A stretch of DNA of 64,000 nt, taken from assembly GCA_964016885.1 (NCBI GenBank), contig OZ024744.1:134974001-135038000 (forward strand). The letters are read 5' to 3'. Source of the stretch: Eledone cirrhosa. Lineage: Eukaryota. Made by a program: the position numbers and the translations under genes. The notes beneath the pieces were generated by a model. It was not told the DNA's origin. It did not search any database and was given only the letters and a program-made list of their open reading frames with translations. Below are positions 1-64,000 of this stretch, piece by piece (positions within the stretch are counted from its first letter, which is position 1; every line of letters starts with the position of its first letter).

Positions 1-2864
1 AGTTAAGTTGGGGTTAAGTTAAGTTGGGGTTAAGTTAAGTTGCAGTTAAGTTAAGTTGAGGTTAAGTTAAGGTGGGGTTAAGTTAAGTCGGGGTTAAGTT
101 AAGTTGTGGTTGAGTTAAGTTGGGGTTAATTTAAGTTGGGGCTAAGTTAATTTGTGGTTAAGTTAAGTTGGGGTTAAGTTAAGTTGGGGTTAAGTTAAGT
201 TGGGGTTGAGTTAAGTTGGGGTTGAGTTAATTTGGGGTTAAGTTAAGTTGGGGTTAAGTTAAGTTGGGTTTAAGTTAAGTTGGGGTTAAATTAAGTTGGG
301 GTTAAATTAAGTTGGGGTTAAGTTAAGTTGGGGGTAAGTTAAGTTAGGGGCAAGTTAAGTTGGGGTTAATTTAAGTTGGGGTTAAATTAAGTTGGGGTTA
401 CGTTAAGTTGGTGTTAAGTTAAGTTGGGGTTAATTTAAGTTGGGGTTACTTAAGTTGGGGTTAAGTTAAGTTGGGGTTAAGTTAAGTTGGGGTTAATTTA
501 AGTTGGGGTTGAGTTAAGTTGGGGTTAAGTTAAGTTGGGGTTATATTAAGTTGGGGTTAAGTTAAGTTGGGGTTCAGTTAAGTTGGGGATAAGTTAAGTT
601 GGGGTTAAGTTAAATTGGGGTTAATTAAGTTGGGGTTAAGTTAAGTTGGGGTTAAGTTAAGTTGGGGCTAAGTTAAGTTGGGGCTGAGTTAAGTTGGGTC
701 TGAGTTAAGTTGGGGTTAAGTTAATTTGGGGTTGAGTTAATTCGGGGTTAAGTTAAGTTGGGGTTAAGTTGGGGTTAAGTTAAGTTAGGTTTAAGTTAAG
801 TTGGGGTTAAGTTAAGTTGGGGTTAAGTTAAGTTGGGGTTAAGTTAAGTTGGGGTTAAGTTAAGTTGGGGTTAAGTTAATTTGTGGTTTAGTTAAGTTGG
901 GGTTAAGTTAAGTTGGGGTTAAGTTAAGTTGGGGTTAAGTTAAGTCGGGGTTAAGTTAAGTTGGGGTTAAGTTAAGTTGGGGTTAAGTTAAGTTGGGGTT
1001 AAGTTAAGTTGGGGTTAAGTTAAGTTGGGGTTAAGTTAAGTTGGGGTTAAGTTAAGTTGAGGTTAAGTTAAGTTGGGGTTAAATTAAGTTGGGGTTAAGT
1101 TAAGTTGGGGTTAAGTTAAGTTGGGGTTAAGTTAAGTTGGGGATAAGTTAAGTTGGGGATAATTTAAGTTGGGGTTAAGTTAAGTTGGGTTTAAGTTAAG
1201 TTGGGGTTAAGTTAAGTTGGGGCTAAGTTAAGTTGGGGCTGAGTTAAGTTGGAGTTAAGTTAAGTTGGGGTTAAGTTAAGTTGGGGTTAATTTAAGTTGG
1301 GGTTTATTTAAGTTGGGGTTAAGTTAAGTTGGGGTTCAGTTAAGTTGGGGTTAAGTTAAGTTGGGGTTAAGATGGGGTTAACTTAAGTTGGGGTTAAGTT
1401 AAGTTGGGGTTAAGTTAAGTTGGGGTTAAGTTAAGTTGGGGTTAAGTTAAGTCGGGGTTAAGTTAAGTCGGGGTTAAGTTAAGTTAGGGTTCAGTTAATT
1501 GGGGTTAAGTTAAGTTGGGGTTGAGTTAAGTTGGGGTTGAGTTAAATTGGGGTTGAGTTAAGTTGGGGTTGAGTTAAGTTGGTGTTGAGTTAAGTTGGGG
1601 TTAAGTTAAGTTGGGGTTAAATTAAGTTGGGGTTAAATTAAGTTGGGGTTAAGTTAAGTTGGGGGTAAGTTAAGTTGGGGGCAAGTTAAGTTGGGGTTAA
1701 TTTAAGTTGGGGTTAAATTAAGTTGGGGTTACGTTAAGTTGGTGCTAAGTTAAGTTGGGGTTAATTTAAGTTGGGGTTAATTAAGTTGGGGTTAAGTTAA
1801 GTTGGGGTTAAGTTAAGTTGGGGTTAATTTAAGTTGGGGTTGAGTTAAGTTGGGGTTAAGTTAATTTGGGGTTATATTAAGTTGGGGTTAAGTTAAGTTG
1901 GGGTTCAGTTAAGTTGGGGTTAAGTTAAGTTGGGGTTAAGTTAAGTTGAGGTTAAGTTAAGTTGGGGTTAAGTTAAGTTGGTGTTAAGTTAAGTTGGGGC
2001 TAAGTTAAGTTGGGGCTGAGTTAAGTTGGGGCTGAGTTAAGTTGGGGCTAAATTAAGTTGGGGTTGAGTTAAGTTGGGGTTAAGTTGGGGTTAAGTTAAG
2101 TTAGGTTTAAGTTAAGTTGGGGTTAAGTTAAGTTGGGGTTAAGTTAAGGTGGGGTTAAGTTAAGTTGGGGTTAAGTTAAGTTGTGGTTAAGTTAAGTTGG
2201 GGTTAATTTAAGTTGGGGTTAATTTAAGTTGGGGTTAAGTTAAGTTGGGGTTAAGTTAAGTTGGGGTAATTAAGTTGGGGTTAAGTTAAGTTGGGGATAA
2301 TTTAAGTTGGGGTTAAGTTAAGCTGGGGTTAAGTTAAGTTGGGGTTAAGTTAAGTTGGGGTTAATTTAAGTTGGGGTTAAGTTAAGTTGGGGTTAAGTTA
2401 AGTCGGGGTTAAGTTAAGTTGGGGTTAAGTTAAGTTGGGGTTAAGTTAAGTTGGGGTTAAGTTAAGTTGGTTAGTTAAGTTGAGTTTAAGTTAAGTTGGG
2501 GTTAAGTTAAGTTGGGGTTAAGTTAAGTTGGGGTTAAGTTAAGTTGGTTAGTTAAGTTGAGTTTAAGTTAAGTTGGGGTTAATTTAAGTTGGGGTTAAGT
2601 TAAGCTGGGGTTAAGTTAAGTTGGGGTTAAGTTAAGTTGGGGTTAATTTAAGTTGGGGTTAAGTTAAGTTGGGGTTAAGTTAAGTCGGGGTTAAGTTAAG
2701 TTGGGGTTAAGTTAAGTTGGGGTTAAGTTAAGTTGGGGTTAAGTTAAGTTGGTTAGTTAAGTTGAGTTTAAGTTAAGTTGGGGTTAATTTAAGTTGGGTT
2801 AAGTTAAGTTGGGGTTAAGTTAAGTTGGGGTTAAGTTAAGTTGGGGTTAAGTTAAGTTGGGGTT

Positions 2865-3039
2865 AACCCCAACTTAACTTAACCCCAACTTCACTCAACC
2901 CCAACGTAACTCAACCCCAACTTAACTTAACCCCAACTTCACTCAACCCCAAGTTAACTTAACCCCAACTTCACTCAACCCCAACTTCCAACTTGACTTA
3001 ACCCCAACTTAACTTAGCCCCAACTTAACTTAAGCCCAA
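2865..3039 (-). repeat. Inverted 175-bp satellite block, copy 1 (type A)
   Basis: About 11 AACCCCAACTTAACTT-type monomers, from GGGGTT|AACCCC to AAGCCCAA|AGTCGGGG. Carries the CCCCAAGTTAAC variant. Confidence 0.97.
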
Positions 3040-5477
3040 AGTCGGGGTTAAGTTAAGTTGGCGTTAAGTTAAAGTGGCGTTAAGTTAAGTTAGGCTTAAC
3101 TTAAGTTGGGGTTCAGTTAAGTTGGGGGTAAGTTAAGTTGGGGGTAAGTTAAGTTGGGGTTAAGTTAAGTTGCGGTTAAGTTGGGGTTAAGTTAAGTTAG
3201 GGTTAAGTTAAGTTGGGGTTGAGTTAAGTTGGGGTTAATTAAGTGGTGGTTATGTTAAGTTGGGGTTAAGTTAAGTTGGGGTTAATTTAAATTGGGGTTA
3301 AGTTAACTTTGTGGTTAAGTTAAGTTGGGGTTAAGTTAAGTTGGGGTAAAGTTGGGGTTGAGTTAAGTTGGGGTTGAGTGAAGTTGGGGTTAAGTTAAGT
3401 TGGGGTTAAGTTAAGTTGGGGTTAAGATAAGTCGGGGTTAAGTTAAGTTGTGGTTGAGTTAAGTTGGGGTTAATTTAAGTTGGGGCTAAGTTAATTTGTG
3501 GTTAAGTTAAGTTGGGGTTAAGTTAAGTTGGGGTTAAGTTAAGTTGGGTTTAAGTTAAGTTGGGGTTAAATTAAGTTGGGGTTAAATTAAGTTGGGGTTA
3601 AGTTAAGTTGGGGGTAAGTTAAGTTGGGGGCAAGTTAAGTTGGGGTTAATTTAAGTTGGGGTTAAATTAAGTTGGGGTTAAGTTAAGTTGGGGCTAAGTT
3701 AAGTTGGGGCTGAGTTAAGTTGGGGCTGAGTTAAGTTGGGGCTAAGTTAAGTTGGGGTTGAGTTAAGTTGGGGTTAAGTTGGGGTTAAGTTAAGTTAGGT
3801 TTAAGTTAAGTTGGGGTTAAGTTAAGTTGGGGTTAAGTTAAGTTGGGGTTAAGTTAAGTTGGGGTTAAGTTAAGTTGGGGTTAAGTTAAGTTGGGGTTAA
3901 GTTAAGTTGGGGTTAAGTTAATTTGTGGTTAAGTTAAGTTGTGGTTAAGTTAAGTTGGGGTTAAGTTAAGTTGGGGTTAAGTTAAGTCGGGGTTAAGTTA
4001 AGTTGGGGTTAAGTTAAGTTGGGGTTAATTAAGTTGGGGTTAAGTTAAGTTGGGGTTAAGTTAAGTTGGGGTTAATTTAAGTTGGGGTTGAGTTAAGTTG
4101 GGGTTGAGTTAAATTGGGGTTGAGTTAAGTTGGGGTTGAGTTAAGTTGGTGTTGAGTTAAGTTGGGGTTAAGTTAAGTTGGGGTTAAATTAAGTTGGGGT
4201 TAAGTTAAGTTGGGGGTAAGTTAAGTTGGGGGCAAGTTAAGTTGGGGTTAATTTAAGTTGGGGTTAAATTAAGTTGGGGTTACGTTAAGTTGGTGCTAAG
4301 TTAAGTTGGGGTTAATTTAAGTTGGGGTTAATTAAGTTGGGGTTAAGTTAAGTTGGGGTTAAGTTAAGTTGGGGTTAATTTAAGTTGGGGTTGAGTTAAG
4401 TTGGGGTTAAGTTAATTTGGGGTTATATTAAGTTGGGGTTAATTAAGTTGGGGTTCAGTTAAGTTGGGGTTAAGTTAAGTTGGGGTTAAGTTAAGTTGAG
4501 GTTAAGTTAAGTTGGGGTTAAGTTAAGTTGGTGTTAAGTTAAGTTGGGGCTAATTTAAGTTGGGGCTGAGTTAAGTTGGGGCTGAGTTAAGTTGGGGCTA
4601 AATTAAGTTGGGGTTGAGTTAAGTTGGGGTTAAGTTGGGGTTAAGTTATGTTAGGTTTAAGTTAAGTTGGGGTTAAGTTAAGTTGGGGTTAAGTTAAGTT
4701 GGGGTTAAGTTAAGTTGGGGTTAAGTTAAGTTGGGGTTAAGTTAAGTTGGTGTTAAGTTAAGTTGGGGCTAAGTTAAGTTGGGGCTGAGTTAAGTTGGGG
4801 CTGAGTTAAGTTGGGGCTAAATTAAGTTGGGGTTGAGTTAAGTTGGGGTTAAGTTGGGGTTAAGTTAAGTTAGGTTTAAGTTAAGTTGGGGTTAAGTTAA
4901 GTTGGGGTTAAGTTAAGGTGGGGTTAAGTTAAGTTGGGGTTAAGTTAAGTTGTGGTTAAGTTAAGTTGGGGTTAATTTAAGTTGGGGTTAATTTAAGTTG
5001 GGGTTAAGTTAAGTTGGGGTTAAGTTAAGTTGGGGTAATTAAGTTGGGGTTAAGTTAAGTTGGGGATAATTTAAGTTGGGGTTAAGTTAAGTTTGAGTTT
5101 AAGTTAAGTTGGGGTTAAGTTAAGTTGGGGTTAAGTTAAGTTGGGGTTAAGTTAAGTTGGTTAGTTAAGTTGAGTTTAAGTTAAGTTGGGGTTAATTTAA
5201 GTTGGGGTTAAGTTAAGCTGGGGTTAAGTTAAGTTGGGGTTAAGTTAAGTTGGGGTTAATTTAAGTTGGGGTTAAGTTAAGTTGGGGTTAAGTTAAGTCG
5301 GGGTTAAGTTAAGTTGGGGTTAAGTTAAGTTGGGGTTAAGTTAAGTTGGGGTTAAGTTAAGTTGGTTAGTTAAGTTGAGTTTAAGTTAAGTTGGGGTTAA
5401 TTTAAGTTGGGTTAAGTTAAGTTGGGGTTAAGTTAAGTTGGGGTTAAGTTAAGTTGGGGTTAAGTTAAGTTGGGGTT

Positions 5478-5652
5478 AACCCCAACTTAACTTAACCCCA
5501 ACTTCACTCAACCCCAACGTAACTCAACCCCAACTTAACTTAACCCCAACTTCACTCAACCCCAAGTTAACTTAACCCCAACTTCACTCAACCCCAACTT
5601 CCAACTTGACTTAACCCCAACTTAACTTAGCCCCAACTTAACTTAAGCCCAA
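5478..5652 (-). repeat. Inverted 175-bp satellite block, copy 2 (type A)
   Basis: Same junctions and internal variants as copy 1, including CCCCAAGTTAAC and the downstream TTAAAGTGGCG. Confidence 0.97.
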
Positions 5653-7921
5653 AGTCGGGGTTAAGTTAAGTTGGCGTTAAGTTAAAGTGGCGTTAAGTTA
5701 AGTTAGGCTTAACTTAAGTTGGGGTTCAGTTAAGTTGGGGGTAAGTTAAGTTGGGGGTAAGTTAAGTTGGGGTTAAGTTAAGTTGCGGTTAAGTTGGGGT
5801 TAAGTTAAGTTAGGGTTAAGTTAAGTTGGGGTTGAGTTAAGTTGGGGTTAATTAAGTGGTGGTTATGTTAAGTTGGGGTTAAGTTAAGTTGGGGTTAATT
5901 TAAATTGGGGTTAAGTTAACTTTGTGGTTAAGTTAAGTTGGGGTTAAGTTAAGTTGGGGTAAAGTTGGGGTTGAGTTAAGTTGGGGTTGAGTGAAGTTGG
6001 GGTTAAGTTAAGTTGGGGTTAAGTTAAGTTGGGGTTAAGATAAGTCGGGGTTAAGTTAAGTTGTGGTTGAGTTAAGTTGGGGTTAATTTAAGTTGGGGCT
6101 AAGTTAATTTGTGGTTAAGTTAAGTTGGGGTTAAGTTAAGTTGGGGTTAAGTTAAGTTGGGTTTAAGTTAAGTTGGGGTTAAATTAAGTTGGGGTTAAAT
6201 TAAGTTGGGGTTAAGTTAAGTTGGGGGTAAGTTAAGTTGGGGGCAAGTTAAGTTGGGGTTAATTTAAGTTGGGGTTAAATTAAGTTGGGGTTAAGTTAAG
6301 TTGGGGCTAAGTTAAGTTGGGGCTGAGTTAAGTTGGGGCTGAGTTAAGTTGGGGCTAAGTTAAGTTGGGGTTGAGTTAAGTTGGGGTTAAGTTGGGGTTA
6401 AGTTAAGTTAGGTTTAAGTTAAGTTGGGGTTAAGTTAAGTTGGGGTTAAGTTAAGTTGGGGTTAAGTTAAGTTGGGGTTAAGTTAAGTTGGGGTTAAGTT
6501 AAGTTGGGGTTAAGTTAAGTTGGGGTTAAGTTAATTTGTGGTTAAGTTAAGTTGTGGTTAAGTTAAGTTGGGGTTAAGTTAAGTTGGGGTTAAGTTAAGT
6601 CGGGGTTAAGTTAAGTTGGGGTTAAGTTAAGTTGGGGTTAATTAAGTTGGGGTTAAGTTAAGTTGGGGTTAAGTTAAGTTGGGGTTAATTTAAGTTGGGG
6701 TTGAGTTAAGTTGGGGTTGAGTTAAATTGGGGTTGAGTTAAGTTGGGGTTGAGTTAAGTTGGTGTTGAGTTAAGTTGGGGTTAAGTTAAGTTGGGGTTAA
6801 ATTAAGTTGGGGTTAAGTTAAGTTGGGGGTAAGTTAAGTTGGGGGCAAGTTAAGTTGGGGTTAATTTAAGTTGGGGTTAAATTAAGTTGGGGTTACGTTA
6901 AGTTGGTGCTAAGTTAAGTTGGGGTTAATTTAAGTTGGGGTTAATTAAGTTGGGGTTAAGTTAAGTTGGGGTTAAGTTAAGTTGGGGTTAATTTAAGTTG
7001 GGGTTGAGTTAAGTTGGGGTTAAGTTAATTTGGGGTTATATTAAGTTGGGGTTAATTAAGTTGGGGTTCAGTTAAGTTGGGGTTAAGTTAAGTTGGGGTT
7101 AAGTTAAGTTGAGGTTAAGTTAAGTTGGGGTTAAGTTAAGTTGGTGTTAAGTTAAGTTGGGGCTAATTTAAGTTGGGGCTGAGTTAAGTTGGGGCTGAGT
7201 TAAGTTGGGGCTAAATTAAGTTGGGGTTGAGTTAAGTTGGGGTTAAGTTGGGGTTAAGTTATGTTAGGTTTAAGTTAAGTTGGGGTTAAGTTAAGTTGGG
7301 GTTAAGTTAAGTTGGGGTTAAGTTAAGTTGGGGTTAAGTTAAGTTGGGGTTAAGTTAATTTGTGGTTAAGTTAAGTTGTGGTTAAGTTAAGTTGGGGTTA
7401 AGTTAAGTTGGGGTTAATTTAAGTTGGGGTTAAGTTAAGTTGGGGTTAAGTTAAGTTGGGGTTAAGTTAAGTTGGGGTTAAGTTAAGTTGGGGATAATTT
7501 AAGTTGGGGTTAAGTTAAGTTTGAGTTTAAGTTAAGTTGGGGTTAAGTTAAGTTGGGGTTAAGTTAAGTTGGGGTTAAGTTAAGTTGGGGTTAAGTTAAG
7601 TTGGTTAGTTAAGTTGAGTTTAAGTTAAGTTGGGGTTAATTTAAGTTGGGGTTAAGTTAAGCTGGGGTTAAGTTAAGTTGGGGTTAAGTTAAGTTGGGGT
7701 TAATTTAAGTTGGGGTTAAGTTAAGTTGGGGTTAAGTTAAGTCGGGGTTAAGTTAAGTTGGGGTTAAGTTAAGTTGGGGTTAAGTTAAGTTGGGGTTAAG
7801 TTAAGTTGGTTAGTTAAGTTGAGTTTAAGTTAAGTTGGGGTTAATTTAAGTTGGGTTAAGTTAAGTTGGGGTTAAGTTAAGTTGGGGTTAAGTTAAGTTG
7901 GGGTTAAGTTAGGTTGGGGTT

Positions 7922-8096
7922 AACCCCAACTTAACTTAACCCCAACTTCACTCAACCCCAACGTAACTCAACCCCAACTTAACTTAACCCCAACTTCACT
8001 CAAGCCTAACTTAACTTAACCCCAACTTCACTCAACCCCAACTTCCAACTTGACTTAACCCCAACTTAACTTAGGCCCAACTTAACTTAAGCCCAA
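7922..8096 (-). repeat. Inverted 175-bp satellite block, copy 3 (type B)
   Basis: Same junctions. Preceded by TTAGGTTGGGG, with internal CAAGCCTAAC and TTAGGCCC variants. Confidence 0.97.
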
Positions 8097-10658
8097 AGTC
8101 GGGGTTAAGTTAAGTTGGCGTTAAGTTAAGTTGGCGTTAAGTTAAGTTAGGCTTAACTTAAGTTGGGGTTCAGTTAAGTTGGGGGTAAGTTAAGTTGGGG
8201 TTAAGTTAAGTTAGGGTTAAGTTAAGTTGGGGTTGAGTTAAGTTGGGGTTAATTAAGTGGTGGTTATGTTAAGTTGGGGTTAAGTTAAGTTGGGGTTAAT
8301 TTAAATTGGGGTTAAGTTAACTTTGTGGTTAAGTTAAGTTGGGGTTAAGTTAAGTTGGGGTAAAGTTGGGGTTGAGTTAAGTTGGGGTTGAGTGAAGTTG
8401 GGGTTAAGTTAAGTTGGGGTTAAGTTAAGTTGGGGTTAAGATAAGTCGGGGTTAAGTTAAGTTGTGGTTGAGTTAAGTTGGGGTTAATTTAAGTTGGGGC
8501 TAAGTTAATTTGTGGTTAAGTTAAGTTGGGGTTAAGTTAAGTTGGGGTTAAGTTAAGTTGGGGTTGAGTTAAGTTGGGGCTGAGTTAATTTGGGTTTAAG
8601 TTAAGTTGGGGTTAAGTTAAGTTGGGTTTAAGTTAAGTTGGGGTTAAATTAAGTTGGGGTTAAATTAAGTTGGGGTTAAGTTAAGTTGGGGGTAAGTTAA
8701 GTTGGGGGCAAGTTAAGTTGGGGTTAATTTAAGTTGGGGTTAAATTAAGTTGGGGTTACGTTAAGTTGGTGTTAAGTTAAGTTGGGGTTAATTTAAGTTG
8801 GGGTTAATTAAGTTGGGGTTAAGTTAAGTTGGGGTTAAGTTAAGTTGGGGTTAATTTAAGTTGGGGTTGAGTTAAGTTGGGGTTAAGTTAAGTTGGGGTT
8901 ATATTAAATTGGGGTTAAGTTAAGTTGGGGTTCAGTTAAGTTGGGGTTAAGTTAAGTTGGGGTTAAGTTAAGTTGAGGTTAAGTTAAGTTGGGGTTAAGT
9001 TAAGTTGGTGTTAAGTTAAGTTGGGGCTAAGTTAAGTTGGGGCTGAGTTAAGTTGGGGCTGAGTTAAGTTGGGGCTAAGTTAAGTTGGGGTTGAGTTAAG
9101 TTGGGGTTAAGTTGGGGTTAAGTTAAGTTAGGTTTAAGTTAAGTTGGGGTTAAGTTAAGTTGGGGTTAAGTTAAGTTGGGGTTAAGTTAAGTTGGGGTTA
9201 AGTTAAGTTGGGGTTAAGTTAAGTTGGGGTTAAGTTAAGTTGGGTTAAGTTAATTTGTGGTTAAGTTAAGTTGTGGTTAAGTTAAGTTGGGGTTAAGTTA
9301 AGTTGGGGTTAAGTTAAGTCGGGGTTAAGTTAAGTTGGGGTTAAGTTAAGTTGGGGTTAATTAAGTTGGGGTTAAGTTAAGTTGGGGTTAAGTTAAGTTG
9401 GGGTTAATTTAAGTTGGGGTTGAGTTAAGTTGGGGTTGAGTTAAATTGGGGTTGAGTTAAGTTGGGGTTGAGTTAAGTTGGTGTTGAGTTAAGTTGGGGT
9501 TAAGTTAAGTTGGGGTTAAATTAAGTTGGGGTTAAATTAAGTTGGGGTTAATTTAAGTTGGGGGTAAGTTAAGTTGGGGGCAAGTTAAGTTGGGGTTAAT
9601 TTAAGTTGGGGTTAAATTAAGTTGGGGTTACGTTAAGTTGGTGCTAAGTTAAGTTGGGGTTAATTTAAGTTGGGGTTAATTAAGTTGGGGTTAAGTTAAG
9701 TTGGGGTTAAGTTAAGTTGGGGTTAATTTAAGTTGGGGTTGAGTTAAGTTGGGGTTAAGTTAATTTGGGGTTATATTAAGTTGGGGTTAAGTTAAGTTGG
9801 GGTTCAGTTAAGTTGGGGTTAAGTTAAGTTGGGGTTAAGTTAAGTTGAGGTTAAGTTAAGTTGGGGTTAAGTTAAGTTGGTGTTAAGTTAAGTTGGGGCT
9901 AAGTTAAGTTGGGGCTGAGTTAAGTTGGGGCTGAGTTAAGTTGGGGCTAAATTAAGTTGGGGTTGAGTTAAGTTGGGGTTAAGTTGGGGTTAAGTTATGT
10001 TAGGTTTAAGTTAAGTTGGGGTTAAGTTAAGTTGGGGTTAAGTTAAGTTGGGGTTAAGTTAAGTTGGGGTTAAGTTAAGTTGGGGTTAAGTTAAGTTGGG
10101 GTTAAGTTAATTTGTGGTTAAGTTAAGTTGTGGTTAAGTTAAGTTGGGGTTAAGTTAAGTTGGGGTTAATTTAAGTTGGGGTTAAGTTAAGTTGGGGTTA
10201 AGTTAAGTTGGGGTTAAGTTAAGTTGGGGTTAAGTTAAGTTGGGGATAATTTAAGTTGGGGTTAAGTTAAGTTTGAGTTTAAGTTAAGTTGGGGTTAAGT
10301 TAAGTTGGGGTTAAGTTAAGTTGGGGTTAAGTTAAGTTGGTTAGTTAAGTTGAGTTTAAGTTAAGTTGGGGTTAATTTAAGTTGGGGTTAAGTTAAGCTG
10401 GGGTTAAGTTAAGTTGGGGTTAAGTTAAGTTGGGGTTAATTTAAGTTGGGGTTAAGTTAAGTTGGGGTTAAGTTAAGTCGGGGTTAAGTTAAGTTGGGGT
10501 TAAGTTAAGTTGGGGTTAAGTTAAGTTGGGGTTAAGTTAAGTTGGTTAGTTAAGTTGAGTTTAAGTTAAGTTGGGGTTAATTTAAGTTGGGGTTAAGTTA
10601 AGTTGGGGTTAAGTTAAGTTGGGGTTAAGTTAAGTTGGGGTTAAGTTAAGTTGGGGTT

Positions 10659-10833
10659 AACCCCAACTTAACTTAACCCCAACTTCACTCAACCCCAACG
10701 TAACTCAACCCCAACTTAACTTAACCCCAACTTCACTCAACCCCAACTTAACTTAACCCCAACTTCACTCAACCCCAACTTCCAACTTGACTTAACCCCA
10801 ACTTAACTTAGCCCCAACTTAACTTAAGCCCAA
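10659..10833 (-). repeat. Inverted 175-bp satellite block, copy 4 (type C, consensus)
   Basis: Same junctions, consensus internal sequence. Confidence 0.97.
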
Positions 10834-13800
10834 AGTCGGGGTTAAGTTAAGTTGGCGTTAAGTTAAGTTGGCGTTAAGTTAAGTTAGGCTTAACTTAAGT
10901 TGGGGTTCAGTTAAGTTGGGGGTAAGTTAAGTTGGGGTTCAGTTAAGTTAGGGTTAAGTTAAGTTGGGGTTGAGTTAAGTTGGGGTTAATTAAGTGGTGG
11001 TTATGTTAAGTTGGGGTTAAGTTAAGTTGGGGTTAATTTAAATTGGGGTTAAGTTAACTTTGTGGTTAAGTTAAGTTGGGGTTAAGTTAAGTTGGGGTTC
11101 AGTTAAGTTGGGGTTCAGTTAAGTTGGGGTTAAGTTAAGTTGGGGTTGAGTTAAGTTGGGGTTGAGTTAAATTGGGGTTGAGTTAAGTTGGGGTTGAGTT
11201 AAGTTGGTGTTGAGTTAAGTTGGGGTTAAGTTAAGTTGGGGTTAAGTTAAGTTGCAGTTAAGTTAAGTTGAGGTTAAGTTAAGGTGGGGTTAAGTTAAGT
11301 CGGGGTTAAGTTAAGTTGTGGTTGAGTTAAGTTGGGGTTAATTTAAGTTGGGGCTAAGTTAATTTGTGGTTAAGTTAAGTTGGGGTTAAGTTAAGTTGGG
11401 GTTAAGTTAAGTTGGGGTTGAGTTAAGTTGGGGTTGAGTTAATTTGGGGTTAAGTTAAGTTGGGGTTAAGTTAAGTTGGGTTTAAGTTAAGTTGGGGTTA
11501 AATTAAGTTGGGGTTAAATTAAGTTGGGGTTAAGTTAAGTTGGGGGTAAGTTAAGTTAGGGGCAAGTTAAGTTGGGGTTAATTTAAGTTGGGGTTAAATT
11601 AAGTTGGGGTTACGTTAAGTTGGTGTTAAGTTAAGTTGGGGTTAATTTAAGTTGGGGTTACTTAAGTTGGGGTTAAGTTAAGTTGGGGTTAAGTTAAGTT
11701 GGGGTTAATTTAAGTTGGTGTTGAGTTAAGTTGGGGTTAAGTTAAGTTGGGGTTATATTAAGTTGGGGTTAAGTTAAGTTGGGGTTCAGTTAAGTTGGGG
11801 ATAAGTTAAGTTGGGGTTAAGTTAAATTGGGGTTAATTAAGTTGGGGTTAAGTTAAGTTGGGGTTAAGTTAAGTTGGGGCTAAGTTAAGTTGGGGCTGAG
11901 TTAAGTTGGGTCTGAGTTAAGTTGGGGTTAAGTTAATTTGGGGTTGAGTTAATTCGGGGTTAAGTTAAGTTGGGGTTAAGTTGGGGTTAAGTTAAGTTAG
12001 GTTTAAGTTAAGTTGGGGTTAAGTTAAGTTGGGGTTAAGTTAAGTTGGGGTTAAGTTAAGTTGGGGTTAAGTTAAGTTGGGGTTAAGTTAATTTGTGGTT
12101 TAGTTAAGTTGGGGTTAAGTTAAGTTGGGGTTAAGTTAAGTTGGGGTTAAGTTAAGTTGGGGTTAAGTTAAGTTGGGGATAAGTTAAGTTGGGGATAATT
12201 TAAGTTGGGGTTAAGTTAAGTTGGGGTTAAGTTAAGTCGGGGTTAAGTTAAGTCGGGGTTAAGTTAAGTTGGGGTTAAGTTAAGTTGGGGTTAAGTTAAG
12301 TTGGGGTTAAGTTAAGTTGGGGTTAAGTTAAGTTGGGGTTAAGTTAAGTTGGGGTTAAGTTAAGTTGAGGTTAAGTTAAGTTGGGGTTAAATTAAGTTGG
12401 GGTTAAGTTAAGTTGGGGTTAAGTTAAGTTGGGGTTAAGTTAAGTTGGGGATAAGTTAAGTTGGGGATAATTTAAGTTGGGGTTAAGTTAAGTTGGGTTT
12501 AAGTTAAGTTGGGGTTAAGTTAAGTTGGGGCTAAGTTAAGTTGGGGCTGAGTTAAGTTGGGGTTAAGTTAAGTTGGGGGCAAGTTAAGTTGGGGTTAATT
12601 TAAGTTGGGGTTTATTTAAGTTGGGGTTAAGTTAAGTTGGGGTTCAGTTAAGTTGGGGTTAAGTTAAGTTGGGGTTAAGATGGGGTTAAATTAAGTTGGG
12701 GTTAAGTTAAGTTGGGGTTAAGTTAAGTTGGGGTTAAGTTAAGTTGGGGTTAAGTTAAGTCGGGGTTAAGTTAAGTCGGGGTTAAGTTAAGTTAGGGTTC
12801 AGTTAATTGGGGTTAAGTTAAGTTGGGGTTGAGTTAAGTTGGGGTTGAGTTAAATTGGGGTTGAGTTAAGTTGGGGTTGAGTTAAGTTGGTGTTGAGTTA
12901 AGTTGGGGTTAAGTTAAGTTGGGGTTAAATTAAGTTGGGGTTAAATTAAGTTGGGGTTAAGTTAAGTTGGGGGTAAGTTAAGTTGGGGGCAAGTTAAGTT
13001 GGGGTTAATTTAAGTTGGGGTTAAATTAAGTTGGGGTTACGTTAAGTTGGTGCTAAGTTAAGTTGGGGTTAATTTAAGTTGGGGTTAATTAAGTTGGGGT
13101 TAAGTTAAGTTGGGGTTAAGTTAAGTTGGGGTTAATTTAAGTTGGGGTTGAGTTAAGTTGGGGTTAAGTTAATTTGGGGTTATATTAAGTTGGGGTTAAG
13201 TTAAGTTGGGGTTCAGTTAAGTTGGGGTTAAGTTAAGTTGGGGTTAAGTTAAGTTGAGGTTAAGTTAAGTTGGGGTTAAGTTAAGTTGGTGTTAAGTTAA
13301 GTTGGGGCTAAGTTAAGTTGGGGCTGAGTTAAGTTGGGGCTGAGTTAAGTTGGGGCTAAATTAAGTTGGGGTTGAGTTAAGTTGGGGTTAAGTTGGGGTT
13401 AAGTTAAGTTAGGTTTAAGTTAAGTTGGGGTTAAGTTAAGTTGGGGTTAAGTTAAGGTGGGGTTAAGTTAAGTTGGGGTTAAGTTAAGTTGTGGTTAAGT
13501 TAAGTTGGGGTTAATTTAAGTTGGGGTTAATTTAAGTTGGGGTTAAGTTAAGTTAGGGTTAAGTTAAGTTGGGGTAATTAAGTTGGGGTTAAGTTAAGTT
13601 GGGGATAATTTAAGTTGGGGTTAAGTTAAGTTTGAGTTTAAGTTAAGTTGGGGTTAAGTTAAGTTGGGGTTAAGTTAAGTTGGGGTTAAGTTAAGTTGGT
13701 TAGTTAAGTTGAGTTTAAGTTAAGTTGGGGTTAATTTAAGTTGGGGTTAAGTTAAGCTGGGGTTAAGTTAAGTTGGGGTTAAGTTAAGTTGGGGTTAATT

Positions 13801-14016
13801 TAAGTTGGGGTTAAGTTAAGTTGGGGTTAAGTTAAGTCGGGGTTAAGTTAAGTTGGGGTTAAGTTAAGTTGGGGTTAAGTTAAGTTGGGGTTAAGTTAAG
13901 TTGGTTAGTTAAGTTGAGTTTAAGTTAAGTTGGGGTTAATTTAAGTTGGGTTAAGTTAAGTTGGGGTTAAGTTAAGTTGGGGTTAAGTTAAGTTGGGGTT
14001 AAGTTAAGTTGGGGTT

Positions 14017-14191
14017 AACCCCAACTTAACTTAACCCCAACTTCACTCAACCCCAACGTAACTCAACCCCAACTTAACTTAACCCCAACTTCACTCAACC
14101 CCAAGTTAACTTAACCCCAACTTCACTCAACCCCAACTTCCAACTTGACTTAACCCCAACTTAACTTAGCCCCAACTTAACTTAAGCCCAA
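14017..14191 (-). repeat. Inverted 175-bp satellite block, copy 5 (type A)
   Basis: CCCCAAGTTAAC variant and downstream TTAAAGTGGCG, as in copies 1 and 2. Confidence 0.97.
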
Positions 14192-16605
14192 AGTCGGGGT
14201 TAAGTTAAGTTGGCGTTAAGTTAAAGTGGCGTTAAGTTAAGTTAGGCTTAACTTAAGTTGGGGTTCAGTTAAGTTGGGGGTAAGTTAAGTTGGGGGTAAG
14301 TTAAGTTGGGGTTAAGTTAAGTTGCGGTTAAGTTGGGGTTAAGTTAAGTTAGGGTTAAGTTAAGTTGGGGTTGAGTTAAGTTGGGGTTAATTAAGTGGTG
14401 GTTATGTTAAGTTGGGGTTAAGTTAAGTTGGGGTTAATTTAAATTGGGGTTAAGTTAACTTTGTGGTTAAGTTAAGTTGGGGTTAAGTTAAGTTGGGGTA
14501 AAGTTGGGGTTGAGTTAAGTTGGGGTTGAGTGAAGTTGGGGTTAAGTTAAGTTGGGGTTAAGTTAAGTTGGGGTTAAGATAAGTCGGGGTTAAGTTAAGT
14601 TGTGGTTGAGTTAAGTTGGGGTTAATTTAAGTTGGGGCTAAGTTAATTTGTGGTTAAGTTAAGTTGGGGTTAAGTTAAGTTGGGGTTCAGTTAAGTTGGG
14701 GTTGAGTTAAGTTGGGTCTGAGTTAATTTGGGTTTAAGTTAAGTTGGGGTTAAGTTAAGTTGGGTTTAAGTTAAGTTGGGGTTAAATTAAGTTGGGGTTA
14801 AATTAAGTTGGGGTTAAGTTAAGTTGGGGGTAAGTTAAGTTGGGGGCAAGTTAAGTTGGGGTTAATTTAAGTTGGGGTTAAATTAAGTTGGGGTTAAGTT
14901 AAGTTGGGGCTAAGTTAAGTTGGGGCTGAGTTAAGTTGGGGCTGAGTTAAGTTGGGGCTAAGTTAAGTTGGGGTTGAGTTAAGTTGGGGTTAAGTTGGGG
15001 TTAAGTTAAGTTAGGTTTAAGTTAAGTTGGGGTTAAGTTAAGTTGGGGTTAAGTTAAGTTGGGGTTAAGTTAAGTTGGGGTTAAGTTAAGTTGGGGTTAA
15101 GTTAAGTTGGGGTTAAGTTAAGTTGGGGTTAAGTTAATTTGTGGTTAAGTTAAGTTGTGGTTAAGTTAAGTTGGGGTTAAGTTAAGTTGGGGTTAAGTTA
15201 AGTCGGGGTTAAGTTAAGTTGGGGTTAAGTTAAGTTGGGGTTAATTAAGTTGGGGTTAAGTTAAGTTGGGGTTAAGTTAAGTTGGGGTTAATTTAAGTTG
15301 GGGTTGAGTTAAGTTGGGGTTGAGTTAAATTGGGGTTGAGTTAAGTTGGGGTTGAGTTAAGTTGGTGTTGAGTTAAGTTGGGGTTAAGTTAAGTTGGGGT
15401 TAAATTAAGTTGGGGTTAAATTAAGTTGGGGTTAAGTTAAGTTGGGGGTAAGTTAAGTTGGGGGCAAGTTAAGTTGGGGTTAATTTAAGTTGGGGTTAAA
15501 TTAAGTTGGGGTTACGTTAAGTTGGTGCTAAGTTAAGTTGGGGTTAATTTAAGTTGGGGTTAATTAAGTTGGGGTTAAGTTAAGTTGGGGTTAAGTTAAG
15601 TTGGGGTTAATTTAAGTTGGGGTTGAGTTAAGTTGGGGTTAAGGTAATTTGGGGTTATATTAAGTTGGGGTTAAGTTAAGTTGGGGTTCAGTTAAGTTGG
15701 GGTTAAGTTAAGTTGGGGTTAAGTTAAGTTGAGGTTAAGTTAAGTTGGGGTTAAGTTAAGTTGGTGTTAAGTTAAGTTGGGGCTAATTTAAGTTGGGGCT
15801 GAGTTAAGTTGGGGCTGAGTTAAGTTGGGGCTAAATTAAGTTGGGGTTGAGTTAAGTTGGGGTTAAGTTGGGGTTAAGTTATGTTAGGTTTAAGTTAAGT
15901 TGGGGTTAAGTTAAGTTGGGGTTAAGTTAAGTTGGGGTTAAGTTAAGTTGGGGTTAAGTTAAGTTGGGGTTAAGTTAATTTGTGGTTAAGTTAAGTTGTG
16001 GTTAAGTTAAGTTGGGGTTAAGTTAAGTTGGGGTTAATTTAAGTTGGGGTTAAGTTAAGTTGGGGTTAAGTTAAGTTGGGGTTAAGTTAAGTTGGGGTTA
16101 AGTTAAGTTGGGGATAATTTAAGTTGGGGTTAAGTTAAGTTTGAGTTTAAGTTAAGTTGGGGTTAAGTTAAGTTGGGGTTAAGTTAAGTTGGGGTTAAGT
16201 TAAGTTGGGGTTAAGTTAAGTTGGTTAGTTAAGTTGAGTTTAAGTTAAGTTGGGGTTAATTTAAGTTGGGGTTAAGTTAAGCTGGGGTTAAGTTAAGTTG
16301 GGGTTAAGTTAAGTTGGGGTTAATTTAAGTTGGGGTTAAGTTAAGCTGGGGTTAAGTTAAGTTGGGGTTAAGTTAAGTTGGGGTTAATTTAAGTTGGGGT
16401 TAAGTTAAGTTGGGGTTAAGTTAAGTCGGGGTTAAGTTAAGTTGGGGTTAAGTTAAGTTGGGGTTAAGTTAAGTTGGGGTTAAGTTAAGTTGGTTAGTTA
16501 AGTTGAGTTTAAGTTAAGTTGGGGTTAATTTAAGTTGGGTTAAGTTAAGTTGGGGTTAAGTTAAGTTGGGGTTAAGTTAAGTTGGGGTTAAGTTAGGTTG
16601 GGGTT

Positions 16606-16780
16606 AACCCCAACTTAACTTAACCCCAACTTCACTCAACCCCAACGTAACTCAACCCCAACTTAACTTAACCCCAACTTCACTCAAGCCCAACTTAACT
16701 TAACCCCAACTTCACTCAACCCCAACTTCCAACTTGACTTAACCCCAACTTAACTTAGCCCCAACTTAACTTAAGCCCAA
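16606..16780 (-). repeat. Inverted 175-bp satellite block, copy 6 (type B)
   Basis: Preceded by TTAGGTTGGGG. The internal CAAGCC variant is shared with copy 3. Confidence 0.97.
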
Positions 16781-19342
16781 AGTCGGGGTTAAGTTAAGTT
16801 GGCGTTAAGTTAAGTTGGCGTTAAGTTAAGTTAGGCTTAACTTAAGTTGGGGTTCAGTTAAGTTGGGGGTAAGTTAAGTTGGGGTTAAGTTAAGTTAGGG
16901 TTAAGTTAAGTTGGGGTTGAGTTAAGTTGGGGTTAATTAAGTGGTGGTTATGTTAAGTTGGGGTTAAGTTAAGTTGGGGTTAATTTAAATTGGGGTTAAG
17001 TTAACTTTGTGGTTAAGTTAAGTTGGGGTTAAGTTAAGTTGGGGTAAAGTTGGGGTTGAGTTAAGTTGGGGTTGAGTGAAGTTGGGGTTAAGTTAAGTTG
17101 GGGTTAAGTTAAGTTGGGGTTAAGATAAGTCGGGGTTAAGTTAAGTTGTGGTTGAGTTAAGTTGGGGTTAATTTAAGTTGGGGCTAAGTTAATTTGTGGT
17201 TAAGTTAAGTTGGGGTTAAGTTAAGTTGGGGTTAAGTTAAGTTGGGGTTGATTTAAGTTGGGGCTGAGTTAATTTGGGTTTAAGTTAAGTTGGGGTTAAG
17301 TTAAGTTGGGTTTAAGTTAAGTTGGGGTTAAATTAAGTTGGGGTTAAATTAAGTTGGGGTTAAGTTAAGTTGGGGGTAAGTTAAGTTGGGGGCAAGTTAA
17401 GTTGGGGTTAATTTAAGTTGGGGTTAAATTAAGTTGGGGTTACGTTAAGTTGGTGTTAAGTTAAGTTGGGGTTAATTTAAGTTGGGGTTAATTAAGTTGG
17501 GGTTAAGTTAAGTTGGGGTTAAGTTAAGTTGGGGTTAATTTAAGTTGGGGTTGAGTTAAGTTGGGGTTAAGTTAAGTTGGGGTTATATTAAATTGGGGTT
17601 AAGTTAAGTTGGGGTTCAGTTAAGTTGGGGTTAAGTTAAGTTGGGGTTAAGTTAAGTTGAGGTTAAGTTAAGTTGGGGTTAAGTTAAGTTGGTGTTAAGT
17701 TAAGTTGGGGCTAAGTTAAGTTGGGGCTGAGTTAAGTTGGGGCTGAGTTAAGTTGGGGCTAAGTTAAGTTGGGGTTGAGTTAAGTTGGGGTTAAGTTGGG
17801 GTTAAGTTAAGTTAGGTTTAAGTTAAGTTGGGGTTAAGTTAAGTTGGGGTTAAGTTAAGTTGGGGTTAAGTTAAGTTGGGGTTAAGTTAAGTTGGGGTTA
17901 AGTTAAGTTGGGGTTAAGTTAAGTTGGGTTAAGTTAATTTGTGGTTAAGTTAAGTTGTGGTTAAGTTAAGTTGGGGTTAAGTTAAGTTGGGGTTAAGTTA
18001 AGTCGGGGTTAAGTTAAGTTGGGGTTAAGTTAAGTTGGGGTTAATTAAGTTGGGGTTAAGTTAAGTTGGGGTTAAGTTAAGTTGGGGTTAATTTAAGTTG
18101 GGGTTGAGTTAAGTTGGGGTTGAGTTAAATTGGGGTTGAGTTAAGTTGGGGTTGAGTTAAGTTGGTGTTGAGTTAAGTTGGGGTTAAGTTAAGTTGGGGT
18201 TAAATTAAGTTGGGGTTAAATTAAGTTGGGGTTAATTTAAGTTGGGGGTAAGTTAAGTTGGGGGCAAGTTAAGTTGGGGTTAATTTAAGTTGGGGTTAAA
18301 TTAAGTTGGGGTTACGTTAAGTTGGTGCTAAGTTAAGTTGGGGTTAATTTAAGTTGGGGTTAATTAAGTTGGGGTTAAGTTAAGTTGGGGTTAAGTTAAG
18401 TTGGGGTTAATTTAAGTTGGGGTTGAGTTAAGTTGGGGTTAAGTTAATTTGGGGTTATATTAAGTTGGGGTTAAGTTAAGTTGGGGTTCAGTTAAGTTGG
18501 GGTTAAGTTAAGTTGGGGTTAAGTTAAGTTGAGGTTAAGTTAAGTTGGGGTTAAGTTAAGTTGGTGTTAAGTTAAGTTGGGGCTAAGTTAAGTTGGGGCT
18601 GAGTTAAGTTGGGGCTGAGTTAAGTTGGGGCTAAATTAAGTTGGGGTTGAGTTAAGTTGGGGTTAAGTTGGGGTTAAGTTATGTTAGGTTTAAGTTAAGT
18701 TGGGGTTAAGTTAAGTTGGGGTTAAGTTAAGTTGGGGTTAAGTTAAGTTGGGGTTAAGTTAAGTTGGGGTTAAGTTAAGTTGGGGTTAAGTTAATTTGTG
18801 GTTAAGTTAAGTTGTGGTTAAGTTAAGTTGGGGTTAAGTTAAGTTGGGGTTAATTTAAGTTGGGGTTAAGTTAAGTTGGGGTTAAGTTAAGTTGGGGTTA
18901 AGTTAAGTTGGGGTTAAGTTAAGTTGGGGATAATTTAAGTTGGGGTTAAGTTAAGTTTGAGTTTAAGTTAAGTTGGGGTTAAGTTAAGTTGGGGTTAAGT
19001 TAAGTTGGGGTTAAGTTAAGTTGGTTAGTTAAGTTGAGTTTAAGTTAAGTTGGGGTTAATTTAAGTTGGGGTTAAGTTAAGCTGGGGTTAAGTTAATTTG
19101 GGGTTAAGTTAAGTTGGGGTTAATTTAAGTTGGGGTTAAGTTAAGTTGGGGTTAAGTTAAGTCGGGGTTAAGTTAAGTTGGGGTTAAGTTAAGTTGGGGT
19201 TAAGTTAAGTTGGGGTTAAGTTAAGTTGGTTAGTTAAGTTGAGTTTAAGTTAAGTTGGGGTTAATTTAAGTTGGGGTTAAGTTAAGTTGGGGTTAAGTTA
19301 AGTTGGGGTTAAGTTAAGTTGGGGTTAAGTTAAGTTGGGGTT

Positions 19343-19517
19343 AACCCCAACTTAACTTAACCCCAACTTCACTCAACCCCAACGTAACTCAACCCCAACT
19401 TAACTTAACCCCAACTTCACTCAACCCCAACTTAACTTAACCCCAACTTCACTCAACCCCAACTTCCAACTTGACTTAACCCCAACTTAACTTAGCCCCA
19501 ACTTAACTTAAGCCCAA
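19343..19517 (-). repeat. Inverted 175-bp satellite block, copy 7 (type C)
   Basis: Same junctions, consensus internal sequence. Lies 2737 bp after copy 6, as copy 4 does after copy 3. Confidence 0.97.
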
Positions 19518-22061
19518 AGTCGGGGTTAAGTTAAGTTGGCGTTAAGTTAAGTTGGCGTTAAGTTAAGTTAGGCTTAACTTAAGTTGGGGTTCAGTTAAGT
19601 TGGGGGTAAGTTAAGTTGGGGTTAAGTTAAGTTAGGGTTAAGTTAAGTTGGGGTTGAGTTAAGTTGGGGTTAATTAAGTGGTGGTTATGTTAAGTTGGGG
19701 TTAAGTTAAGTTGGGGTTAATTTAAATTGGGGTTAAGTTAACTTTGTGGTTAAGTTAAGTTGGGGTTAAGTTAAGTTGGGGTAAAGTTGGGGTTGAGTTA
19801 AGTTGGGGTTGAGTGAAGTTGGGGTTAAGTTAAGTTGGGGTTAAGTTAAGTTGGGGTTAAGATAAGTCGGGGTTAAGTTAAGTTGTGGTTGAGTTAAGTT
19901 GGGGTTAATTTAAGTTGGGGCTAAGTTAATTTGTGGTTAAGTTAATTTGGGGTTAAGTTAAGTTTGGGTTAAGTTAAGTTGGGGTTGAGTTAAGTTGGGG
20001 CTGAGTTAATTTGGGTTTAAGTTAAGTTGGGGTTAAGTTAAGTTGGGTTTAAGTTAAGTTGGGGTTAAATTAAGTTGGGGTTAAATTAAGTTGGGGTTAA
20101 GTTAAGTTGGGGGTAAGTTAAGTTGGGGGCAGGTTAAGTTGGGGTTAATTTAAGTTGGGGTTAAATTAAGTTGGGGTTACGTTAAGTTGGTGTTAAGTTA
20201 AGTTGGGGTTAATTTAAGTTGGGGTTAATTAAGTTGGGGTTAAGTTAAGTTGGGGTTAAGTTAAGTTGGGGTTAATTTAAGTTGGGGTTGAGTTAAGTTG
20301 GGGTTAAGTTAAGTTGGGGTTATATTAAGTTGGGGTTAAGTTAAGTTGGGGTTCAGTTAAGTTGGGGTTAAGTTAAGTTGGGGTTAAGTTAAGTTGAGGT
20401 TAAGTTAAGTTGGGGCTAAGTTAAGTTGGGGCTGAGTTAAGTTGGGGCTGAGTTAAGTTGGGGCTAAGTTAAGTTGGGGTTGAGTTAAGTTGGGGTTAAG
20501 TTGGGGTTAAGTTAAGTTAGGTTTAAGTTAAGTTGGGGTTAAGTTAAGTTGGGGTTAAGTTAAGTTGGGGTTAAGTTAAGTTGGGGTTAAGTTAATTTGT
20601 GGTGAAGTTAAGTTGTGGTTAAGTTAAGTTGGGGTTAAGTTAAGTTGGGGTTAATTTAAGTCGGGGTTAAGTTAAGTTGGGGTTAAGTTAAGTTGGGGTT
20701 AATTTAAGTTGGGGTTAAGTTAAGTTGGGGTTAAGTTAAGTTGGGGTTAAGTTAAGTCGGGGTTAAGTTAAGTTGGGGTTAAGTTAAGTTGGGGTTAATT
20801 TAAGTTGGGGTTAAGTTAAGTTGGGGTTAAGTTAAGTTGGGGTTAAGTTAAGTTGGGGTTAAGTTAAGTTGGGGATAATTTAAGTTGGGGTTTATTTTAG
20901 TTGGGGTTAAGTTAAGTTGGGGTTCAGTTAAGTTGGGGTTAAGTTAAGTTGGGGTTAAGATGGGGTTAAATTAAGTTGGGGTTAAGTTAAGTTGGGGTTA
21001 AGTTAAGTTGGGGTTAAGTTAAGTTGGGGTTAAGTTAAGTCGGGGTTAAGTTAAGTCGGGGTTAAGTTAAGTTAGGGTTCAGTTAAGTTGGGGTTAAGTT
21101 AAGTTGGGGTTAAGTTAAGTTGGGGTTAAGTTAAGTTGAGGTTAAGTTAAGTTGGGGTTAAGTTAAGTTGGTGTTAAGTTAAGTTGGGGCTAAGTTAAGT
21201 TGGGGCTGAGTTAAGTTGGGGCTGAGTTAAGTTGGGGCTAAGTTAAGTTGGGGTTGAGTTAAGTTGGGGTTAAGTTGGGGTTAAGTTAAGTTAGGTTTAA
21301 GTTAAGTTGGGTTTAAGTTAAGTTGGGGTTAAGTTAAGTTTGGGTTAAGTTAAGTTGGGGTTAAGTTAAGTTGGGGTTAAGTTAAGTTGGGGTTAAGTTA
21401 ATTTGTGGTTAAGTTAAGTTGTGGTTAAGTTAAGTTGGGGTTAAGTTAAGTTGGGGTTAAGTTAAGTCGGGGTTAAGTTTAGTTGGGGTTAAGTTAAGTT
21501 GGGGTTAAGTTAAGTTGGGGTTAAGTTAAGTTGGGGTTAAGTTAAGTCGGGGTTAAGTTAAGTTGGGGTTAAGTTAAGTTGGGGTTAATTTAAGTTGGGG
21601 TTAAGTTAAGTTGGGGTTAAGTTAAGTTGGGGTTAAGTTAAGTTGGGGTTAAGTTAAGTTGGGGATAATTTAAGTTGGGGTTAAGTTAAGTTTGAGTTTA
21701 AGTTAAGTTGGGGTTAAGTTAAGTTGGGGTTAAGTTAAGTTGGGGTTAAGTTAAGTTGGTTAGTTAAGTTGAGTTTAAGTTAAGTTGGGGTTAATTTAAG
21801 TTGGGGTTAAGTTAAGCTGGGGTTAAGTTAAGTTGGGGTTAAGTTAAGTTGGGGTTAATTTAAGTTGGGGTTAAGTTAAGTTGGGGTTAAGTTAAGTCGG
21901 GGTTAAGTTAAGTTGGGGTTAAGTTAAGTTGGGGTTAAGTTAAGTTGAGGTTAAGTTAAGTTGGTTAGTTAAGTTGAGTTTAAGTTAAGTTGGGGTTAAT
22001 TTAAGTTGGGGTTAAGTTAAGTTGGGGTTAAGTTAAGTTGGGGTTAAGTTAAGTTGGGGTT

Positions 22062-22236
22062 AACCCCAACTTAACTTAACCCCAACTTCACTCAACCCCA
22101 ACGTAACTCAACCCCAACTTAACTTAACCCCAACTTCACTCAACCCCAACTTAACTTAACCCCAACTTCACTCAACCCCAACTTCCAACTTGACTTAACC
22201 CCAACTTAACTTAGCCCCAACTTAACTTAAGCCCAA
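22062..22236 (-). repeat. Inverted 175-bp satellite block, copy 8
   Basis: Consensus block. The right flank keeps only one GGCG monomer before switching context. Confidence 0.97.
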
Positions 22237-23267
22237 AGTCGGGGTTAAGTTAAGTTGGCGTTAAGTTAAGTTGGGGTTAAGTTAAGTCGGGGTTAAGTTA
22301 AGTCGGGGTTAAGTTAAGTTAGGGTTCAGTTAAGTTGGGGTTAAGTTAAGTTGGGGTTGAGTTAAGTTGGGGTTGAGTTAAATTGGGGTTGAGTTAAGTT
22401 GGGGTTGAGTTAAGTTGGTGTTGAGTTAAGTTGGGGTTAAGTTAAGTTGGGGTTAAATTAAGTTGGGGTTAAATTAAGTTGGGGTTAAGTTAAGTTGGGG
22501 GTAAGTTAAGTTGGGGTTAATTTAAGTTGGGGTTAATTAATGTTGGGGTTAAGTTTGAGTTGGGGTTAAGTTACGTTGGGGTTAAGTTAAGTTGAGGTTA
22601 AGTTAAGTTGGGGTTAAGTTAAGTTGGTGTTAAGTTAAGTTGGGGCTAAGTTAAGTTGGGGCTGAGTTAAGTTGGGGCTGAGTTAAGTTGGGGCTAAGTT
22701 AAGTTGGGGTTGAGTTAAGTTGGGGTTAAGTTGGGGTTAAGTTAAGTTAGGTTTAAGTTAAGTTGGGTTTAAGTTAAGTTGGGGTTAAGTTAAGTTGGGG
22801 TTAAGTTAAGTTGGGGTTAAGTTAAGTTGGGGTTAAGTTAATTTGGGGTTAAGTTAATTTGTGGTTAAGTTAAGTTGTGGTTAAGTTAAGTTGGGGTTAA
22901 GTTAAGTTGGGGTTAAGTTAAGTCGGGGTTAAGTTAAGTTGGGGTTAATTTAAGTTGGGGTTAAGTTAAGTTGGGGTTAAGTTAAGTTGGGGTTAAGTTA
23001 AGTCGGGGTTAAGTTAAGTTGGGGTTAAGTTAAGTTGGGGTTAATTTAAGTTGGGGTTAAGTTAAGTTGGGGTTAAGTTAAGTTGGGGTTAAGTTAAGTT
23101 GGGGTTAAGTTAATTTGGGGATAATTTAAGTTGGGGTTAATTTAAGTTTGAGTTTAAGTTAAGTTGGGGTTAAGTTAAGTTGGGGTTAAGTTAATTTGGG
23201 GATAATTTAAGTTGGGGTTAAGTTAAGTTGGGGTTAAGTTAAGTTGGGGTTAAGTTAAGTTGGGGTT

Positions 23268-23442
23268 AACCCCAACTTAACTTAACCCCAACTTCACTCA
23301 ATCCCAACGTAACTCAACCCCAACTTAACTTAACCCCAACTTCACTCAACCCCAACTTAACTTAACCCCAACTTCACTCAACCCCAACTTCCAACTTGAC
23401 TTAACCCCAACTTAACTTAGCCCCAACTTAACTTAAGCCCAA
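23268..23442 (-). repeat. Inverted 175-bp satellite block, copy 9
   Basis: Same junctions, with a private AATCCC variant. Confidence 0.97.
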
Positions 23443-26400
23443 AGTCGGGGTTAAGTTAAGTTGGCGTTAAGTTAAGTTGGGGTTAATTAAGTGGTGGTTA
23501 TGTTAAGTTGGGGTTAAGTTAAGTTGGGGTTAATTTAAATTGGGGTTAAGTTAACTTTGTGGTTAAGTTAAGTTGGGGTTAAGTTAAGTTGGGGTAAAGT
23601 TGGGGTTGAGTTAAGTTGGGGTTGAGTGAAGTTGGGGTTAAGTTAAGTTGGGGTTAAGTTAAGTTGGGGTTAAGATAAGTCGGGGTTAAGTTAAGTTGTG
23701 GTTGAGTTAAGTTGGGGTTAATTTAAGTTGGGGCTAAGTTAATTTGTGGTTAAGTTAAGTTGGGGTTAAGTTAAGTTGGGGTTAAGTTAAGTTGGGGTTG
23801 AGTTAAGTTGGGGCTGAGTTAATTTGGGTTTAAGTTAAGTTGGGGTTAAGTTAAGTTCGGTTTAAGTTAAGTTGGGGTTAAATTAAGTTGGGGTTAAATT
23901 AATTTGGGGTTAAGTTAAGTTGGGGGTAAGTTAAGTTGGGGGCAAGTTAAGTTGGGGTTAATTTAAGTTGGGGTTAAATTAAGTTGGGGTTACGTTAAGT
24001 TGGTGTTAAGTTAAGTTGGGGTTAATTTAAGTTGGGGTTAATTAAGTTGGGGTTAAGTTAAGTTGGGGTTAAGTTAAGTTGGGGTTAATTTAAGTTGGGG
24101 TTGAGTTAAGTTGGGGTTAAGTTAAGTTGGGGTTATATTAAGTTGGGGTTAAGTTAAGTTGGGGTTCAGTTAAGTTGGGGTTAAGTTAAGTTGGGGTTAA
24201 GTTAAGTTGAGGTTAAGTTAAGTTGGGGTTAAGTTAAGTTGGTGTTAAGTTAAGTTGGGTCTAAGTTAAGTTGGGGCTGAGTTAAGTTGGGGCTGAGTTA
24301 AGTTGGGGCTAAGTTAAGTTGGGGTTGAGTTAAGTTGGGGTTAAGTTGGGGTTAAGTTAAGTTAGGTTTAAGTTAAGTTGGGGTTAAGTTAAGTTGGGGT
24401 TAAGTTAAGTTGGGGTTAAGTTAAGTTGGGGTTAAGTTAAGTTGGGGTTAAGTTAATTTGTGGTTAAGTTAAGTTGTGGTTAAGTTAAGTTGGGGTTAAG
24501 TTAAGCTGGGGTTAAGTTAAGTCGGGGTTAAGTTAAGTTGGGGTTAAGTTAAGTTGGGGTTAATTTAAGTTGGGGTTAAGTTAAGTTGGGGTTAAGTTAA
24601 GTTGGGGTTAAGTTAAGTCGGGGTTAAGTTAAGTTGGGGTTAAGTTAAGTTGGGGTTAATTTAAGTTGGGGTTAAGTTAAGTTGGGGTTAAGTTAAGTTG
24701 GGGTTAAGTTAAGTTGGGGTTAAGTTAAGTTGGGGATAATTTAAGTTGGGGTTAAGTTAAGTTTGAGTTTAAGTTAAGTTGGGGTTAAGTTAAGTTGGGG
24801 TTAAGTTAAGCTGGGGTTAAGTTAAGTTGGGGTTAAGTTAAGTTGGGGTTAATTTAAGTTGGGGTTAAGTTAAGTTGCGGGTAATTTAAGTTGGGGTTAA
24901 GTTAAGTTGGGGTTAAGTTAAGTTGGGGTTAAGTTAAGTTGGGGTTAAGTTAAGTTGGGGCTAATTTAAGTTGGGGCTGAGTTAAGTTGGGGTTAAGTTA
25001 AGTTGGGGTTAAGTTAAGTTGGGGTTAAGTTAAGTTGGGGTTTATTTAAGTTGGGGTTAAGTTAAGTTGGGGTTCAGTTAAGTTGGGGTTCAGTTAAGTT
25101 GGGGTTAAGTTAAGTTGGGGTTAAGATGGGGTTAAATTACGTTGGAGTTAAGTTAAGTTGGGGTTAAGTTAAGTTGGGGTTAAGTTAAGTTGGGGTTAAG
25201 TTAAGTCGGGGTTAATTTAAGTCGGGGTTAAGTTAAGTTAGTGTTCAGTTAAGTTGGGGTTAAGTTAAGTTGGGGTTGAGTTAAGTTGGGGTTGAGTTAA
25301 ATTGGGGTTGAGTTAAGTTGGGGTTGAGTTAAGTTGCAGTTAAGTTAAGTTGAGGTTAAGTTAAGTTGGGGTTAAGTTAAGTCGGGGTTAAGTTAAGTTG
25401 GGGTTAAGTTAAGTTGGGGTTAATTTAAGTTGGGGTTAAGTTATGTTGGGGTTAAGTTAAGTTGGGGTTAAGTTAAGTTGGGTTTAAGTTAAGTTGGGGT
25501 TAAGTTAAGTTGGGGTTGAGTTAAGTTGGGGCTGAGTTAAGTTGGGGTTAAGTTAAGTTGGGGTTAAGTTAAGTTGGGTTTAAGTTAAGTTGGGGTTAAG
25601 TTAAGTTGGGGTTGAGTTAAGTTGGGGTTAAGTTGGGGTTAAGTTAAGTTAGGTTTAAGTTAAGTTGGGGTTAAGTTAAGTTGGGGTTAAGTTAAGTTGT
25701 GGTTAAGTTAAGTTGGGGTTAAGTTAAGTTGGGGTTAAGTTAAGTCGGGGTTAAGTTAAGTTGGGGTTAAGTTAAGTTGGGGTTAATTTAAGTTGGGGTT
25801 AAGTTAAGTTGGGGTTAAGTTAAGTTGGGGTTAAGTTAATTGGGGTTAAGTTAAGTTGGGGTTAAGTTAAGTTGAGGTTAAGTTAAGTTGGGGTTAAATT
25901 AAGTTTGGGTTAAGTTAAGTTGGGGTTAAGTTAAGTTGGGGTTAAGTTAAGTTGGGGTAAGTTAATTTGGGAATAATTTAAGTTGGGGTTAAGTTAAGTT
26001 GGGTTTAAGTTAAGTTGGGGTTAAGTTAAGTTGGGGTTAACTTAAGTTGGGGTTAACTTAAGTTGGGGTTAAGTTAAGTTGGGGCTAAGTTAAGTTGGGG
26101 CTGAGTTAAGTTGGGGTTAAGTTAAGTTGGGGTTAAGTTAAGTTGGGGTTAAGTTAAGTTGGGGTTAATTTAAGTTGGGGTTAAGTTAAGTTGGGGTTCA
26201 GTTAAGTTGGGGTTAAGTTAAGTTGGGGTTAAGATGGGGTTAAATTACGTTGGAGTTAAGTTAAGTTGGGGTTAAGTTAAGTTGGGGTTAAGTTAAGTTG
26301 GGGTTAAGTTAAGTCGGGGTTAATTTAAGTCGGGGTTAAGTTAAGTTAGGGTTCAGTTAAGTTGGGGTTAAGTTAAGTTGGGGTTGAGTTAAGTTGGGGT

Positions 26401-26878
26401 TGAGTTAAATTGGGGTTGAGTTAAGTTGGGGTTGAGTTAAGTTGGTGTTTAGTTAAGTTGGGGTTAAGTTAAATTGAGGTTAAGTTAAGTTGCAGTTAAG
26501 TTAAGTTGAGGTTAAGTTAAGGTGCGGTTAAGTTAAGTTGGGGTTAAGTTAAGTTGGGGCTAAGTTAAGTTGGGGCTAAGTTAAGTTGGGGCTAAGTTAA
26601 GTTGGGGTTAAGTTAAGTTGGGGTTAAGTTAAGTCGGGGTTAAGTTAAGTTGGGGTTAAATTAAGTTGGGGTTAATTTAAGTTGGGGTTAAGTTAAGTTG
26701 GGGTTAAGTTAAGTTGGGTTTAAGTTAAGTTGGGGTTAAGTTAAGTTGGGGTTAAGTTAAGTTGGGGTTAAGTTAAGTTGGTTAGTTAAGTTGAGTTTAA
26801 GTTAAGTTGGGGTTAATTTAAGTTGGGGTTAAGTTAAGTTGGGGTTAAGTTAAGTTGGGGTTAAGTTAAGTTGGGGTT

Positions 26879-27053
26879 AACCCCAACTTAACTTAACCCC
26901 AACGTAACTCAACCCCAACGTAACTCAACCCCAACTTAACTTAACCCCAACTTCACTCAACCCCAACTTAACTTAACCCCAACTTCACTCAACCCCAACT
27001 TCCAACTTGACTTAACCCCAACTTAACTTAGCCCCAACTTAACTTAAGCCCAA
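26879..27053 (-). repeat. Inverted 175-bp satellite block, copy 10
   Basis: Same junctions. The second monomer reads AACGTAACTC (a duplicate of the third) instead of AACTTCACTC. Confidence 0.97.
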
Positions 27054-28749
27054 AGTCGGGGTTAAGTTAAGTTGGCGTTAAGTTAAGTTGGCGTTAAGTT
27101 AAGTTAGGCTTAACTTAAGTTGGGGTTCAGTTAAGTTGGGGGTAAGTTAAGTTGGGGGTAAGTTAAGTTGGGGGTAAGTTAAGTTGGGGTTAAGTTAAGT
27201 TGCGGTTAAGTTGGGGTTAAGTTAAGTTAGGGTTAAGTTAAGTTGGGGTTGAGTTAAGTTGGGGTTAATTAAGTGGTGGTTATGTTAAGTTGGGGTTAAG
27301 TTAAGTTGGGGTTAATTTAAATTGGGGTTAAGTTAACTTTGTGGTTAAGTTAAGTTGGGGTTGAGTGAAGTTGGGGTTAAGTTAAGTTGGGGTTAAGTTA
27401 AGTTGGGGTTAAGATAAGTCGGGGTTAAGTTAAGTTGTGGTTGAGTTAAGTTGGGGTTAATTTAAGTTGGGGCTAAGTTAATTTGTGGTTAAGTTAAGTT
27501 GGGGTTAAGTTAAGTTGGGGTTAAGTTAAGTTGGGGTTGAGTTAAGTTGGGGTTGAGTTAATTTGGGGTTAAGTTAAGTTGGGGTTAAGTTAAGTTGGGG
27601 TTAAGTTAAGTCGGGGTTAAGTTAAGTTGGGGTTAAGTTAAGTTGGGGTTAATTAAGTTGGGGTTAAGTTAAGTTGGGGTTAAGTTAAGTTGGGGTTAAT
27701 TTAAGTTGGGGTTGAGTTAAGTTGGGGTTGAGTTAAATTGGGGTTGAGTTAAGTTGGGGTTGAGTTAAGTTGGTGTTGAGTTAAGTTGGGGTTAAGTTAA
27801 GTTGGGGTTAAATTAAGTTGGGGTTAAATTAAGTTGGGGTTAAGTTAAGTTGGGGGTAAGTTAAGTTGGGGGCAAGTTAAGTTGGGGTTAATTTAAGTTG
27901 GGGTTAAATTAAGTTGGGGTTACGTTAAGTTGGTGCTAAGTTAAGTTGGGGTTAATTTAAGTTGGGGTTAATTAAGTTGGGGTTAAGTTAAGTTGGGGTT
28001 AAGTTAAGTTGGGGTTAATTTAAGTTGGGGTTGAGTTAAGTTGGGGTTAAGTTAATTTGGGGTTATATTAAGTTGGGGTTAAGTTAAGTTGGGGTTCAGT
28101 TAAGTTGGGGTTAAGTTAACTTGGGGTTAAGTTAAGTTGAGGTTAAGTTAAGTTGGGGTTAAGTTAAGTTGGGGTTAAGTTAAGTTGGGGTTAAGTTAAG
28201 TTGGGGTTAAGTTAAGTTGGGGTTAAGTTAATTTGTGGTTAAGTTAAGTTGTGGTTAAGTTAAGTTGGGGTTAAGTTAAGTTGGGGTTAATTTAAGTTGG
28301 GGTTAAGTTAAGTTGGGGTTAAGTTAAGTTGGGGTTAAGTTAAGTTGGGGTTAAGTTAAGTTGGGGATAATTTAAGTTGGGGTTAAGTTAAGTTTGAGTT
28401 TAAGTTAAGTTGGGGTTAAGTTAAGTTGGGGTTAAGTTAAGTTGGGGTTAAGTTAAGTTGGGGTTAAGTTAAGTTGGGGTTACGTTAAGTTGGTGTTAAT
28501 TTAAGTTGGGGTTAATTAAGTTGGGGTTAAGTTAAGTTGGGGTTACGTTAAGTTGGTGTTAATTTAAGTTGGGGTTAATTAAGTTGGGGTTAAGTTAAGT
28601 TGGGGTTAATTTAAGTTGGGGTTGAGTTAAGTTGGGGTTAAGTTAAGTTGGGGTTAAGTTAAGTTGGGGTTAAGTTAAGTTGGGGTTAAGTTAAGTTGGG
28701 GTTAAATTAAGTTGGGGTTAAGTTAAGTTGGGGTTAAGTTAAGTTGGGG

Positions 28750-31700
28750 TTAAGTTAAGTTGGGGATAATTTAAGTTGGGGTTAAGTTAAGTTTGAGTTT
28801 AAGTTAAGTTGGGGTTAAGTTAAGTTGGGGTTAAGTTAAGTTGGTTAGTTAAGTTGAGTTTAAGTTAAGTTGGGGTTAATTTAAGTTGGCGTTAAGTTAA
28901 GCTGGGGTTAAGTTAAGTTGGGGTTAAGTTAAGTTGGGGATAATTTAAGTTGGGGTTAAGTTAAGTTGCGGGTAATTTAAGTTGGGGTTAAGTTAAGTTG
29001 GGGTTAAGTTAAGTTGGGGTTAAGTTAAGTTGGGGTTAAGTTAAGTTGGGGTTAAGTTAAGTTGGGGCTAATTTAAGTTGGGGCTGAGTTAAGTTGGGGT
29101 TAAGTTAAGTTGGGGTTAAGTTAAGTTGGGGTTAAGTTAAGTTGGGGTTAAGTTAAGTTGGGGTTTATTTAAGTTGGGGTTAAGTTAAGTTGGGGTTCAG
29201 TTAAGTTGGGGTTCAGTTAAGTTGGGGTTAAGTTAAGTTGGGGTTAAGATGGGGTTAAATTACGTTGGAGTTAAGTTAAGTTGGGGTTAAGTTAAGTTGG
29301 GGTTAAGTTAAGTTGGGGTTAAGTTAAGTCGGGGTTAATTTAAGTCGGGGTTAAGTTAAGTTAGGGTTCAGTTAAGTTGGGGTTAAGTTAAGTTGGGGTT
29401 GAGTTAAGTTGGGGTTGAGTTAAATTGGGGTTGAGTTAAGTTGGGGTTGAGTTAAGTTGCAGTTAATTTAAGTTGAGGTTAAGTTAAGGTGCGGTTAAGT
29501 TAAGTTGGGCTTAAGTTAAGTTGGGGCTAAGTTAAGTTGGGGCTCAGTTAAGTTGGGGCTAAGTTAAGTTGGGGTTAAGTTAAGTTGGGGTTAAGTTAAG
29601 TCGGGGTTAAGTTAAGTTGGGGTTAAGTTAAGTTGGGGTTAATTTAAGTTGGGGTTAAGTTATGTTGGGGTTAAGTTAAGTTGGGGTTAAGTTAAGTTGG
29701 GTTTAAGTTAAGTTGGGGTTAAGTTAAGTTGGGGTTGAGTTAAGTTGGGGCTGAGTTAATTTGGGGTTAAGTTAAGTTGGGGTTAAGTTAAGTTGGGTTT
29801 AAGTTAAGTTGGGGTTAAGTTAAGTTGGGGTTGAGTTAAGTTGGGGTTAAGTTGGGGTTAAGTTAAGTTAGGTTTAAGTTAAGTTGGGGTTAAGTTAAGT
29901 TGGGGTTAAGTTAAGTTGTGGTTAAGTTAAGTTGGGGTTAAGTTAAGTCGGGGTTAAGTTAAGTTGGGGTTAAGTTAAGTTGGGGTTAAGTTAATTGGGG
30001 TTAAGTTAAGTTGGGGTTAAGTTAAGTTGAGGTTAAGTTAAGTTGGGGTTAAATTAAGTTTGGGTTAAGTTAAGTTGGGGTTAAGTTAAGTTGGGGTTAA
30101 GTTAAGTTGGGGTAAGTTAAGTTGGGGATAATTTAAGTTGGGGTTAAGTTAAGTTGGGTTTAAGTTAAGTTGGGGTTAAGTTAAGTTGGGGTTAAGTTAA
30201 GTTGGGGTTAAGTTAAGTTGGGGTTAATTTAAGTTGGGGTTAAGTTAAGTTGGGGTTAAGTTAAGTTGGGGTTAAGTTAAGTTGGGGTTAAGTTAAGTTG
30301 GGGTTAAGTTAAGTTGGGGTTAAGTTAAGTTGGGGTTAAGTTAAGTTGGGGTTAAGTTAAGTTGGGGATAATTTAAGTTGGGGTTAAGTTAAGTTTGAGT
30401 TTAAGTTAAGTTGGGGTTAAGTTAAGTTGGGGTTAAGTTAAGTTGGTTAGTTAAGTTGAGTTTAAGTTAAGTTGGGGTTAATTTAAGTTGGCGTTAAGTT
30501 AAGCTGGGGTTAAGTTAAGTTGGGGTTAAGTTAAGTTGGGGTTAATTTAAGTTGGGGTTAAGTTAAGTTGCGGGTAATTTAAGTTGGGGTTAAGTTAAGT
30601 TGGGGTTAAGTTAAGTTGGGGTTAAGTTAAGTTGGGGTTAAGTTAAGTTGGGGTTAAGTTAAGTTGGGGCTAATTTAAGTTGGGGCTGAGTTAAGTTGGG
30701 GTTAAGTTAAGTTGGGGTTAAGTTAAGTTGGGGTTAAGTTAAGTTGGGGTTAAGTTAAGTTGGGGTTTATTTAAGTTGGGGTTAAGTTAAGTTGGGGTTC
30801 AGTTAAGTTGGGGTTCAGTTAAGTTGGGGTTAAGTTAAGTTGGGGTTAAGATGGGGTTAAATTACGTTGGAGTTAAGTTAAGTTGGGGTTAAGTTAAGTT
30901 GGGGTTAAGTTAAGTTGGGGTTAAGTTAAGTCGGGGTTAATTTAAGTCGGGGTTAAGTTAAGTTAGGGTTCAGTTAAGTTGGGGTTAAGTTAAGTTGGGG
31001 TTGAGTTAAGTTGGGGTTGAGTTAAATTGGGGTTGAGTTAAGTTGGGGTTGAGTTAAGTTGCAGTTAATTTAAGTTGAGGTTAAGTTAAGGTGCGGTTAA
31101 GTTAAGTTGGGCTTAAGTTAAGTTGGGGCTAAGTTAAGTTGGGGCTCAGTTAAGTTGGGGCTAAGTTAAGTTGGGGTTAAGTTAAGTTGGGGTTAAGTTA
31201 AGTCGGGGTTAAGTTAAGTTGGGGTTAAGTTAAGTTGGGGTTAATTTAAGTTGGGGTTAAGTTATGTTGGGGTTAAGTTAAGTTGGGGTTAAGTTAAGTT
31301 GGGTTTAAGTTAAGTTGGGGTTAAGTTAAGTTGGGGTTGAGTTAAGTTGGGGCTGAGTTAATTTGGGGTTAAGTTAAGTTGGGGTTAATTTAAGTTGGGT
31401 TTAAGTTAAGTTGGGGTTAAGTTAAGTTGGGGTTGAGTTAAGTTGGGGTTAAGTTGGGGTTAAGTTAAGTTAGGTTTAAGTTAAGTTGGGGTTAAGTTAA
31501 GTCGGGGTTAAGTTAAGTTGGGGTTAAGTTAAGTTGGGGTTAATTTAAGTTGGGGTTAAGTTAAGTTGGGGTTAAGTTAAGTTGGGGTTAAGTTAATTGG
31601 GGTTAAGTTAAGTTGGGGTTAAGTTAAGTTGAGGTTAAGTTAAGTTGGGGTTAAATTAAGTTTGGGTTAAGTTAAGTTGGGGTTAAGTTAAGTTGGGGTT

Positions 31701-31900
31701 AAGTTAAGTTGGGGTAAGTTAAGTTGGGGATAATTTAAGTTGGGGTTAAGTTAAGTTGGGTTTAAGTTAAGTTGGGGTTAAGTTAAGTTGGGGTTAAGTT
31801 AAGTTGGGGTTAAGTTAAGTTGGGGTTAAGTTAAGTTGGGGCTGAGTTAAGTTGGGGCTGAGTTAAGTTGGGGTTAAGTTAAGTTGGGGTTAAGTTAAGT
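28750..31900 (+). repeat. Tandem duplication with 1,602-bp offset
   Basis: TTGGCGTTAAGTTAAGCTGGGG at 28886/30488 and TTACGTTGGAG at 29260/30862. Ends are approximate. Confidence 0.75.
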
Positions 31901-32635
31901 TGGGGTTAAGTTAAGTTGGGGTTAATTTAAGTTGGGGTTAAGTTAAGTTGGGGTTCAGTTAAGTTGGGGTTCAGTTAAGTTGGGGTTAAGTTAAGTTGGG
32001 GTTAAGATGGGGTTAAATTACGTTGGAGTTAAGTTAAGTTGGGGTTAAGTTAAGTTGGGTTTAAGTTAAGTTGGGGTTAAGTTAAGTCGGGGTTAATTTA
32101 AGTCGGGGTTAAGTTAAGTTAGGGTTCAGTTAAGTTGGGGTTAAGTTAAGTTGGGGTTGAGTTAAGTTGGGGTTGAGTTAAATTGGGGTTGAGTTAAGTT
32201 GGGGTTGAGTTAAGTTGGTGTTGAGTTAAGTTGGGGTTAAGTTAAATTGAGGTTAAGTTAAGTTGCAGTTAAGTTAAGTTGAGGTTAAGTTAAGGTGCGG
32301 TTAAGTTAAGTTGGGGTTAAGTTAAGTTGGGGCTAAGTTAAGTTGGGGCTAAGTTAAGTTGGGGCTAAGTTAAGTTGGGGTTAAGTTAAGTTGGGGTTAA
32401 GTTAAGTCGGGGTTAAGTTAAGTTGGGGTTAAGTTAAGTTGGGGTTAATTTAAGTTGGGGTTAAGTTAAGTTGGGGTTAAGTTAAGTTGGGTTTAAGTTA
32501 AGTTGGGGTTAAGTTAAGTTGGGGTTAAGTTAAGTTGGTTAGTTAAGTTGAGTTTAAGTTAAGTTGGGGTTAATTTAAGTTGGGGTTAAGTTAAGTTGGG
32601 GTTAAGTTAAGTTGGGGTTAAGTTAAGTTGGGGTT

Positions 32636-32810
32636 AACCCCAACTTAACTTAACCCCAACTTCACTCAACCCCAACGTAACTCAACCCCAACTTAACTTA
32701 ACCCCAACTTCACTCAACCCCAACTTAACTTAACCCCAACTTCACTCAACCCCAACTTCCAACTTGACTTAACCCCAACTTAACTTAGCCCCAACTTAAC
32801 TTAAGACCAA
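32636..32810 (-). repeat. Inverted 175-bp satellite block, copy 11 (last in window)
   Basis: Same left junction. Ends AAGACCAA (private variant). Confidence 0.97.
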
Positions 32811-35800
32811 AGTCGGGGTTAAGTTAAGTTGGCGTTAAGTTAAGTTGGCGTTAAGTTAAGTTAGGCTTAACTTAAGTTGGGGTTCAGTTAAGTTGGGGGT
32901 AAGTTAAGTTGGGGGTAAGTTAAGTTGGGGTTAAGTTAAGTTGGGGTTAAGTTAAGGTGGGGTTAAGTTAAGTCGGGGTTAAGTTAAGTTGGGGTTAATT
33001 TAAGTTGGGGTTAAGTTAAGTTGGGGTTAAGTTAAGTTGGGGTTAAGTTAAGTCGGGGTTAAGTTAAGTTGGGGTTAAGTTAAGTTGGGGTTAATTTAAG
33101 TTGGGGTTAAGTTAAGTTGGGGTTAAGTTAAGTTGGGGTTAAGTTAAGTTGGGGTTAAGTTAAGTTGGGGATAATTTAAGTTGGGGTTAAGTTAAGTTTG
33201 AGTTTAAGTTAAGTTGGGGTTAAGTTAAGTTGGGGTTAAGTTAAGTTGGTTAGTTAAGTTGAGTTTAAGTTAAGTTGGGGTTAATTTAAGTTGGGGTTAA
33301 GTTAAGCTGGGGTTAAGTTAAGTTGGGGTTAAGTTAAGTTGGGGTTAATTTAAGTTGGGGTTAAGTTAAGTTGCGGGTAATTTAAGTTGGGGTTAAGTTA
33401 AGTTGGGGTTAAGTTAAGTTGGGGTTAAGTTAAGTTGGGGTTAAGTTAAGTTGGGGTTAAGTTAAGTTGGGGCTAATTTAAGTTGGGGCTGAGTTAAGTT
33501 GGGGTTAAGTTAAGTTGGGGTTAAGTTAAGTTGGGGTTAAGTTAAGTTGGGGTTAAGTTAAGTTGGGGTTTATTTAAGTTGGGGTTAAGTTAAGTTGGGG
33601 TTCAGTTAAGTTGGGGTTCAGTTAAGTTGGGGTTAAGTTAAGTTCGGGTTAAGATGGGGTTAAATTACGTTGGAGTTAAGTTAAGTTGGGGTTAAGTTAA
33701 GTTGGGGTTAAGTTAAGTTGGGGTTAAGTTAAGTCGGGGTTAATTTAAGTCGGGGTTAAGTTAAGTTAGGGTTCAGTTAAGTTGGGGTTAAGTTAAGTTG
33801 GGGTTGAGTTAAGTTGGGGTTGAGTTAAATTGGGGTTGAGTTAAGTTGGGGTTGAGTTAAGTTGCAGTTAAGTTAAGTTGAGGTTAAGTTAAGGTGCGGT
33901 TAAGTTAAGTTGGGCTTAAGTTAAGTTGGGGCTAAGTTAAGTTGGGGCTCAGTTAAGTTGGGGCTAAGTTAAGTTGGGGTTAAGTTAAGTTGGGGTTAAG
34001 TTAAGTCGGGGTTAAGTTAAGTTGGGGTTAAGTTAAGTTGGGGTTAATTTAAGTTGGGGTTAAGTTATGTTGGGGTTAAGTTAAGTTGGGGTTAAGTTAA
34101 GTTGGGTTTAAGTTAAGTTGGGGTTAAGTTAAGTTGGGGTTGAGTTAAGTTGGGGCTGAGTTAATTTGGGGTTAAGTTAAGTTGGGGTTAAGTTAAGTTG
34201 GGTTTAAGTTAAGTTGGGGTTAAGTTAAGTTGGGGTTGAGTTAAGTTGGGGTTAAGTTGGGGTTAAGTTAAGTTAGGTTTAAGTTAAGTTGGGGTTAAGT
34301 TAAGTTGGGGTTAAGTTAAGTTGTGGTTAAGTTAAGTTGGGGTTAAGTTAAGTTGGGGTTAAGTTAAGTCGGGGTTAAGTTAAGTTGGGGTTAAGTTAAG
34401 TTGGGGTTAATTTAAGTTGGGGTTAAGTTAAGTTGGGGTTAAGTTAAGTTGGGGTTAAGTTAATTGGGGTTAAGTTAAGTTGGGGTTAAGTTAAGTTGAG
34501 GTTAAGTTAAGTTGGGGTTAAATTAAGTTTGGGTTAAGTTAAGTTTGGGTTAAGTTAAGTTGGGGTTAAGTTAAGTTGGGGTTAATTTAAGTTGGGGTTA
34601 AGTTAAGCTGGGGTTAAGTTAAGTTGGGGTTAAGTTAAGTTGGGGTTAAGTTAAGTTGGGGTTAAGTTAAGTTGCGGGTAATTTAAGTTGGGGTTAAGTT
34701 AAGTTGGGGTTAAGTTAAGTTGGGGTTAAGTTAAGTTGGGGTTAAGTTAAGTTGGGGCTGAGTTAAGTTGGGGTTAAGTTAAGTTGGGGTTAAGTTAAGT
34801 TGGGGTTAAGTTAAGTTGGGGTTAAGTTAAGTTGGGGTTTATTTAAGTTGGGGTTAAGTTAAGTTGGGGTTCAGTTAAGTTGGGGTTCAGTTAAGTTGGG
34901 GTTAAGTTAAGTTGGGGTTAAGATGGGGTTAAATTACGTTGGAGTTAAGTTAAGTTGGGGTTAAGTTAAGTTGGGGTTAAGTTAAGTTGGGGTTAAGTTA
35001 AGTCGGGGTTAATTTAAGTCGGGGTTAAGTTAAGTTAGGGTTCAGTTAAGTTGGGGTTAAGTTAAGTTGGGGTTGAGTTAAGTTGGGGTTGAGTTAAATT
35101 GGGGTTGAGTTAAGTTGTGGTTGAGTTAAGTTGCAGTTAAGTTAAGTTGAGGTTAAGTTAAGTTGGGGTAAGTTAAGTTGGGGATAATTTAAGTTGGGGT
35201 TAAGTTAAGTTGGGTTTAAGTTAAGTTGGGGTTAAGTTAAGTTGGGGTTAAGTTAAGTTGGGGTTAAGTTAAGTTGGGGTTAAGTTAAGTTGGGGCTAAG
35301 TTAAGTTGGGGCTGAGTTAAGTTGGGGTTAAGTTAAGTTGGGGTTAAGTTAAGTTGGGGTTAAGTTAAGTTGGGGTTAATTTAAGTTGGGGTTAAGTTAA
35401 GTTGGGGTTCAGTTAAGTTGGGGTTCAGTTAAGTTGGGGTTAAGTTAAGTTGGGGTTAAGATGGGGTTAAATTACGTTGGAGTTAAGTTAAGTTGGGGTT
35501 AAGTTAAGTTGGGGTTAAGTTAAGTTGGGGTTAAGTTAAGTCGGGGTTAATTTAAGTTGGGGTTGAGTTAAATTGGGGTTGAGTTAAGTTGGGGTTGAGT
35601 TAAGTTGGTGTTGAGTTAAGTTGGGGTTAAGTTAAATTGAGGTTAAGTTAAGTTGCAGTTAAGTTAAGTTGAGGTTAAGTTAAGGTGCGGTTAAGTTAAG
35701 TTGGGGTTAAGTTAAGTTGGGGCTAAGTTAAGTTGGGGCTAAGTTAAGTTGGGGCTAAGTTAAGTTGGGGTTAAGTTAAGTTGGGGTTAAGTTAAGTCGG

Positions 35801-38800
35801 GGTTAAGTTAAGTTGGGGTTAAGTTAAGTTGGGGTTAAGTAAAGTTGGGTTTAAGTTAAGTTGGGGTTAAGTTAAGTTGGGGTTAAGTTGGGGTTAAGTT
35901 AAGTTGGTTAGTTAAGTTGAGTTTAAGTTAAGTTGGGGTTAATTTAAGTTGGGGTTAAGTTAAGTTGGGGGCAAGTTAAGTTGGGGTTAAGTTAAGTTGG
36001 GGTTTAATTAAGTTGGGGTTAAGTTAAGTTGGGGTTAAGTTAAGTTGGGGTTAAGTTAAGTTGGGGTTAAATTAAATTGGCGTTAAGTTAAGTTGGGGTA
36101 AAGTTAAGTTGGGGTTAATTTAAGTTGGGGTTAAGTTAAGGCGGGGTTAAGTTGAGTTGGGGTTAAGTTAAGTTGGGGTTAAGTTAAGTTGGTTGAGTTA
36201 ATTTGGGGTTAACTTAAGTTGGGGGTACTTAAGTTGGGTTTAAGTTAAGTGGGGTTAAGTTAAGTTGGGGTTAAGTTAAGTTGGGGTTAAGTTAAGTTGG
36301 GGTTAAGTTAGGTTGTCGTTAAGTTAAGTTGGGGGTAAGTTAAGTTGGGTGTAAGTTAAGTTGGGGTTAATTTAAGTTGGGTCTAATTAAGTTGGGGTTA
36401 AGTTAAGTTGGGGTTAAGTTGAGTTGGGGTTCAGTTAAGTTGCGGTTAATTTAAGTAGGGGTTAAGTTAAGTTGGGGTTAATTTAAGTTGGGGTTAAGTT
36501 AAGTTGGGCTTAATTTAAGTTGGGGTTAAGTTAAGTTGGGGTTAAGTTAAGTTGGGGTTAAGTTAAGTTGGGGTTAAGTTAAGTTGGGGTTAAGTTAAGT
36601 TGGGGTTAAATTAAATTGGGGTTAAGATAAGTTGGGGTTAAGTTAAGTTGGGGTTAAGATAAGTTGGGGTTAAGTTAAGTTGGGGTTGAGTTAAGTTGGA
36701 GTTGAGTTAATTTGGGGTTAACTTAAGTTGGGGGTACTTAAGTTGGGTTTAAGTTAAGTGGGGTTAAGTTAAGTTGGGGTTAAGTTAAGTTGGGGTTAAG
36801 TTAAGTTGGGGTTAAGTTAGGTTGTGGTTAAGTTAAGTTGGGGGTAAGTTAAGTTGGGGGTAATTTAAGTTGGGGTTAATTTAAGTTGGGTCTAATTAAG
36901 TTGGGGTTAAGTTAAGTTGGGGTTAAGTTAAGTTGGGGTTAAGTTAAGTTGGGGTTAAATTAAGTTGGGGTTAAATTAAGTTGGGGTTAAGTTAAGTTGG
37001 GGGTAAGTTAAGTTGGGGGCAAGTTAAGTTGGGGTTAAGTTAAGTTGGGGTTAAATTAAGTTGGGGTTAAGTTAAGTTGGTGTTAAGTTAAGTTGGGGTT
37101 TATTTAAGTTGGGGTTAATTAAGTTGGGGTTAAGTTAAGTTGGTGTCAAGTTAAGTTGGGGTTAATTTAAGTTGGGGTTGAGTTAAGTTGGGGTTATGTT
37201 AAGTTGGGGTTAAGTTAAGTTGGTGTTAAGTTAAGTTGGGGCTAAGTTAAGTTGGGGCTGAGTTAAGTTGGGGCTGAGTTAAGTTGGGGTTAAGTTAAGT
37301 TGGGGTTGAGTTAAGTTGGGGTTAAGTTAAGTTGGGGTTAAGTTAAGTTGGGGTTTAGTTAAGTTGGGGTTCAGTTAAGTTGGGGTTAAGTTAAGTTTGG
37401 GTTAAGTTGGGGTTAAATTAAGTTGGGGTTAAGTTAAGTTGGGGTTATGTTAAGTTGGGGTTAAGTTAAGTTGCGGTTAAGTTAAGTTGGGGTTAAGTTA
37501 AGTTGGGGTTAAGTTAACTTGGGGTTAAGTTAAGTTGGGGTTAAGTTAAGTTGGGGTTAAGTTAAGTTGGGGTTAATTTAAGTTGGGGTTAAGTTAAGGC
37601 GGGGTTAAGTTGAGTTGGGGTTAAGTTAAGTTCGGGTTAAGTTAAGTTGGGGTTGAGTTCATTTGGGGTTAACTTAAGTTGGGGGTACTTAAGTTGGGTT
37701 TTTAGTTAAGTGGGGTTCAGTTAAGTTGGGGTTAAGTTAAGTTGGGGTTAAGTTAAGTTGGGGTTAAGTTAGGTTGTGGTTAAGTTAAGTTGGGGGTAAG
37801 TTAAGTTGGGGGTAAGTTAAGTTGGGGTTAATTTAAGTTGGGTCTAATTAAGTTGGGGTTAAGTCAAGTTGGGGTTAAATTAAGTTGGAGTTAAGTTAAG
37901 TTGGGGTTAAGTTAAGTTGGGGTTAAGTTAAGTTGGGGGTAAGTTAAGTTGGTGGTAAGTTAAGTTGGGGGTAAGTTAAGGCGGGGTTAAGTTGAGTTGG
38001 GGTTAAGTTAAGTTGGGGTTAAGTTAAGTTGGGGTTGAGTTAATTTGGGCTTAACTTAAGTTGGGGGTACTTAAGTTGGGTTTAAGTTAAGTGGGGTTAA
38101 GTTAAGTTGGGGTTAGGTTAAGTTGGGGTTAAGTTAAGTTGGGGGTAAGTTAAGTTGAGGGTAAGTTAAGTTGGGGTTAATTTAAGTTGGGTCAAATTAA
38201 GTTGGGGTTAAGTTAAGTTGGAGTTAAGTTAAGTTGGGGTTAAATTAAGTTGTGGTTAAGTCAAGTTGGGGTTAAATTAAGTTGGAGTTAAGTTAAGTTG
38301 GGGTTAAGTTAAGTTGGGGTTAAGTTAAGTTGGGGGTAAGTTAAGTTGGTGGTAAGTTAAGTTGGGGGTAAGTTAAGATGGGGTTAAGTTAAGTTGGGGT
38401 TAAATTAATTTGGGGTTAAGTTAGGGTTAAGTTAAGTTGGGTTGATTTAAGTTGGGGTTAAGTTAAGTTGGGGTTATGTTAAGTTGGGGTTAAGTTAAGT
38501 TGGGGTTTAGTTGATTTTGGGTTCAGTTAAGTTGCGGTTAAGTTAAGTTGGGGTTAAGTTAAGTTGGGGTTAAGTTAAGTTGGGGTTACTTTAAGTTGGG
38601 GTTAAGTTAAGTTGGGGTTAAGTTAAGTTGGGGTTAAGTTAAGTTGGGGTTAAGTTAAGTTGCGGTTAAATTAAGTTGGGGTTAAGTTAATTTGGGGTTA
38701 AGTTAAGTTGGGGTTAAGATAAGTTGGGGTTAAGTTAAGAAGGGGTTGAGTTAAGTTGGGGTTGAGTTAATTTGGGGTTAACTTAAGTTGGGGGTACTTA

Positions 38801-41800
38801 AGTTGGGTTTAAGTTAAGTGGGGTTAAGTTAAGTTGGGGTTAAGTTAAGTTGGAGTTAAGTTAAGTTGGGGTTAAGTTAGGTTGTGGTTAAGTTAAGTTG
38901 GGGGTAAGTTAAGTTGGGGGTAATTTAAGTTGGGGTTAATTTAAGTTGGGTCTAATTAAGTTGGGGTTAAGTTAAGTTGGGGTTACGTTAAGTTGGGGTT
39001 AAATTAAGTTGGGGTTAAGTTAAGTTGAGGTTAAATTAAGTTGGGGTTAAGTTAAGTTGGGGTTAAGTTAAGTTGGGGTTAAGTTAAGTTGGGGTTTAGT
39101 TGATTTTGGGTTCAGTTAAGTTGCGGTTAAGTTAAGTTGGGGTTAAGTTAAGTTGGGGTTAAGTTAAGTTGGGGTTAAATTAAGTTGGGGTTAAATTAAG
39201 TTGGGGTTAAGTTAAGTTGGGGGTATGTTAAGTTGGGGGCAAGTTAAATTGGGGTTAAGTTAAGTTGGGGTTAAATTAAGTTGGGGTTAAGTTAAGTTGG
39301 TGTTAAGTTAAGTTGGGGTTTATTTAAGTTGGGGTTAATTAAGTTGGGGTTAAGTTAAGTTGGGGTTAAGTTAAGTTGGGGTTAATTTAAGTTGGGGTTG
39401 AGTTAAGTTGGGGTTAAGTTAAGTTGGGGTTAAGTTAAGTTGGTGTTAAGTTAAGTTGGGGCTAAGTTAAGTTGGGGCTGAGTTAAGTTGGGGCTGAGTT
39501 AAGTTGGGGTTAAGTTAAGTTGGGGTTGAGTTAAGTTGGGGTTAAGTTAAGTTGGGGTTAAGTTAAGTTGGGGTTTAGTTAAGTTGGGGTTCAGTTAAGT
39601 TGGGGTTAAGTTAACTTGGGGTTAAGTTAAGTTGGGGTTAAGTTAAGTTGGGGTTAAGTTAAGTTGGGGTTAATTTAAGTTGGGGTTAAGTTAAGGCGGG
39701 GTTAAGTTGAGTTGGGGTTAAGTTAAGTTGGGGTTAAGTTAAGTTGGGGTTGAGTTAATTTGGGGTTAACTTAAGTTGGGGGTACTTAAGTTGGGTTTAA
39801 GTTAAGTGGGGTTCAGTTAAGTTGGGGTTAAGTTAAGTTGGGGTTAAGTTAAGTTGGGGTTAAGTTAAGTTGGGGTTAAGTTAGGTTGTGGTTAAGTTAA
39901 GTTGGGGGTAAGTTAAGTTGGGGGTAAGTTAAGTTGGGGTTAATTTAAGTTGGGTCTAATTAAGTTGGGGTTAAGTTAAGTTGGGGTTAAGTTAAGTTGG
40001 GGTTGAGTTAATTTGGGCTTAACTTAAGTTGGGGGTACTTAAGTTGGGTTTAAGTTAAGTGGGGTTAAGTTAAGTTGGGGTTAAGTTAAGTTGGGGTTAA
40101 GTTAAGTTGGGGGTAAGTTAAGTTGAGGGTAAGTTAAGTTGGGGTTAATTTAAGTTGGGTCAAATTAAGTTGGGGTTAAGTTAAGTTGGAGTTAAGTTAA
40201 GTTGGGGTTAAATTAAGTTGGGGTTAAGTTAAGTTGGGGTTAAATTAAGTTGGAGTTAAGTTAAGTTGGGGTTAAGTTAAGTTGGGGTTAAGTTAAGTTG
40301 GGGGTAAGTTAAGTTGGTGGTAAGTTAAGTTTGGGGTAAGTTAAGATGGGGTTAAGTTAAGTTGGGGTTAAGTTAATTTGGGGTTAAGTTAGGGTTAAGT
40401 TAAGTTGGGTTGATTTAAGTTGGGGTTAAGTTAAGTTGGGGTTATGTTAAGTTGGGGTTAAGTTAAGTTGGGGTTAAGTTGAGTTGGGGTTCAGTTAAGT
40501 TGCGGTTAAGTTAAGTTGGGGTTAAGTTAAGTTGGGGTTAAGTTAAGTTGGGGTTACTTTAAGTTGGGGTTAAGTTAAGTAGTGGTTGAGTTAAGTTGGG
40601 GTTGAGTTAATTTGGGGTTAACTTAAGTTGGGGGTACTTAAGTTGGGTTTAAGTTAAGTGGGGTTAAGTTAAGTTGGGGTTAAGTTAAGTTGGGGTTAAG
40701 TTAGGATGTGGTTAAGTTAAGTTGGGGTAAGTTAAGTTGGGGGTAAGTTAAGTTGGGGTTAATTTAAGTTGGGTCTAATTAAGTTGGGGTTAAGTTAAGT
40801 TGGGGTTAAGTTAAGTTGGGGTTAAATTAAGTTGGGGTTAAGTTAAGTTGGGGCTAAATTAAGTTTGGGTTAATTAAGTTGGGGTTAAGTTAAGTTGGGG
40901 TTAAGTTAAGTTGGGGTTAAGTTAAGTTGGGGGTAAGTTAAGTTGGTGGTAAGTTAAGTTGGGGGTAAGTTAAGATGGGGTTAAGTTAAGTTGGGGTTAA
41001 GTTAATTTGGGGTTAAGTTAGGGTTAAGTTAAGTTGGGGTTGAGTTAAGTTGGGGTTAAGTTAAGTTGGGGTTATGTTAAGTTGGGGTTAAATTAAGTTG
41101 GGGTTAAGTTAAGTTGGGGTTAAGTTAAGTTGGGGTTGAGTTAAGTTGGGGTTCAGTTAAGTTGGGGTTAAGTTAAGTTGGGGTTAAGATGGGGTTAAAT
41201 TAAGTTGGGGTTAAGTTAAGTTGGGGTTAAGTTAAGTTGGGGTTAAGTTAAGTTGGGGTTAAGTTAAGTCGGGGTTAAGTTAAGTCGGGGTTAAGTTAAG
41301 TTAGGGTTAAGTTAAGTTGGAGTTAAGTTAAGTTGGGGTAGAGTTAAGTTGGGGTTGAGTTAAATTGGGGTGGAGTTAAGTTGGGGTTGCGTTAAGTTGG
41401 TGTTGAGTTAAGTTGGGGTTAAGTTAAGTTGGGGTTAAGTTAAGTTGGGGTTAAGTTAAGTTGGTGTTAAGTTAAGTTGGGACTAAGTTAAGTTGGGGCT
41501 GAGTTAAGTTGGGGCTGAGTTAAGTTGGGGTTAAGTTAAGTTGGGGTTGAGTTAAGTTGGGGTTAAGTTAAGTTGGGGTTAAGTTAAGTTGGGGTTAAGT
41601 TAAGTTGGGGTTAAGTTAAGTTGGGGTTTAGTTAAGTTGGGGTTAAGTTAAGTTGGGGTTAATTTAAGTTGGGGTTAAGTTAAGTTGCGGGTAATTTAAG
41701 TTGGGGTTAAGTTAAGTTGGGGTTAAATTAAGTTGGAGTTAAGTTAAGTTGGGGTTAAGTTAAGTTGGGGTTAAGTTAAGTTGGGGGTAAGTTAAGTTGG

Positions 41801-43969
41801 TGGTAAGTTAAGTTGGGGGTAAGTTAAGATGGGGTTAAGTTAAGTTGGGGTTAAATTAAGTTGGGGTTAAATTAAGTTGGGGTTAAGTTAAGTTGGGGGT
41901 AAGTTAAGTTGGGGGCAAGTTAAGTTGGGGTTAAGTTAAGTTGGGGTTAAATTAAGTTGGGGTTAAGTTAAGTTGGGGTTAAGTTAAGTGGTGGTTATGT
42001 TAAGTTGGGGTTAAGTTAATTTGGGGTTAAGTTAGGGTTAAGTTAAGTTGGGGTTGAGTTAAGTTGGGGTTAAGTTAAGTTGGGGTTAAGTTAAGTTGGG
42101 GTTAATTTAAGTTGGGGTTAAGTTAAGTTGGGGTTAAGTTAAGTTGGGGTTAAGTTAAGTTGGGGTTAAGTTAAGTTGGGGTTAAATTAAGTTGGGGTTA
42201 AGTTAATTTAGGGTTAAGTTATGGTTAAGTTAAGTTGGGGTTGAGTTAAGTTGGGGTTAAGTTAAGTTGGGGTTATGTTAAGATGGGGTTAACTTAAGTT
42301 GGAGTTAAGTTGAGTTGGGGTTCAGTTAAGTTGCGGTTAATTTAAGTTGGGGTTAAGTTAAGTTGGGGTTAAGTTAAGTTGGGGTTAAGTTAAGTTGGGG
42401 TTAATTTAAGTTGGGGTTAAGTTAAGTTGGGGTTAATTTAAGTTGGGGTTAATTTAAGTTGGGGTTAAGTTAAGTTGGGGTTAAATTAAGTTGGGGTTAA
42501 GTTAAGTTGGGGTTAAGTTAAGTTGGGGTTAAATTAAGTTGGGGTTAAAGTAAGTTGGGGTTAAGTTAAGTTGGGGGTAAGTTAAGTTGGGGGCAAGTTA
42601 AGTTGGGGTTAAGTTAAGTTGGGGTTTAATTAAGTTGGGGTTAAGTTAAGTTGGGGTTAAGTTAAGTTGGGGTTAAGTTAAGTTGGGGTTAAATTAAATT
42701 GGCGTTAAGTTAAGTTGGAGTAAAGTTAAGTTGGGGTTAATTTAAGTTGGGGTTAAGTTAAGGCGGGGTTAAGTTGAGTTGGGGTTAAGTTAAGTTGGGG
42801 TTAAGTTAAGTTGGTTGAGTTAATTTGGGGTTAACTTAAGTTGGGGGTACTTAAGTTGGGTTTAAGTTAAGTGGGGTTAAGTTAAGTTGGGGTTAAGTTA
42901 AGTTGGGGTTAAGTTAAGTTGGGGTTAAGTTAGGTTGTCGTTAAGTTAAGTTGGGGGTAAGTTAAGTTGAGGGTAAGTTAAGTTGGGGTTGAGTTAATTT
43001 GGGGTTAAGTTAAGTTGGGGTTATGTTAAGTTGGGGTTAAGTTAAGTTGGGGTTAAGTTGAGTTGGGGTTCAGTTAAGTTGCGGTTAATTTAAGTAGGGG
43101 TTAAGTTAAGTTGGGGTTAATTTAAGTTGGGGTTAAGTTAAGTTGGGCTTAATTTAAGTTGGGGTTAAGTTAAGTTGGGGTTAAGTTAAGTTGGGGTTAA
43201 GTTAAGTTGGGGTTAAGTTAAGTTGGGGTTAAATTAAATTGGGGTTAAGATAAGTTGGGGTTAAGTTAAGTTGGGGTTAAGATAAGTTGGGGTTAAGTTA
43301 AGTTGGGGTTGAGTTAAGTTGGAGTTGAGTTAATTTGGGGTTAACTTAAGTTGGGGGTACTTAAGTTGGGTTTAAGTTAAGTGGGGTTAAGTTAAGTTGG
43401 GGTTAAGTTAAGTTGGGGTTAAGTTAAGTTGGGGTTAAGTTAGGTTGTGGTTAAGTTAAGTTGGGGGTAAGTTAAGTTGGGGGTAATTTAAGTTGGGGTT
43501 AATTTAAGTTGGGTCTAATTAAGTTGGGGTTAAGTTAAGTTGGGGTTAAGTTAAGTTGGGGTTAAGTTAAGTTGGGGTTAAATTAAGTTGGGGTTAAATT
43601 AAGTTGGGGTTAAGTTAAGTTGGGGGTAAGTTAAGTTGGGGGCAAGTTAAGTTGGGGTTAAGTTAAGTTGGGGTTAAATTAAGTTGGGGTTAAGTTAAGT
43701 TGGTGTTAAGTTAAGTTGGGGTTTATTTAAGTTGGGGTTAATTAAGTTGGGGTTAAGTTAAGTTGGTGTTAAGTTAAGTTGGGGTTAATTTAAGTTGGGG
43801 TTGAGTTAAGTTGGGGTTATGTTAAGTTGGGGTTAAGTTAAGTTGGTGTTAAGTTAAGTTGGGGCTAAGTTAAGTTGGGGCTGAGTTAAGTTGGGGCTGA
43901 GTTAAGTTGGGGTTAAGTTAAGTTGGGGTTGAGTTAAGTTGGGGTTAACTTAAGTTGGGGTTAAGTTAA

Positions 43970-46900
43970 GTTGGGGTTTAGTTAAGTTGGGGTTCAGTTA
44001 AGTTGGGGTTAAGTTAAGTTTGGGTTAAGTTGGGGTTAAATTAAGTTGGGGTTAAGTTAAGTTGGGGTTATGTTAAGTTGGGGTTAAGTTAAGTTGCGGT
44101 TAAGTTAAGTTGGGGTTAAGTTAAGTTGGGGTTAAGTTAACTTGGGGTTAAGTTAAGTTGGGGGTTAAGTTAAGTTGGGGTTAAGTTAAGTTGGGGTTAA
44201 TTTAAGTTGGGGTTAAGTTAAGGCGGGGTTAAGTTGAGTTGGGGTTAAGTTAAGTTGGGGTTAAGTTAAGTTGGGGTTGAGTTAATTTGGGGTTAACTTA
44301 AGTTGGGGGTACTTAAGTTGGGTTTAAGTTAAGTGGGGTTCAGTTAAGTTGGGGTTAAGTTAAGTTGGGGTTAAGTTAAGTTGGGGTTAAGTTAGGTTGT
44401 GGTTAAGTTAAGTTGGGGGTAAGTTAAGTTGGGGGTAAGTTAAGTTGGGGTTAATTTAAGTTGGGTCTAATTAAGTTGGGGTTAAGTTAAGTTGGGGTTA
44501 AGTTAAGTTGGGGTTGAGTTAATTTGGGCTTAACTTAAGTTGGGGGTACTTAAGTTGGGTTTAAGTTAAGTGGGGTTAAGTTAAGTTGGGGTTAGGTTAA
44601 GTTGGGGTTAAGTTAAGTTGGGGGTAAGTTAAGTTGAGGGTAAGTTAAGTTGGGGTTAATTTAAGTTGGGTCAAATTAAGTTGGGGTTAAGTTAAGTTGG
44701 AGTTAAGTTAAGTTGGGGTTAAATTAAGTTGTGGTTAAGTCAAGTTGGGGTTAAATTAAGTTGGAGTTAAGTTAAGTTGGGGTTAAGTTAAGTTGGGGGT
44801 AAGTTAAGATGGGGTTAAGTTAAGTTGGGGTTAAATTAATTTGGGGTTAAGTTAGGGTTAAGTTAAGTTGGGTTGATTTAAGTTGGGGTTAAGTTAAGTT
44901 GGGGTTATGTTAAGTTGGGGTTAAGTTAAGTTGGGGTTTAGTTGATTTTGGGTTCAGTTAAGTTGCGGTTAAGTTAAGTTGGGGTTAAGTTAAGTTGGGG
45001 TTAAGTTAAGTTGGGGTTACTTTAAGTTGGGGTTAAGTTAAGTTGGGGTTAAGTTAAGTTGGGGTTAAGTTAAGTTGGGGTTAAGTTAAGTTGCGGTTAA
45101 ATTAAGTTGGGGTTAAGTTAATTTGGGGTTAAGTTAAGTTGGGGTTAAGATAAGTTGGGGTTAAGTTAAGAAGGGGTTGAGTTAAGTTGGGGTTGAGTTA
45201 ATTTGGGGTTAACTTAAGTTGGGGGTACTTAAGTTGGGTTTAAGTTAAGTGGGGTTAAGTTAAGTTGGGGTTAAGTTAAGTTGGGGTTAAGTTAGGATGT
45301 GGTTAAGTTAAGTTGGGGTAAGTTAAGTTGGGGGTAAGTTAAGTTGGGGTTAATTTAAGTTGGGTCTAATTAAGTTGGGGTTAAGTTAAGTTGGGGTTAA
45401 GTTAACTTGGGGTTAAATTAAGTTGGGGTTAAGTTAAGTTGGGGCTAAATTAAGTTTGGGTTAATTAAGTTGGGGTTAAGTTAAGTTGGGGTTAAGTTAA
45501 GTTGGGGTTAAGTTAAGTTGGGGGTAAGTTAAGTTGGTGGTAAGTTAAGTTGGGGGTAAGTTAAGATGGGGTTAAGTTAAGTTGGGGTTAAGTTAATTTG
45601 GGGTTAAGTTAGGGTTAAGTTAAGTTGGGGTTGAGTTAAGTTGGGGTTAAGTTAAGTTGGGGTTATGTTAAGTTGGGGTTAAATTAAGTTGGGGTTAAGT
45701 TAAGTTGGGGTTAAGTTAAGTTGGTGTTAAGTTAAGTTGGGGCTAAGTTAAGTTGGGGCTGAGTTAAGTTGGGGCTGAGTTAAGTTGGGGTTAAGTTAAG
45801 TTGGGGTTAAGTTAAGTTGGGGTTAAGTTAAGTTGGGGTTAAGTTAAGTTGGGGTTGAGTTAAGTTGGGGTTCAGTTAAGTTGGGGTTAAGTTAAGTTGG
45901 GGTTAAAATGGGGTTAAATTAAGTTGGGGTTAAGTTAAGTTGGGGTTAAGTTAAGTTGGGGTTAAGTTAAGTTGAGTTTAAGTTAAGTTGGGGTTTAGTT
46001 AAGTTGGGGTTCAGTTAAGTTGGGGTTAAGTTAAGTTTGGGTTAAGTTGGGGTTAAATTAAGTTGGGGTTAAGTTAAGTTGGGGTTATGTTAAGTTGGGG
46101 TTAAGTTAAGTTGCGGTTAAGTTAAGTTGGGGTTAAGTTAAGTTGGGGTTAAGTTAACTTGGGGTTAAGTTAAGTTGGGGTTAAGTTAAGTTGGGGTTAA
46201 GTTAAGTTGGGGTTAATTTAAGTTGGGGTTAAGTTAAGGCGGGGTTAAGTTGAGTTGGGGTTAAGTTAAGTTGGGGTTAAGTTAAGTTGGGGTTGAGTTA
46301 ATTTGGGGTTAACTTAAGTTGGGGGTACTTAAGTTGGGTTTAAGTTAAGTGGGGTTCAGTTAAGTTGGGGTTAAGTTAAGTTGGGGTTAAGTTAGGTTGT
46401 GGTTAAGTTAAGTTGGGGGTAAGTTAAGTTGGGGGTAAGTTAAGTTGGGGTTAATTTAAGATGGGTCTAATTAAGTTGGGGTTAAGTTAAGTTGGGGTTA
46501 AGTTAAGTTGGGGTTGAGTTAATTTGGGCTTAACTTAAGTTGGGGGTACTTAAGTTGGGTTTAAGTTAAGTGGGGTTAAGTTAAGTTGGGGTTAGGTTAA
46601 GTTGGGGTTAAGTTAAGTTGGGGGTAAGTTAAGTTGAGGGTAAGTTAAGTTGGGGTTAATTTAAGTTGGGTCAAATTAAGTTGGGGTTAAGTTAAGTTGG
46701 AGTTAAGTTAAGTTGGGGTTAAATTAAGTTGGGGTTAAGTCAAGTTGGGGTTAAATTAAGTTGGAGTTAAGTTAAGTTGGGGTTAAGTTAAGTTGGGGTT
46801 AAGTTAAGTTGGGGGTAAGTTAAGTTGGTGGTAAGTTAAGTTGGGGGTAAGTTAAGATGGGGTTAAGTTAAGTTGGGGTTAAGTTAATTTGGGGTTAAGT

Positions 46901-48030
46901 TAGGGTTAAGTTAAGTTGGGTTGATTTAAGTTGGGGTTAAGTTAAGTTGGGGTTATGTTAAGTTGGGGTTAAGTTAAGTTGGGGTTTAGTTGATTTTGGG
47001 TTCAGTTAAGTTGCGGTTAAGTTAAGTTGGGGTTAAGTTAAGTTGGGGTTAAGTTAAGTTGGGGTTACTTTAAGTTGGGGTTAAGTTAAGTTGGGGTTAA
47101 GTTAAGTTGGGCTTAAGTTAAGTTGGGGTTAAGTTAAGTTGCGGTTAAATTAAGTTGGGGTTAAGTTAATTTGGGGTTAAGTTAAGTTGGGGTTAAGATA
47201 AGTTGGGGTTAAGTTAAGAAGGGGTTGAGTTAAGTTGGGGTTCAGTTAATTTGGGGTTAACTTAAGTTGGGGGTACTTAAGTTGGGTTTAAGTTAAGTGG
47301 GGTTAAGTTAAGTTGGGGTTAAGTTAAGTTGGGGTTAAGTTAGGATGTGGTTAAGTTAAGTTGGGGTAAGTTAAGTTGGGGGTAAGTTAAGTTGGGGTTA
47401 ATTTAAGTTGGGTCTAATTAAGTTGGGGTTAAGTTAAGTTGGGGTTAAGTTAACTTGGGGTTAAATTAAGTTGGGGTTAAGTTAAGTTGGGGCTAAATTA
47501 AGTTTGGGTTAATTAAGTTGGGGTTAAGTTAAGTTGGGGTTAAGTTAAGTTGGGGTTAAGTTAAGTTGGGGGTAAGTTAAGTTGGTGGTAAGTTAAGTTG
47601 GGGGTAAGTTAAGATGGGGTTAAGTTAAGTTGGGGTTAAGTTAATTTGGGGTTAAGTTAGGGTTAAGTTAAGTTGGGGTTGAGTTAAGTTGGGGTTAAGT
47701 TAAGTTGGGGTTATGTTAAGTTGGGGTTAAATTAAGTTGGGGTTAAGTTAAGTTGGGGTTAAGTTAAGTTGGTGTTAAGTTAAGTTGGGGCTAAGTTAAG
47801 TTGGGGCTGAGTTAAGTTGGGGCTGAGTTAAGTTGGGGTTAAGTTAAGTTGGGGTTAAGTTAAGTTGGGGTTAAGTTAAGTTGGGGTTAAGTTAAGTTGG
47901 GGTTGAGTTAAGTTGGGGTTCAGTTAAGTTGGGGTTAAGTTAAGTTGGGGTTAAAATGGGGTTAAATTAAGTTGGGGTTAAGTTAAGTTGGGGTTAAGTT
48001 AAGTTGGGGTTAAGTTAAGTTGGGGTTAAG
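43970..48030 (+). repeat. Tandem duplication with ~2,048-bp offset
   Basis: TTGATTTTGGG at 44942/46990, AGAAGGGG at ~45169/47217 and TTAAAATGGGG at 45903/47951. Ends are approximate. Confidence 0.8.
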
Positions 48031-48989
48031 TTAAGTCGGGGTTAAGTTAAGTCGGGGTTAAGTTAAGTTAGGGTTAAGTTAAGTTGGAGTTAAGTTAAGT
48101 TGGGGTTAAGTTAAGTTGGTGTTAAGTTAAGTTGGGGCTAAGTTAAGTTGGGGTTAAGTTAAGTTGGGGTTAAGTTAAGTTGGGGTTTAGTTAAGTTGGG
48201 GTTCAGTTAAGTTGGGGTTAAGTTAAGTTTGGGTTAAGTTGGGGTTAAATTAAGTTGGGGTTAAGTTAAGTTGGGGTTTATTTAAGTTGGGGTTAAGTTA
48301 AGTTGGGGTTAATTTAAGTTGGGGTTAAGTTAAGTTGCGGGTAATTTAAGTTGGGGTTAAGATAAGTTGGGGTTAAATTAAGTTGGAGTTAAGTTAAGTT
48401 GGGGTTAAGTTAAGTTGGGGTTAAGTTAAGTTGGGGGTAAGTTAAGTTGGTGGTAAGTTAAGTTGGGGGTAAGTTAAGATGGGGTTAAGTTAAGTTGGGG
48501 TTAAATTAAGTTGGGGTTAAATTAAGTTGGGGTTAAGTTAAGTTGGGGGTAAGTTAAGTTGGGGGCAAGTTAAGTTGGGGTTAAGTTAAGTTGGGGTTAA
48601 ATTAAGTTGGGGTCAAGTTAAGTTGGGGTTAAGTTAAGTGGTGGTTATGTTAAGTTGGGGTTAAGTTAATTTGGGGTTAAGTTAGGGTTAAGTTAAGTTG
48701 GGGTTGAGTTAAGTTGGGGTTAAGTTAAGTTGGGGTTAAGTTAAGTTGGGGTTAATTTAAGTTGGGGTTAAGTTAAGTTGGGGTTAAGTTAAGTTGGGGT
48801 TAAGTTAAGTTGGAGTTAAGTTAAGTTGGGGTTAAATTAAGTTGGGGTTAAGTTAATTTAGGGTTAAGTTATGGTTAAGTTAAGTTGGGGTTGAGTTAAG
48901 TTGGGGTTAAGTTAAGTTGGGGTTATGTTAAGATGGGGTTAAATTAAGTTGGGGTTAAATTAAGTTGGAGTTAAGTTAAGTTGGGGTTA

Positions 48990-51900
48990 AGTTAAGTTGG
49001 GGTTAAGTTAAGTTGGGGGTAAGTTAAGTTGGTGGTAAGTTAAGTTGGGGGTAAGTTAAGATGGGGTTAAGTTAAGTTGGGGTTAAGTTAATTTGGGGTT
49101 AAGTTAGGGTTAAGTTAAATTGGGGTTGAGTTAAGTTGGGGTTAAGTTAAGTTGCGGTTACGTTAATTTGGGGTTAAGTTAAGTTGGGGTTAAGTTGAGT
49201 TGGGGTTCAGTTAAGTTGCGGTTAAGTTAAGTTGGGGTTAAGTTAAGTTGGGGTTAAATTAAGTTGGGGTTACTTTAAGTTGGGGTTAAGTTAAGTTGGG
49301 GTTAAGTTAAGTTGGGGTTAAGTTAAGTTGGGGTTAAGTTAAGTTGCGGTTAAATTAAGTTGGGGTTAAGTTAATTTGGGGTTAAGTTAAGTTGGGGTTA
49401 AGATAAGTTGGGGTTAAGTTAAGTTGGGGTTGAGGTAAGTTGGGGTTAAGTTAAGTTGGGGTTAAGTTAAGTTGGGGTTCAGTTAAGTTGGGGTTAAGTT
49501 AAGTTGGGGTTAAGATGGGGTTAAATTAAGTTGGGGTTAAGTTAAGTTGGGGTTAAGTTAAGTCGGGGTTAAGTTAAGTCGGGGTTAAGTTAAGTTAGGG
49601 TTAAGTTAAGTTGGAGTTAAGTTAAGTTGGGGTTGAGTTAAGTTGGGGTTGAGTTAAGTTGGGGTTAACTTAAGTTGCGGTTAAGTTAAGTTGCAGTTAA
49701 GTTAAGTTGAGTTTAAGTTAAGTTGGGGCTAAGTTAAGTTGGGGCTAAGTTAAGTTGGGGCTAAGTTAAGTTGGGGCTAAGTTAAGTTGGGGTTCAGTTA
49801 AGTTGGTGTTAAGTTAAGTTTGGGTTAAGTTGGGGTTAAATGAAGTTGGGGTTAAGTTAAGTTGGGGTTTAGTTAAGTTGGGGTTAAGTTAAGTTGGGGT
49901 TAATTTAAGTTGGGGTTAAGTTAAGTTGGGGTTAAGTTAAGTGGTGGTTATGTTAAGTTGGGGTTAAGTTAAGTTGGGGTTAATTTAAATTGGGGTTAAG
50001 TTAATTTTGTGGTTAAGTTAAGTTGGGGTTAAGTTAAGTCGGGGTTAAGTTAATTTGGGGTTGAGTTAAGTTGGGGTTAATTTAAGTTGGGGCTAAGTTA
50101 ATTTGTGGTTAAGTTAAGTTGGGGTTAAGTTAAGTTGGGGTTAAGTTAAGTTGGGGTTGAGTTAAGTTGGGGTTGAGTTAATTTAGGGTTAAGTTAAGTT
50201 GGGGTTAAGTTAAGTTGGGTTTAAGTTAAGTTGGGGTTAAATTAAGTTGGGGTTAAATTAAGTTGGGGTTAAGTTAAGTTGGGGGTAAGTTAAGTTGGGG
50301 GCAAGTTAAGTTGGGGTTAAGTTAAGTTGGGGTTAAATTAAGTTGGGGTTAAGTTAAGTTGGTGTTAATTTAAGTTGGGGTTTATTTAAGTTGGGGTTAA
50401 TTAAGTTGGGGTTAAGTTAAGTTGGGGTTAAGTTAAGTTGGGGTTAATTTAAGTTGGGGTTGAGTTAAGTTGCGGTTAAATTAAGTTGGGTTTATATTAA
50501 GTTGGGGTTAAGTTAAGTTGGGGTTAAGTTAAGTTAGGGTTAAGTTAAGTTGGGGTTAAGTTAAGTTGGGGCTGAGTTAAGTTGGGGCTGAGTTAAGTTG
50601 GGGTTAAGTTAAGTTGGGGTTGAGTTAAGTTGGGGTTAAGTTAAGTTGGGGTTAAGTTAAGTTGGGGTTAAGTTAAGTTGGGTTTAAGTTAAGTTGGGGT
50701 TTAGTTAAGTTGGGGTTCAGTTAAGTTGGGGTTAAGTTAAGTTTGGGTAAAGTTGGGGTTAAATTAATTTGGGGTTAAGTTAAGTTGGGGTTTAGTTAAA
50801 CTGGGGTTAAGTTAAGTTGGGGTTAATTTAAGTTGGGGTTAAGTTAAGTTGCGGGTAATTTAAGTTGGGGTTAAGTTAAGTTGGGGTTAAGTTAAGGCGG
50901 GGTTAAGTTGAGTTGGGGTTGAGTTAATTTGGGGTTAACTTAAGTTGGGGGTACTTAAGGTGGGTTTAAGTTAAGTGGGGTTAAGTTAAGTTGGGGTTAA
51001 GTTAAGTTGGGGTTAAGTTAAGTTGGGGTTAAGTTAGGTTGTGGTTAAGTTAAGTTGGGGGTAAGTTAAGTTGGGGGTAAGTTAAGTTGCGGTTAATTTA
51101 AGTTGGGTCTAATTAAGTTGGGGTTAAGTTAAGTTGGGGTTAAGTTAAGTTGGGGTTGAGTTAATTTGGGGTTAACTTAAGTTGGGGGTACTTAAGTTGG
51201 GTTTAAGTTAAGTCGGGTTAAATTAAGTTGGGGTTAAGTTAAGTTGGGGTTAAGTTAAGTTGGGGGTAAGTTAAGTTGGTGGTAAGTTAAGTTGGGGGTA
51301 AGTTAAGGTGGGGTTAAGTTAAGTTGGGGTTAAGTTAATTTGGGGTTAAGTTATGGTTAAGTTAAGTTGGGGTTGAGTTAATTTGGGGTTAAGTTAAGTT
51401 GGGGTTATGTTAAGTTGGGGTTAAGTTAAGTTGGGGTTAAGTTGAGTTGGGGTTCAGTTAAGTTGCGGTTAATTTAAGTAGGGGTTAAGTTAAGTTGGGG
51501 TTAATTTAAGTTGGGGTTAAGTTAAGTTGGGGTTAATTTAAGTTGGGGTTAAGTTAAGTTGGGGATAAGTTAAGTTGGGGTTAAGTTAAGTTGGGGGTAA
51601 GTTAAGTTGGGGGTAAGTTAAGTTGGGGTTAATTTAAGTTGGGTCTAATTAAGTTGGGGTTAAGTTAAGTTGGGGTTAAGTTAAGTTGGGGTTGAGTTAA
51701 TTTGGGCTTAACTTAAGTTGGGGGTACTTAAGTTGGGTTTAAGTTAAGTGGGGTTAAGTTAAGTTGGGGTTAAGTTAAGTTGGGGTTAAGTTAAGTTGGG
51801 GGTAAGTTAAGTTGAGGGTAAGTTAAGTTGGGGTTAATTTAAGTTGGGTCAAATTAAGTTGGGGTTAAGTTAAGTTGGAGTTAAGTTAAGTTGGGGTTAA

Positions 51901-54900
51901 ATTAAGTTGGGGTTAAGTTAAGTTGGGGTTAAATTAAGTTGGAGTTAAGTTAAGTTGGGGTTAAGTTAAGTTGGGGTTAAGTTAAGTTGGGGGTAAGTTA
52001 AGTTGGTGGTAAGTTAAGTTGGGGGTAATTTAAGATGGGGTTAAGTTAAGTTGGGGTTAAGTTAATTTGGGGTTAAGTTAGGGTTAAGTTAAGTTGGGTT
52101 GGTTTAAGTTGGGGTTAAGTTAAGTTGGGGTTATGTTAAGTTGGGGTTAAGTTAAGTTGGGGTTAAGTTGAGTTGGGGTTCAGTTAAGTTGCGGTTAAGT
52201 TAAGTTGGGGTTAAGTTAAGTTGGGGTTAAGTTAAGTTGGGGTTACTTTAAGTTGGGGTTAAGTTAAGTTGGGGTTAAGTTAAGTTGGGGTTAAGTTAAG
52301 TTGGGGTTAAGTTAAGTTGCGGTTAAATTAAGTTGGGGTTAAGTTAATTTGGGGTTAAGTTAAGTTGGGGTTAAGATAAGTTGGGGTTAAGTTAAGTAGG
52401 GGTTGAGTTAAGTTGGGGTTGAGTTAATTTGGGGTTAACTTAAGTTGGGGGTACTTAAGTTGGGTTTAAGTTAAGTGGGGTTAAGTTAAGTTGGGGTTAA
52501 GTTAAGTTGGGGTTAAGTTAGGATGTGGTTAAGTTAAGTTGGGGTAAGTTAAGTTGGGGGTAAGTTAAGTTGGGGTTAATTTAAGTTGGGTCTAATTAAG
52601 TTGGGGTTAAGTTAAGTTGGGGTTAAGTTAAGTTGGGGTTAAATTAAGTTGGGGTTAAGTTAAGTTGGGGCTAAATTAAGTTTGGGTTAATTAAGTTGGG
52701 GTTAAGTTAAGTTGGGGTTAAGTTAAGTTGGGGTTAAGTTAAGTTGGGGTTAAGTTAAGTTGGGGTTGAGTTAAGTTGGGGTTCAGTTAAGTTGGGGTTA
52801 AGTTAAGTTGGGGTTAAGATGGGGTTAAATTAAGTTGGGGTTAAGTTAAGTTGGGGTTAAGTTAAGTTGGGGTTAAGTTAAGTTGGGGTTAAGTTAAGTC
52901 GGGGTTAAGTTAAGTCGGGGTTAAGTTAAGTTAGGGTTAAGTTAAGTCGGGGTTAAGTTAAGTCGGGGTTAAGTTAAGTTGGGGTTAAGTTAAGTTGGGG
53001 TTAAGTTAAGTTGGGGTTAAGTTAAGTTGGTGTTAAGTTAAGTTGGGGCTAAGTTAATTTGGGGCTGAGTTAAGTTGGGGCTGAGTTAAGTTGGGGTTAA
53101 GTTAAGTTGGGGTTGAGTTAAGTTGGGGTTAAGTTAAGTTTGGGTTAAGTTAAGTTGGGGTTAAGTTAAGTTGGGGTTAAGTTAAGTTGGGGTTTAGTTA
53201 AGTTGGGGTTCAGTTAAGTTGGGGTTAAGTTAAGTTTGGGTTAAGTTGGGGTTAAATTAATTTGGGGTTAAGTTAAGTTGGGGTTTAGTTAAGTTGGGGT
53301 TAAGTTAAGTTGGGGTTAATTTAAGTTGGGGTTAAGTTAAGTTGCGGGTAATTTAAGTTGGGGTTAAGTTAAGTTGGGGTTAAATTAAGTTGGAGTTAAG
53401 TTAAGTTGGGGTTAAGTTAAGTTGGGGTTAAGTTAAGTTGGGGGTAAGTTAAGTTGGTGGTAAGTTAAGTTGGGGGTAAGTTAAGATGGGGTTAAGTTAA
53501 GTTGGGGTTAAATTAAGTTGGGGTTAAATTAAGTTGGGGTTAAGTTAAGTTGGGGGTAAGTTAAGTTGGGGGCAAGTTAAGTTGGGGTTAAGTTAAGTTG
53601 GGGTTAAATTAAGTTGGGGTTAAGTTAAGTTGGGGTTAAGTTAAGTGGTGGTTATGTTAAGTTGGGGTTAAGTTAATTTGGGGTTAAGTTAGGGTTAAGT
53701 TAAGTTGGGGTTGAGTTAAGTTGGGGTTAAGTTAAGTTGGGGTTAAGTTAAGTTGGGGTAAATTTAAGTTGGGGTTAAGTTAAGTTGGGGTTAAGTTAAG
53801 TTGGGGTTAAGTTAAGTTGGGGTTAAGTTAAGTTGGGGTTAAATTAAGTTGGGGTTAAGTTAATTTAGGGTTAAGTTATGGTTAAGTTAAGTTGGGGTTG
53901 AGTTAAGTTGGGGTTAAGTTAAGTTGGGGTTATGTTAAGATGGGGTTAAGTTAAGTTGGAGTTAAGTTGAGTTGGGGTTCAGTTAAGTTGCGGTTAATTT
54001 AAGTTGGGGTTAAGTTAAGTTGGGGTTAAGTTAAGTTGGGGTTAAGTTAAGTTGGGGTTAATTTAAGTTGGGGTTAAGTTAAGTTGGGGTTAAGTTAAGT
54101 TGGGGTTAATTTAAGTTGGGGTTAAGTTAAGTTGGGGTTAAATTAAGTTGGGGTTAAGTTAAGTTGGGGTTAAGTTAAGTTGGGGTTAAATTAAGTTGGG
54201 GTTAAAGTAAGTTGGGGTTAAGTTAAGTTGGGGGTAAGTTAAGTTGGGGGCAAGTTAAGTTGGGGTTAAGTTAAGTTGGGGTTAAATTAAGTTGGGGTTA
54301 AGTTAAGTTGGGGTTAAGTTAAGTTGGGGTTAAGTTAAGTTGGGGTTAAGTTAAATTGGCGTTAAGTTAAGTTGGGGTAAAGTTAAGTTGGGGTTAATTT
54401 AAGTTGGGGTTAAGTTAAGGCGGGGTTAAGTTGAGTTGGGGTTAAGTTAAGTTGGGGTTAAGTTAAGTTGGGTTGAGTTAATTTGGGGTTAACTTAAGTT
54501 GGGGGTACTTAAGTTGGGTTTAAGTTAAGTGGGGTTAATTTAAGTTGGGGTTAAGTTAAGTTGGGGATAAGTTAAGTTGGGGTTAAGTTAGGTTGTCGTT
54601 AAGTTAAGTTGGGGGTAAGTTAAGTTGGGTGTAAGTTAAGTTGGGGTTAATTTAAGTTGGGTCTAATTAAGTTGGGGTTAAGTTAAGTTGGGGTTAAGTT
54701 AAGTTGGGGTTGAGTTAATTTGGGGTTAACTTAAGTTGGGGGTACTTAAGTTGGGTTTAAGTTATGTGGGGTTAAGTTAAGTTGGGGTTAAGTTAAGTTG
54801 GGGTTAAGTTAAGTTGGGGGTAAGTTAAGTTGAGGGTAAGTTAAGTTGGGGTTGAGTTAATTTGGGGTTAAGTTAAGTTGGGGTTATGTTAAGTTGGGGT

Positions 54901-57900
54901 TAAGTTAAGTTGGGGTTAAGTTGAGTTGGGGTTCAGTTAAGTTGCGGTTAATTTAAGTAGGGGTTAAGTTAAGTTGGGGTTAATTTAAGTTGGGGTTAAG
55001 TTAAGTTGGGCTTAATTTAAGTTGGGGTTAAGTTAAGTTGGGGTTAAGTTAAGTTGGGGTTAAGTTAAGTTGGGGTTAAATTAAATTGGGGTTAAGTTAA
55101 GTTGGGGTTAAGTTAAGTTGGGGTTAAGATAAGTTGGGGTTAAGTTAAGTTGGGGTTGAGTTAAGTTGGAGTTGAGTTAATTTGGGGTTAACTTAAGTTG
55201 GGGGTACTTAAGTTGGGTTTAAGTTAAGTGGGGTTAAGTTAAGTTGGGGTTAAGTTAAGTTGGGGTTAAGTTAAGTTGGGGTTAAGTTAGGTTGTGGTTA
55301 AGTTAAGTTGTGGGTAAGTTAAGTTGGGGGTAATTTAAGTTGGGGTTAATTTAAGTTGGGTCTAATTAAGTTGGGGTTAAGTTAAGTTGGGGTTAAGTTA
55401 AGTTGGGGTTAAATTAAGTTGGGGTTAAGTTAAGTTGAGGTTAAATTAAGTTGGGGTTAAGTTAAGTTGGGGTTAAGTTAAGTTGGGGTTAAGTTAAGTT
55501 GGGGTTAAATTAAGTTGGGGTTAAATTAAGTTGGGGTTAAGTTAAGTTGGGGGTAAGTTTAGTTGGGGGCAAGTTAAGTTGGGATTTATTTAAGTTGGGG
55601 TTAATTAAGTTGGGGTTAAGTTAAGTTGGGGTTAAGTTAAGTTGGGGTTAATTTAAGTTGGGGTTGAGTTAAGTTGGGGTTAAGTTAAGTTGGGGTTAAG
55701 TTAAGTTGGTGTTTAGTTAAGTTGGGGCTAAGTTACGTTGGGGCTGAGTTAAGTTGGGGCTGAGTTAAGTTGGGGTTAAGTTAAGTTGGGGTTGAGTTAA
55801 GTTGGGGTTAAGTTAAGTTGGGGTTAAGTTAAGTTGGGGTTTAGTTAAGTTGGGGTTCAGTTAAGTTGGGGTTAAGTTAAGTTTGGGTTAAGTTGGGGTT
55901 AAATTAAGTTGGGTTTAAGTTAAGTTGGGGTTATGTTAAGTTGGGGTTAAGTTAAGTTGCGGTAAAGTTAAGTTGGGGTTAAGTTAAGTTGGGGTTAAGT
56001 TAACTTGGGGTTAAGTTAAGTTGGGGTTAAGTTAAGTTGGGGTTAAGTTAAGTTGGGGTTAATTTAAGTTGGGGTTAAGTTAAGGCGGGGTTAAGTTGAG
56101 TTGGGGTTAAGTTAAGTTGGGGTTAAGTTAAGTTGGGGTTGAGTTAATTTGGGGTTAACTTAAGTTGGGGGTACTTAAGTTGGGTTTAAGTTAAGTGGGG
56201 TTCAGTTAAGTTGGGGTTAAGTTAAGTTGGGGTTAAGTTAAGTTGGGGTTAAGTTAGGTTGTGGTTAAGTTAAGTTGGGGTTAAGTTAAGTTGGGGGTAA
56301 GTTAAGTTGGTGGTAAGTTAAGTTGGGGGTAAGTTAAGATGGGGTTAAGTTAAGTTGGGGTTAAGTTAATTTGGGGTTAAGTTAGGGTTAAGTTAAGTTG
56401 GGGTTGAGTTAAGTTGGGGTTAAGTTAAGTTGCGGTTACGTTAATTTGGGGTTAAGTTAAGTTGGGGTTAAGTTGAGTTGGGGTTCAGTTAAGTTGCGGT
56501 TAAGTTAAGTTGGGGTTAAGTTAAGTTGGGGTTAAGTTAAGTTGGGGTTACTTTAAGTTGGGGTTAAGTTAAGTTGGGGTTAAGTTAAGTTGGGGTTGAG
56601 TTAAGTTGGGGTTAAGTTAAGTTGCGGTTAAATTAAGTTGGGGTTAAGTTAATTTGGGGTTAAGTTAAGTTGGGGTTAAGATAAGTTGGGGTTAAGTTAA
56701 GTTGGGGTTGAGTTAAGTTGGGGTTGAGTTAATTTGGGGTTAACTTAAGTTGGGGGTACTTAAGTTGGGTTTAAGTTAAGTGGGGTTAAGTTAAGTTGGG
56801 GTTAAGTTAAGTTGGTGTTAAGTTAAGTTGGGGCTGAGTTAAGTTGGGGCTGAGTTAAGTTGGGGTTAAGTTAAGTTGAGGTTGAGTTAAGTTGGGGTTA
56901 AGTTAAGTTGGGGTTAAGTTAAGTTGGGGTTAAGTTAAGTTGGGGTTAAGTTAAGTTGGGGTTGAGATAAGTTGGGGTTAAGTTAAGTTGGGGTTAAGTT
57001 AAGTTGGGGTTCAGTTAAGTTGGGGTTAAGTTATGTTGGGGTTAAGATGGGGTTAAATTAAGTTGGGGTTAAGTTAAGTTGGGGTTAAGTTAAGTCGGGG
57101 TTAAGTTAAGTTGGGGTTAAGTTAAGTTAGGGTTAAGTTAAGTTGGAGTTAAGTTAAGTTGGGGTTGAGTTAAGTTGGGGTTGAGTTAAATTGGGGTGGA
57201 GTTAAGTTGGGGTTGAGTTAAGTTGGTGTTGAGTTAAGTTGGGGTTAACTTAAGTTGGGGTTAAGTTAAGTTGCAGTTAAGTTAAGTTGAGTTTAAGTTA
57301 AGTTGGGGCTAAGTTAAGTTGGGGCTAAGTTAAGTTGGGGCTAAGTTAAGTTGGGGCTAAGTTAAGTTGGGGTTCAGTTAAGTTGGTGTTAAGTTAAGTT
57401 TGGGTTAAGTTGGGGTTAAATGAAGTTGGGGTTAAGTTAAGTTGGGGTTTAGTTAAGTTGGGGTTAAGTTAAGTTGGGGTTAATTTAAGTTGGGGTTAAG
57501 TTAAGTTGGGGTTAAGTTAAGTGGTGGTTATGTTAAGTTGGGGTTAAGTTAAGTTGGGGTTAATTTAAATTGGGGTTAAGTTAATTTTGTGGTTAAGTTA
57601 AGTTGGGGTTAAGTTAAGTCGGGGTTAAGTTAATTTGGGGTTGAGTTAAGTTGGGGTTAATTTAAGTTGGGGCTAAGTTAATTTGTGGTTAAGTTAAGTT
57701 GGGGTTAAGTTAAGTTGGGGTTAAGTTAAGTTGGGGTTGAGTTAAGTTGGGGTTGAGTTAATTTAGGGTTAAGTTAAGTTGGGGTTAAGTTAAGTTGGGT
57801 TTAAGTTAAGTTGGGGTTAAATTAAGATGGGGTTAAATTAAGTTGGGGTTAAGTTAAGTTGGGGGCAAGTTAAGTTGGGGTTAAGTTAAGTTGGAGTTAA

Positions 57901-60900
57901 ATTAAGTTGGGGTTAAGTTAAGTTGGTGTTAATTTAAGTTGGGGTTTATTTAAGTTGGGGTTAATTAAGTTGGGGTTAAGTTAAGTTGGGGTTAAGTTAA
58001 GTTGGGGTTAATTTAAGTTGGGGTTGAGTTAAGTTGCGGTTAAGTTAAGTTGGGTTTATATTAAGTTGGGGTTAAGTTAAGTTGGGGTTAAGTTAAGTTA
58101 GGGTTAAGTTAAGTTGGGGTTAAGTTAAGTTGGGGCTGAGTTAAGTTGGGGCTGAGTTAAGTTGGGGTTAAGTTAAGTTGGGGATGAGTTAAGTTGGGGT
58201 TAAGTTAAGTTGGGGTTAAGTTAAGTTGGGGTTAAGTTAAGTTGGGTTTAAGTTAAGTTGGGGTTTAGTTAAGTTGGGGTTCAGTTAAGTTGGGGTTAAG
58301 TTAAGTTTGGGTTAAGTTGGGGTTAAATTAATTTGGGGTTAAGTTAAGTTGGGGTTTAGTTAAGTTGGGGTTAAGTTAAGTTGGGGTTAATTTAAGTTGG
58401 GGTTAAGTTAAGTTGCGGGTAATTTAAGTTGGGGTTAAGTTAAGTTGGGGTTAAGTTAAGGCGGGGTTAAGTTGAGTTGGGGTTGAGTTAATTTGGGGTT
58501 AACTTAAGTTGGGGGTACTTAAGGTGGGTTTAAGTTAAGTGGGGTTAAGTTAAGTTGGGGTTAAGTTAAGTTGGGGTTAAGTTAAGTTGGGGTTAAGTTA
58601 GGTTGTGGTTAAGTTAAGTTGGGGGTAAGTTAAGTTGGGGGTAAGTTAAGTTGCGGTTAATTTAAGTTGGGTCTAATTAAGTTGGGGTTAAGTTAAGTTG
58701 GGGTTAAGTTAAGTTGGGGTTGAGTTAATTTGGGGTTAACTTAAGTTGGGGGTACTTAAGTTGGGTTTAAGTTAAGTCGGGTTAAATTAAGTTGGGGTTA
58801 AGTTAAGTTGGGGTTAAGTTAAGTTGGGGGTAAGTTAAGTTGGTGGTAAGTTAAGTTGGGGGTAAGTTAAGGTGGGGTTAAGTTAAGTTGGGGTTAAGTT
58901 AATTTGGGGTTAAGTTATAGTTAAGTTAAGTTGGGGTTGAGTTAATTAGGGGTTAAGTTAAGTTGGGGTTATGTTAAGTTGGGGTTAAGTTAAGTTGGGG
59001 TTAAGTTGAGTTGGGGTTCAGTTAAGTTGCGGTTAATTTAAGTTGGGGATAATTTAAGTTGGGGTTAAGTTAAGTTGGGGGTAAGTTAAGTTGGGGGTAA
59101 GTTAAGTTGGGGTTAATTTAAGTTGGGTCTAATTAAGTTGGGGTTAAGTTAAGTTGGGGTTAAGTTAAGTTGGGGTTGAGTTAATTTGGGCTTAACTTAA
59201 GTTGGGGGTACTTAAGTTGGGTTTAAGTTAGGTGGGGTTAAGTTAAGTTGGGGTTAAGTTAAGTTGGGGTTAAGTTAAGTTGGGGGTAAGTTAAGTTGAG
59301 GGTAAGTTAAGTTGGGGTTAATTTAAGTTGGGTCAAATTAAGTTGGGGTTAAGTTAAGTTGGAGTTAAGTTAAGTTGGGGTTAAATTAAGTTGGGGTTAA
59401 GTTAAGTTGGGGTTAAATTAAGTTGGAGTTAAGTTAAGTTGGGGTTAAGTTAAGTTGGGGTTAAGTTAAGTTGGGGGTAAGTTAAGTTGGTGGTAAGTTA
59501 AGTTGGGGGTAAGTTAAGATGGGGTTAAGTTAAGTTGGGGTTAAGTTAATTTGGGGTTAAGTTAGGGTTAAGTTAAGTTGGGTTGATTTAAGTTGGGGTT
59601 AAGTTAAGTTGGGGTTATGTTAAGTTGGGGTTAAGTTGAGTTGGGGTTCAGTTAAGTTGCGGTTAAGTTAAGTTGGGGTTAAGTTAAGTTGGGGTTAAGT
59701 TAAGTTGGGGTTACTTTAAGTTGGGGTTAAGTTAAGTTGGGGTTAAATTAAGTTGGGGTTAAGTTAAGTTGGTGTTAATTTAAGTTGGGGTTTATTTAAG
59801 TTGGGGTTAAGTTAAGTTGGGGTTAAGTTAAGTTGGGGTTAAGTTAAGTTGGGGTTAAGTTAAGTTGCGGTTAAATTAAGTTGGGGTTAAGTTAATTTGG
59901 GGTTAAGTTAAGTTGGGGTTAAGATAAGTTGGGGTTAAGTTAAGTAGGGGTTGAGTTAAGTTGGGGTTGAGTTAATTTGGGGTTAACTTAAGTTGGGGGT
60001 ACTTAAGTTGGGTTTAAGTTAAGTGGGGTTAAGTTAAGTTGGGGTTAAGTTAAGTTGGGGTTAAGTTAGGATGTGGTTAAGTTAAGTTGGGGTAAGTTAA
60101 GTTGGGGGTAAGTTAAGTTGGGGTTAATTTAAGTTGGGTCTAATTAAGTTGGGGTTAAGTTAAGTTGGGGTTAAGTTAAGTTGGGGTTAAATTAAGTTGG
60201 GGTTAAGTTAAGTTGGGGCTAAATTAAGTTTGGGTTAATTAAGTTGGGGTTAAGTTAAGTTGGGGTTAAGTTAAGTTGGGGTTAAGTTAAGTTGGGGTTA
60301 AGTTAAGTTGGGGTTGAGTTAAGTTGGGGTTCAGTTAAGTTGGGGTTAAGTTAAGTTGGGGTTAAGATGGGGTTAAATTAAGTTGGGGTTAAGTTAAGTT
60401 GGGGTTAAGTTAAGTTGGGGTTAAGTTAAGTTGGGGTTAAGTTAAGTCGGGGTTAAGTTAAGTCGGGGTTAAGTTAAGTTAGGGTTAAGTTAAGTCGGGG
60501 TTAAGTTAAGTCGGGGTTAAGTTAAGTTGGGGTTAAGTTAAGTTGGGGTTAAGTTAAGTTGGGGTTAAGTTAAGTTGGTGTTAAGTTAAGTTGGGGCTAA
60601 GTTAATTTGGGGCTGAGTTAAGTTGGGGCTGAGTTAAGTTGGGGTTAAGTTAAGTTGGGGTTGAGTTAAGTTGGGGTTAAGTTAAGTTTGGGTTAAGTTA
60701 AGTTGGGGTTAAGTTAAGTTGGGGTTAAGTTAAGTTGGGGTTTAGTTAAGTTGGGGTTCAGTTAAGTTGGGGTTAAGTTAAGTTTGGGTTAAGTTGGGGT
60801 TAAATTAAGTTGGGGTTAAGTTAAGTTGGGGTTTAGTTAAGTTGGGGTTAAGTTAAGTTGGGGTTAATTTAAGTTGGGGTTAAGTTAAGTTGCGGGTAAT

Positions 60901-63900
60901 TTAAGTTGGGGTTAAGTTAAGTTGGGGTTAAATTAAGTTGGAGTTAAGTTAAGTTGGGGTTAAGTTAAGTTGGGGTTAAGTTAAGTTGGGGGTAAGTTAA
61001 GTTGGTGGTAAGTTAAGTTGGGGGTAAGTTAAGATGGGGTTAAGTTAAGTTGGGGTTAAATTAAGTTGGGGTTAAATTAAGTTGGGGTTAAGTTAAGTTG
61101 GGGGTAAGTTAAGTTGGGGGCAAGTTAAGTTGGGGTTAAGTTAAGTTGGGGTTAAATTAAGTTGGGGTTAAGTTAAGTCGGGGTTAAGTTAAGTGGTGGT
61201 TATGTTAAGTTGGGGTTAAGTTAATTTGGGGTTAAGTTAGGGTTAAGTTAAGTTGGGGTTGAGTTAAGTTGGGGTTAAGTTAAGTTGGGGTTAAGTTAAG
61301 TTGGGGTAAATTTAAGTTGGGGTTAAGTTAAGTTGGGGTTAAGTTAAGTTGGGGTTAAGTTAAGTTGGGGTTAAGTTAAGTTGGGGTTAAATTAAGTTGG
61401 GGTTAAGTTAATTTAGGGTTAAGTTATGGTTAAGTTAAGTTGGGGTTGAGTTAAGTTGGGGTTAAGTTAAGTTGGGGTTATGTTAAGATGGGGTTAAGTT
61501 AAGTTGGAGTTAAGTTGAGTTGGGGTTCAGTTAAGTTGCGGTTAATTTAAGTTGGGGTTAAGTTAAGTTGGGGTTAAGTTAAGTTGGGGTTAAGTTAAGT
61601 TGGGGTTAATTTAAGTTGGGGTTAAGTTAAGTTGGGGTTCAGTTAAGTTGCGGTTAATTTAAGTTGGGGTTAAGTTAAGTTGGGGTTAAGTTAAGTTGGG
61701 GTTAAATTAAGTTGGGGTTAAGTTAAGTTGGGGTTAAGTTAAGTTGGGGTTAAATTAAGTTGGGGTTAAAGTAAGTTGGGGTTAAGTTAAGTTGGGGGTA
61801 AGTTAAGTTGGGGGCAAGTTAAGTTGGGGTTAAGTTAAGTTGGGGTTAAATTAAGTTGGGGTTAAGTTAAGTTGGGGTTAAGTTAAGTTGGGGTTAAGTT
61901 AAGTTGGGGTTAAGTTAAATTGGCGTTAAGTTAAGTTGGGGTAAAGTTAAGTTGGGGTTAATTTAAGTTGGGGTTAAGTTAAGGCGGGGTTAAGTTGAGT
62001 TGGGGTTAAGTTAAGTTGGGGTTAAGTTAAGTTGGGTTGAGTTAATTTGGGGTTAACTTAAGTTGGGGGTACTTAAGTTGGGTTTAAGTTAAGTGGGGTT
62101 AATTTAAGTTGGGGTTAAGTTAAGTTGGGGTTAAGTTAAGTTGGGGTTAAGTTAGGTTGTCGTTAAGTTAAGTTGGGGGTAAGTTAAGTTGGGTGTAAGT
62201 TAAGTTGGGGTTAATTTAAGTTGGGTCTAATTAAGTTGGGGTTAAGTTAAGTTGGGGTTAAGTTAAGTTGGGGTTGAGTTAATTTGGGGTTAACTTAAGT
62301 TGGGGGTACTTAAGTTGGGTTTAAGTTATGTGGGGTTAAGTTAAGTTGGGGTTAAGTTAAGTTGGGGTTAAGTTAAGTTGGGGGTAAGTTAAGTTGAGGG
62401 TAAGTTAAGTTGGGGTTGAGTTAATTTGGGGTTAAGTTAAGTTGGGGTTATGTTAAGTTGGGGTTAAGTTAAGTTGGGGTTAAGTTGAGTTGGGGTTCAG
62501 TTAAGTTGCGGTTAATTTAAGTAGGGGTTAAGTTAAGTTGGGGTTAATTTAAGTTGGGGTTAAGTTAAGTTGGGCTTAATTTAAGTTGGGGTTAAGTTAA
62601 GTTGGGGTTAAGTTAAGTTGGGGTTAAGTTAAGTTGGGGTTAAGTTAAGTTGGGGTTAAATTAAATTGGGGTTAAGTTAAGTTGGGGTTAAGTTAAGTTG
62701 GGGTTAAGATAAGTTGGGGTTAAGTTAAGTTGGGGTTGAGTTAAGTTGGAGTTGAGTTAATTTGGGGTTAACTTAAGTTGGGGGTACTTAAGTTGGGTTT
62801 AAGTTAAGTGGGGTTAAGTTATGTTGGGGTTAAGTTAAGTTGGGGTTAAGTTAAGTTGGGGTTAAGTTAGGTTGTGGTTAAGTTAAGTTGTGGGTAAGTT
62901 AAGTTGGGGGTAATTTAAGTTGGGGTTAATTTAAGTTGGGTCTAATTAAGTTGGGGTTAAGTTAAGTTGGGGTTAAGTTAAGTTGGGGTTAAATTAAGTT
63001 GGGGTTAAGTTAAGTTGAGGTTAAATTAAGTTGGGGTTAAGTTAAGTTGGGGTTAAGTTAAGTTGGGGTTAAGTTAAGTTGGGGTTAAATTAAGTTGGGG
63101 TTAAATTAAGTTGGGGTTAAGTTAAGTTGGGGGTAAGTTTAGTTGGGGGCAAGTTAAGTTGGGATTTATTTAAGTTGGGGTTAATTAAGTTGGGGTTAAG
63201 TTAAGTTGGGGTTAAGTTAAGTTGGGGTTAATTTAAGTTGGGGTTGAGTTAAGTTGGGGTTAAGTTAAGTTGGGGTTAAGTTAAGTTGGTGTTTAGTTAA
63301 GTTGGGGCTAAGTTAAGTTGGGGCTGAGTTAAGTTGGGGCTGAGTTAAGTTGGGGTTAAGTTAAGTTGGGGTTGAGTTAAGTTGGGGTTAAGTTAAGTTG
63401 GGGTTAAGTTAAGTTGGGGTTTAGTTAAGTTGGGGTTCAGTTAAGTTGGGGTTAAGTTAAGTTTGGGTTAAGTTGGGGTTAAATTAAGTTGGGGTTAAGT
63501 TAAGTTGGGGTTATGTTAAGTTGGGGTTAAGTTAAGTTGCGGTTAAGTTAAGTTGGGGTTAAATTAAGTTGGGGTTAAGTTAACTTGGGGTTAAGTTAAG
63601 TTGGGGTTAAGTTAAGTTGGGGTTAAGTTAAGTTGGGGTTAATTTAAGTTGGGGTTAAGTTAAGGCGGGGTTAAGTTGAGTTGGGGTTAAGTTAAGTTGG
63701 GGTTAAGTTAAGTTGGGGTTGAGTTAATTTGGGGTTAACTTAAGTTGGGGGTACTTAAGTTGGGTTTAAGTTAAGTGGGGTTCAGTTAAGTTGGGGTTAA
63801 GTTAAGTTGGGGTTAAGTTAAGTTGGGGTTAAGTTAGGTTGTGGTTAAGTTAAGTTGGGGTTAAGTTAAGTTGGGGGTAAGTTAAGTTGGTGGTAAGTTA

Positions 63901-64000
63901 AGTTGGGGGTAAGTTAAGATGGGGTTAAGTTAAGTTGGGGTTAAGTTAATTTGGGGTTAAGTTAGGGTTAAGTTAAGTTGGGGTTGAGTTAAGTTGGGGT
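48990..64000 (+). repeat. Higher-order repeat of ~7.3-7.6 kb, two copies plus the start of a third
   Basis: TGAAG of TTAAATGAAG at 49841/57421, GGGATTTATT at 55581/63161 and TGGTAAG at 56311/63891 (all offset 7580). GTCG at 54595/62159 (offset 7564). Confidence 0.85.

Follow-up and report, generated by a model that had tools for sequence, protein, structure and literature searches.

The perfect palindrome near the start of the window (the whole stretch of 64,000 nucleotides that was analysed, on chromosome C28) is probably the head-to-head boundary of a single old cassette in inverted orientation, generated by a strand switch at the TTAA of a 16-bp satellite monomer, copied together with higher-order units to about 930 places and persisting mostly as a stable passenger. 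The window belongs to a satellite array of approximately 8 Mb on C28 (approximately 127.0-135.35 Mb), of which about 15% was parsed, and its monomers are grouped in irregular kilobase higher-order units.

The palindrome and its cassettes

In the window sequence, the 54 bp at 2838-2891 are identical to their own reverse complement, with a TTAA at the centre that comes after a run of G. This bore out the original prediction of a perfect spacerless palindrome with 27-bp arms. It constitutes the head-to-head junction of cassette 1, with a microhomology of 4 bp, and the orientation of the tandem array switches at this and the other cassettes (Table 1). The junction was also correctly predicted to recur at every cassette, with shorter arms in copies 3, 6 and 10: 11 copies were found, with arms of 9, 9 and 25 bp in these three and of 27 bp in the eight others. 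They are the only spacerless palindromes in the window with arms of at least 6 bp, no other exceeding 5 bp. The tail-to-tail junction of cassette 1 is not centred on a TTAA, and the variants of this cassette are mirrored in neither its left nor its right flank.

Two further claims stood in part. Imperfect pairing over more than 100 bp was observed without gaps in 3 of the 11 copies, but the ungapped arm of copy 1 extends over only about 66-69 bp (at 94%), beyond which pairing resumes only past a 1-base bulge; across the copies, ungapped arms measure 66-114 bp at 89-94%. The centre, described as AT-rich, does comprise the four AT bases of the TTAA, but the central 12 bp are 67% G+C and lie between G and C runs.

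Table 1 Features of the window and positions of the 11 cassette copies
Feature	Position	Strand	Description
16-bp satellite array	1..64000	+ (G-rich strand)	~4,035 monomers, 39% exact consensus
Perfect spacerless palindrome (copy 1)	2838..2891	.	27-bp arms, centre 2864/2865, monomer's first TTAA
Inverted cassette 1	2865..3038	-	174 bp, ~11 monomers, own variants
Tail-to-tail junction of cassette 1	3034..3047	.	1-bp microhomology, 2-nt loop at consensus level
Copy 2	5451..5651	-	palindrome 5451-5504 (27-bp arms), cassette 5478-5651
Copy 3	7913..8095	-	palindrome 7913-7930 (9-bp arms; left-arm point change), cassette 7922-8095
Copy 4	10632..10832	-	palindrome 10632-10685, cassette 10659-10832
Copy 5	13990..14190	-	palindrome 13990-14043, cassette 14017-14190
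Copy 6	16597..16779	-	palindrome 16597-16614 (9-bp arms), cassette 16606-16779
Copy 7	19316..19516	-	palindrome 19316-19369, cassette 19343-19516
Copy 8	22035..22235	-	palindrome 22035-22088, cassette 22062-22235; right-flank unit breakpoint
Copy 9	23241..23441	-	palindrome 23241-23294, cassette 23268-23441; left flank differs
Copy 10	26854..27052	-	palindrome 26854-26903 (25-bp arms), cassette 26879-27052
Copy 11	32609..32809	-	palindrome 32609-32662, cassette 32636-32809; last interior cassette seen before array end
Cassette-free half of window	32819..64000	+	internal control for breakpoint density

As a single strand, the palindrome is predicted to form a stable hairpin (-28 kcal/mol over 54 nt and -66 kcal/mol over 138 nt), with a z of -9.4 relative to shuffled DNA. 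Shuffled DNA is an unsuitable null, however, because any strand switch in a 16-bp repeat yields a long quasi-palindrome with a loop of at most 8 nt; among the 256 possible joins, 24 are spacerless and 11 are centred on TTAA. The perfect arms are the outcome of the in-phase joining of near-consensus monomers: when two random sites of the array were joined in phase, arms of at least 27 bp were obtained in 7% of the draws (median, 6). Homogenization of one arm by the other was unsupported as their source, since only 4 of 1,374 differences were mirrored, in a comparison where about 5 of the 243 rows proved to be short stretches in forward orientation that had wrongly been taken for cassettes (excluded from later analyses). 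No diagnostic variant is common to both arms of the palindrome junction.

One event spread by duplication

All copies represent one event that was spread by duplication, both junctions being common to them and only the length of the interior varying. Across 1.418 Mb of C28, a single type accounted for 298 of the 300 head-to-head junctions (285 in the same register and 13 with a 1-base arm deletion), the remaining 2 being new. Exact 26-bp junction cores numbered 679 genome-wide and, among the matches listed, were present on C28 alone; this core is matched by 219 of the 300 sampled junctions, which leads to the estimate of about 930 copies. Cassette boundaries are fixed, both junctions being constant over 10 Mb, and the number of repeats inside is variable. 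The interiors share homology and for the most part span 124-425 bp, with 527 bp for the longest inverted arm among the sampled cassettes. The 241 copies compared comprised 130 distinct cassette sequences, forming nested subfamilies with private variants.

The sharing of private variants ruled out eleven independent fold-backs. A balanced two-break inversion was excluded by its predicted reciprocal junction, which differs from the observed one, and a Penelope-type fold-back by the absence of foreign sequence at either junction. The cassette resembles the products of ODIRA in that an inverted segment lies between direct ones, and the ODIRA study (PMC10766183) places junctions at inverted repeats of 2-14 bp. 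Yet the preferred spacing that it describes is 40-80 bp, with a need for both flanks to copy the inverted segment; neither feature is found here or on C18, and an ODIRA triplication was thereby ruled out.

In a search of sequencing runs, three runs of one sample contained 34-38% of the sequence words, and no RNA run containing them was present among the matches listed. A literature search with one rotation of the monomer gave no match, and no paper on this satellite was recognized by its title or the start of its abstract.

Strand switches at the TTAA and the order of events

Among the independent strand switches found without register bias, four out of five were spacerless and centred on TTAA, as compared with 11 of 256 (4%) expected (P ~2e-5 versus random joins). 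The four are both ends of a cassette on C18 and the switches at C28:131,964,582 and C28:132,859,242; the fifth, not TTAA-centred, is the second junction of the C28 cassette itself. The palindrome junction and C28:130,474,808 were omitted from this count because both had been found by register-specific means. As the pattern searches required exact arms of 10-11 bp and skipped gap lengths common to the main junctions, switches adjoining variant monomers can be missed. All four sibling switches occurred at the monomer's second TTAA, where the strands match at 8 of 10 bases, and the palindrome junction is at the first one. Because the second-TTAA junctions lie outside cassettes, the idea that they came from the palindrome by loss of part of its stem was ruled out.

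On C18, which is a separate chromosome, the young cassette repeats in mirror image two rare variants of the sequence beside it: two variant monomers, with 2 and 3 occurrences among 6,321, are found solely just left of the cassette and, mirrored, within it. Its second junction has a 4-bp microhomology, and the forward array is rejoined in register. These mirrored variants indicate that fold-back operates in this satellite. For the palindrome itself, the predicted origin by fold-back or template switching at the TTAA agrees with the sibling switches and the C18 mirror, but draws no support from its own arms. Since these are devoid of shared diagnostic variants, local fold-back is not demonstrable at this junction and its origin is read from the sibling events. 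The mirror tests on the flanks (42 of 125 distinct cassettes in one analysis; in another, at three settings, 9 of 27 long ones) were none of them convincing, the settings having been picked after the data had been seen; left-mirror tests at the palindrome junction were not significant.

Quite probably, a 3' end finishing in TTAA annealed again, this time in the opposite orientation, and a polymerase extended it, through fold-back or a microhomology-mediated template switch, and the second junction would be a blunt-type join with 1-bp microhomology. Short template switches between the arms of inverted repeats reportedly lead to arm homogenization and spacer inversion. Such switches, and the local fold-back insertions described for DNA breaks in yeast (PMC11724301), fit the C18 cassette and the arm exchanges mentioned below. 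In the yeast insertions, as that study presents them, one junction is primed at an inverted microhomology, the other is joined with 0-5 bp, and inserts reach about 150 bp. Here, a 4-bp inverted microhomology (TTAA) is present at the priming junction and the second junction falls within the 0-5 bp range (1 bp); in the C18 cassette, the inserted sequence mirrors what lies next to it, a property undetectable for the old C28 cassette. The yeast events differ by their 10-bp repeats and 41-nt loop (PMC11724301), as opposed to a spacerless 4-bp core.

The same palindrome, followed by a stub, is found at the array edge (C28:135,347,800) and, reversed, at 124,599,686. At the edge, a 330-bp reverse stub passes into an older related satellite. 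The two array ends that carry the stub are of different subfamilies, and the old satellite is in stub orientation and starts near the position that the second junction has in cassettes. We lean towards an order in which the palindrome was first the outer edge of the array and one of its copies, once the second junction had closed it, was later captured inside. A more tentative alternative, with the same mechanism, is that a one-step inverted templated insertion within the array created the cassette together with both junctions, and that the terminal stubs came later, when a cassette exchanged sequence with the older satellite. The C18 cassette is indeed a one-step insertion with the forward array rejoined; in C28 the forward register is preserved except for 3-4 bases, the same variant occurs at monomers 5 and 6 in both second-junction arms of 21 of 56 long cassettes, and the yeast fold-back insertions, of 2-150 bp, share the two-junction anatomy (PMC11724301). 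Yet mirroring at the second junction did not reach significance (27 tests, p 0.04-0.70), and the stubs at two ends of different subfamilies, with the orientation and starting point of the old satellite, argue for the edge-first order.

Breakpoints, rare events and the meaning of the cassettes

The original prediction went further in proposing that these sites may drive the breakage and recombination of the array. In its full form, this reading has the palindromes extrude as cruciforms or hairpins and be cut by MRN/CtIP or resolvases, with the breaks driving recombination. We consider this improbable. The breakpoint-clustering test proposed with it was run and disclosed no significant enrichment beside the palindrome, with full detection power for planted breakpoints, which were recovered. 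Beside the palindrome, 12.2 breakpoints were observed versus 8.6 expected from matched consensus runs (a 1.4-fold increase in jumps, P = 0.16); unit jumps within 48 bp left of a centre amounted to just 12.4 of 495 (2.5%), and sequence lying over 4 kb away from the nearest cassette turned over as fast, with 100 breakpoints versus 81 expected. For these counts, the initial 15% of every region parsed was set aside, as were ambiguity intervals of more than 25 monomers, which lowered jumps from 614 to 495 and slips from 100 to 84. The claim that the palindromes drive remodelling of the array was thus left unsupported.

Some observations weakly favour breakage. Monomer slips were more frequent beside the palindrome (9.0 versus 2.1 expected, 4.3-fold), and whole-monomer deletions would rebuild the same junction and be visible only as slips. 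One insertion exits its cassette close to the base of the stem, 33-41 bp before the centre, and arm exchanges across the centre were found twice in 271 copies. Like PATRRs and the Alu and IS50 palindromes described in yeast (PMC7999016, PMC8053094), the palindrome has no spacer and a stable predicted hairpin; the yeast study presents spacerless palindromes as targets of MRX/Sae2, and the spacer of 0 nt is inside the threshold of <9 nt for fragile palindromes taken from it (PMC8053094). The left flank is also looser than the right one, its marker being retained in 153 of 238 copies at a variable distance as compared with 212 of 238 at a nearly fixed distance. Yet left-flank linkage is unremarkable, falling at the 22nd percentile when set against 58 control marker sides. 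Register-changing central deletions were seen at 0 of 300 centres, and the only shortened centre found genome-wide had lost 1 base of a homopolymer. Within 16 bp of the centre on either side, 13 distinct variants were counted, versus 13-23 further out, and none of six 10-kb samples from 127-130 Mb contained a cassette. With no central deletions and no significant breakpoint cluster, the palindrome appears to differ from the fragile ones of those two studies (PMC7999016, PMC8053094). Its core is G+C-rich, unlike the AT-rich PATRR type (PMC7999016), and its arms are short compared with the 320 bp to 2.7 kb of the yeast test palindromes (PMC8053094).

With only rare rearrangements at about 900 places, the palindrome is therefore likely a mostly stable passenger and not the main breaking point of the array. 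Events that use the cassette very probably account for a small share of turnover, and the array would run on in-register exchange between direct repeats. The rare later events observed in this assembly are the two arm exchanges, one deletion across the second junction and two inverted insertions (2 kb and at least 0.56 Mb), each of which starts at a new TTAA switch and regains the forward reading via a cassette. The smaller insert (2,046 bp, at 132.857-132.859 Mb in the C28 assembly) has a target duplication of about 5 monomers. For the larger one, the forward flanks at C28:131,964,582 and 133,355,376 adjoin each other in intact units nearby, a finding that led us to drop a simple cassette-to-array crossover as the origin of the reversed block. 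In 3 of 4 events that remove one junction, the palindrome is the one lost, a sign of somewhat more activity than a pure passenger would show. The U-turn anatomy of both large insertions found raises the possibility, which we advance tentatively, that a self-complementary word of the monomer fixes the switch sites and that cassettes act as U-turns permitting large inverted insertions, not as break sites. If so, a strand reversed at a TTAA would copy backward over kilobases to more than 0.5 Mb and turn forward again via a cassette.

Amplified strand switches are already known from Tribolium and from human beta-satellite and HSat3. TmSat1 and TmSat2 of Tribolium madens, as described in PMC13081366, show strand switches within megabase arrays and thousands of near-identical inversion sites, with cassettes whose boundaries are fixed but whose internal repeat number varies, as here. 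That paper reports kilobase arms, as opposed to the 174 bp (mostly 124-425) of the present inverted arm; degenerate junction subunits with looped predicted hairpins, as opposed to a perfect spacerless palindrome; and a pattern on all chromosomes, as opposed to one chromosome among the matches listed. The C28 cassettes lack the kilobase arms of similar length on both sides that strictly define macro-dyads. The Tribolium paper also proposes a function, whereas our breakpoint tests point to a passenger (PMC13081366). We consider it very unlikely that the present cassettes are, as proposed there, selected dyad symmetries organizing centromeric or heterochromatic chromatin. The palindrome persists in hundreds of copies, divergence from the consensus is 1.5-3% over the 16 bp adjoining the centre on either side versus 5.3% for the array as a whole, and the arms have a median of 25 bp versus 6 for random joins. 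Against selection, cassettes are missing from megabases of the array and from the greater part of the C18 array that was sampled, their spacing in the window is irregular (1.2-5.8 kb), subfamilies with broken centres were also amplified, and the count of distinct variants is not clearly lower at the centre, the similarity being explained by shared descent. An artefact of fold-back chimeric reads is scarcely credible despite scaffold gaps in the region (131.987 and 132.794 Mb) and one duplicated piece (114 of 151 150-mers recurring), given the nested subfamilies, the junctions fixed over 10 Mb and arms that, unlike those of a chimera, do not mirror each other.

The role of satellite strand switches is debated, function being proposed for Tribolium (PMC13081366) and a by-product of array expansion in a human centromere preprint (bioRxiv 10.64898/2026.07.22.740206), which reports hundreds of switches per beta-satellite or HSat3 array, scaling with array length. 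The available text of the preprint gives no junction sequences, microhomology or ancestry; here, one amplified event and five later ones display a TTAA bias. The present array provides base-level evidence on strand switches from an unrelated animal genome of 3 Gb. The cassette palindrome is junk-DNA architecture, with no function shown. New switches land on the monomer's TTAA, and one junction was multiplied about 900-fold with its centre uneroded, so that shared descent alone can account for the conservation of inversion sites. The roughly 900 copies are a natural series for the behaviour of a 54-bp spacerless palindrome in heterochromatin.

The palindrome and its copies

The 16-bp satellite fills the entire window with about 4,035 monomers, 39% of which match the consensus exactly. 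Strand asymmetry is marked over positions 1–64000, with a GC skew of about 0.94 and a four-G run per 16 bases. Eleven inverted 174-bp segments (cassettes) all lie in the first 33 kb, and the palindrome marks the head-to-head junction of cassette 1. Its coordinates, arm length and centre, as well as the shorter perfect arms at copies 3, 6 and 10, agreed with the original prediction.

A strand switch within any tandem repeat creates a long quasi-palindrome. The loop was at most 8 nt in all 256 possible joins of consensus monomers, of which 24 were spacerless and 11 centred on TTAA. Random in-phase site pairs (100,000 draws, 3,801 sites) gave perfect arms with a median of 6 bp, reaching 27 bp or more in 7% of draws. 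The arm of the palindrome stops where the first private variant of the cassette occurs. Its centre comprises four AT bases flanked by G and C runs, the central 12 bp being 67% G+C.

An orientation-aware parse covering 1.418 Mb of C28, the scaffold carrying the window, yielded 300 head-to-head and 306 tail-to-tail junctions. Among the former, 285 were in the register of the palindrome, 13 were the same junction short of one arm base and 2 were new. The cassette interiors are homologous among copies and differ in length: the copies are one event, multiplied. The exact 26-bp palindrome core occurs 679 times genome-wide and matches 219 of the 300 sampled junctions, from which we estimated about 930 junction copies in total; all six 10-kb samples taken between 127.0 and 130.0 Mb of C28 lacked cassettes. 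A balanced inversion was ruled out: it would have paired the palindrome with a reciprocal tail-to-tail junction, and the one present differs from that.

Coordinates of the features discussed
Feature	Position	Detail
Window	C28:134,974,001-135,038,000	within 3.0-Gb genome
Palindrome	window 2838-2891	54 bp, spacerless
Array	C28:~127.0 to 135.348 Mb	136.5-Mb scaffold; from sampled DNA
Reversed array piece	C28:124.60-124.69 Mb	from sampled DNA
Distal end of array	C28:135,347,800	palindrome, then reverse monomers over ~330 bp
Older degenerate 26-32 bp satellite	C28:135,347,800 onward; 124,590,000-124,599,686	resembles 16-mer; beside terminal stub
Templated inverted insert	C28:132,857,196-132,859,242	2,046 bp
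New TTAA switch	C28:132,859,242	
New TTAA switch	C28:131,964,582	opens a reversed block
End of reversed block	C28:133,355,376	two monomers within a cassette
Same cassette subfamily, opposite orientations	C28:124.60-124.69 and 131.99-132.79 Mb	between gaps
Post-gap contig start	C28:132,793,744 onward	short telomere-like repeat, then low-complexity sequence, probably of low quality
AT-rich satellite blocks within array	C28:132.05-132.79 and 124.63-124.64 Mb	0.7-2.9 kb
Arm exchange	C28:130,478,318	cassette-specific monomers gained by left arm, lost from right
Arm exchange, left-flank block in the cassette arm	C28:132,065,773	
Further TTAA junction	C28:130,474,808	deletion spanning a tail-to-tail junction
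140-bp cassette, three copies	C18:10,129,121; 10,132,221; 10,188,797	
Composite ~520-bp satellite	C2:209.196-209.36 Mb	~250 bp 16-mer, ~270 bp other sequence
Identical 231-bp 16-mer array	L009:7581-7811; C28:124,692,840-124,693,071	in repeated non-satellite element

Origin of the strand switch

The proposal that the junction arose by a strand switch at TTAA was supported by sibling switches, i.e. strand switches independent of the palindrome, whereas the palindrome's own arms bear no trace of such an event. These arms share no diagnostic variants: 4 of 1,374 differences were mirrored, and separate mirror tests of the flanks were not significant, so that the origin of the palindrome is not readable from the junction itself. 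Siblings were sought with genome-wide gapped patterns for other registers and by reading the retrieved DNA. Four new switches were found, two on C28 and two at the ends of a 140-bp cassette on another scaffold, C18. Each of the four lacks a spacer and has its centre in the second TTAA of the monomer, where the two strands agree at 8 of 10 bases. With the non-TTAA tail-to-tail junction of the cassette counted as the fifth, 4 of 5 switches were TTAA-centred, against 4.3% expected (P ~2e-5). A further TTAA junction was left out of this count because it had been found via a register-specific search.

The C18 cassette, which we call young, belongs to another array of the 16-bp satellite. Two rare variant monomers (2 and 3 occurrences in 6,321) are mirrored in it and otherwise confined to its left flank; past the cassette, the forward array resumes in register. 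On these sequence features, the cassette is a local fold-back copy. It resembles the yeast fold-back events in the available text of PMC11724301. We infer that the same fold-back chemistry acted at the palindrome junction, which uses the first TTAA where the siblings use the second. Such an origin would work like a microhomology template switch.

Remodelling at the palindrome

The palindromes had also been proposed to drive the remodelling of the array. Two unbroken stretches, one of 264 kb and one of 200 kb, were resolved into monomers, and the breakpoints of duplication units (jumps; 495 kept) were identified by greedy matching to earlier sequence; in a detection control, 11–17 events were recovered for 15 planted in eight trials. 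Jumps at most 48 bp left of the centre numbered 12.4 versus 7.3 expected; after matching for consensus run length, 12.2 lay beside the centre versus 8.6 expected (P = 0.16), which is no significant excess. DNA farther than 4 kb from the nearest cassette held 100 versus 81 expected, and inside cassettes there were 8.4 versus 35.4, exchange among near-identical cassettes being undetectable. No register-changing deletion was present at the centre in 300 junctions, and a genome-wide search for shortened centres returned only one, a 1-base loss. Among 58 control marker sides, linkage of the left flank ranked at the 22nd percentile. A driver role for the palindromes was not supported. Distinct variants per 16 bp numbered 13 at the centre and 13–23 farther out.

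Minor activity was seen. Small monomer gains or losses next to the palindrome numbered 9.0 versus 2.1 expected, these events being possibly non-independent. The adjacent run had five length alleles and a heterozygosity of 0.70; this value exceeded those of the seven other loci with a modal length of 3 and fell inside the range of the nine with a modal length of 4. A left-flank marker 3–12 monomers away was retained in 153 of 238 copies and a right-flank marker at 2–6 monomers in 212 of 238. Exchange across the centre was found in 2 of 271 cassettes. In one subfamily, an AT-rich satellite block of 0.7–2.9 kb stands in place of the palindrome together with some 145 bp of cassette sequence. Mild hairpin-linked slippage is possible, since whole-monomer deletions would recreate an identical junction. 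As far as the available texts describe them, fragile palindromes (PMC7999016, PMC8053094) have arm-length and AT-centre features, and ODIRA (PMC10766183) flank and spacing features, that this palindrome lacks.

Inverted insertions, array edge and related satellites

The templated inverted insert starts at a new TTAA switch, crosses an old tail-to-tail junction and tracks the cassette until 33–41 bp before the palindrome centre; the forward array then resumes with a target duplication of about five monomers. Within a few kb, intact units show the forward flanks of the other C28 switch and of the end of the reversed block side by side. Every sample from 132.80–133.35 Mb was reversed, with best matches mostly at 133.65–133.80 Mb. 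The switch and the block end probably bound a single inverted insertion, at least 0.56 Mb long, that returned through a cassette; its size and order are provisional, because the interval includes two gaps in the scaffold and a 23-kb piece that is duplicated. The subfamily blocks in opposite orientations are possibly misplaced or duplicated haplotype contigs.

At the distal end of the array, the terminal reverse monomers (the stub) have the variant order of long cassettes and lead into the older related satellite, orientated alike, which is a possible parent of the 16-bp monomer. The reversed piece at 124.6 Mb likewise starts with palindrome and stub. Because the array ends carry the same palindrome and stub, the palindrome may be the original edge of the array, captured inside afterwards; the opposite order, with the interior cassette preceding the terminal edge, is possible too. 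The 231-bp array shared by copies of a non-satellite element suggests that the 16-mer is carried by a dispersed repeat.

The literature searched with one rotation of the 16-bp monomer gave no match to it. In the available text on Tribolium madens, satellites have conserved inversion sites and cassettes that were amplified (PMC13081366), and in that on human beta-satellite and HSat3, hundreds of strand switches are interpreted as by-products of expansion (bioRxiv 10.64898/2026.07.22.740206). The palindrome array of Eledone cirrhosa joins the kind already known from these satellites.

Follow-up and report, generated by a model that had tools for sequence, protein, structure and literature searches.

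Why would a satellite array whose monomers otherwise point in one direction be interrupted, every few kilobases, by a short block of the same satellite in reverse? The question is raised by a 64,000-bp stretch of the 3.0-Gb genome of Eledone cirrhosa (G000:C28:134,974,001-135,038,000; hereafter the window), across the whole of which a tandem repeat of period 16 extends (~4035 copies, 89% matches), with a strongly G-rich + strand. Sampled tiles of the 136.5-Mb contig concerned, C28, place the start of the satellite between 126.81 and 127.0 Mb and its end at 135.348 Mb, with an outlier block at 124.60–124.69 Mb and a zone at 132.0–132.8 Mb in which it is mixed with an AT-rich satellite. By its period in the window and its extent in the sampled tiles (127.0–135.348 Mb), this is a short-monomer, head-to-tail satellite of megabase scale, and it has a higher-order organization in the form of recurrent multi-monomer units (duplicated tracts of 2–3.5 kb) and regional variant markers. 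A 36-bp dimer of the satellite has 64,581 exact matches genome-wide, as against the 55,000–62,000 that tile density predicts for the C28 array, so that C28 holds most of this satellite; a further array is present on C18, and short tracts occur within a composite repeat on C2. A variant of the telomeric repeat was considered and ruled out, because the array stops 1.15 Mb short of the contig end, where another repeat sits. TTAGGG repeats are abundant in this genome and TTAGG arrays are absent from it ((TTAGGG)7, 47,044 matches; (TTAGG)8, two).

In the window, CC dinucleotides are confined to 11 C-rich blocks of 175 bp, each comprising about 11 monomers in reverse orientation, which we refer to as cassettes (Table 1). 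All 11 have the left junction GGGGTT/AACCCC and the right junction CCAA/AGTCGGGG; they contain no indel, vary at 8 columns and differ pairwise at 0–5 positions. An earlier note on this DNA had described 11 C-rich blocks of 175 bp with both junctions in common, recurring mostly every ~2.4–3.6 kb and starting 1.2–5.8 kb apart, and these observations hold: the start-to-start spacings are 2613, 2444, 2737, 3358, 2589, 2737, 2719, 1206, 3611 and 5757 bp, eight of the ten falling between 2.4 and 3.6 kb. Most of the internal idiosyncrasies that it listed as shared are likewise found in 11/11 copies, although AGCCCC is present in 10/11 (owing to a substitution in the copy at 7922) and the first AACTTCACTC is replaced in the copy at 26879. 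The cassette is not a product of chance, since a 24-bp hallmark of the 175-bp class has 294 exact matches genome-wide (231 on the + strand and 63 on the − strand) and its reversed control has none. Judging from their shared sequence, copies 1 and 2 are a recent tandem duplication with an offset of 2613 bp.

Table 1 Features of the window (positions within the 64,000 bp)
Feature	Position	Strand	Remark
16-bp satellite array, monomer TTAAGTTAAGTTGGGG	1..64000	+ (G-rich strand)	part of ~8.4-Mb array, C28 ~126.9-135.348 Mb
Left junction, copy 1	2838..2891	.	perfect palindrome, 27-bp arms; centre is the monomer's own TTAA
Inverted cassette copy 1 (175-bp class)	2865..3039	-	
25-bp deletion scar (truncated AACTTCC monomer), copy 1	2983..2995	-	200-bp form to 175-bp form
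Right junction, copy 1	3030..3050	.	~1 nt overlap of the two orientations; no foreign sequence
Cassette copy 2	5478..5652	-	identical to copy 1; identical flanks 385 bp left, 1706 bp right
Cassette copy 3	7922..8096	-	duplicate partner copy 6, offset 8684
Cassette copy 4	10659..10833	-	duplicate partner copy 7, offset 8684; left flank 3039 bp in common
Cassette copy 5	14017..14191	-	sub-lineage of copies 1 and 2
Cassette copy 6	16606..16780	-	
Cassette copy 7	19343..19517	-	
Cassette copy 8	22062..22236	-	right flank exchanged ~40 bp out
Cassette copy 9	23268..23442	-	right flank exchanged ~40 bp out
Cassette copy 10	26879..27053	-	
Cassette copy 11	32636..32810	-	final copy; cassette-free stretch thereafter to array end
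Cassette-free satellite layer	32811..64000	+	lacks several ordinary point-variant markers found in 1-32,810

The junctions bear on how the reversed piece arose. The arms of the left palindrome are 27 bp long in eight of the 11 window copies, 25 bp in one and 9 bp in two, and mirror identity between cassette and flank stops at 27 bp. The monomer itself contains two TTAA palindromic words, and microhomology is found at the switches: the left junction is centred on TTAA, the right one has about 1 nt, and both junctions of a separate cassette on C18, as well as two new folds on C28 (131,964,581 and 132,859,241), lie in TTAA-containing palindromes. No extraneous sequence is present at the orientation switch in the junction tables of the sampled copies, and by a count of linker bases the cassette is ~14 nt short of a clean in-place flip. 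The right overlap of ~1 nt together with these missing nucleotides would be easier to reconcile with template switching or repair than with reciprocal exchange. We found no convincing forward-strand source for the cassette in 873 kb of sampled background, using BLAST and a variant-weighted monomer alignment; no candidate exceeded about 94% identity, and a variant-aware source score surpassed that of shuffles for two of four queries, with few variants in common. Because no source was found, the mechanism of origin is drawn only from the junctions, and the lack of a mirror beyond 27 bp together with the lack of a source suggests that the array has turned over considerably since the event, or that the source lies in unsampled sequence. 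We propose that a piece of the satellite was reversed, probably on a single occasion, when the template was switched at the TTAA palindrome of the monomer, whether during replication or in fold-back repair. The C18 cassette, which is independent, is 142 bp long and present in three copies; its two junctions are different ones, both centred on TTAA, and its existence indicates that the inversion process recurs.

To define the family, ~1 Mb of sampled tiles was segmented by strand, yielding 198 minority segments, of which 164 were kept; the 34 dropped were 25 pieces of AT-rich satellite, five half-cassettes joined to AT-rich satellite and four whole cassettes that failed a flank filter. All 164 kept copies, spread over 124.6–135.0 Mb, have recognizable versions of both junctions, which supports a single origin and bears out the earlier proposal that one ancestral inversion became part of a kilobase-scale higher-order unit and was then amplified. 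A pattern for the right junction has 859 matches genome-wide, so that the family has at least 859 copies, and the perfect 24-bp left palindrome has 689; controls for both patterns have none. From the sensitivity of the right-junction pattern (142/164) we estimate ~990 cassettes. Among the matches listed (the first 100 per pattern), all junction matches lie on C28 and none on C1–C27, and C18 carries a junction pair other than that of C28. A miniature transposon or retro-insertion, which would bring foreign sequence, independent insertion sites and target duplications, was ruled out as the source of the family: the cassette is pure satellite, and its copies have flanks in common.

Beyond the window, the cassette is not of one length. 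The sampled copies range from 88 to 440 bp and fall into 30 length classes, including 175 bp (47 copies), 200 bp (31), 216 bp (14), 211 bp (10), 296 and 345 bp (7 each) and 423–424 bp (12), and in the 40 kb bordering the window on its left all 15 cassettes measure 200, 211 or 216 bp, which lends no support to the earlier view that the length had stayed fixed. The 175-bp class is the 200-bp form minus 25 bp, removed in one deletion at cassette position 123 that is present in 49 of 106 young copies. Among the same 106 we counted 13 distinct cassette indels, mostly of 16, 32, 48 or 64 bp. Diagnostic monomers present in the long forms are absent from the 200-bp form, which suggests shrinkage by deletion, and the order may have run from long forms (about 300–430 bp) through 200 bp to 175 bp. 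Given the 30 classes and the 200–216-bp neighbours, the uniform 175 bp of the window reflects local ancestry; recent amplification, one of the explanations that the earlier note had offered, accounts for it.

To compare the cassette with its surroundings, we took 107 cassette pairs in which both flanks matched over at least 250 bp and kept 59 non-redundant duplicate pairs. Substitutions numbered 43 in 13,387 bp of cassette (0.32%) and 387 in 129,390 bp of flank (0.30%; binomial p=0.62), where the flanks can contain neighbouring cassettes. The same pairs contained 11 cassette indels (8.2e-4/bp) as against 78 flank register breaks (7.8e-4/bp), a rough comparison, as the two kinds of event differ, and one that lends no support to a limited ability of the block to misalign, which the earlier note had considered. 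Given eight substitution events and the pair rates, the 11 window copies would all keep one length with a probability of ~0.13. In the 106 young copies, singleton substitutions in the cassette (0.185/bp) equal those in the left flank (0.183/bp) and are fewer than in the first 33–100 bp of the right flank (0.30–0.36/bp), a deficit that counts against a passenger, in flank counts that include exchanged monomers. Also counting against a passenger is collinearity within window positions 1–33.5 kb, where the cassette (P=0.87 that copies share 175 bp) exceeded all 52 control anchors (median 0.27, maximum 0.81); once the adjoining 40 kb was added the excess was gone (0.26, as against a median of 0.20 and a maximum of 0.78 for 44 anchors). 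As it accumulates mutations at the pace of the surrounding array, the cassette is probably an old inversion that was carried along as a passenger, and a functional signal is the less likely reading.

The rhythm of the cassette is not peculiar to it either. Point-variant monomers such as GTGGTGGTTATG and AACTTTGTGG recur every 2.4–3.8 kb in the first 1–33 kb of the window, and several such markers, like the cassette, are missing from 33–64 kb. The cassette is therefore one visible marker of an irregular higher-order unit of 1–6 kb. In 87 tiles spanning 924 kb, we counted 143 copies of the cassette junction, spread over 46 tiles, and eight of ten ordinary markers are present in 138–474 copies in 46–78 tiles, the other two being rarer. 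Recent duplication is as extensive in tiles with strand switches as in those without (0.56 versus 0.55, p=0.95; 45 versus 36 tiles), and so is the distance over which it occurs (3157 versus 2883 bp, p=0.81); this comparison used 81 tiles, with those of AT-rich satellite excluded, and an earlier 55-tile filter that had lost many cassette-rich tiles gave the same result. Taken together, the sequence comparisons make it probable that the 175-bp block is an inverted piece of satellite of single origin and a neutral passenger of kilobase-scale array duplications. Such duplications, which turn over the whole array, would have copied the cassette through unequal exchange or break-induced replication.

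The reading that grants the cassette a role is that it is kept for its shape, as a cruciform or as a fold-back in single-stranded DNA or RNA, and punctuates a putative centromeric or heterochromatic layer while its length and sequence are free to vary. We consider this unlikely. The cassette and its flanks are predicted to fold as a single strand at -178 kcal/mol (z=-22.8, with 0/100 shuffles as good), the family is estimated at ~990 copies, and the available parts of two Tribolium reports make the same proposal for inversion sites there (PMC13081366, PMC12581902). A stable fold is to be expected of any inverted satellite tract and denotes potential rather than use. Against a role for shape, however, no match to either junction pattern lies at 124.69–130.247 Mb among the matches listed, a span of which 3.3 Mb is this array, and strand switches were absent from all ten satellite tiles within it; nor were cassettes found in sampled tiles of the last 0.34 Mb of the array. 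Because the listed matches all lie on C28, the cassette is no general centromere mark. The perfect 24-bp palindrome, moreover, is found in only 117/164 sampled copies, and its centre is neither protected nor eroded, being as variable as the rest of the cassette (0.30 versus 0.32 distinct substitutions/bp; 106 young copies). The functional alternatives raised in the earlier note (a cruciform site, a nucleation site for centromere chromatin or a source of self-complementary transcripts) thus find no backing in the way the sequence has evolved. If selection acted on shape only, so that any inverted tract would do, rates of substitution and length change would not reveal it. In its widest form the idea is that about a thousand fold-back sites, selected for shape and free in sequence, organize one chromosome's putative centromeric layer and seed inversions of kilobase to sub-megabase size, which has perhaps an outside chance of being right; were it so, one old inversion would keep breeding new ones.

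A palindromic junction might instead be a fragile site that breaks and so drives the amplification of its own layer. Most pairs of window copies do diverge close to the cassette (61–69 bp to the left, 33–146 bp to the right), but flank sharing at the junctions (medians of 61 and 104 bp) is within the range of controls (median 62, quartiles 23–185), cassette-bearing tiles are neither younger nor more duplicated than others, and copy number resembles that of ordinary variants, so that we regard a selfish driver as quite improbable. The reuse of junctions is in its favour. Four switches within contigs are not the borders of a whole cassette, and in two of these the right junction of the cassette is reused. 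At 132,857,200, an array in reverse orientation enters a cassette in register, followed by 2 kb of flank and a fold-back with a 94-bp duplication, the 2-kb insert having a new fold at its other end, and at 133,355,374 the right junction and 2.5 cassette monomers are joined to ordinary array. These two cases (n=2) would be the trace expected of strand invasion into an inverted repeat, and each cassette, as a tract of inverted homology, may occasionally seed a larger strand switch. Large reversed domains were discarded as evidence of inversion, in that, of six apparent boundaries, those near 131.988 and 132.794 Mb proved to be scaffold gaps of 200 N; block orientation across both was therefore set aside. 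Such gaps, together with one degraded contig end in the array and the fact that the cassettes are known here from assembled sequence, would be compatible with a sequencing or assembly artefact made of fold-back chimeras or duplicated reads. We judge this extremely improbable, as the window contains no N, the cassette mirrors its flank for 27 bp at most, and, unlike chimeric reads, cassettes form nested sub-lineages in which cassette and flank variants go together, over 10 Mb, in both orientations and in 30 length classes. Three sequencing runs from one sample contain 0.66–0.68 of the words of window positions 2700–3700 and could be those from which the assembly itself was built; six further runs, with word shares of 0.04–0.13, carry no evidential weight.

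A neutral passenger of this kind would be a clean natural control, in that a junction present in about a thousand copies evolves at the rate of its flanks, whereas the Tribolium papers take such junctions as signs of function. The cassette further lends itself well to tracing lineages and so to dating the layers of the 8-Mb array, and in two places the array shows what looks like a small inversion giving rise to larger ones. Cassette-bearing and cassette-free layers adjoin within one array, and if chromatin were found to track the cassette, this would directly test the view that centromeric DNA is defined by "shape, not sequence".

In the literature searched, two 14-mers of the monomer were not found and an 11-mer occurred in 14 papers that looked unrelated by title; supplements, such as tables of human inversions, may hold closer cases than those that follow. 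In Tribolium madens, TmSat1 and TmSat2 have 2044, 3486 and 6428 inversion sites that are 98–99% alike and occur in part as "cassettes"; the accessible portion of that report proposes a hairpin function and allows that conservation may reflect the mechanism of spreading (PMC13081366). The likeness lies in a junction conserved across hundreds to thousands of copies, represented here by the 859 and 689 matches. The arms in T. madens, as described there, are kilobases long, roughly symmetric, spread over many contigs and confirmed in raw reads, whereas in E. cirrhosa a short island with two junctions lies in a 16-bp array that is otherwise uniform in strand, with the listed matches on one chromosome; multi-kilobase arms of similar length, typical of the macro-dyad inversion sites of the Tribolium type, are not seen, the inverted part being 88–440 bp and the forward spacers 0.2–6+ kb. 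In Tribolium freemani, TfSat01 has six conserved inversion types, 95–99.9% conserved (PMC12581902, in the part available), and shares with our case junctions that are free of foreign sequence and fixed types amplified to high copy number, but there several types occur on 3–7 chromosomes each, as against a single junction pair on C28 here and, on C18, a pair unrelated to it. The same source, as far as it was available, cites a 1061-bp satellite of Tribolium brevicornis, a higher-order monomer with an inverted subunit; there, too, an inverted subunit has been incorporated into a repeating unit, one that is regular and half inverted, whereas ours is irregular (1–6 kb) and inverted over ~6%. Human HSat3B5 (chr9) and beta satellite have more than 200 strand-switch breakpoints (bioRxiv 10.1101/2021.07.12.452052), and the case resembles our array in its many inversion breakpoints within a large short-period satellite, the available part of that preprint making no statement of descent from one amplified junction. 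Amplified inversion junctions in satellites were thus already known, and what apparently sets the E. cirrhosa cassette apart is its form, a short island bounded by two junctions within a 16-bp array on one chromosome.

The cassette, a short reverse-oriented satellite block with shared left and right junctions, lies at two larger strand switches on C28. A 2-kb opposite-strand insert is entered via a cassette, closed by a new fold (that is, a palindromic strand-switch point) and accompanied by a 94-bp duplication; at C28 133,355,374 (L132 region), the boundary of a large reversed domain consists of the cassette right junction together with 2.5 cassette monomers. Within copy 3 of the cassette, two nearby substitutions (window 8004–8007) produce the reverse complement of a right-flank variant monomer, a single case of what could be templated conversion. 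An array of the same 16-bp satellite on C18 hosts a 142-bp inverted island, which has palindromic junctions at both ends and contains a mirror of a variant monomer from its immediate left flank, with the register shifted by two monomers. This island is independent of the C28 cassette.

Inverted features and scaffold gaps in or beside the 16-bp arrays
Feature	Contig	Position	Sampled stretch
142-bp island, copy	C18	10,129,120–10,129,261	L137
142-bp island, copy	C18	10,132,220–10,132,361	L137
142-bp island, third copy	C18	near 10,188,784	
2-kb opposite-strand insert	C28	132,857,025–132,859,334	L089:7025–9334
200-N gap, within or next to array			L119:5343
200-N gap, within or next to array			L124:3543
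200-N gap, within or next to array			L043:1519

Degraded C-rich sequence follows the L124 gap. The C28 blocks at 131.99–132.79 Mb and 124.6 Mb resemble each other and may have been misplaced in the assembly. At C28 132.0–132.8 Mb and 124.63 Mb (L009, L041, L078–L088), the 16-bp array is interspersed with an AT-rich satellite that in places replaces the cassette left junction. At C2 209.19 Mb (L033), a comparable AT-rich repeat lies next to that contig's block, and a larger composite repeat containing short 16-bp satellite tracts occupies C2 209.2–209.5+ Mb (L033–L035), the midpoint of this 416-Mb contig. Numerous unrelated satellites populate the distal arm of C28 (100–136.5 Mb; L018–L032), and neither end of the contig carried telomere repeats in the 10 kb sampled. 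Among the matches listed, large interstitial TTAGGG arrays lie at C1 208.6 and 217.8–217.9 Mb, possibly marking a fusion site.
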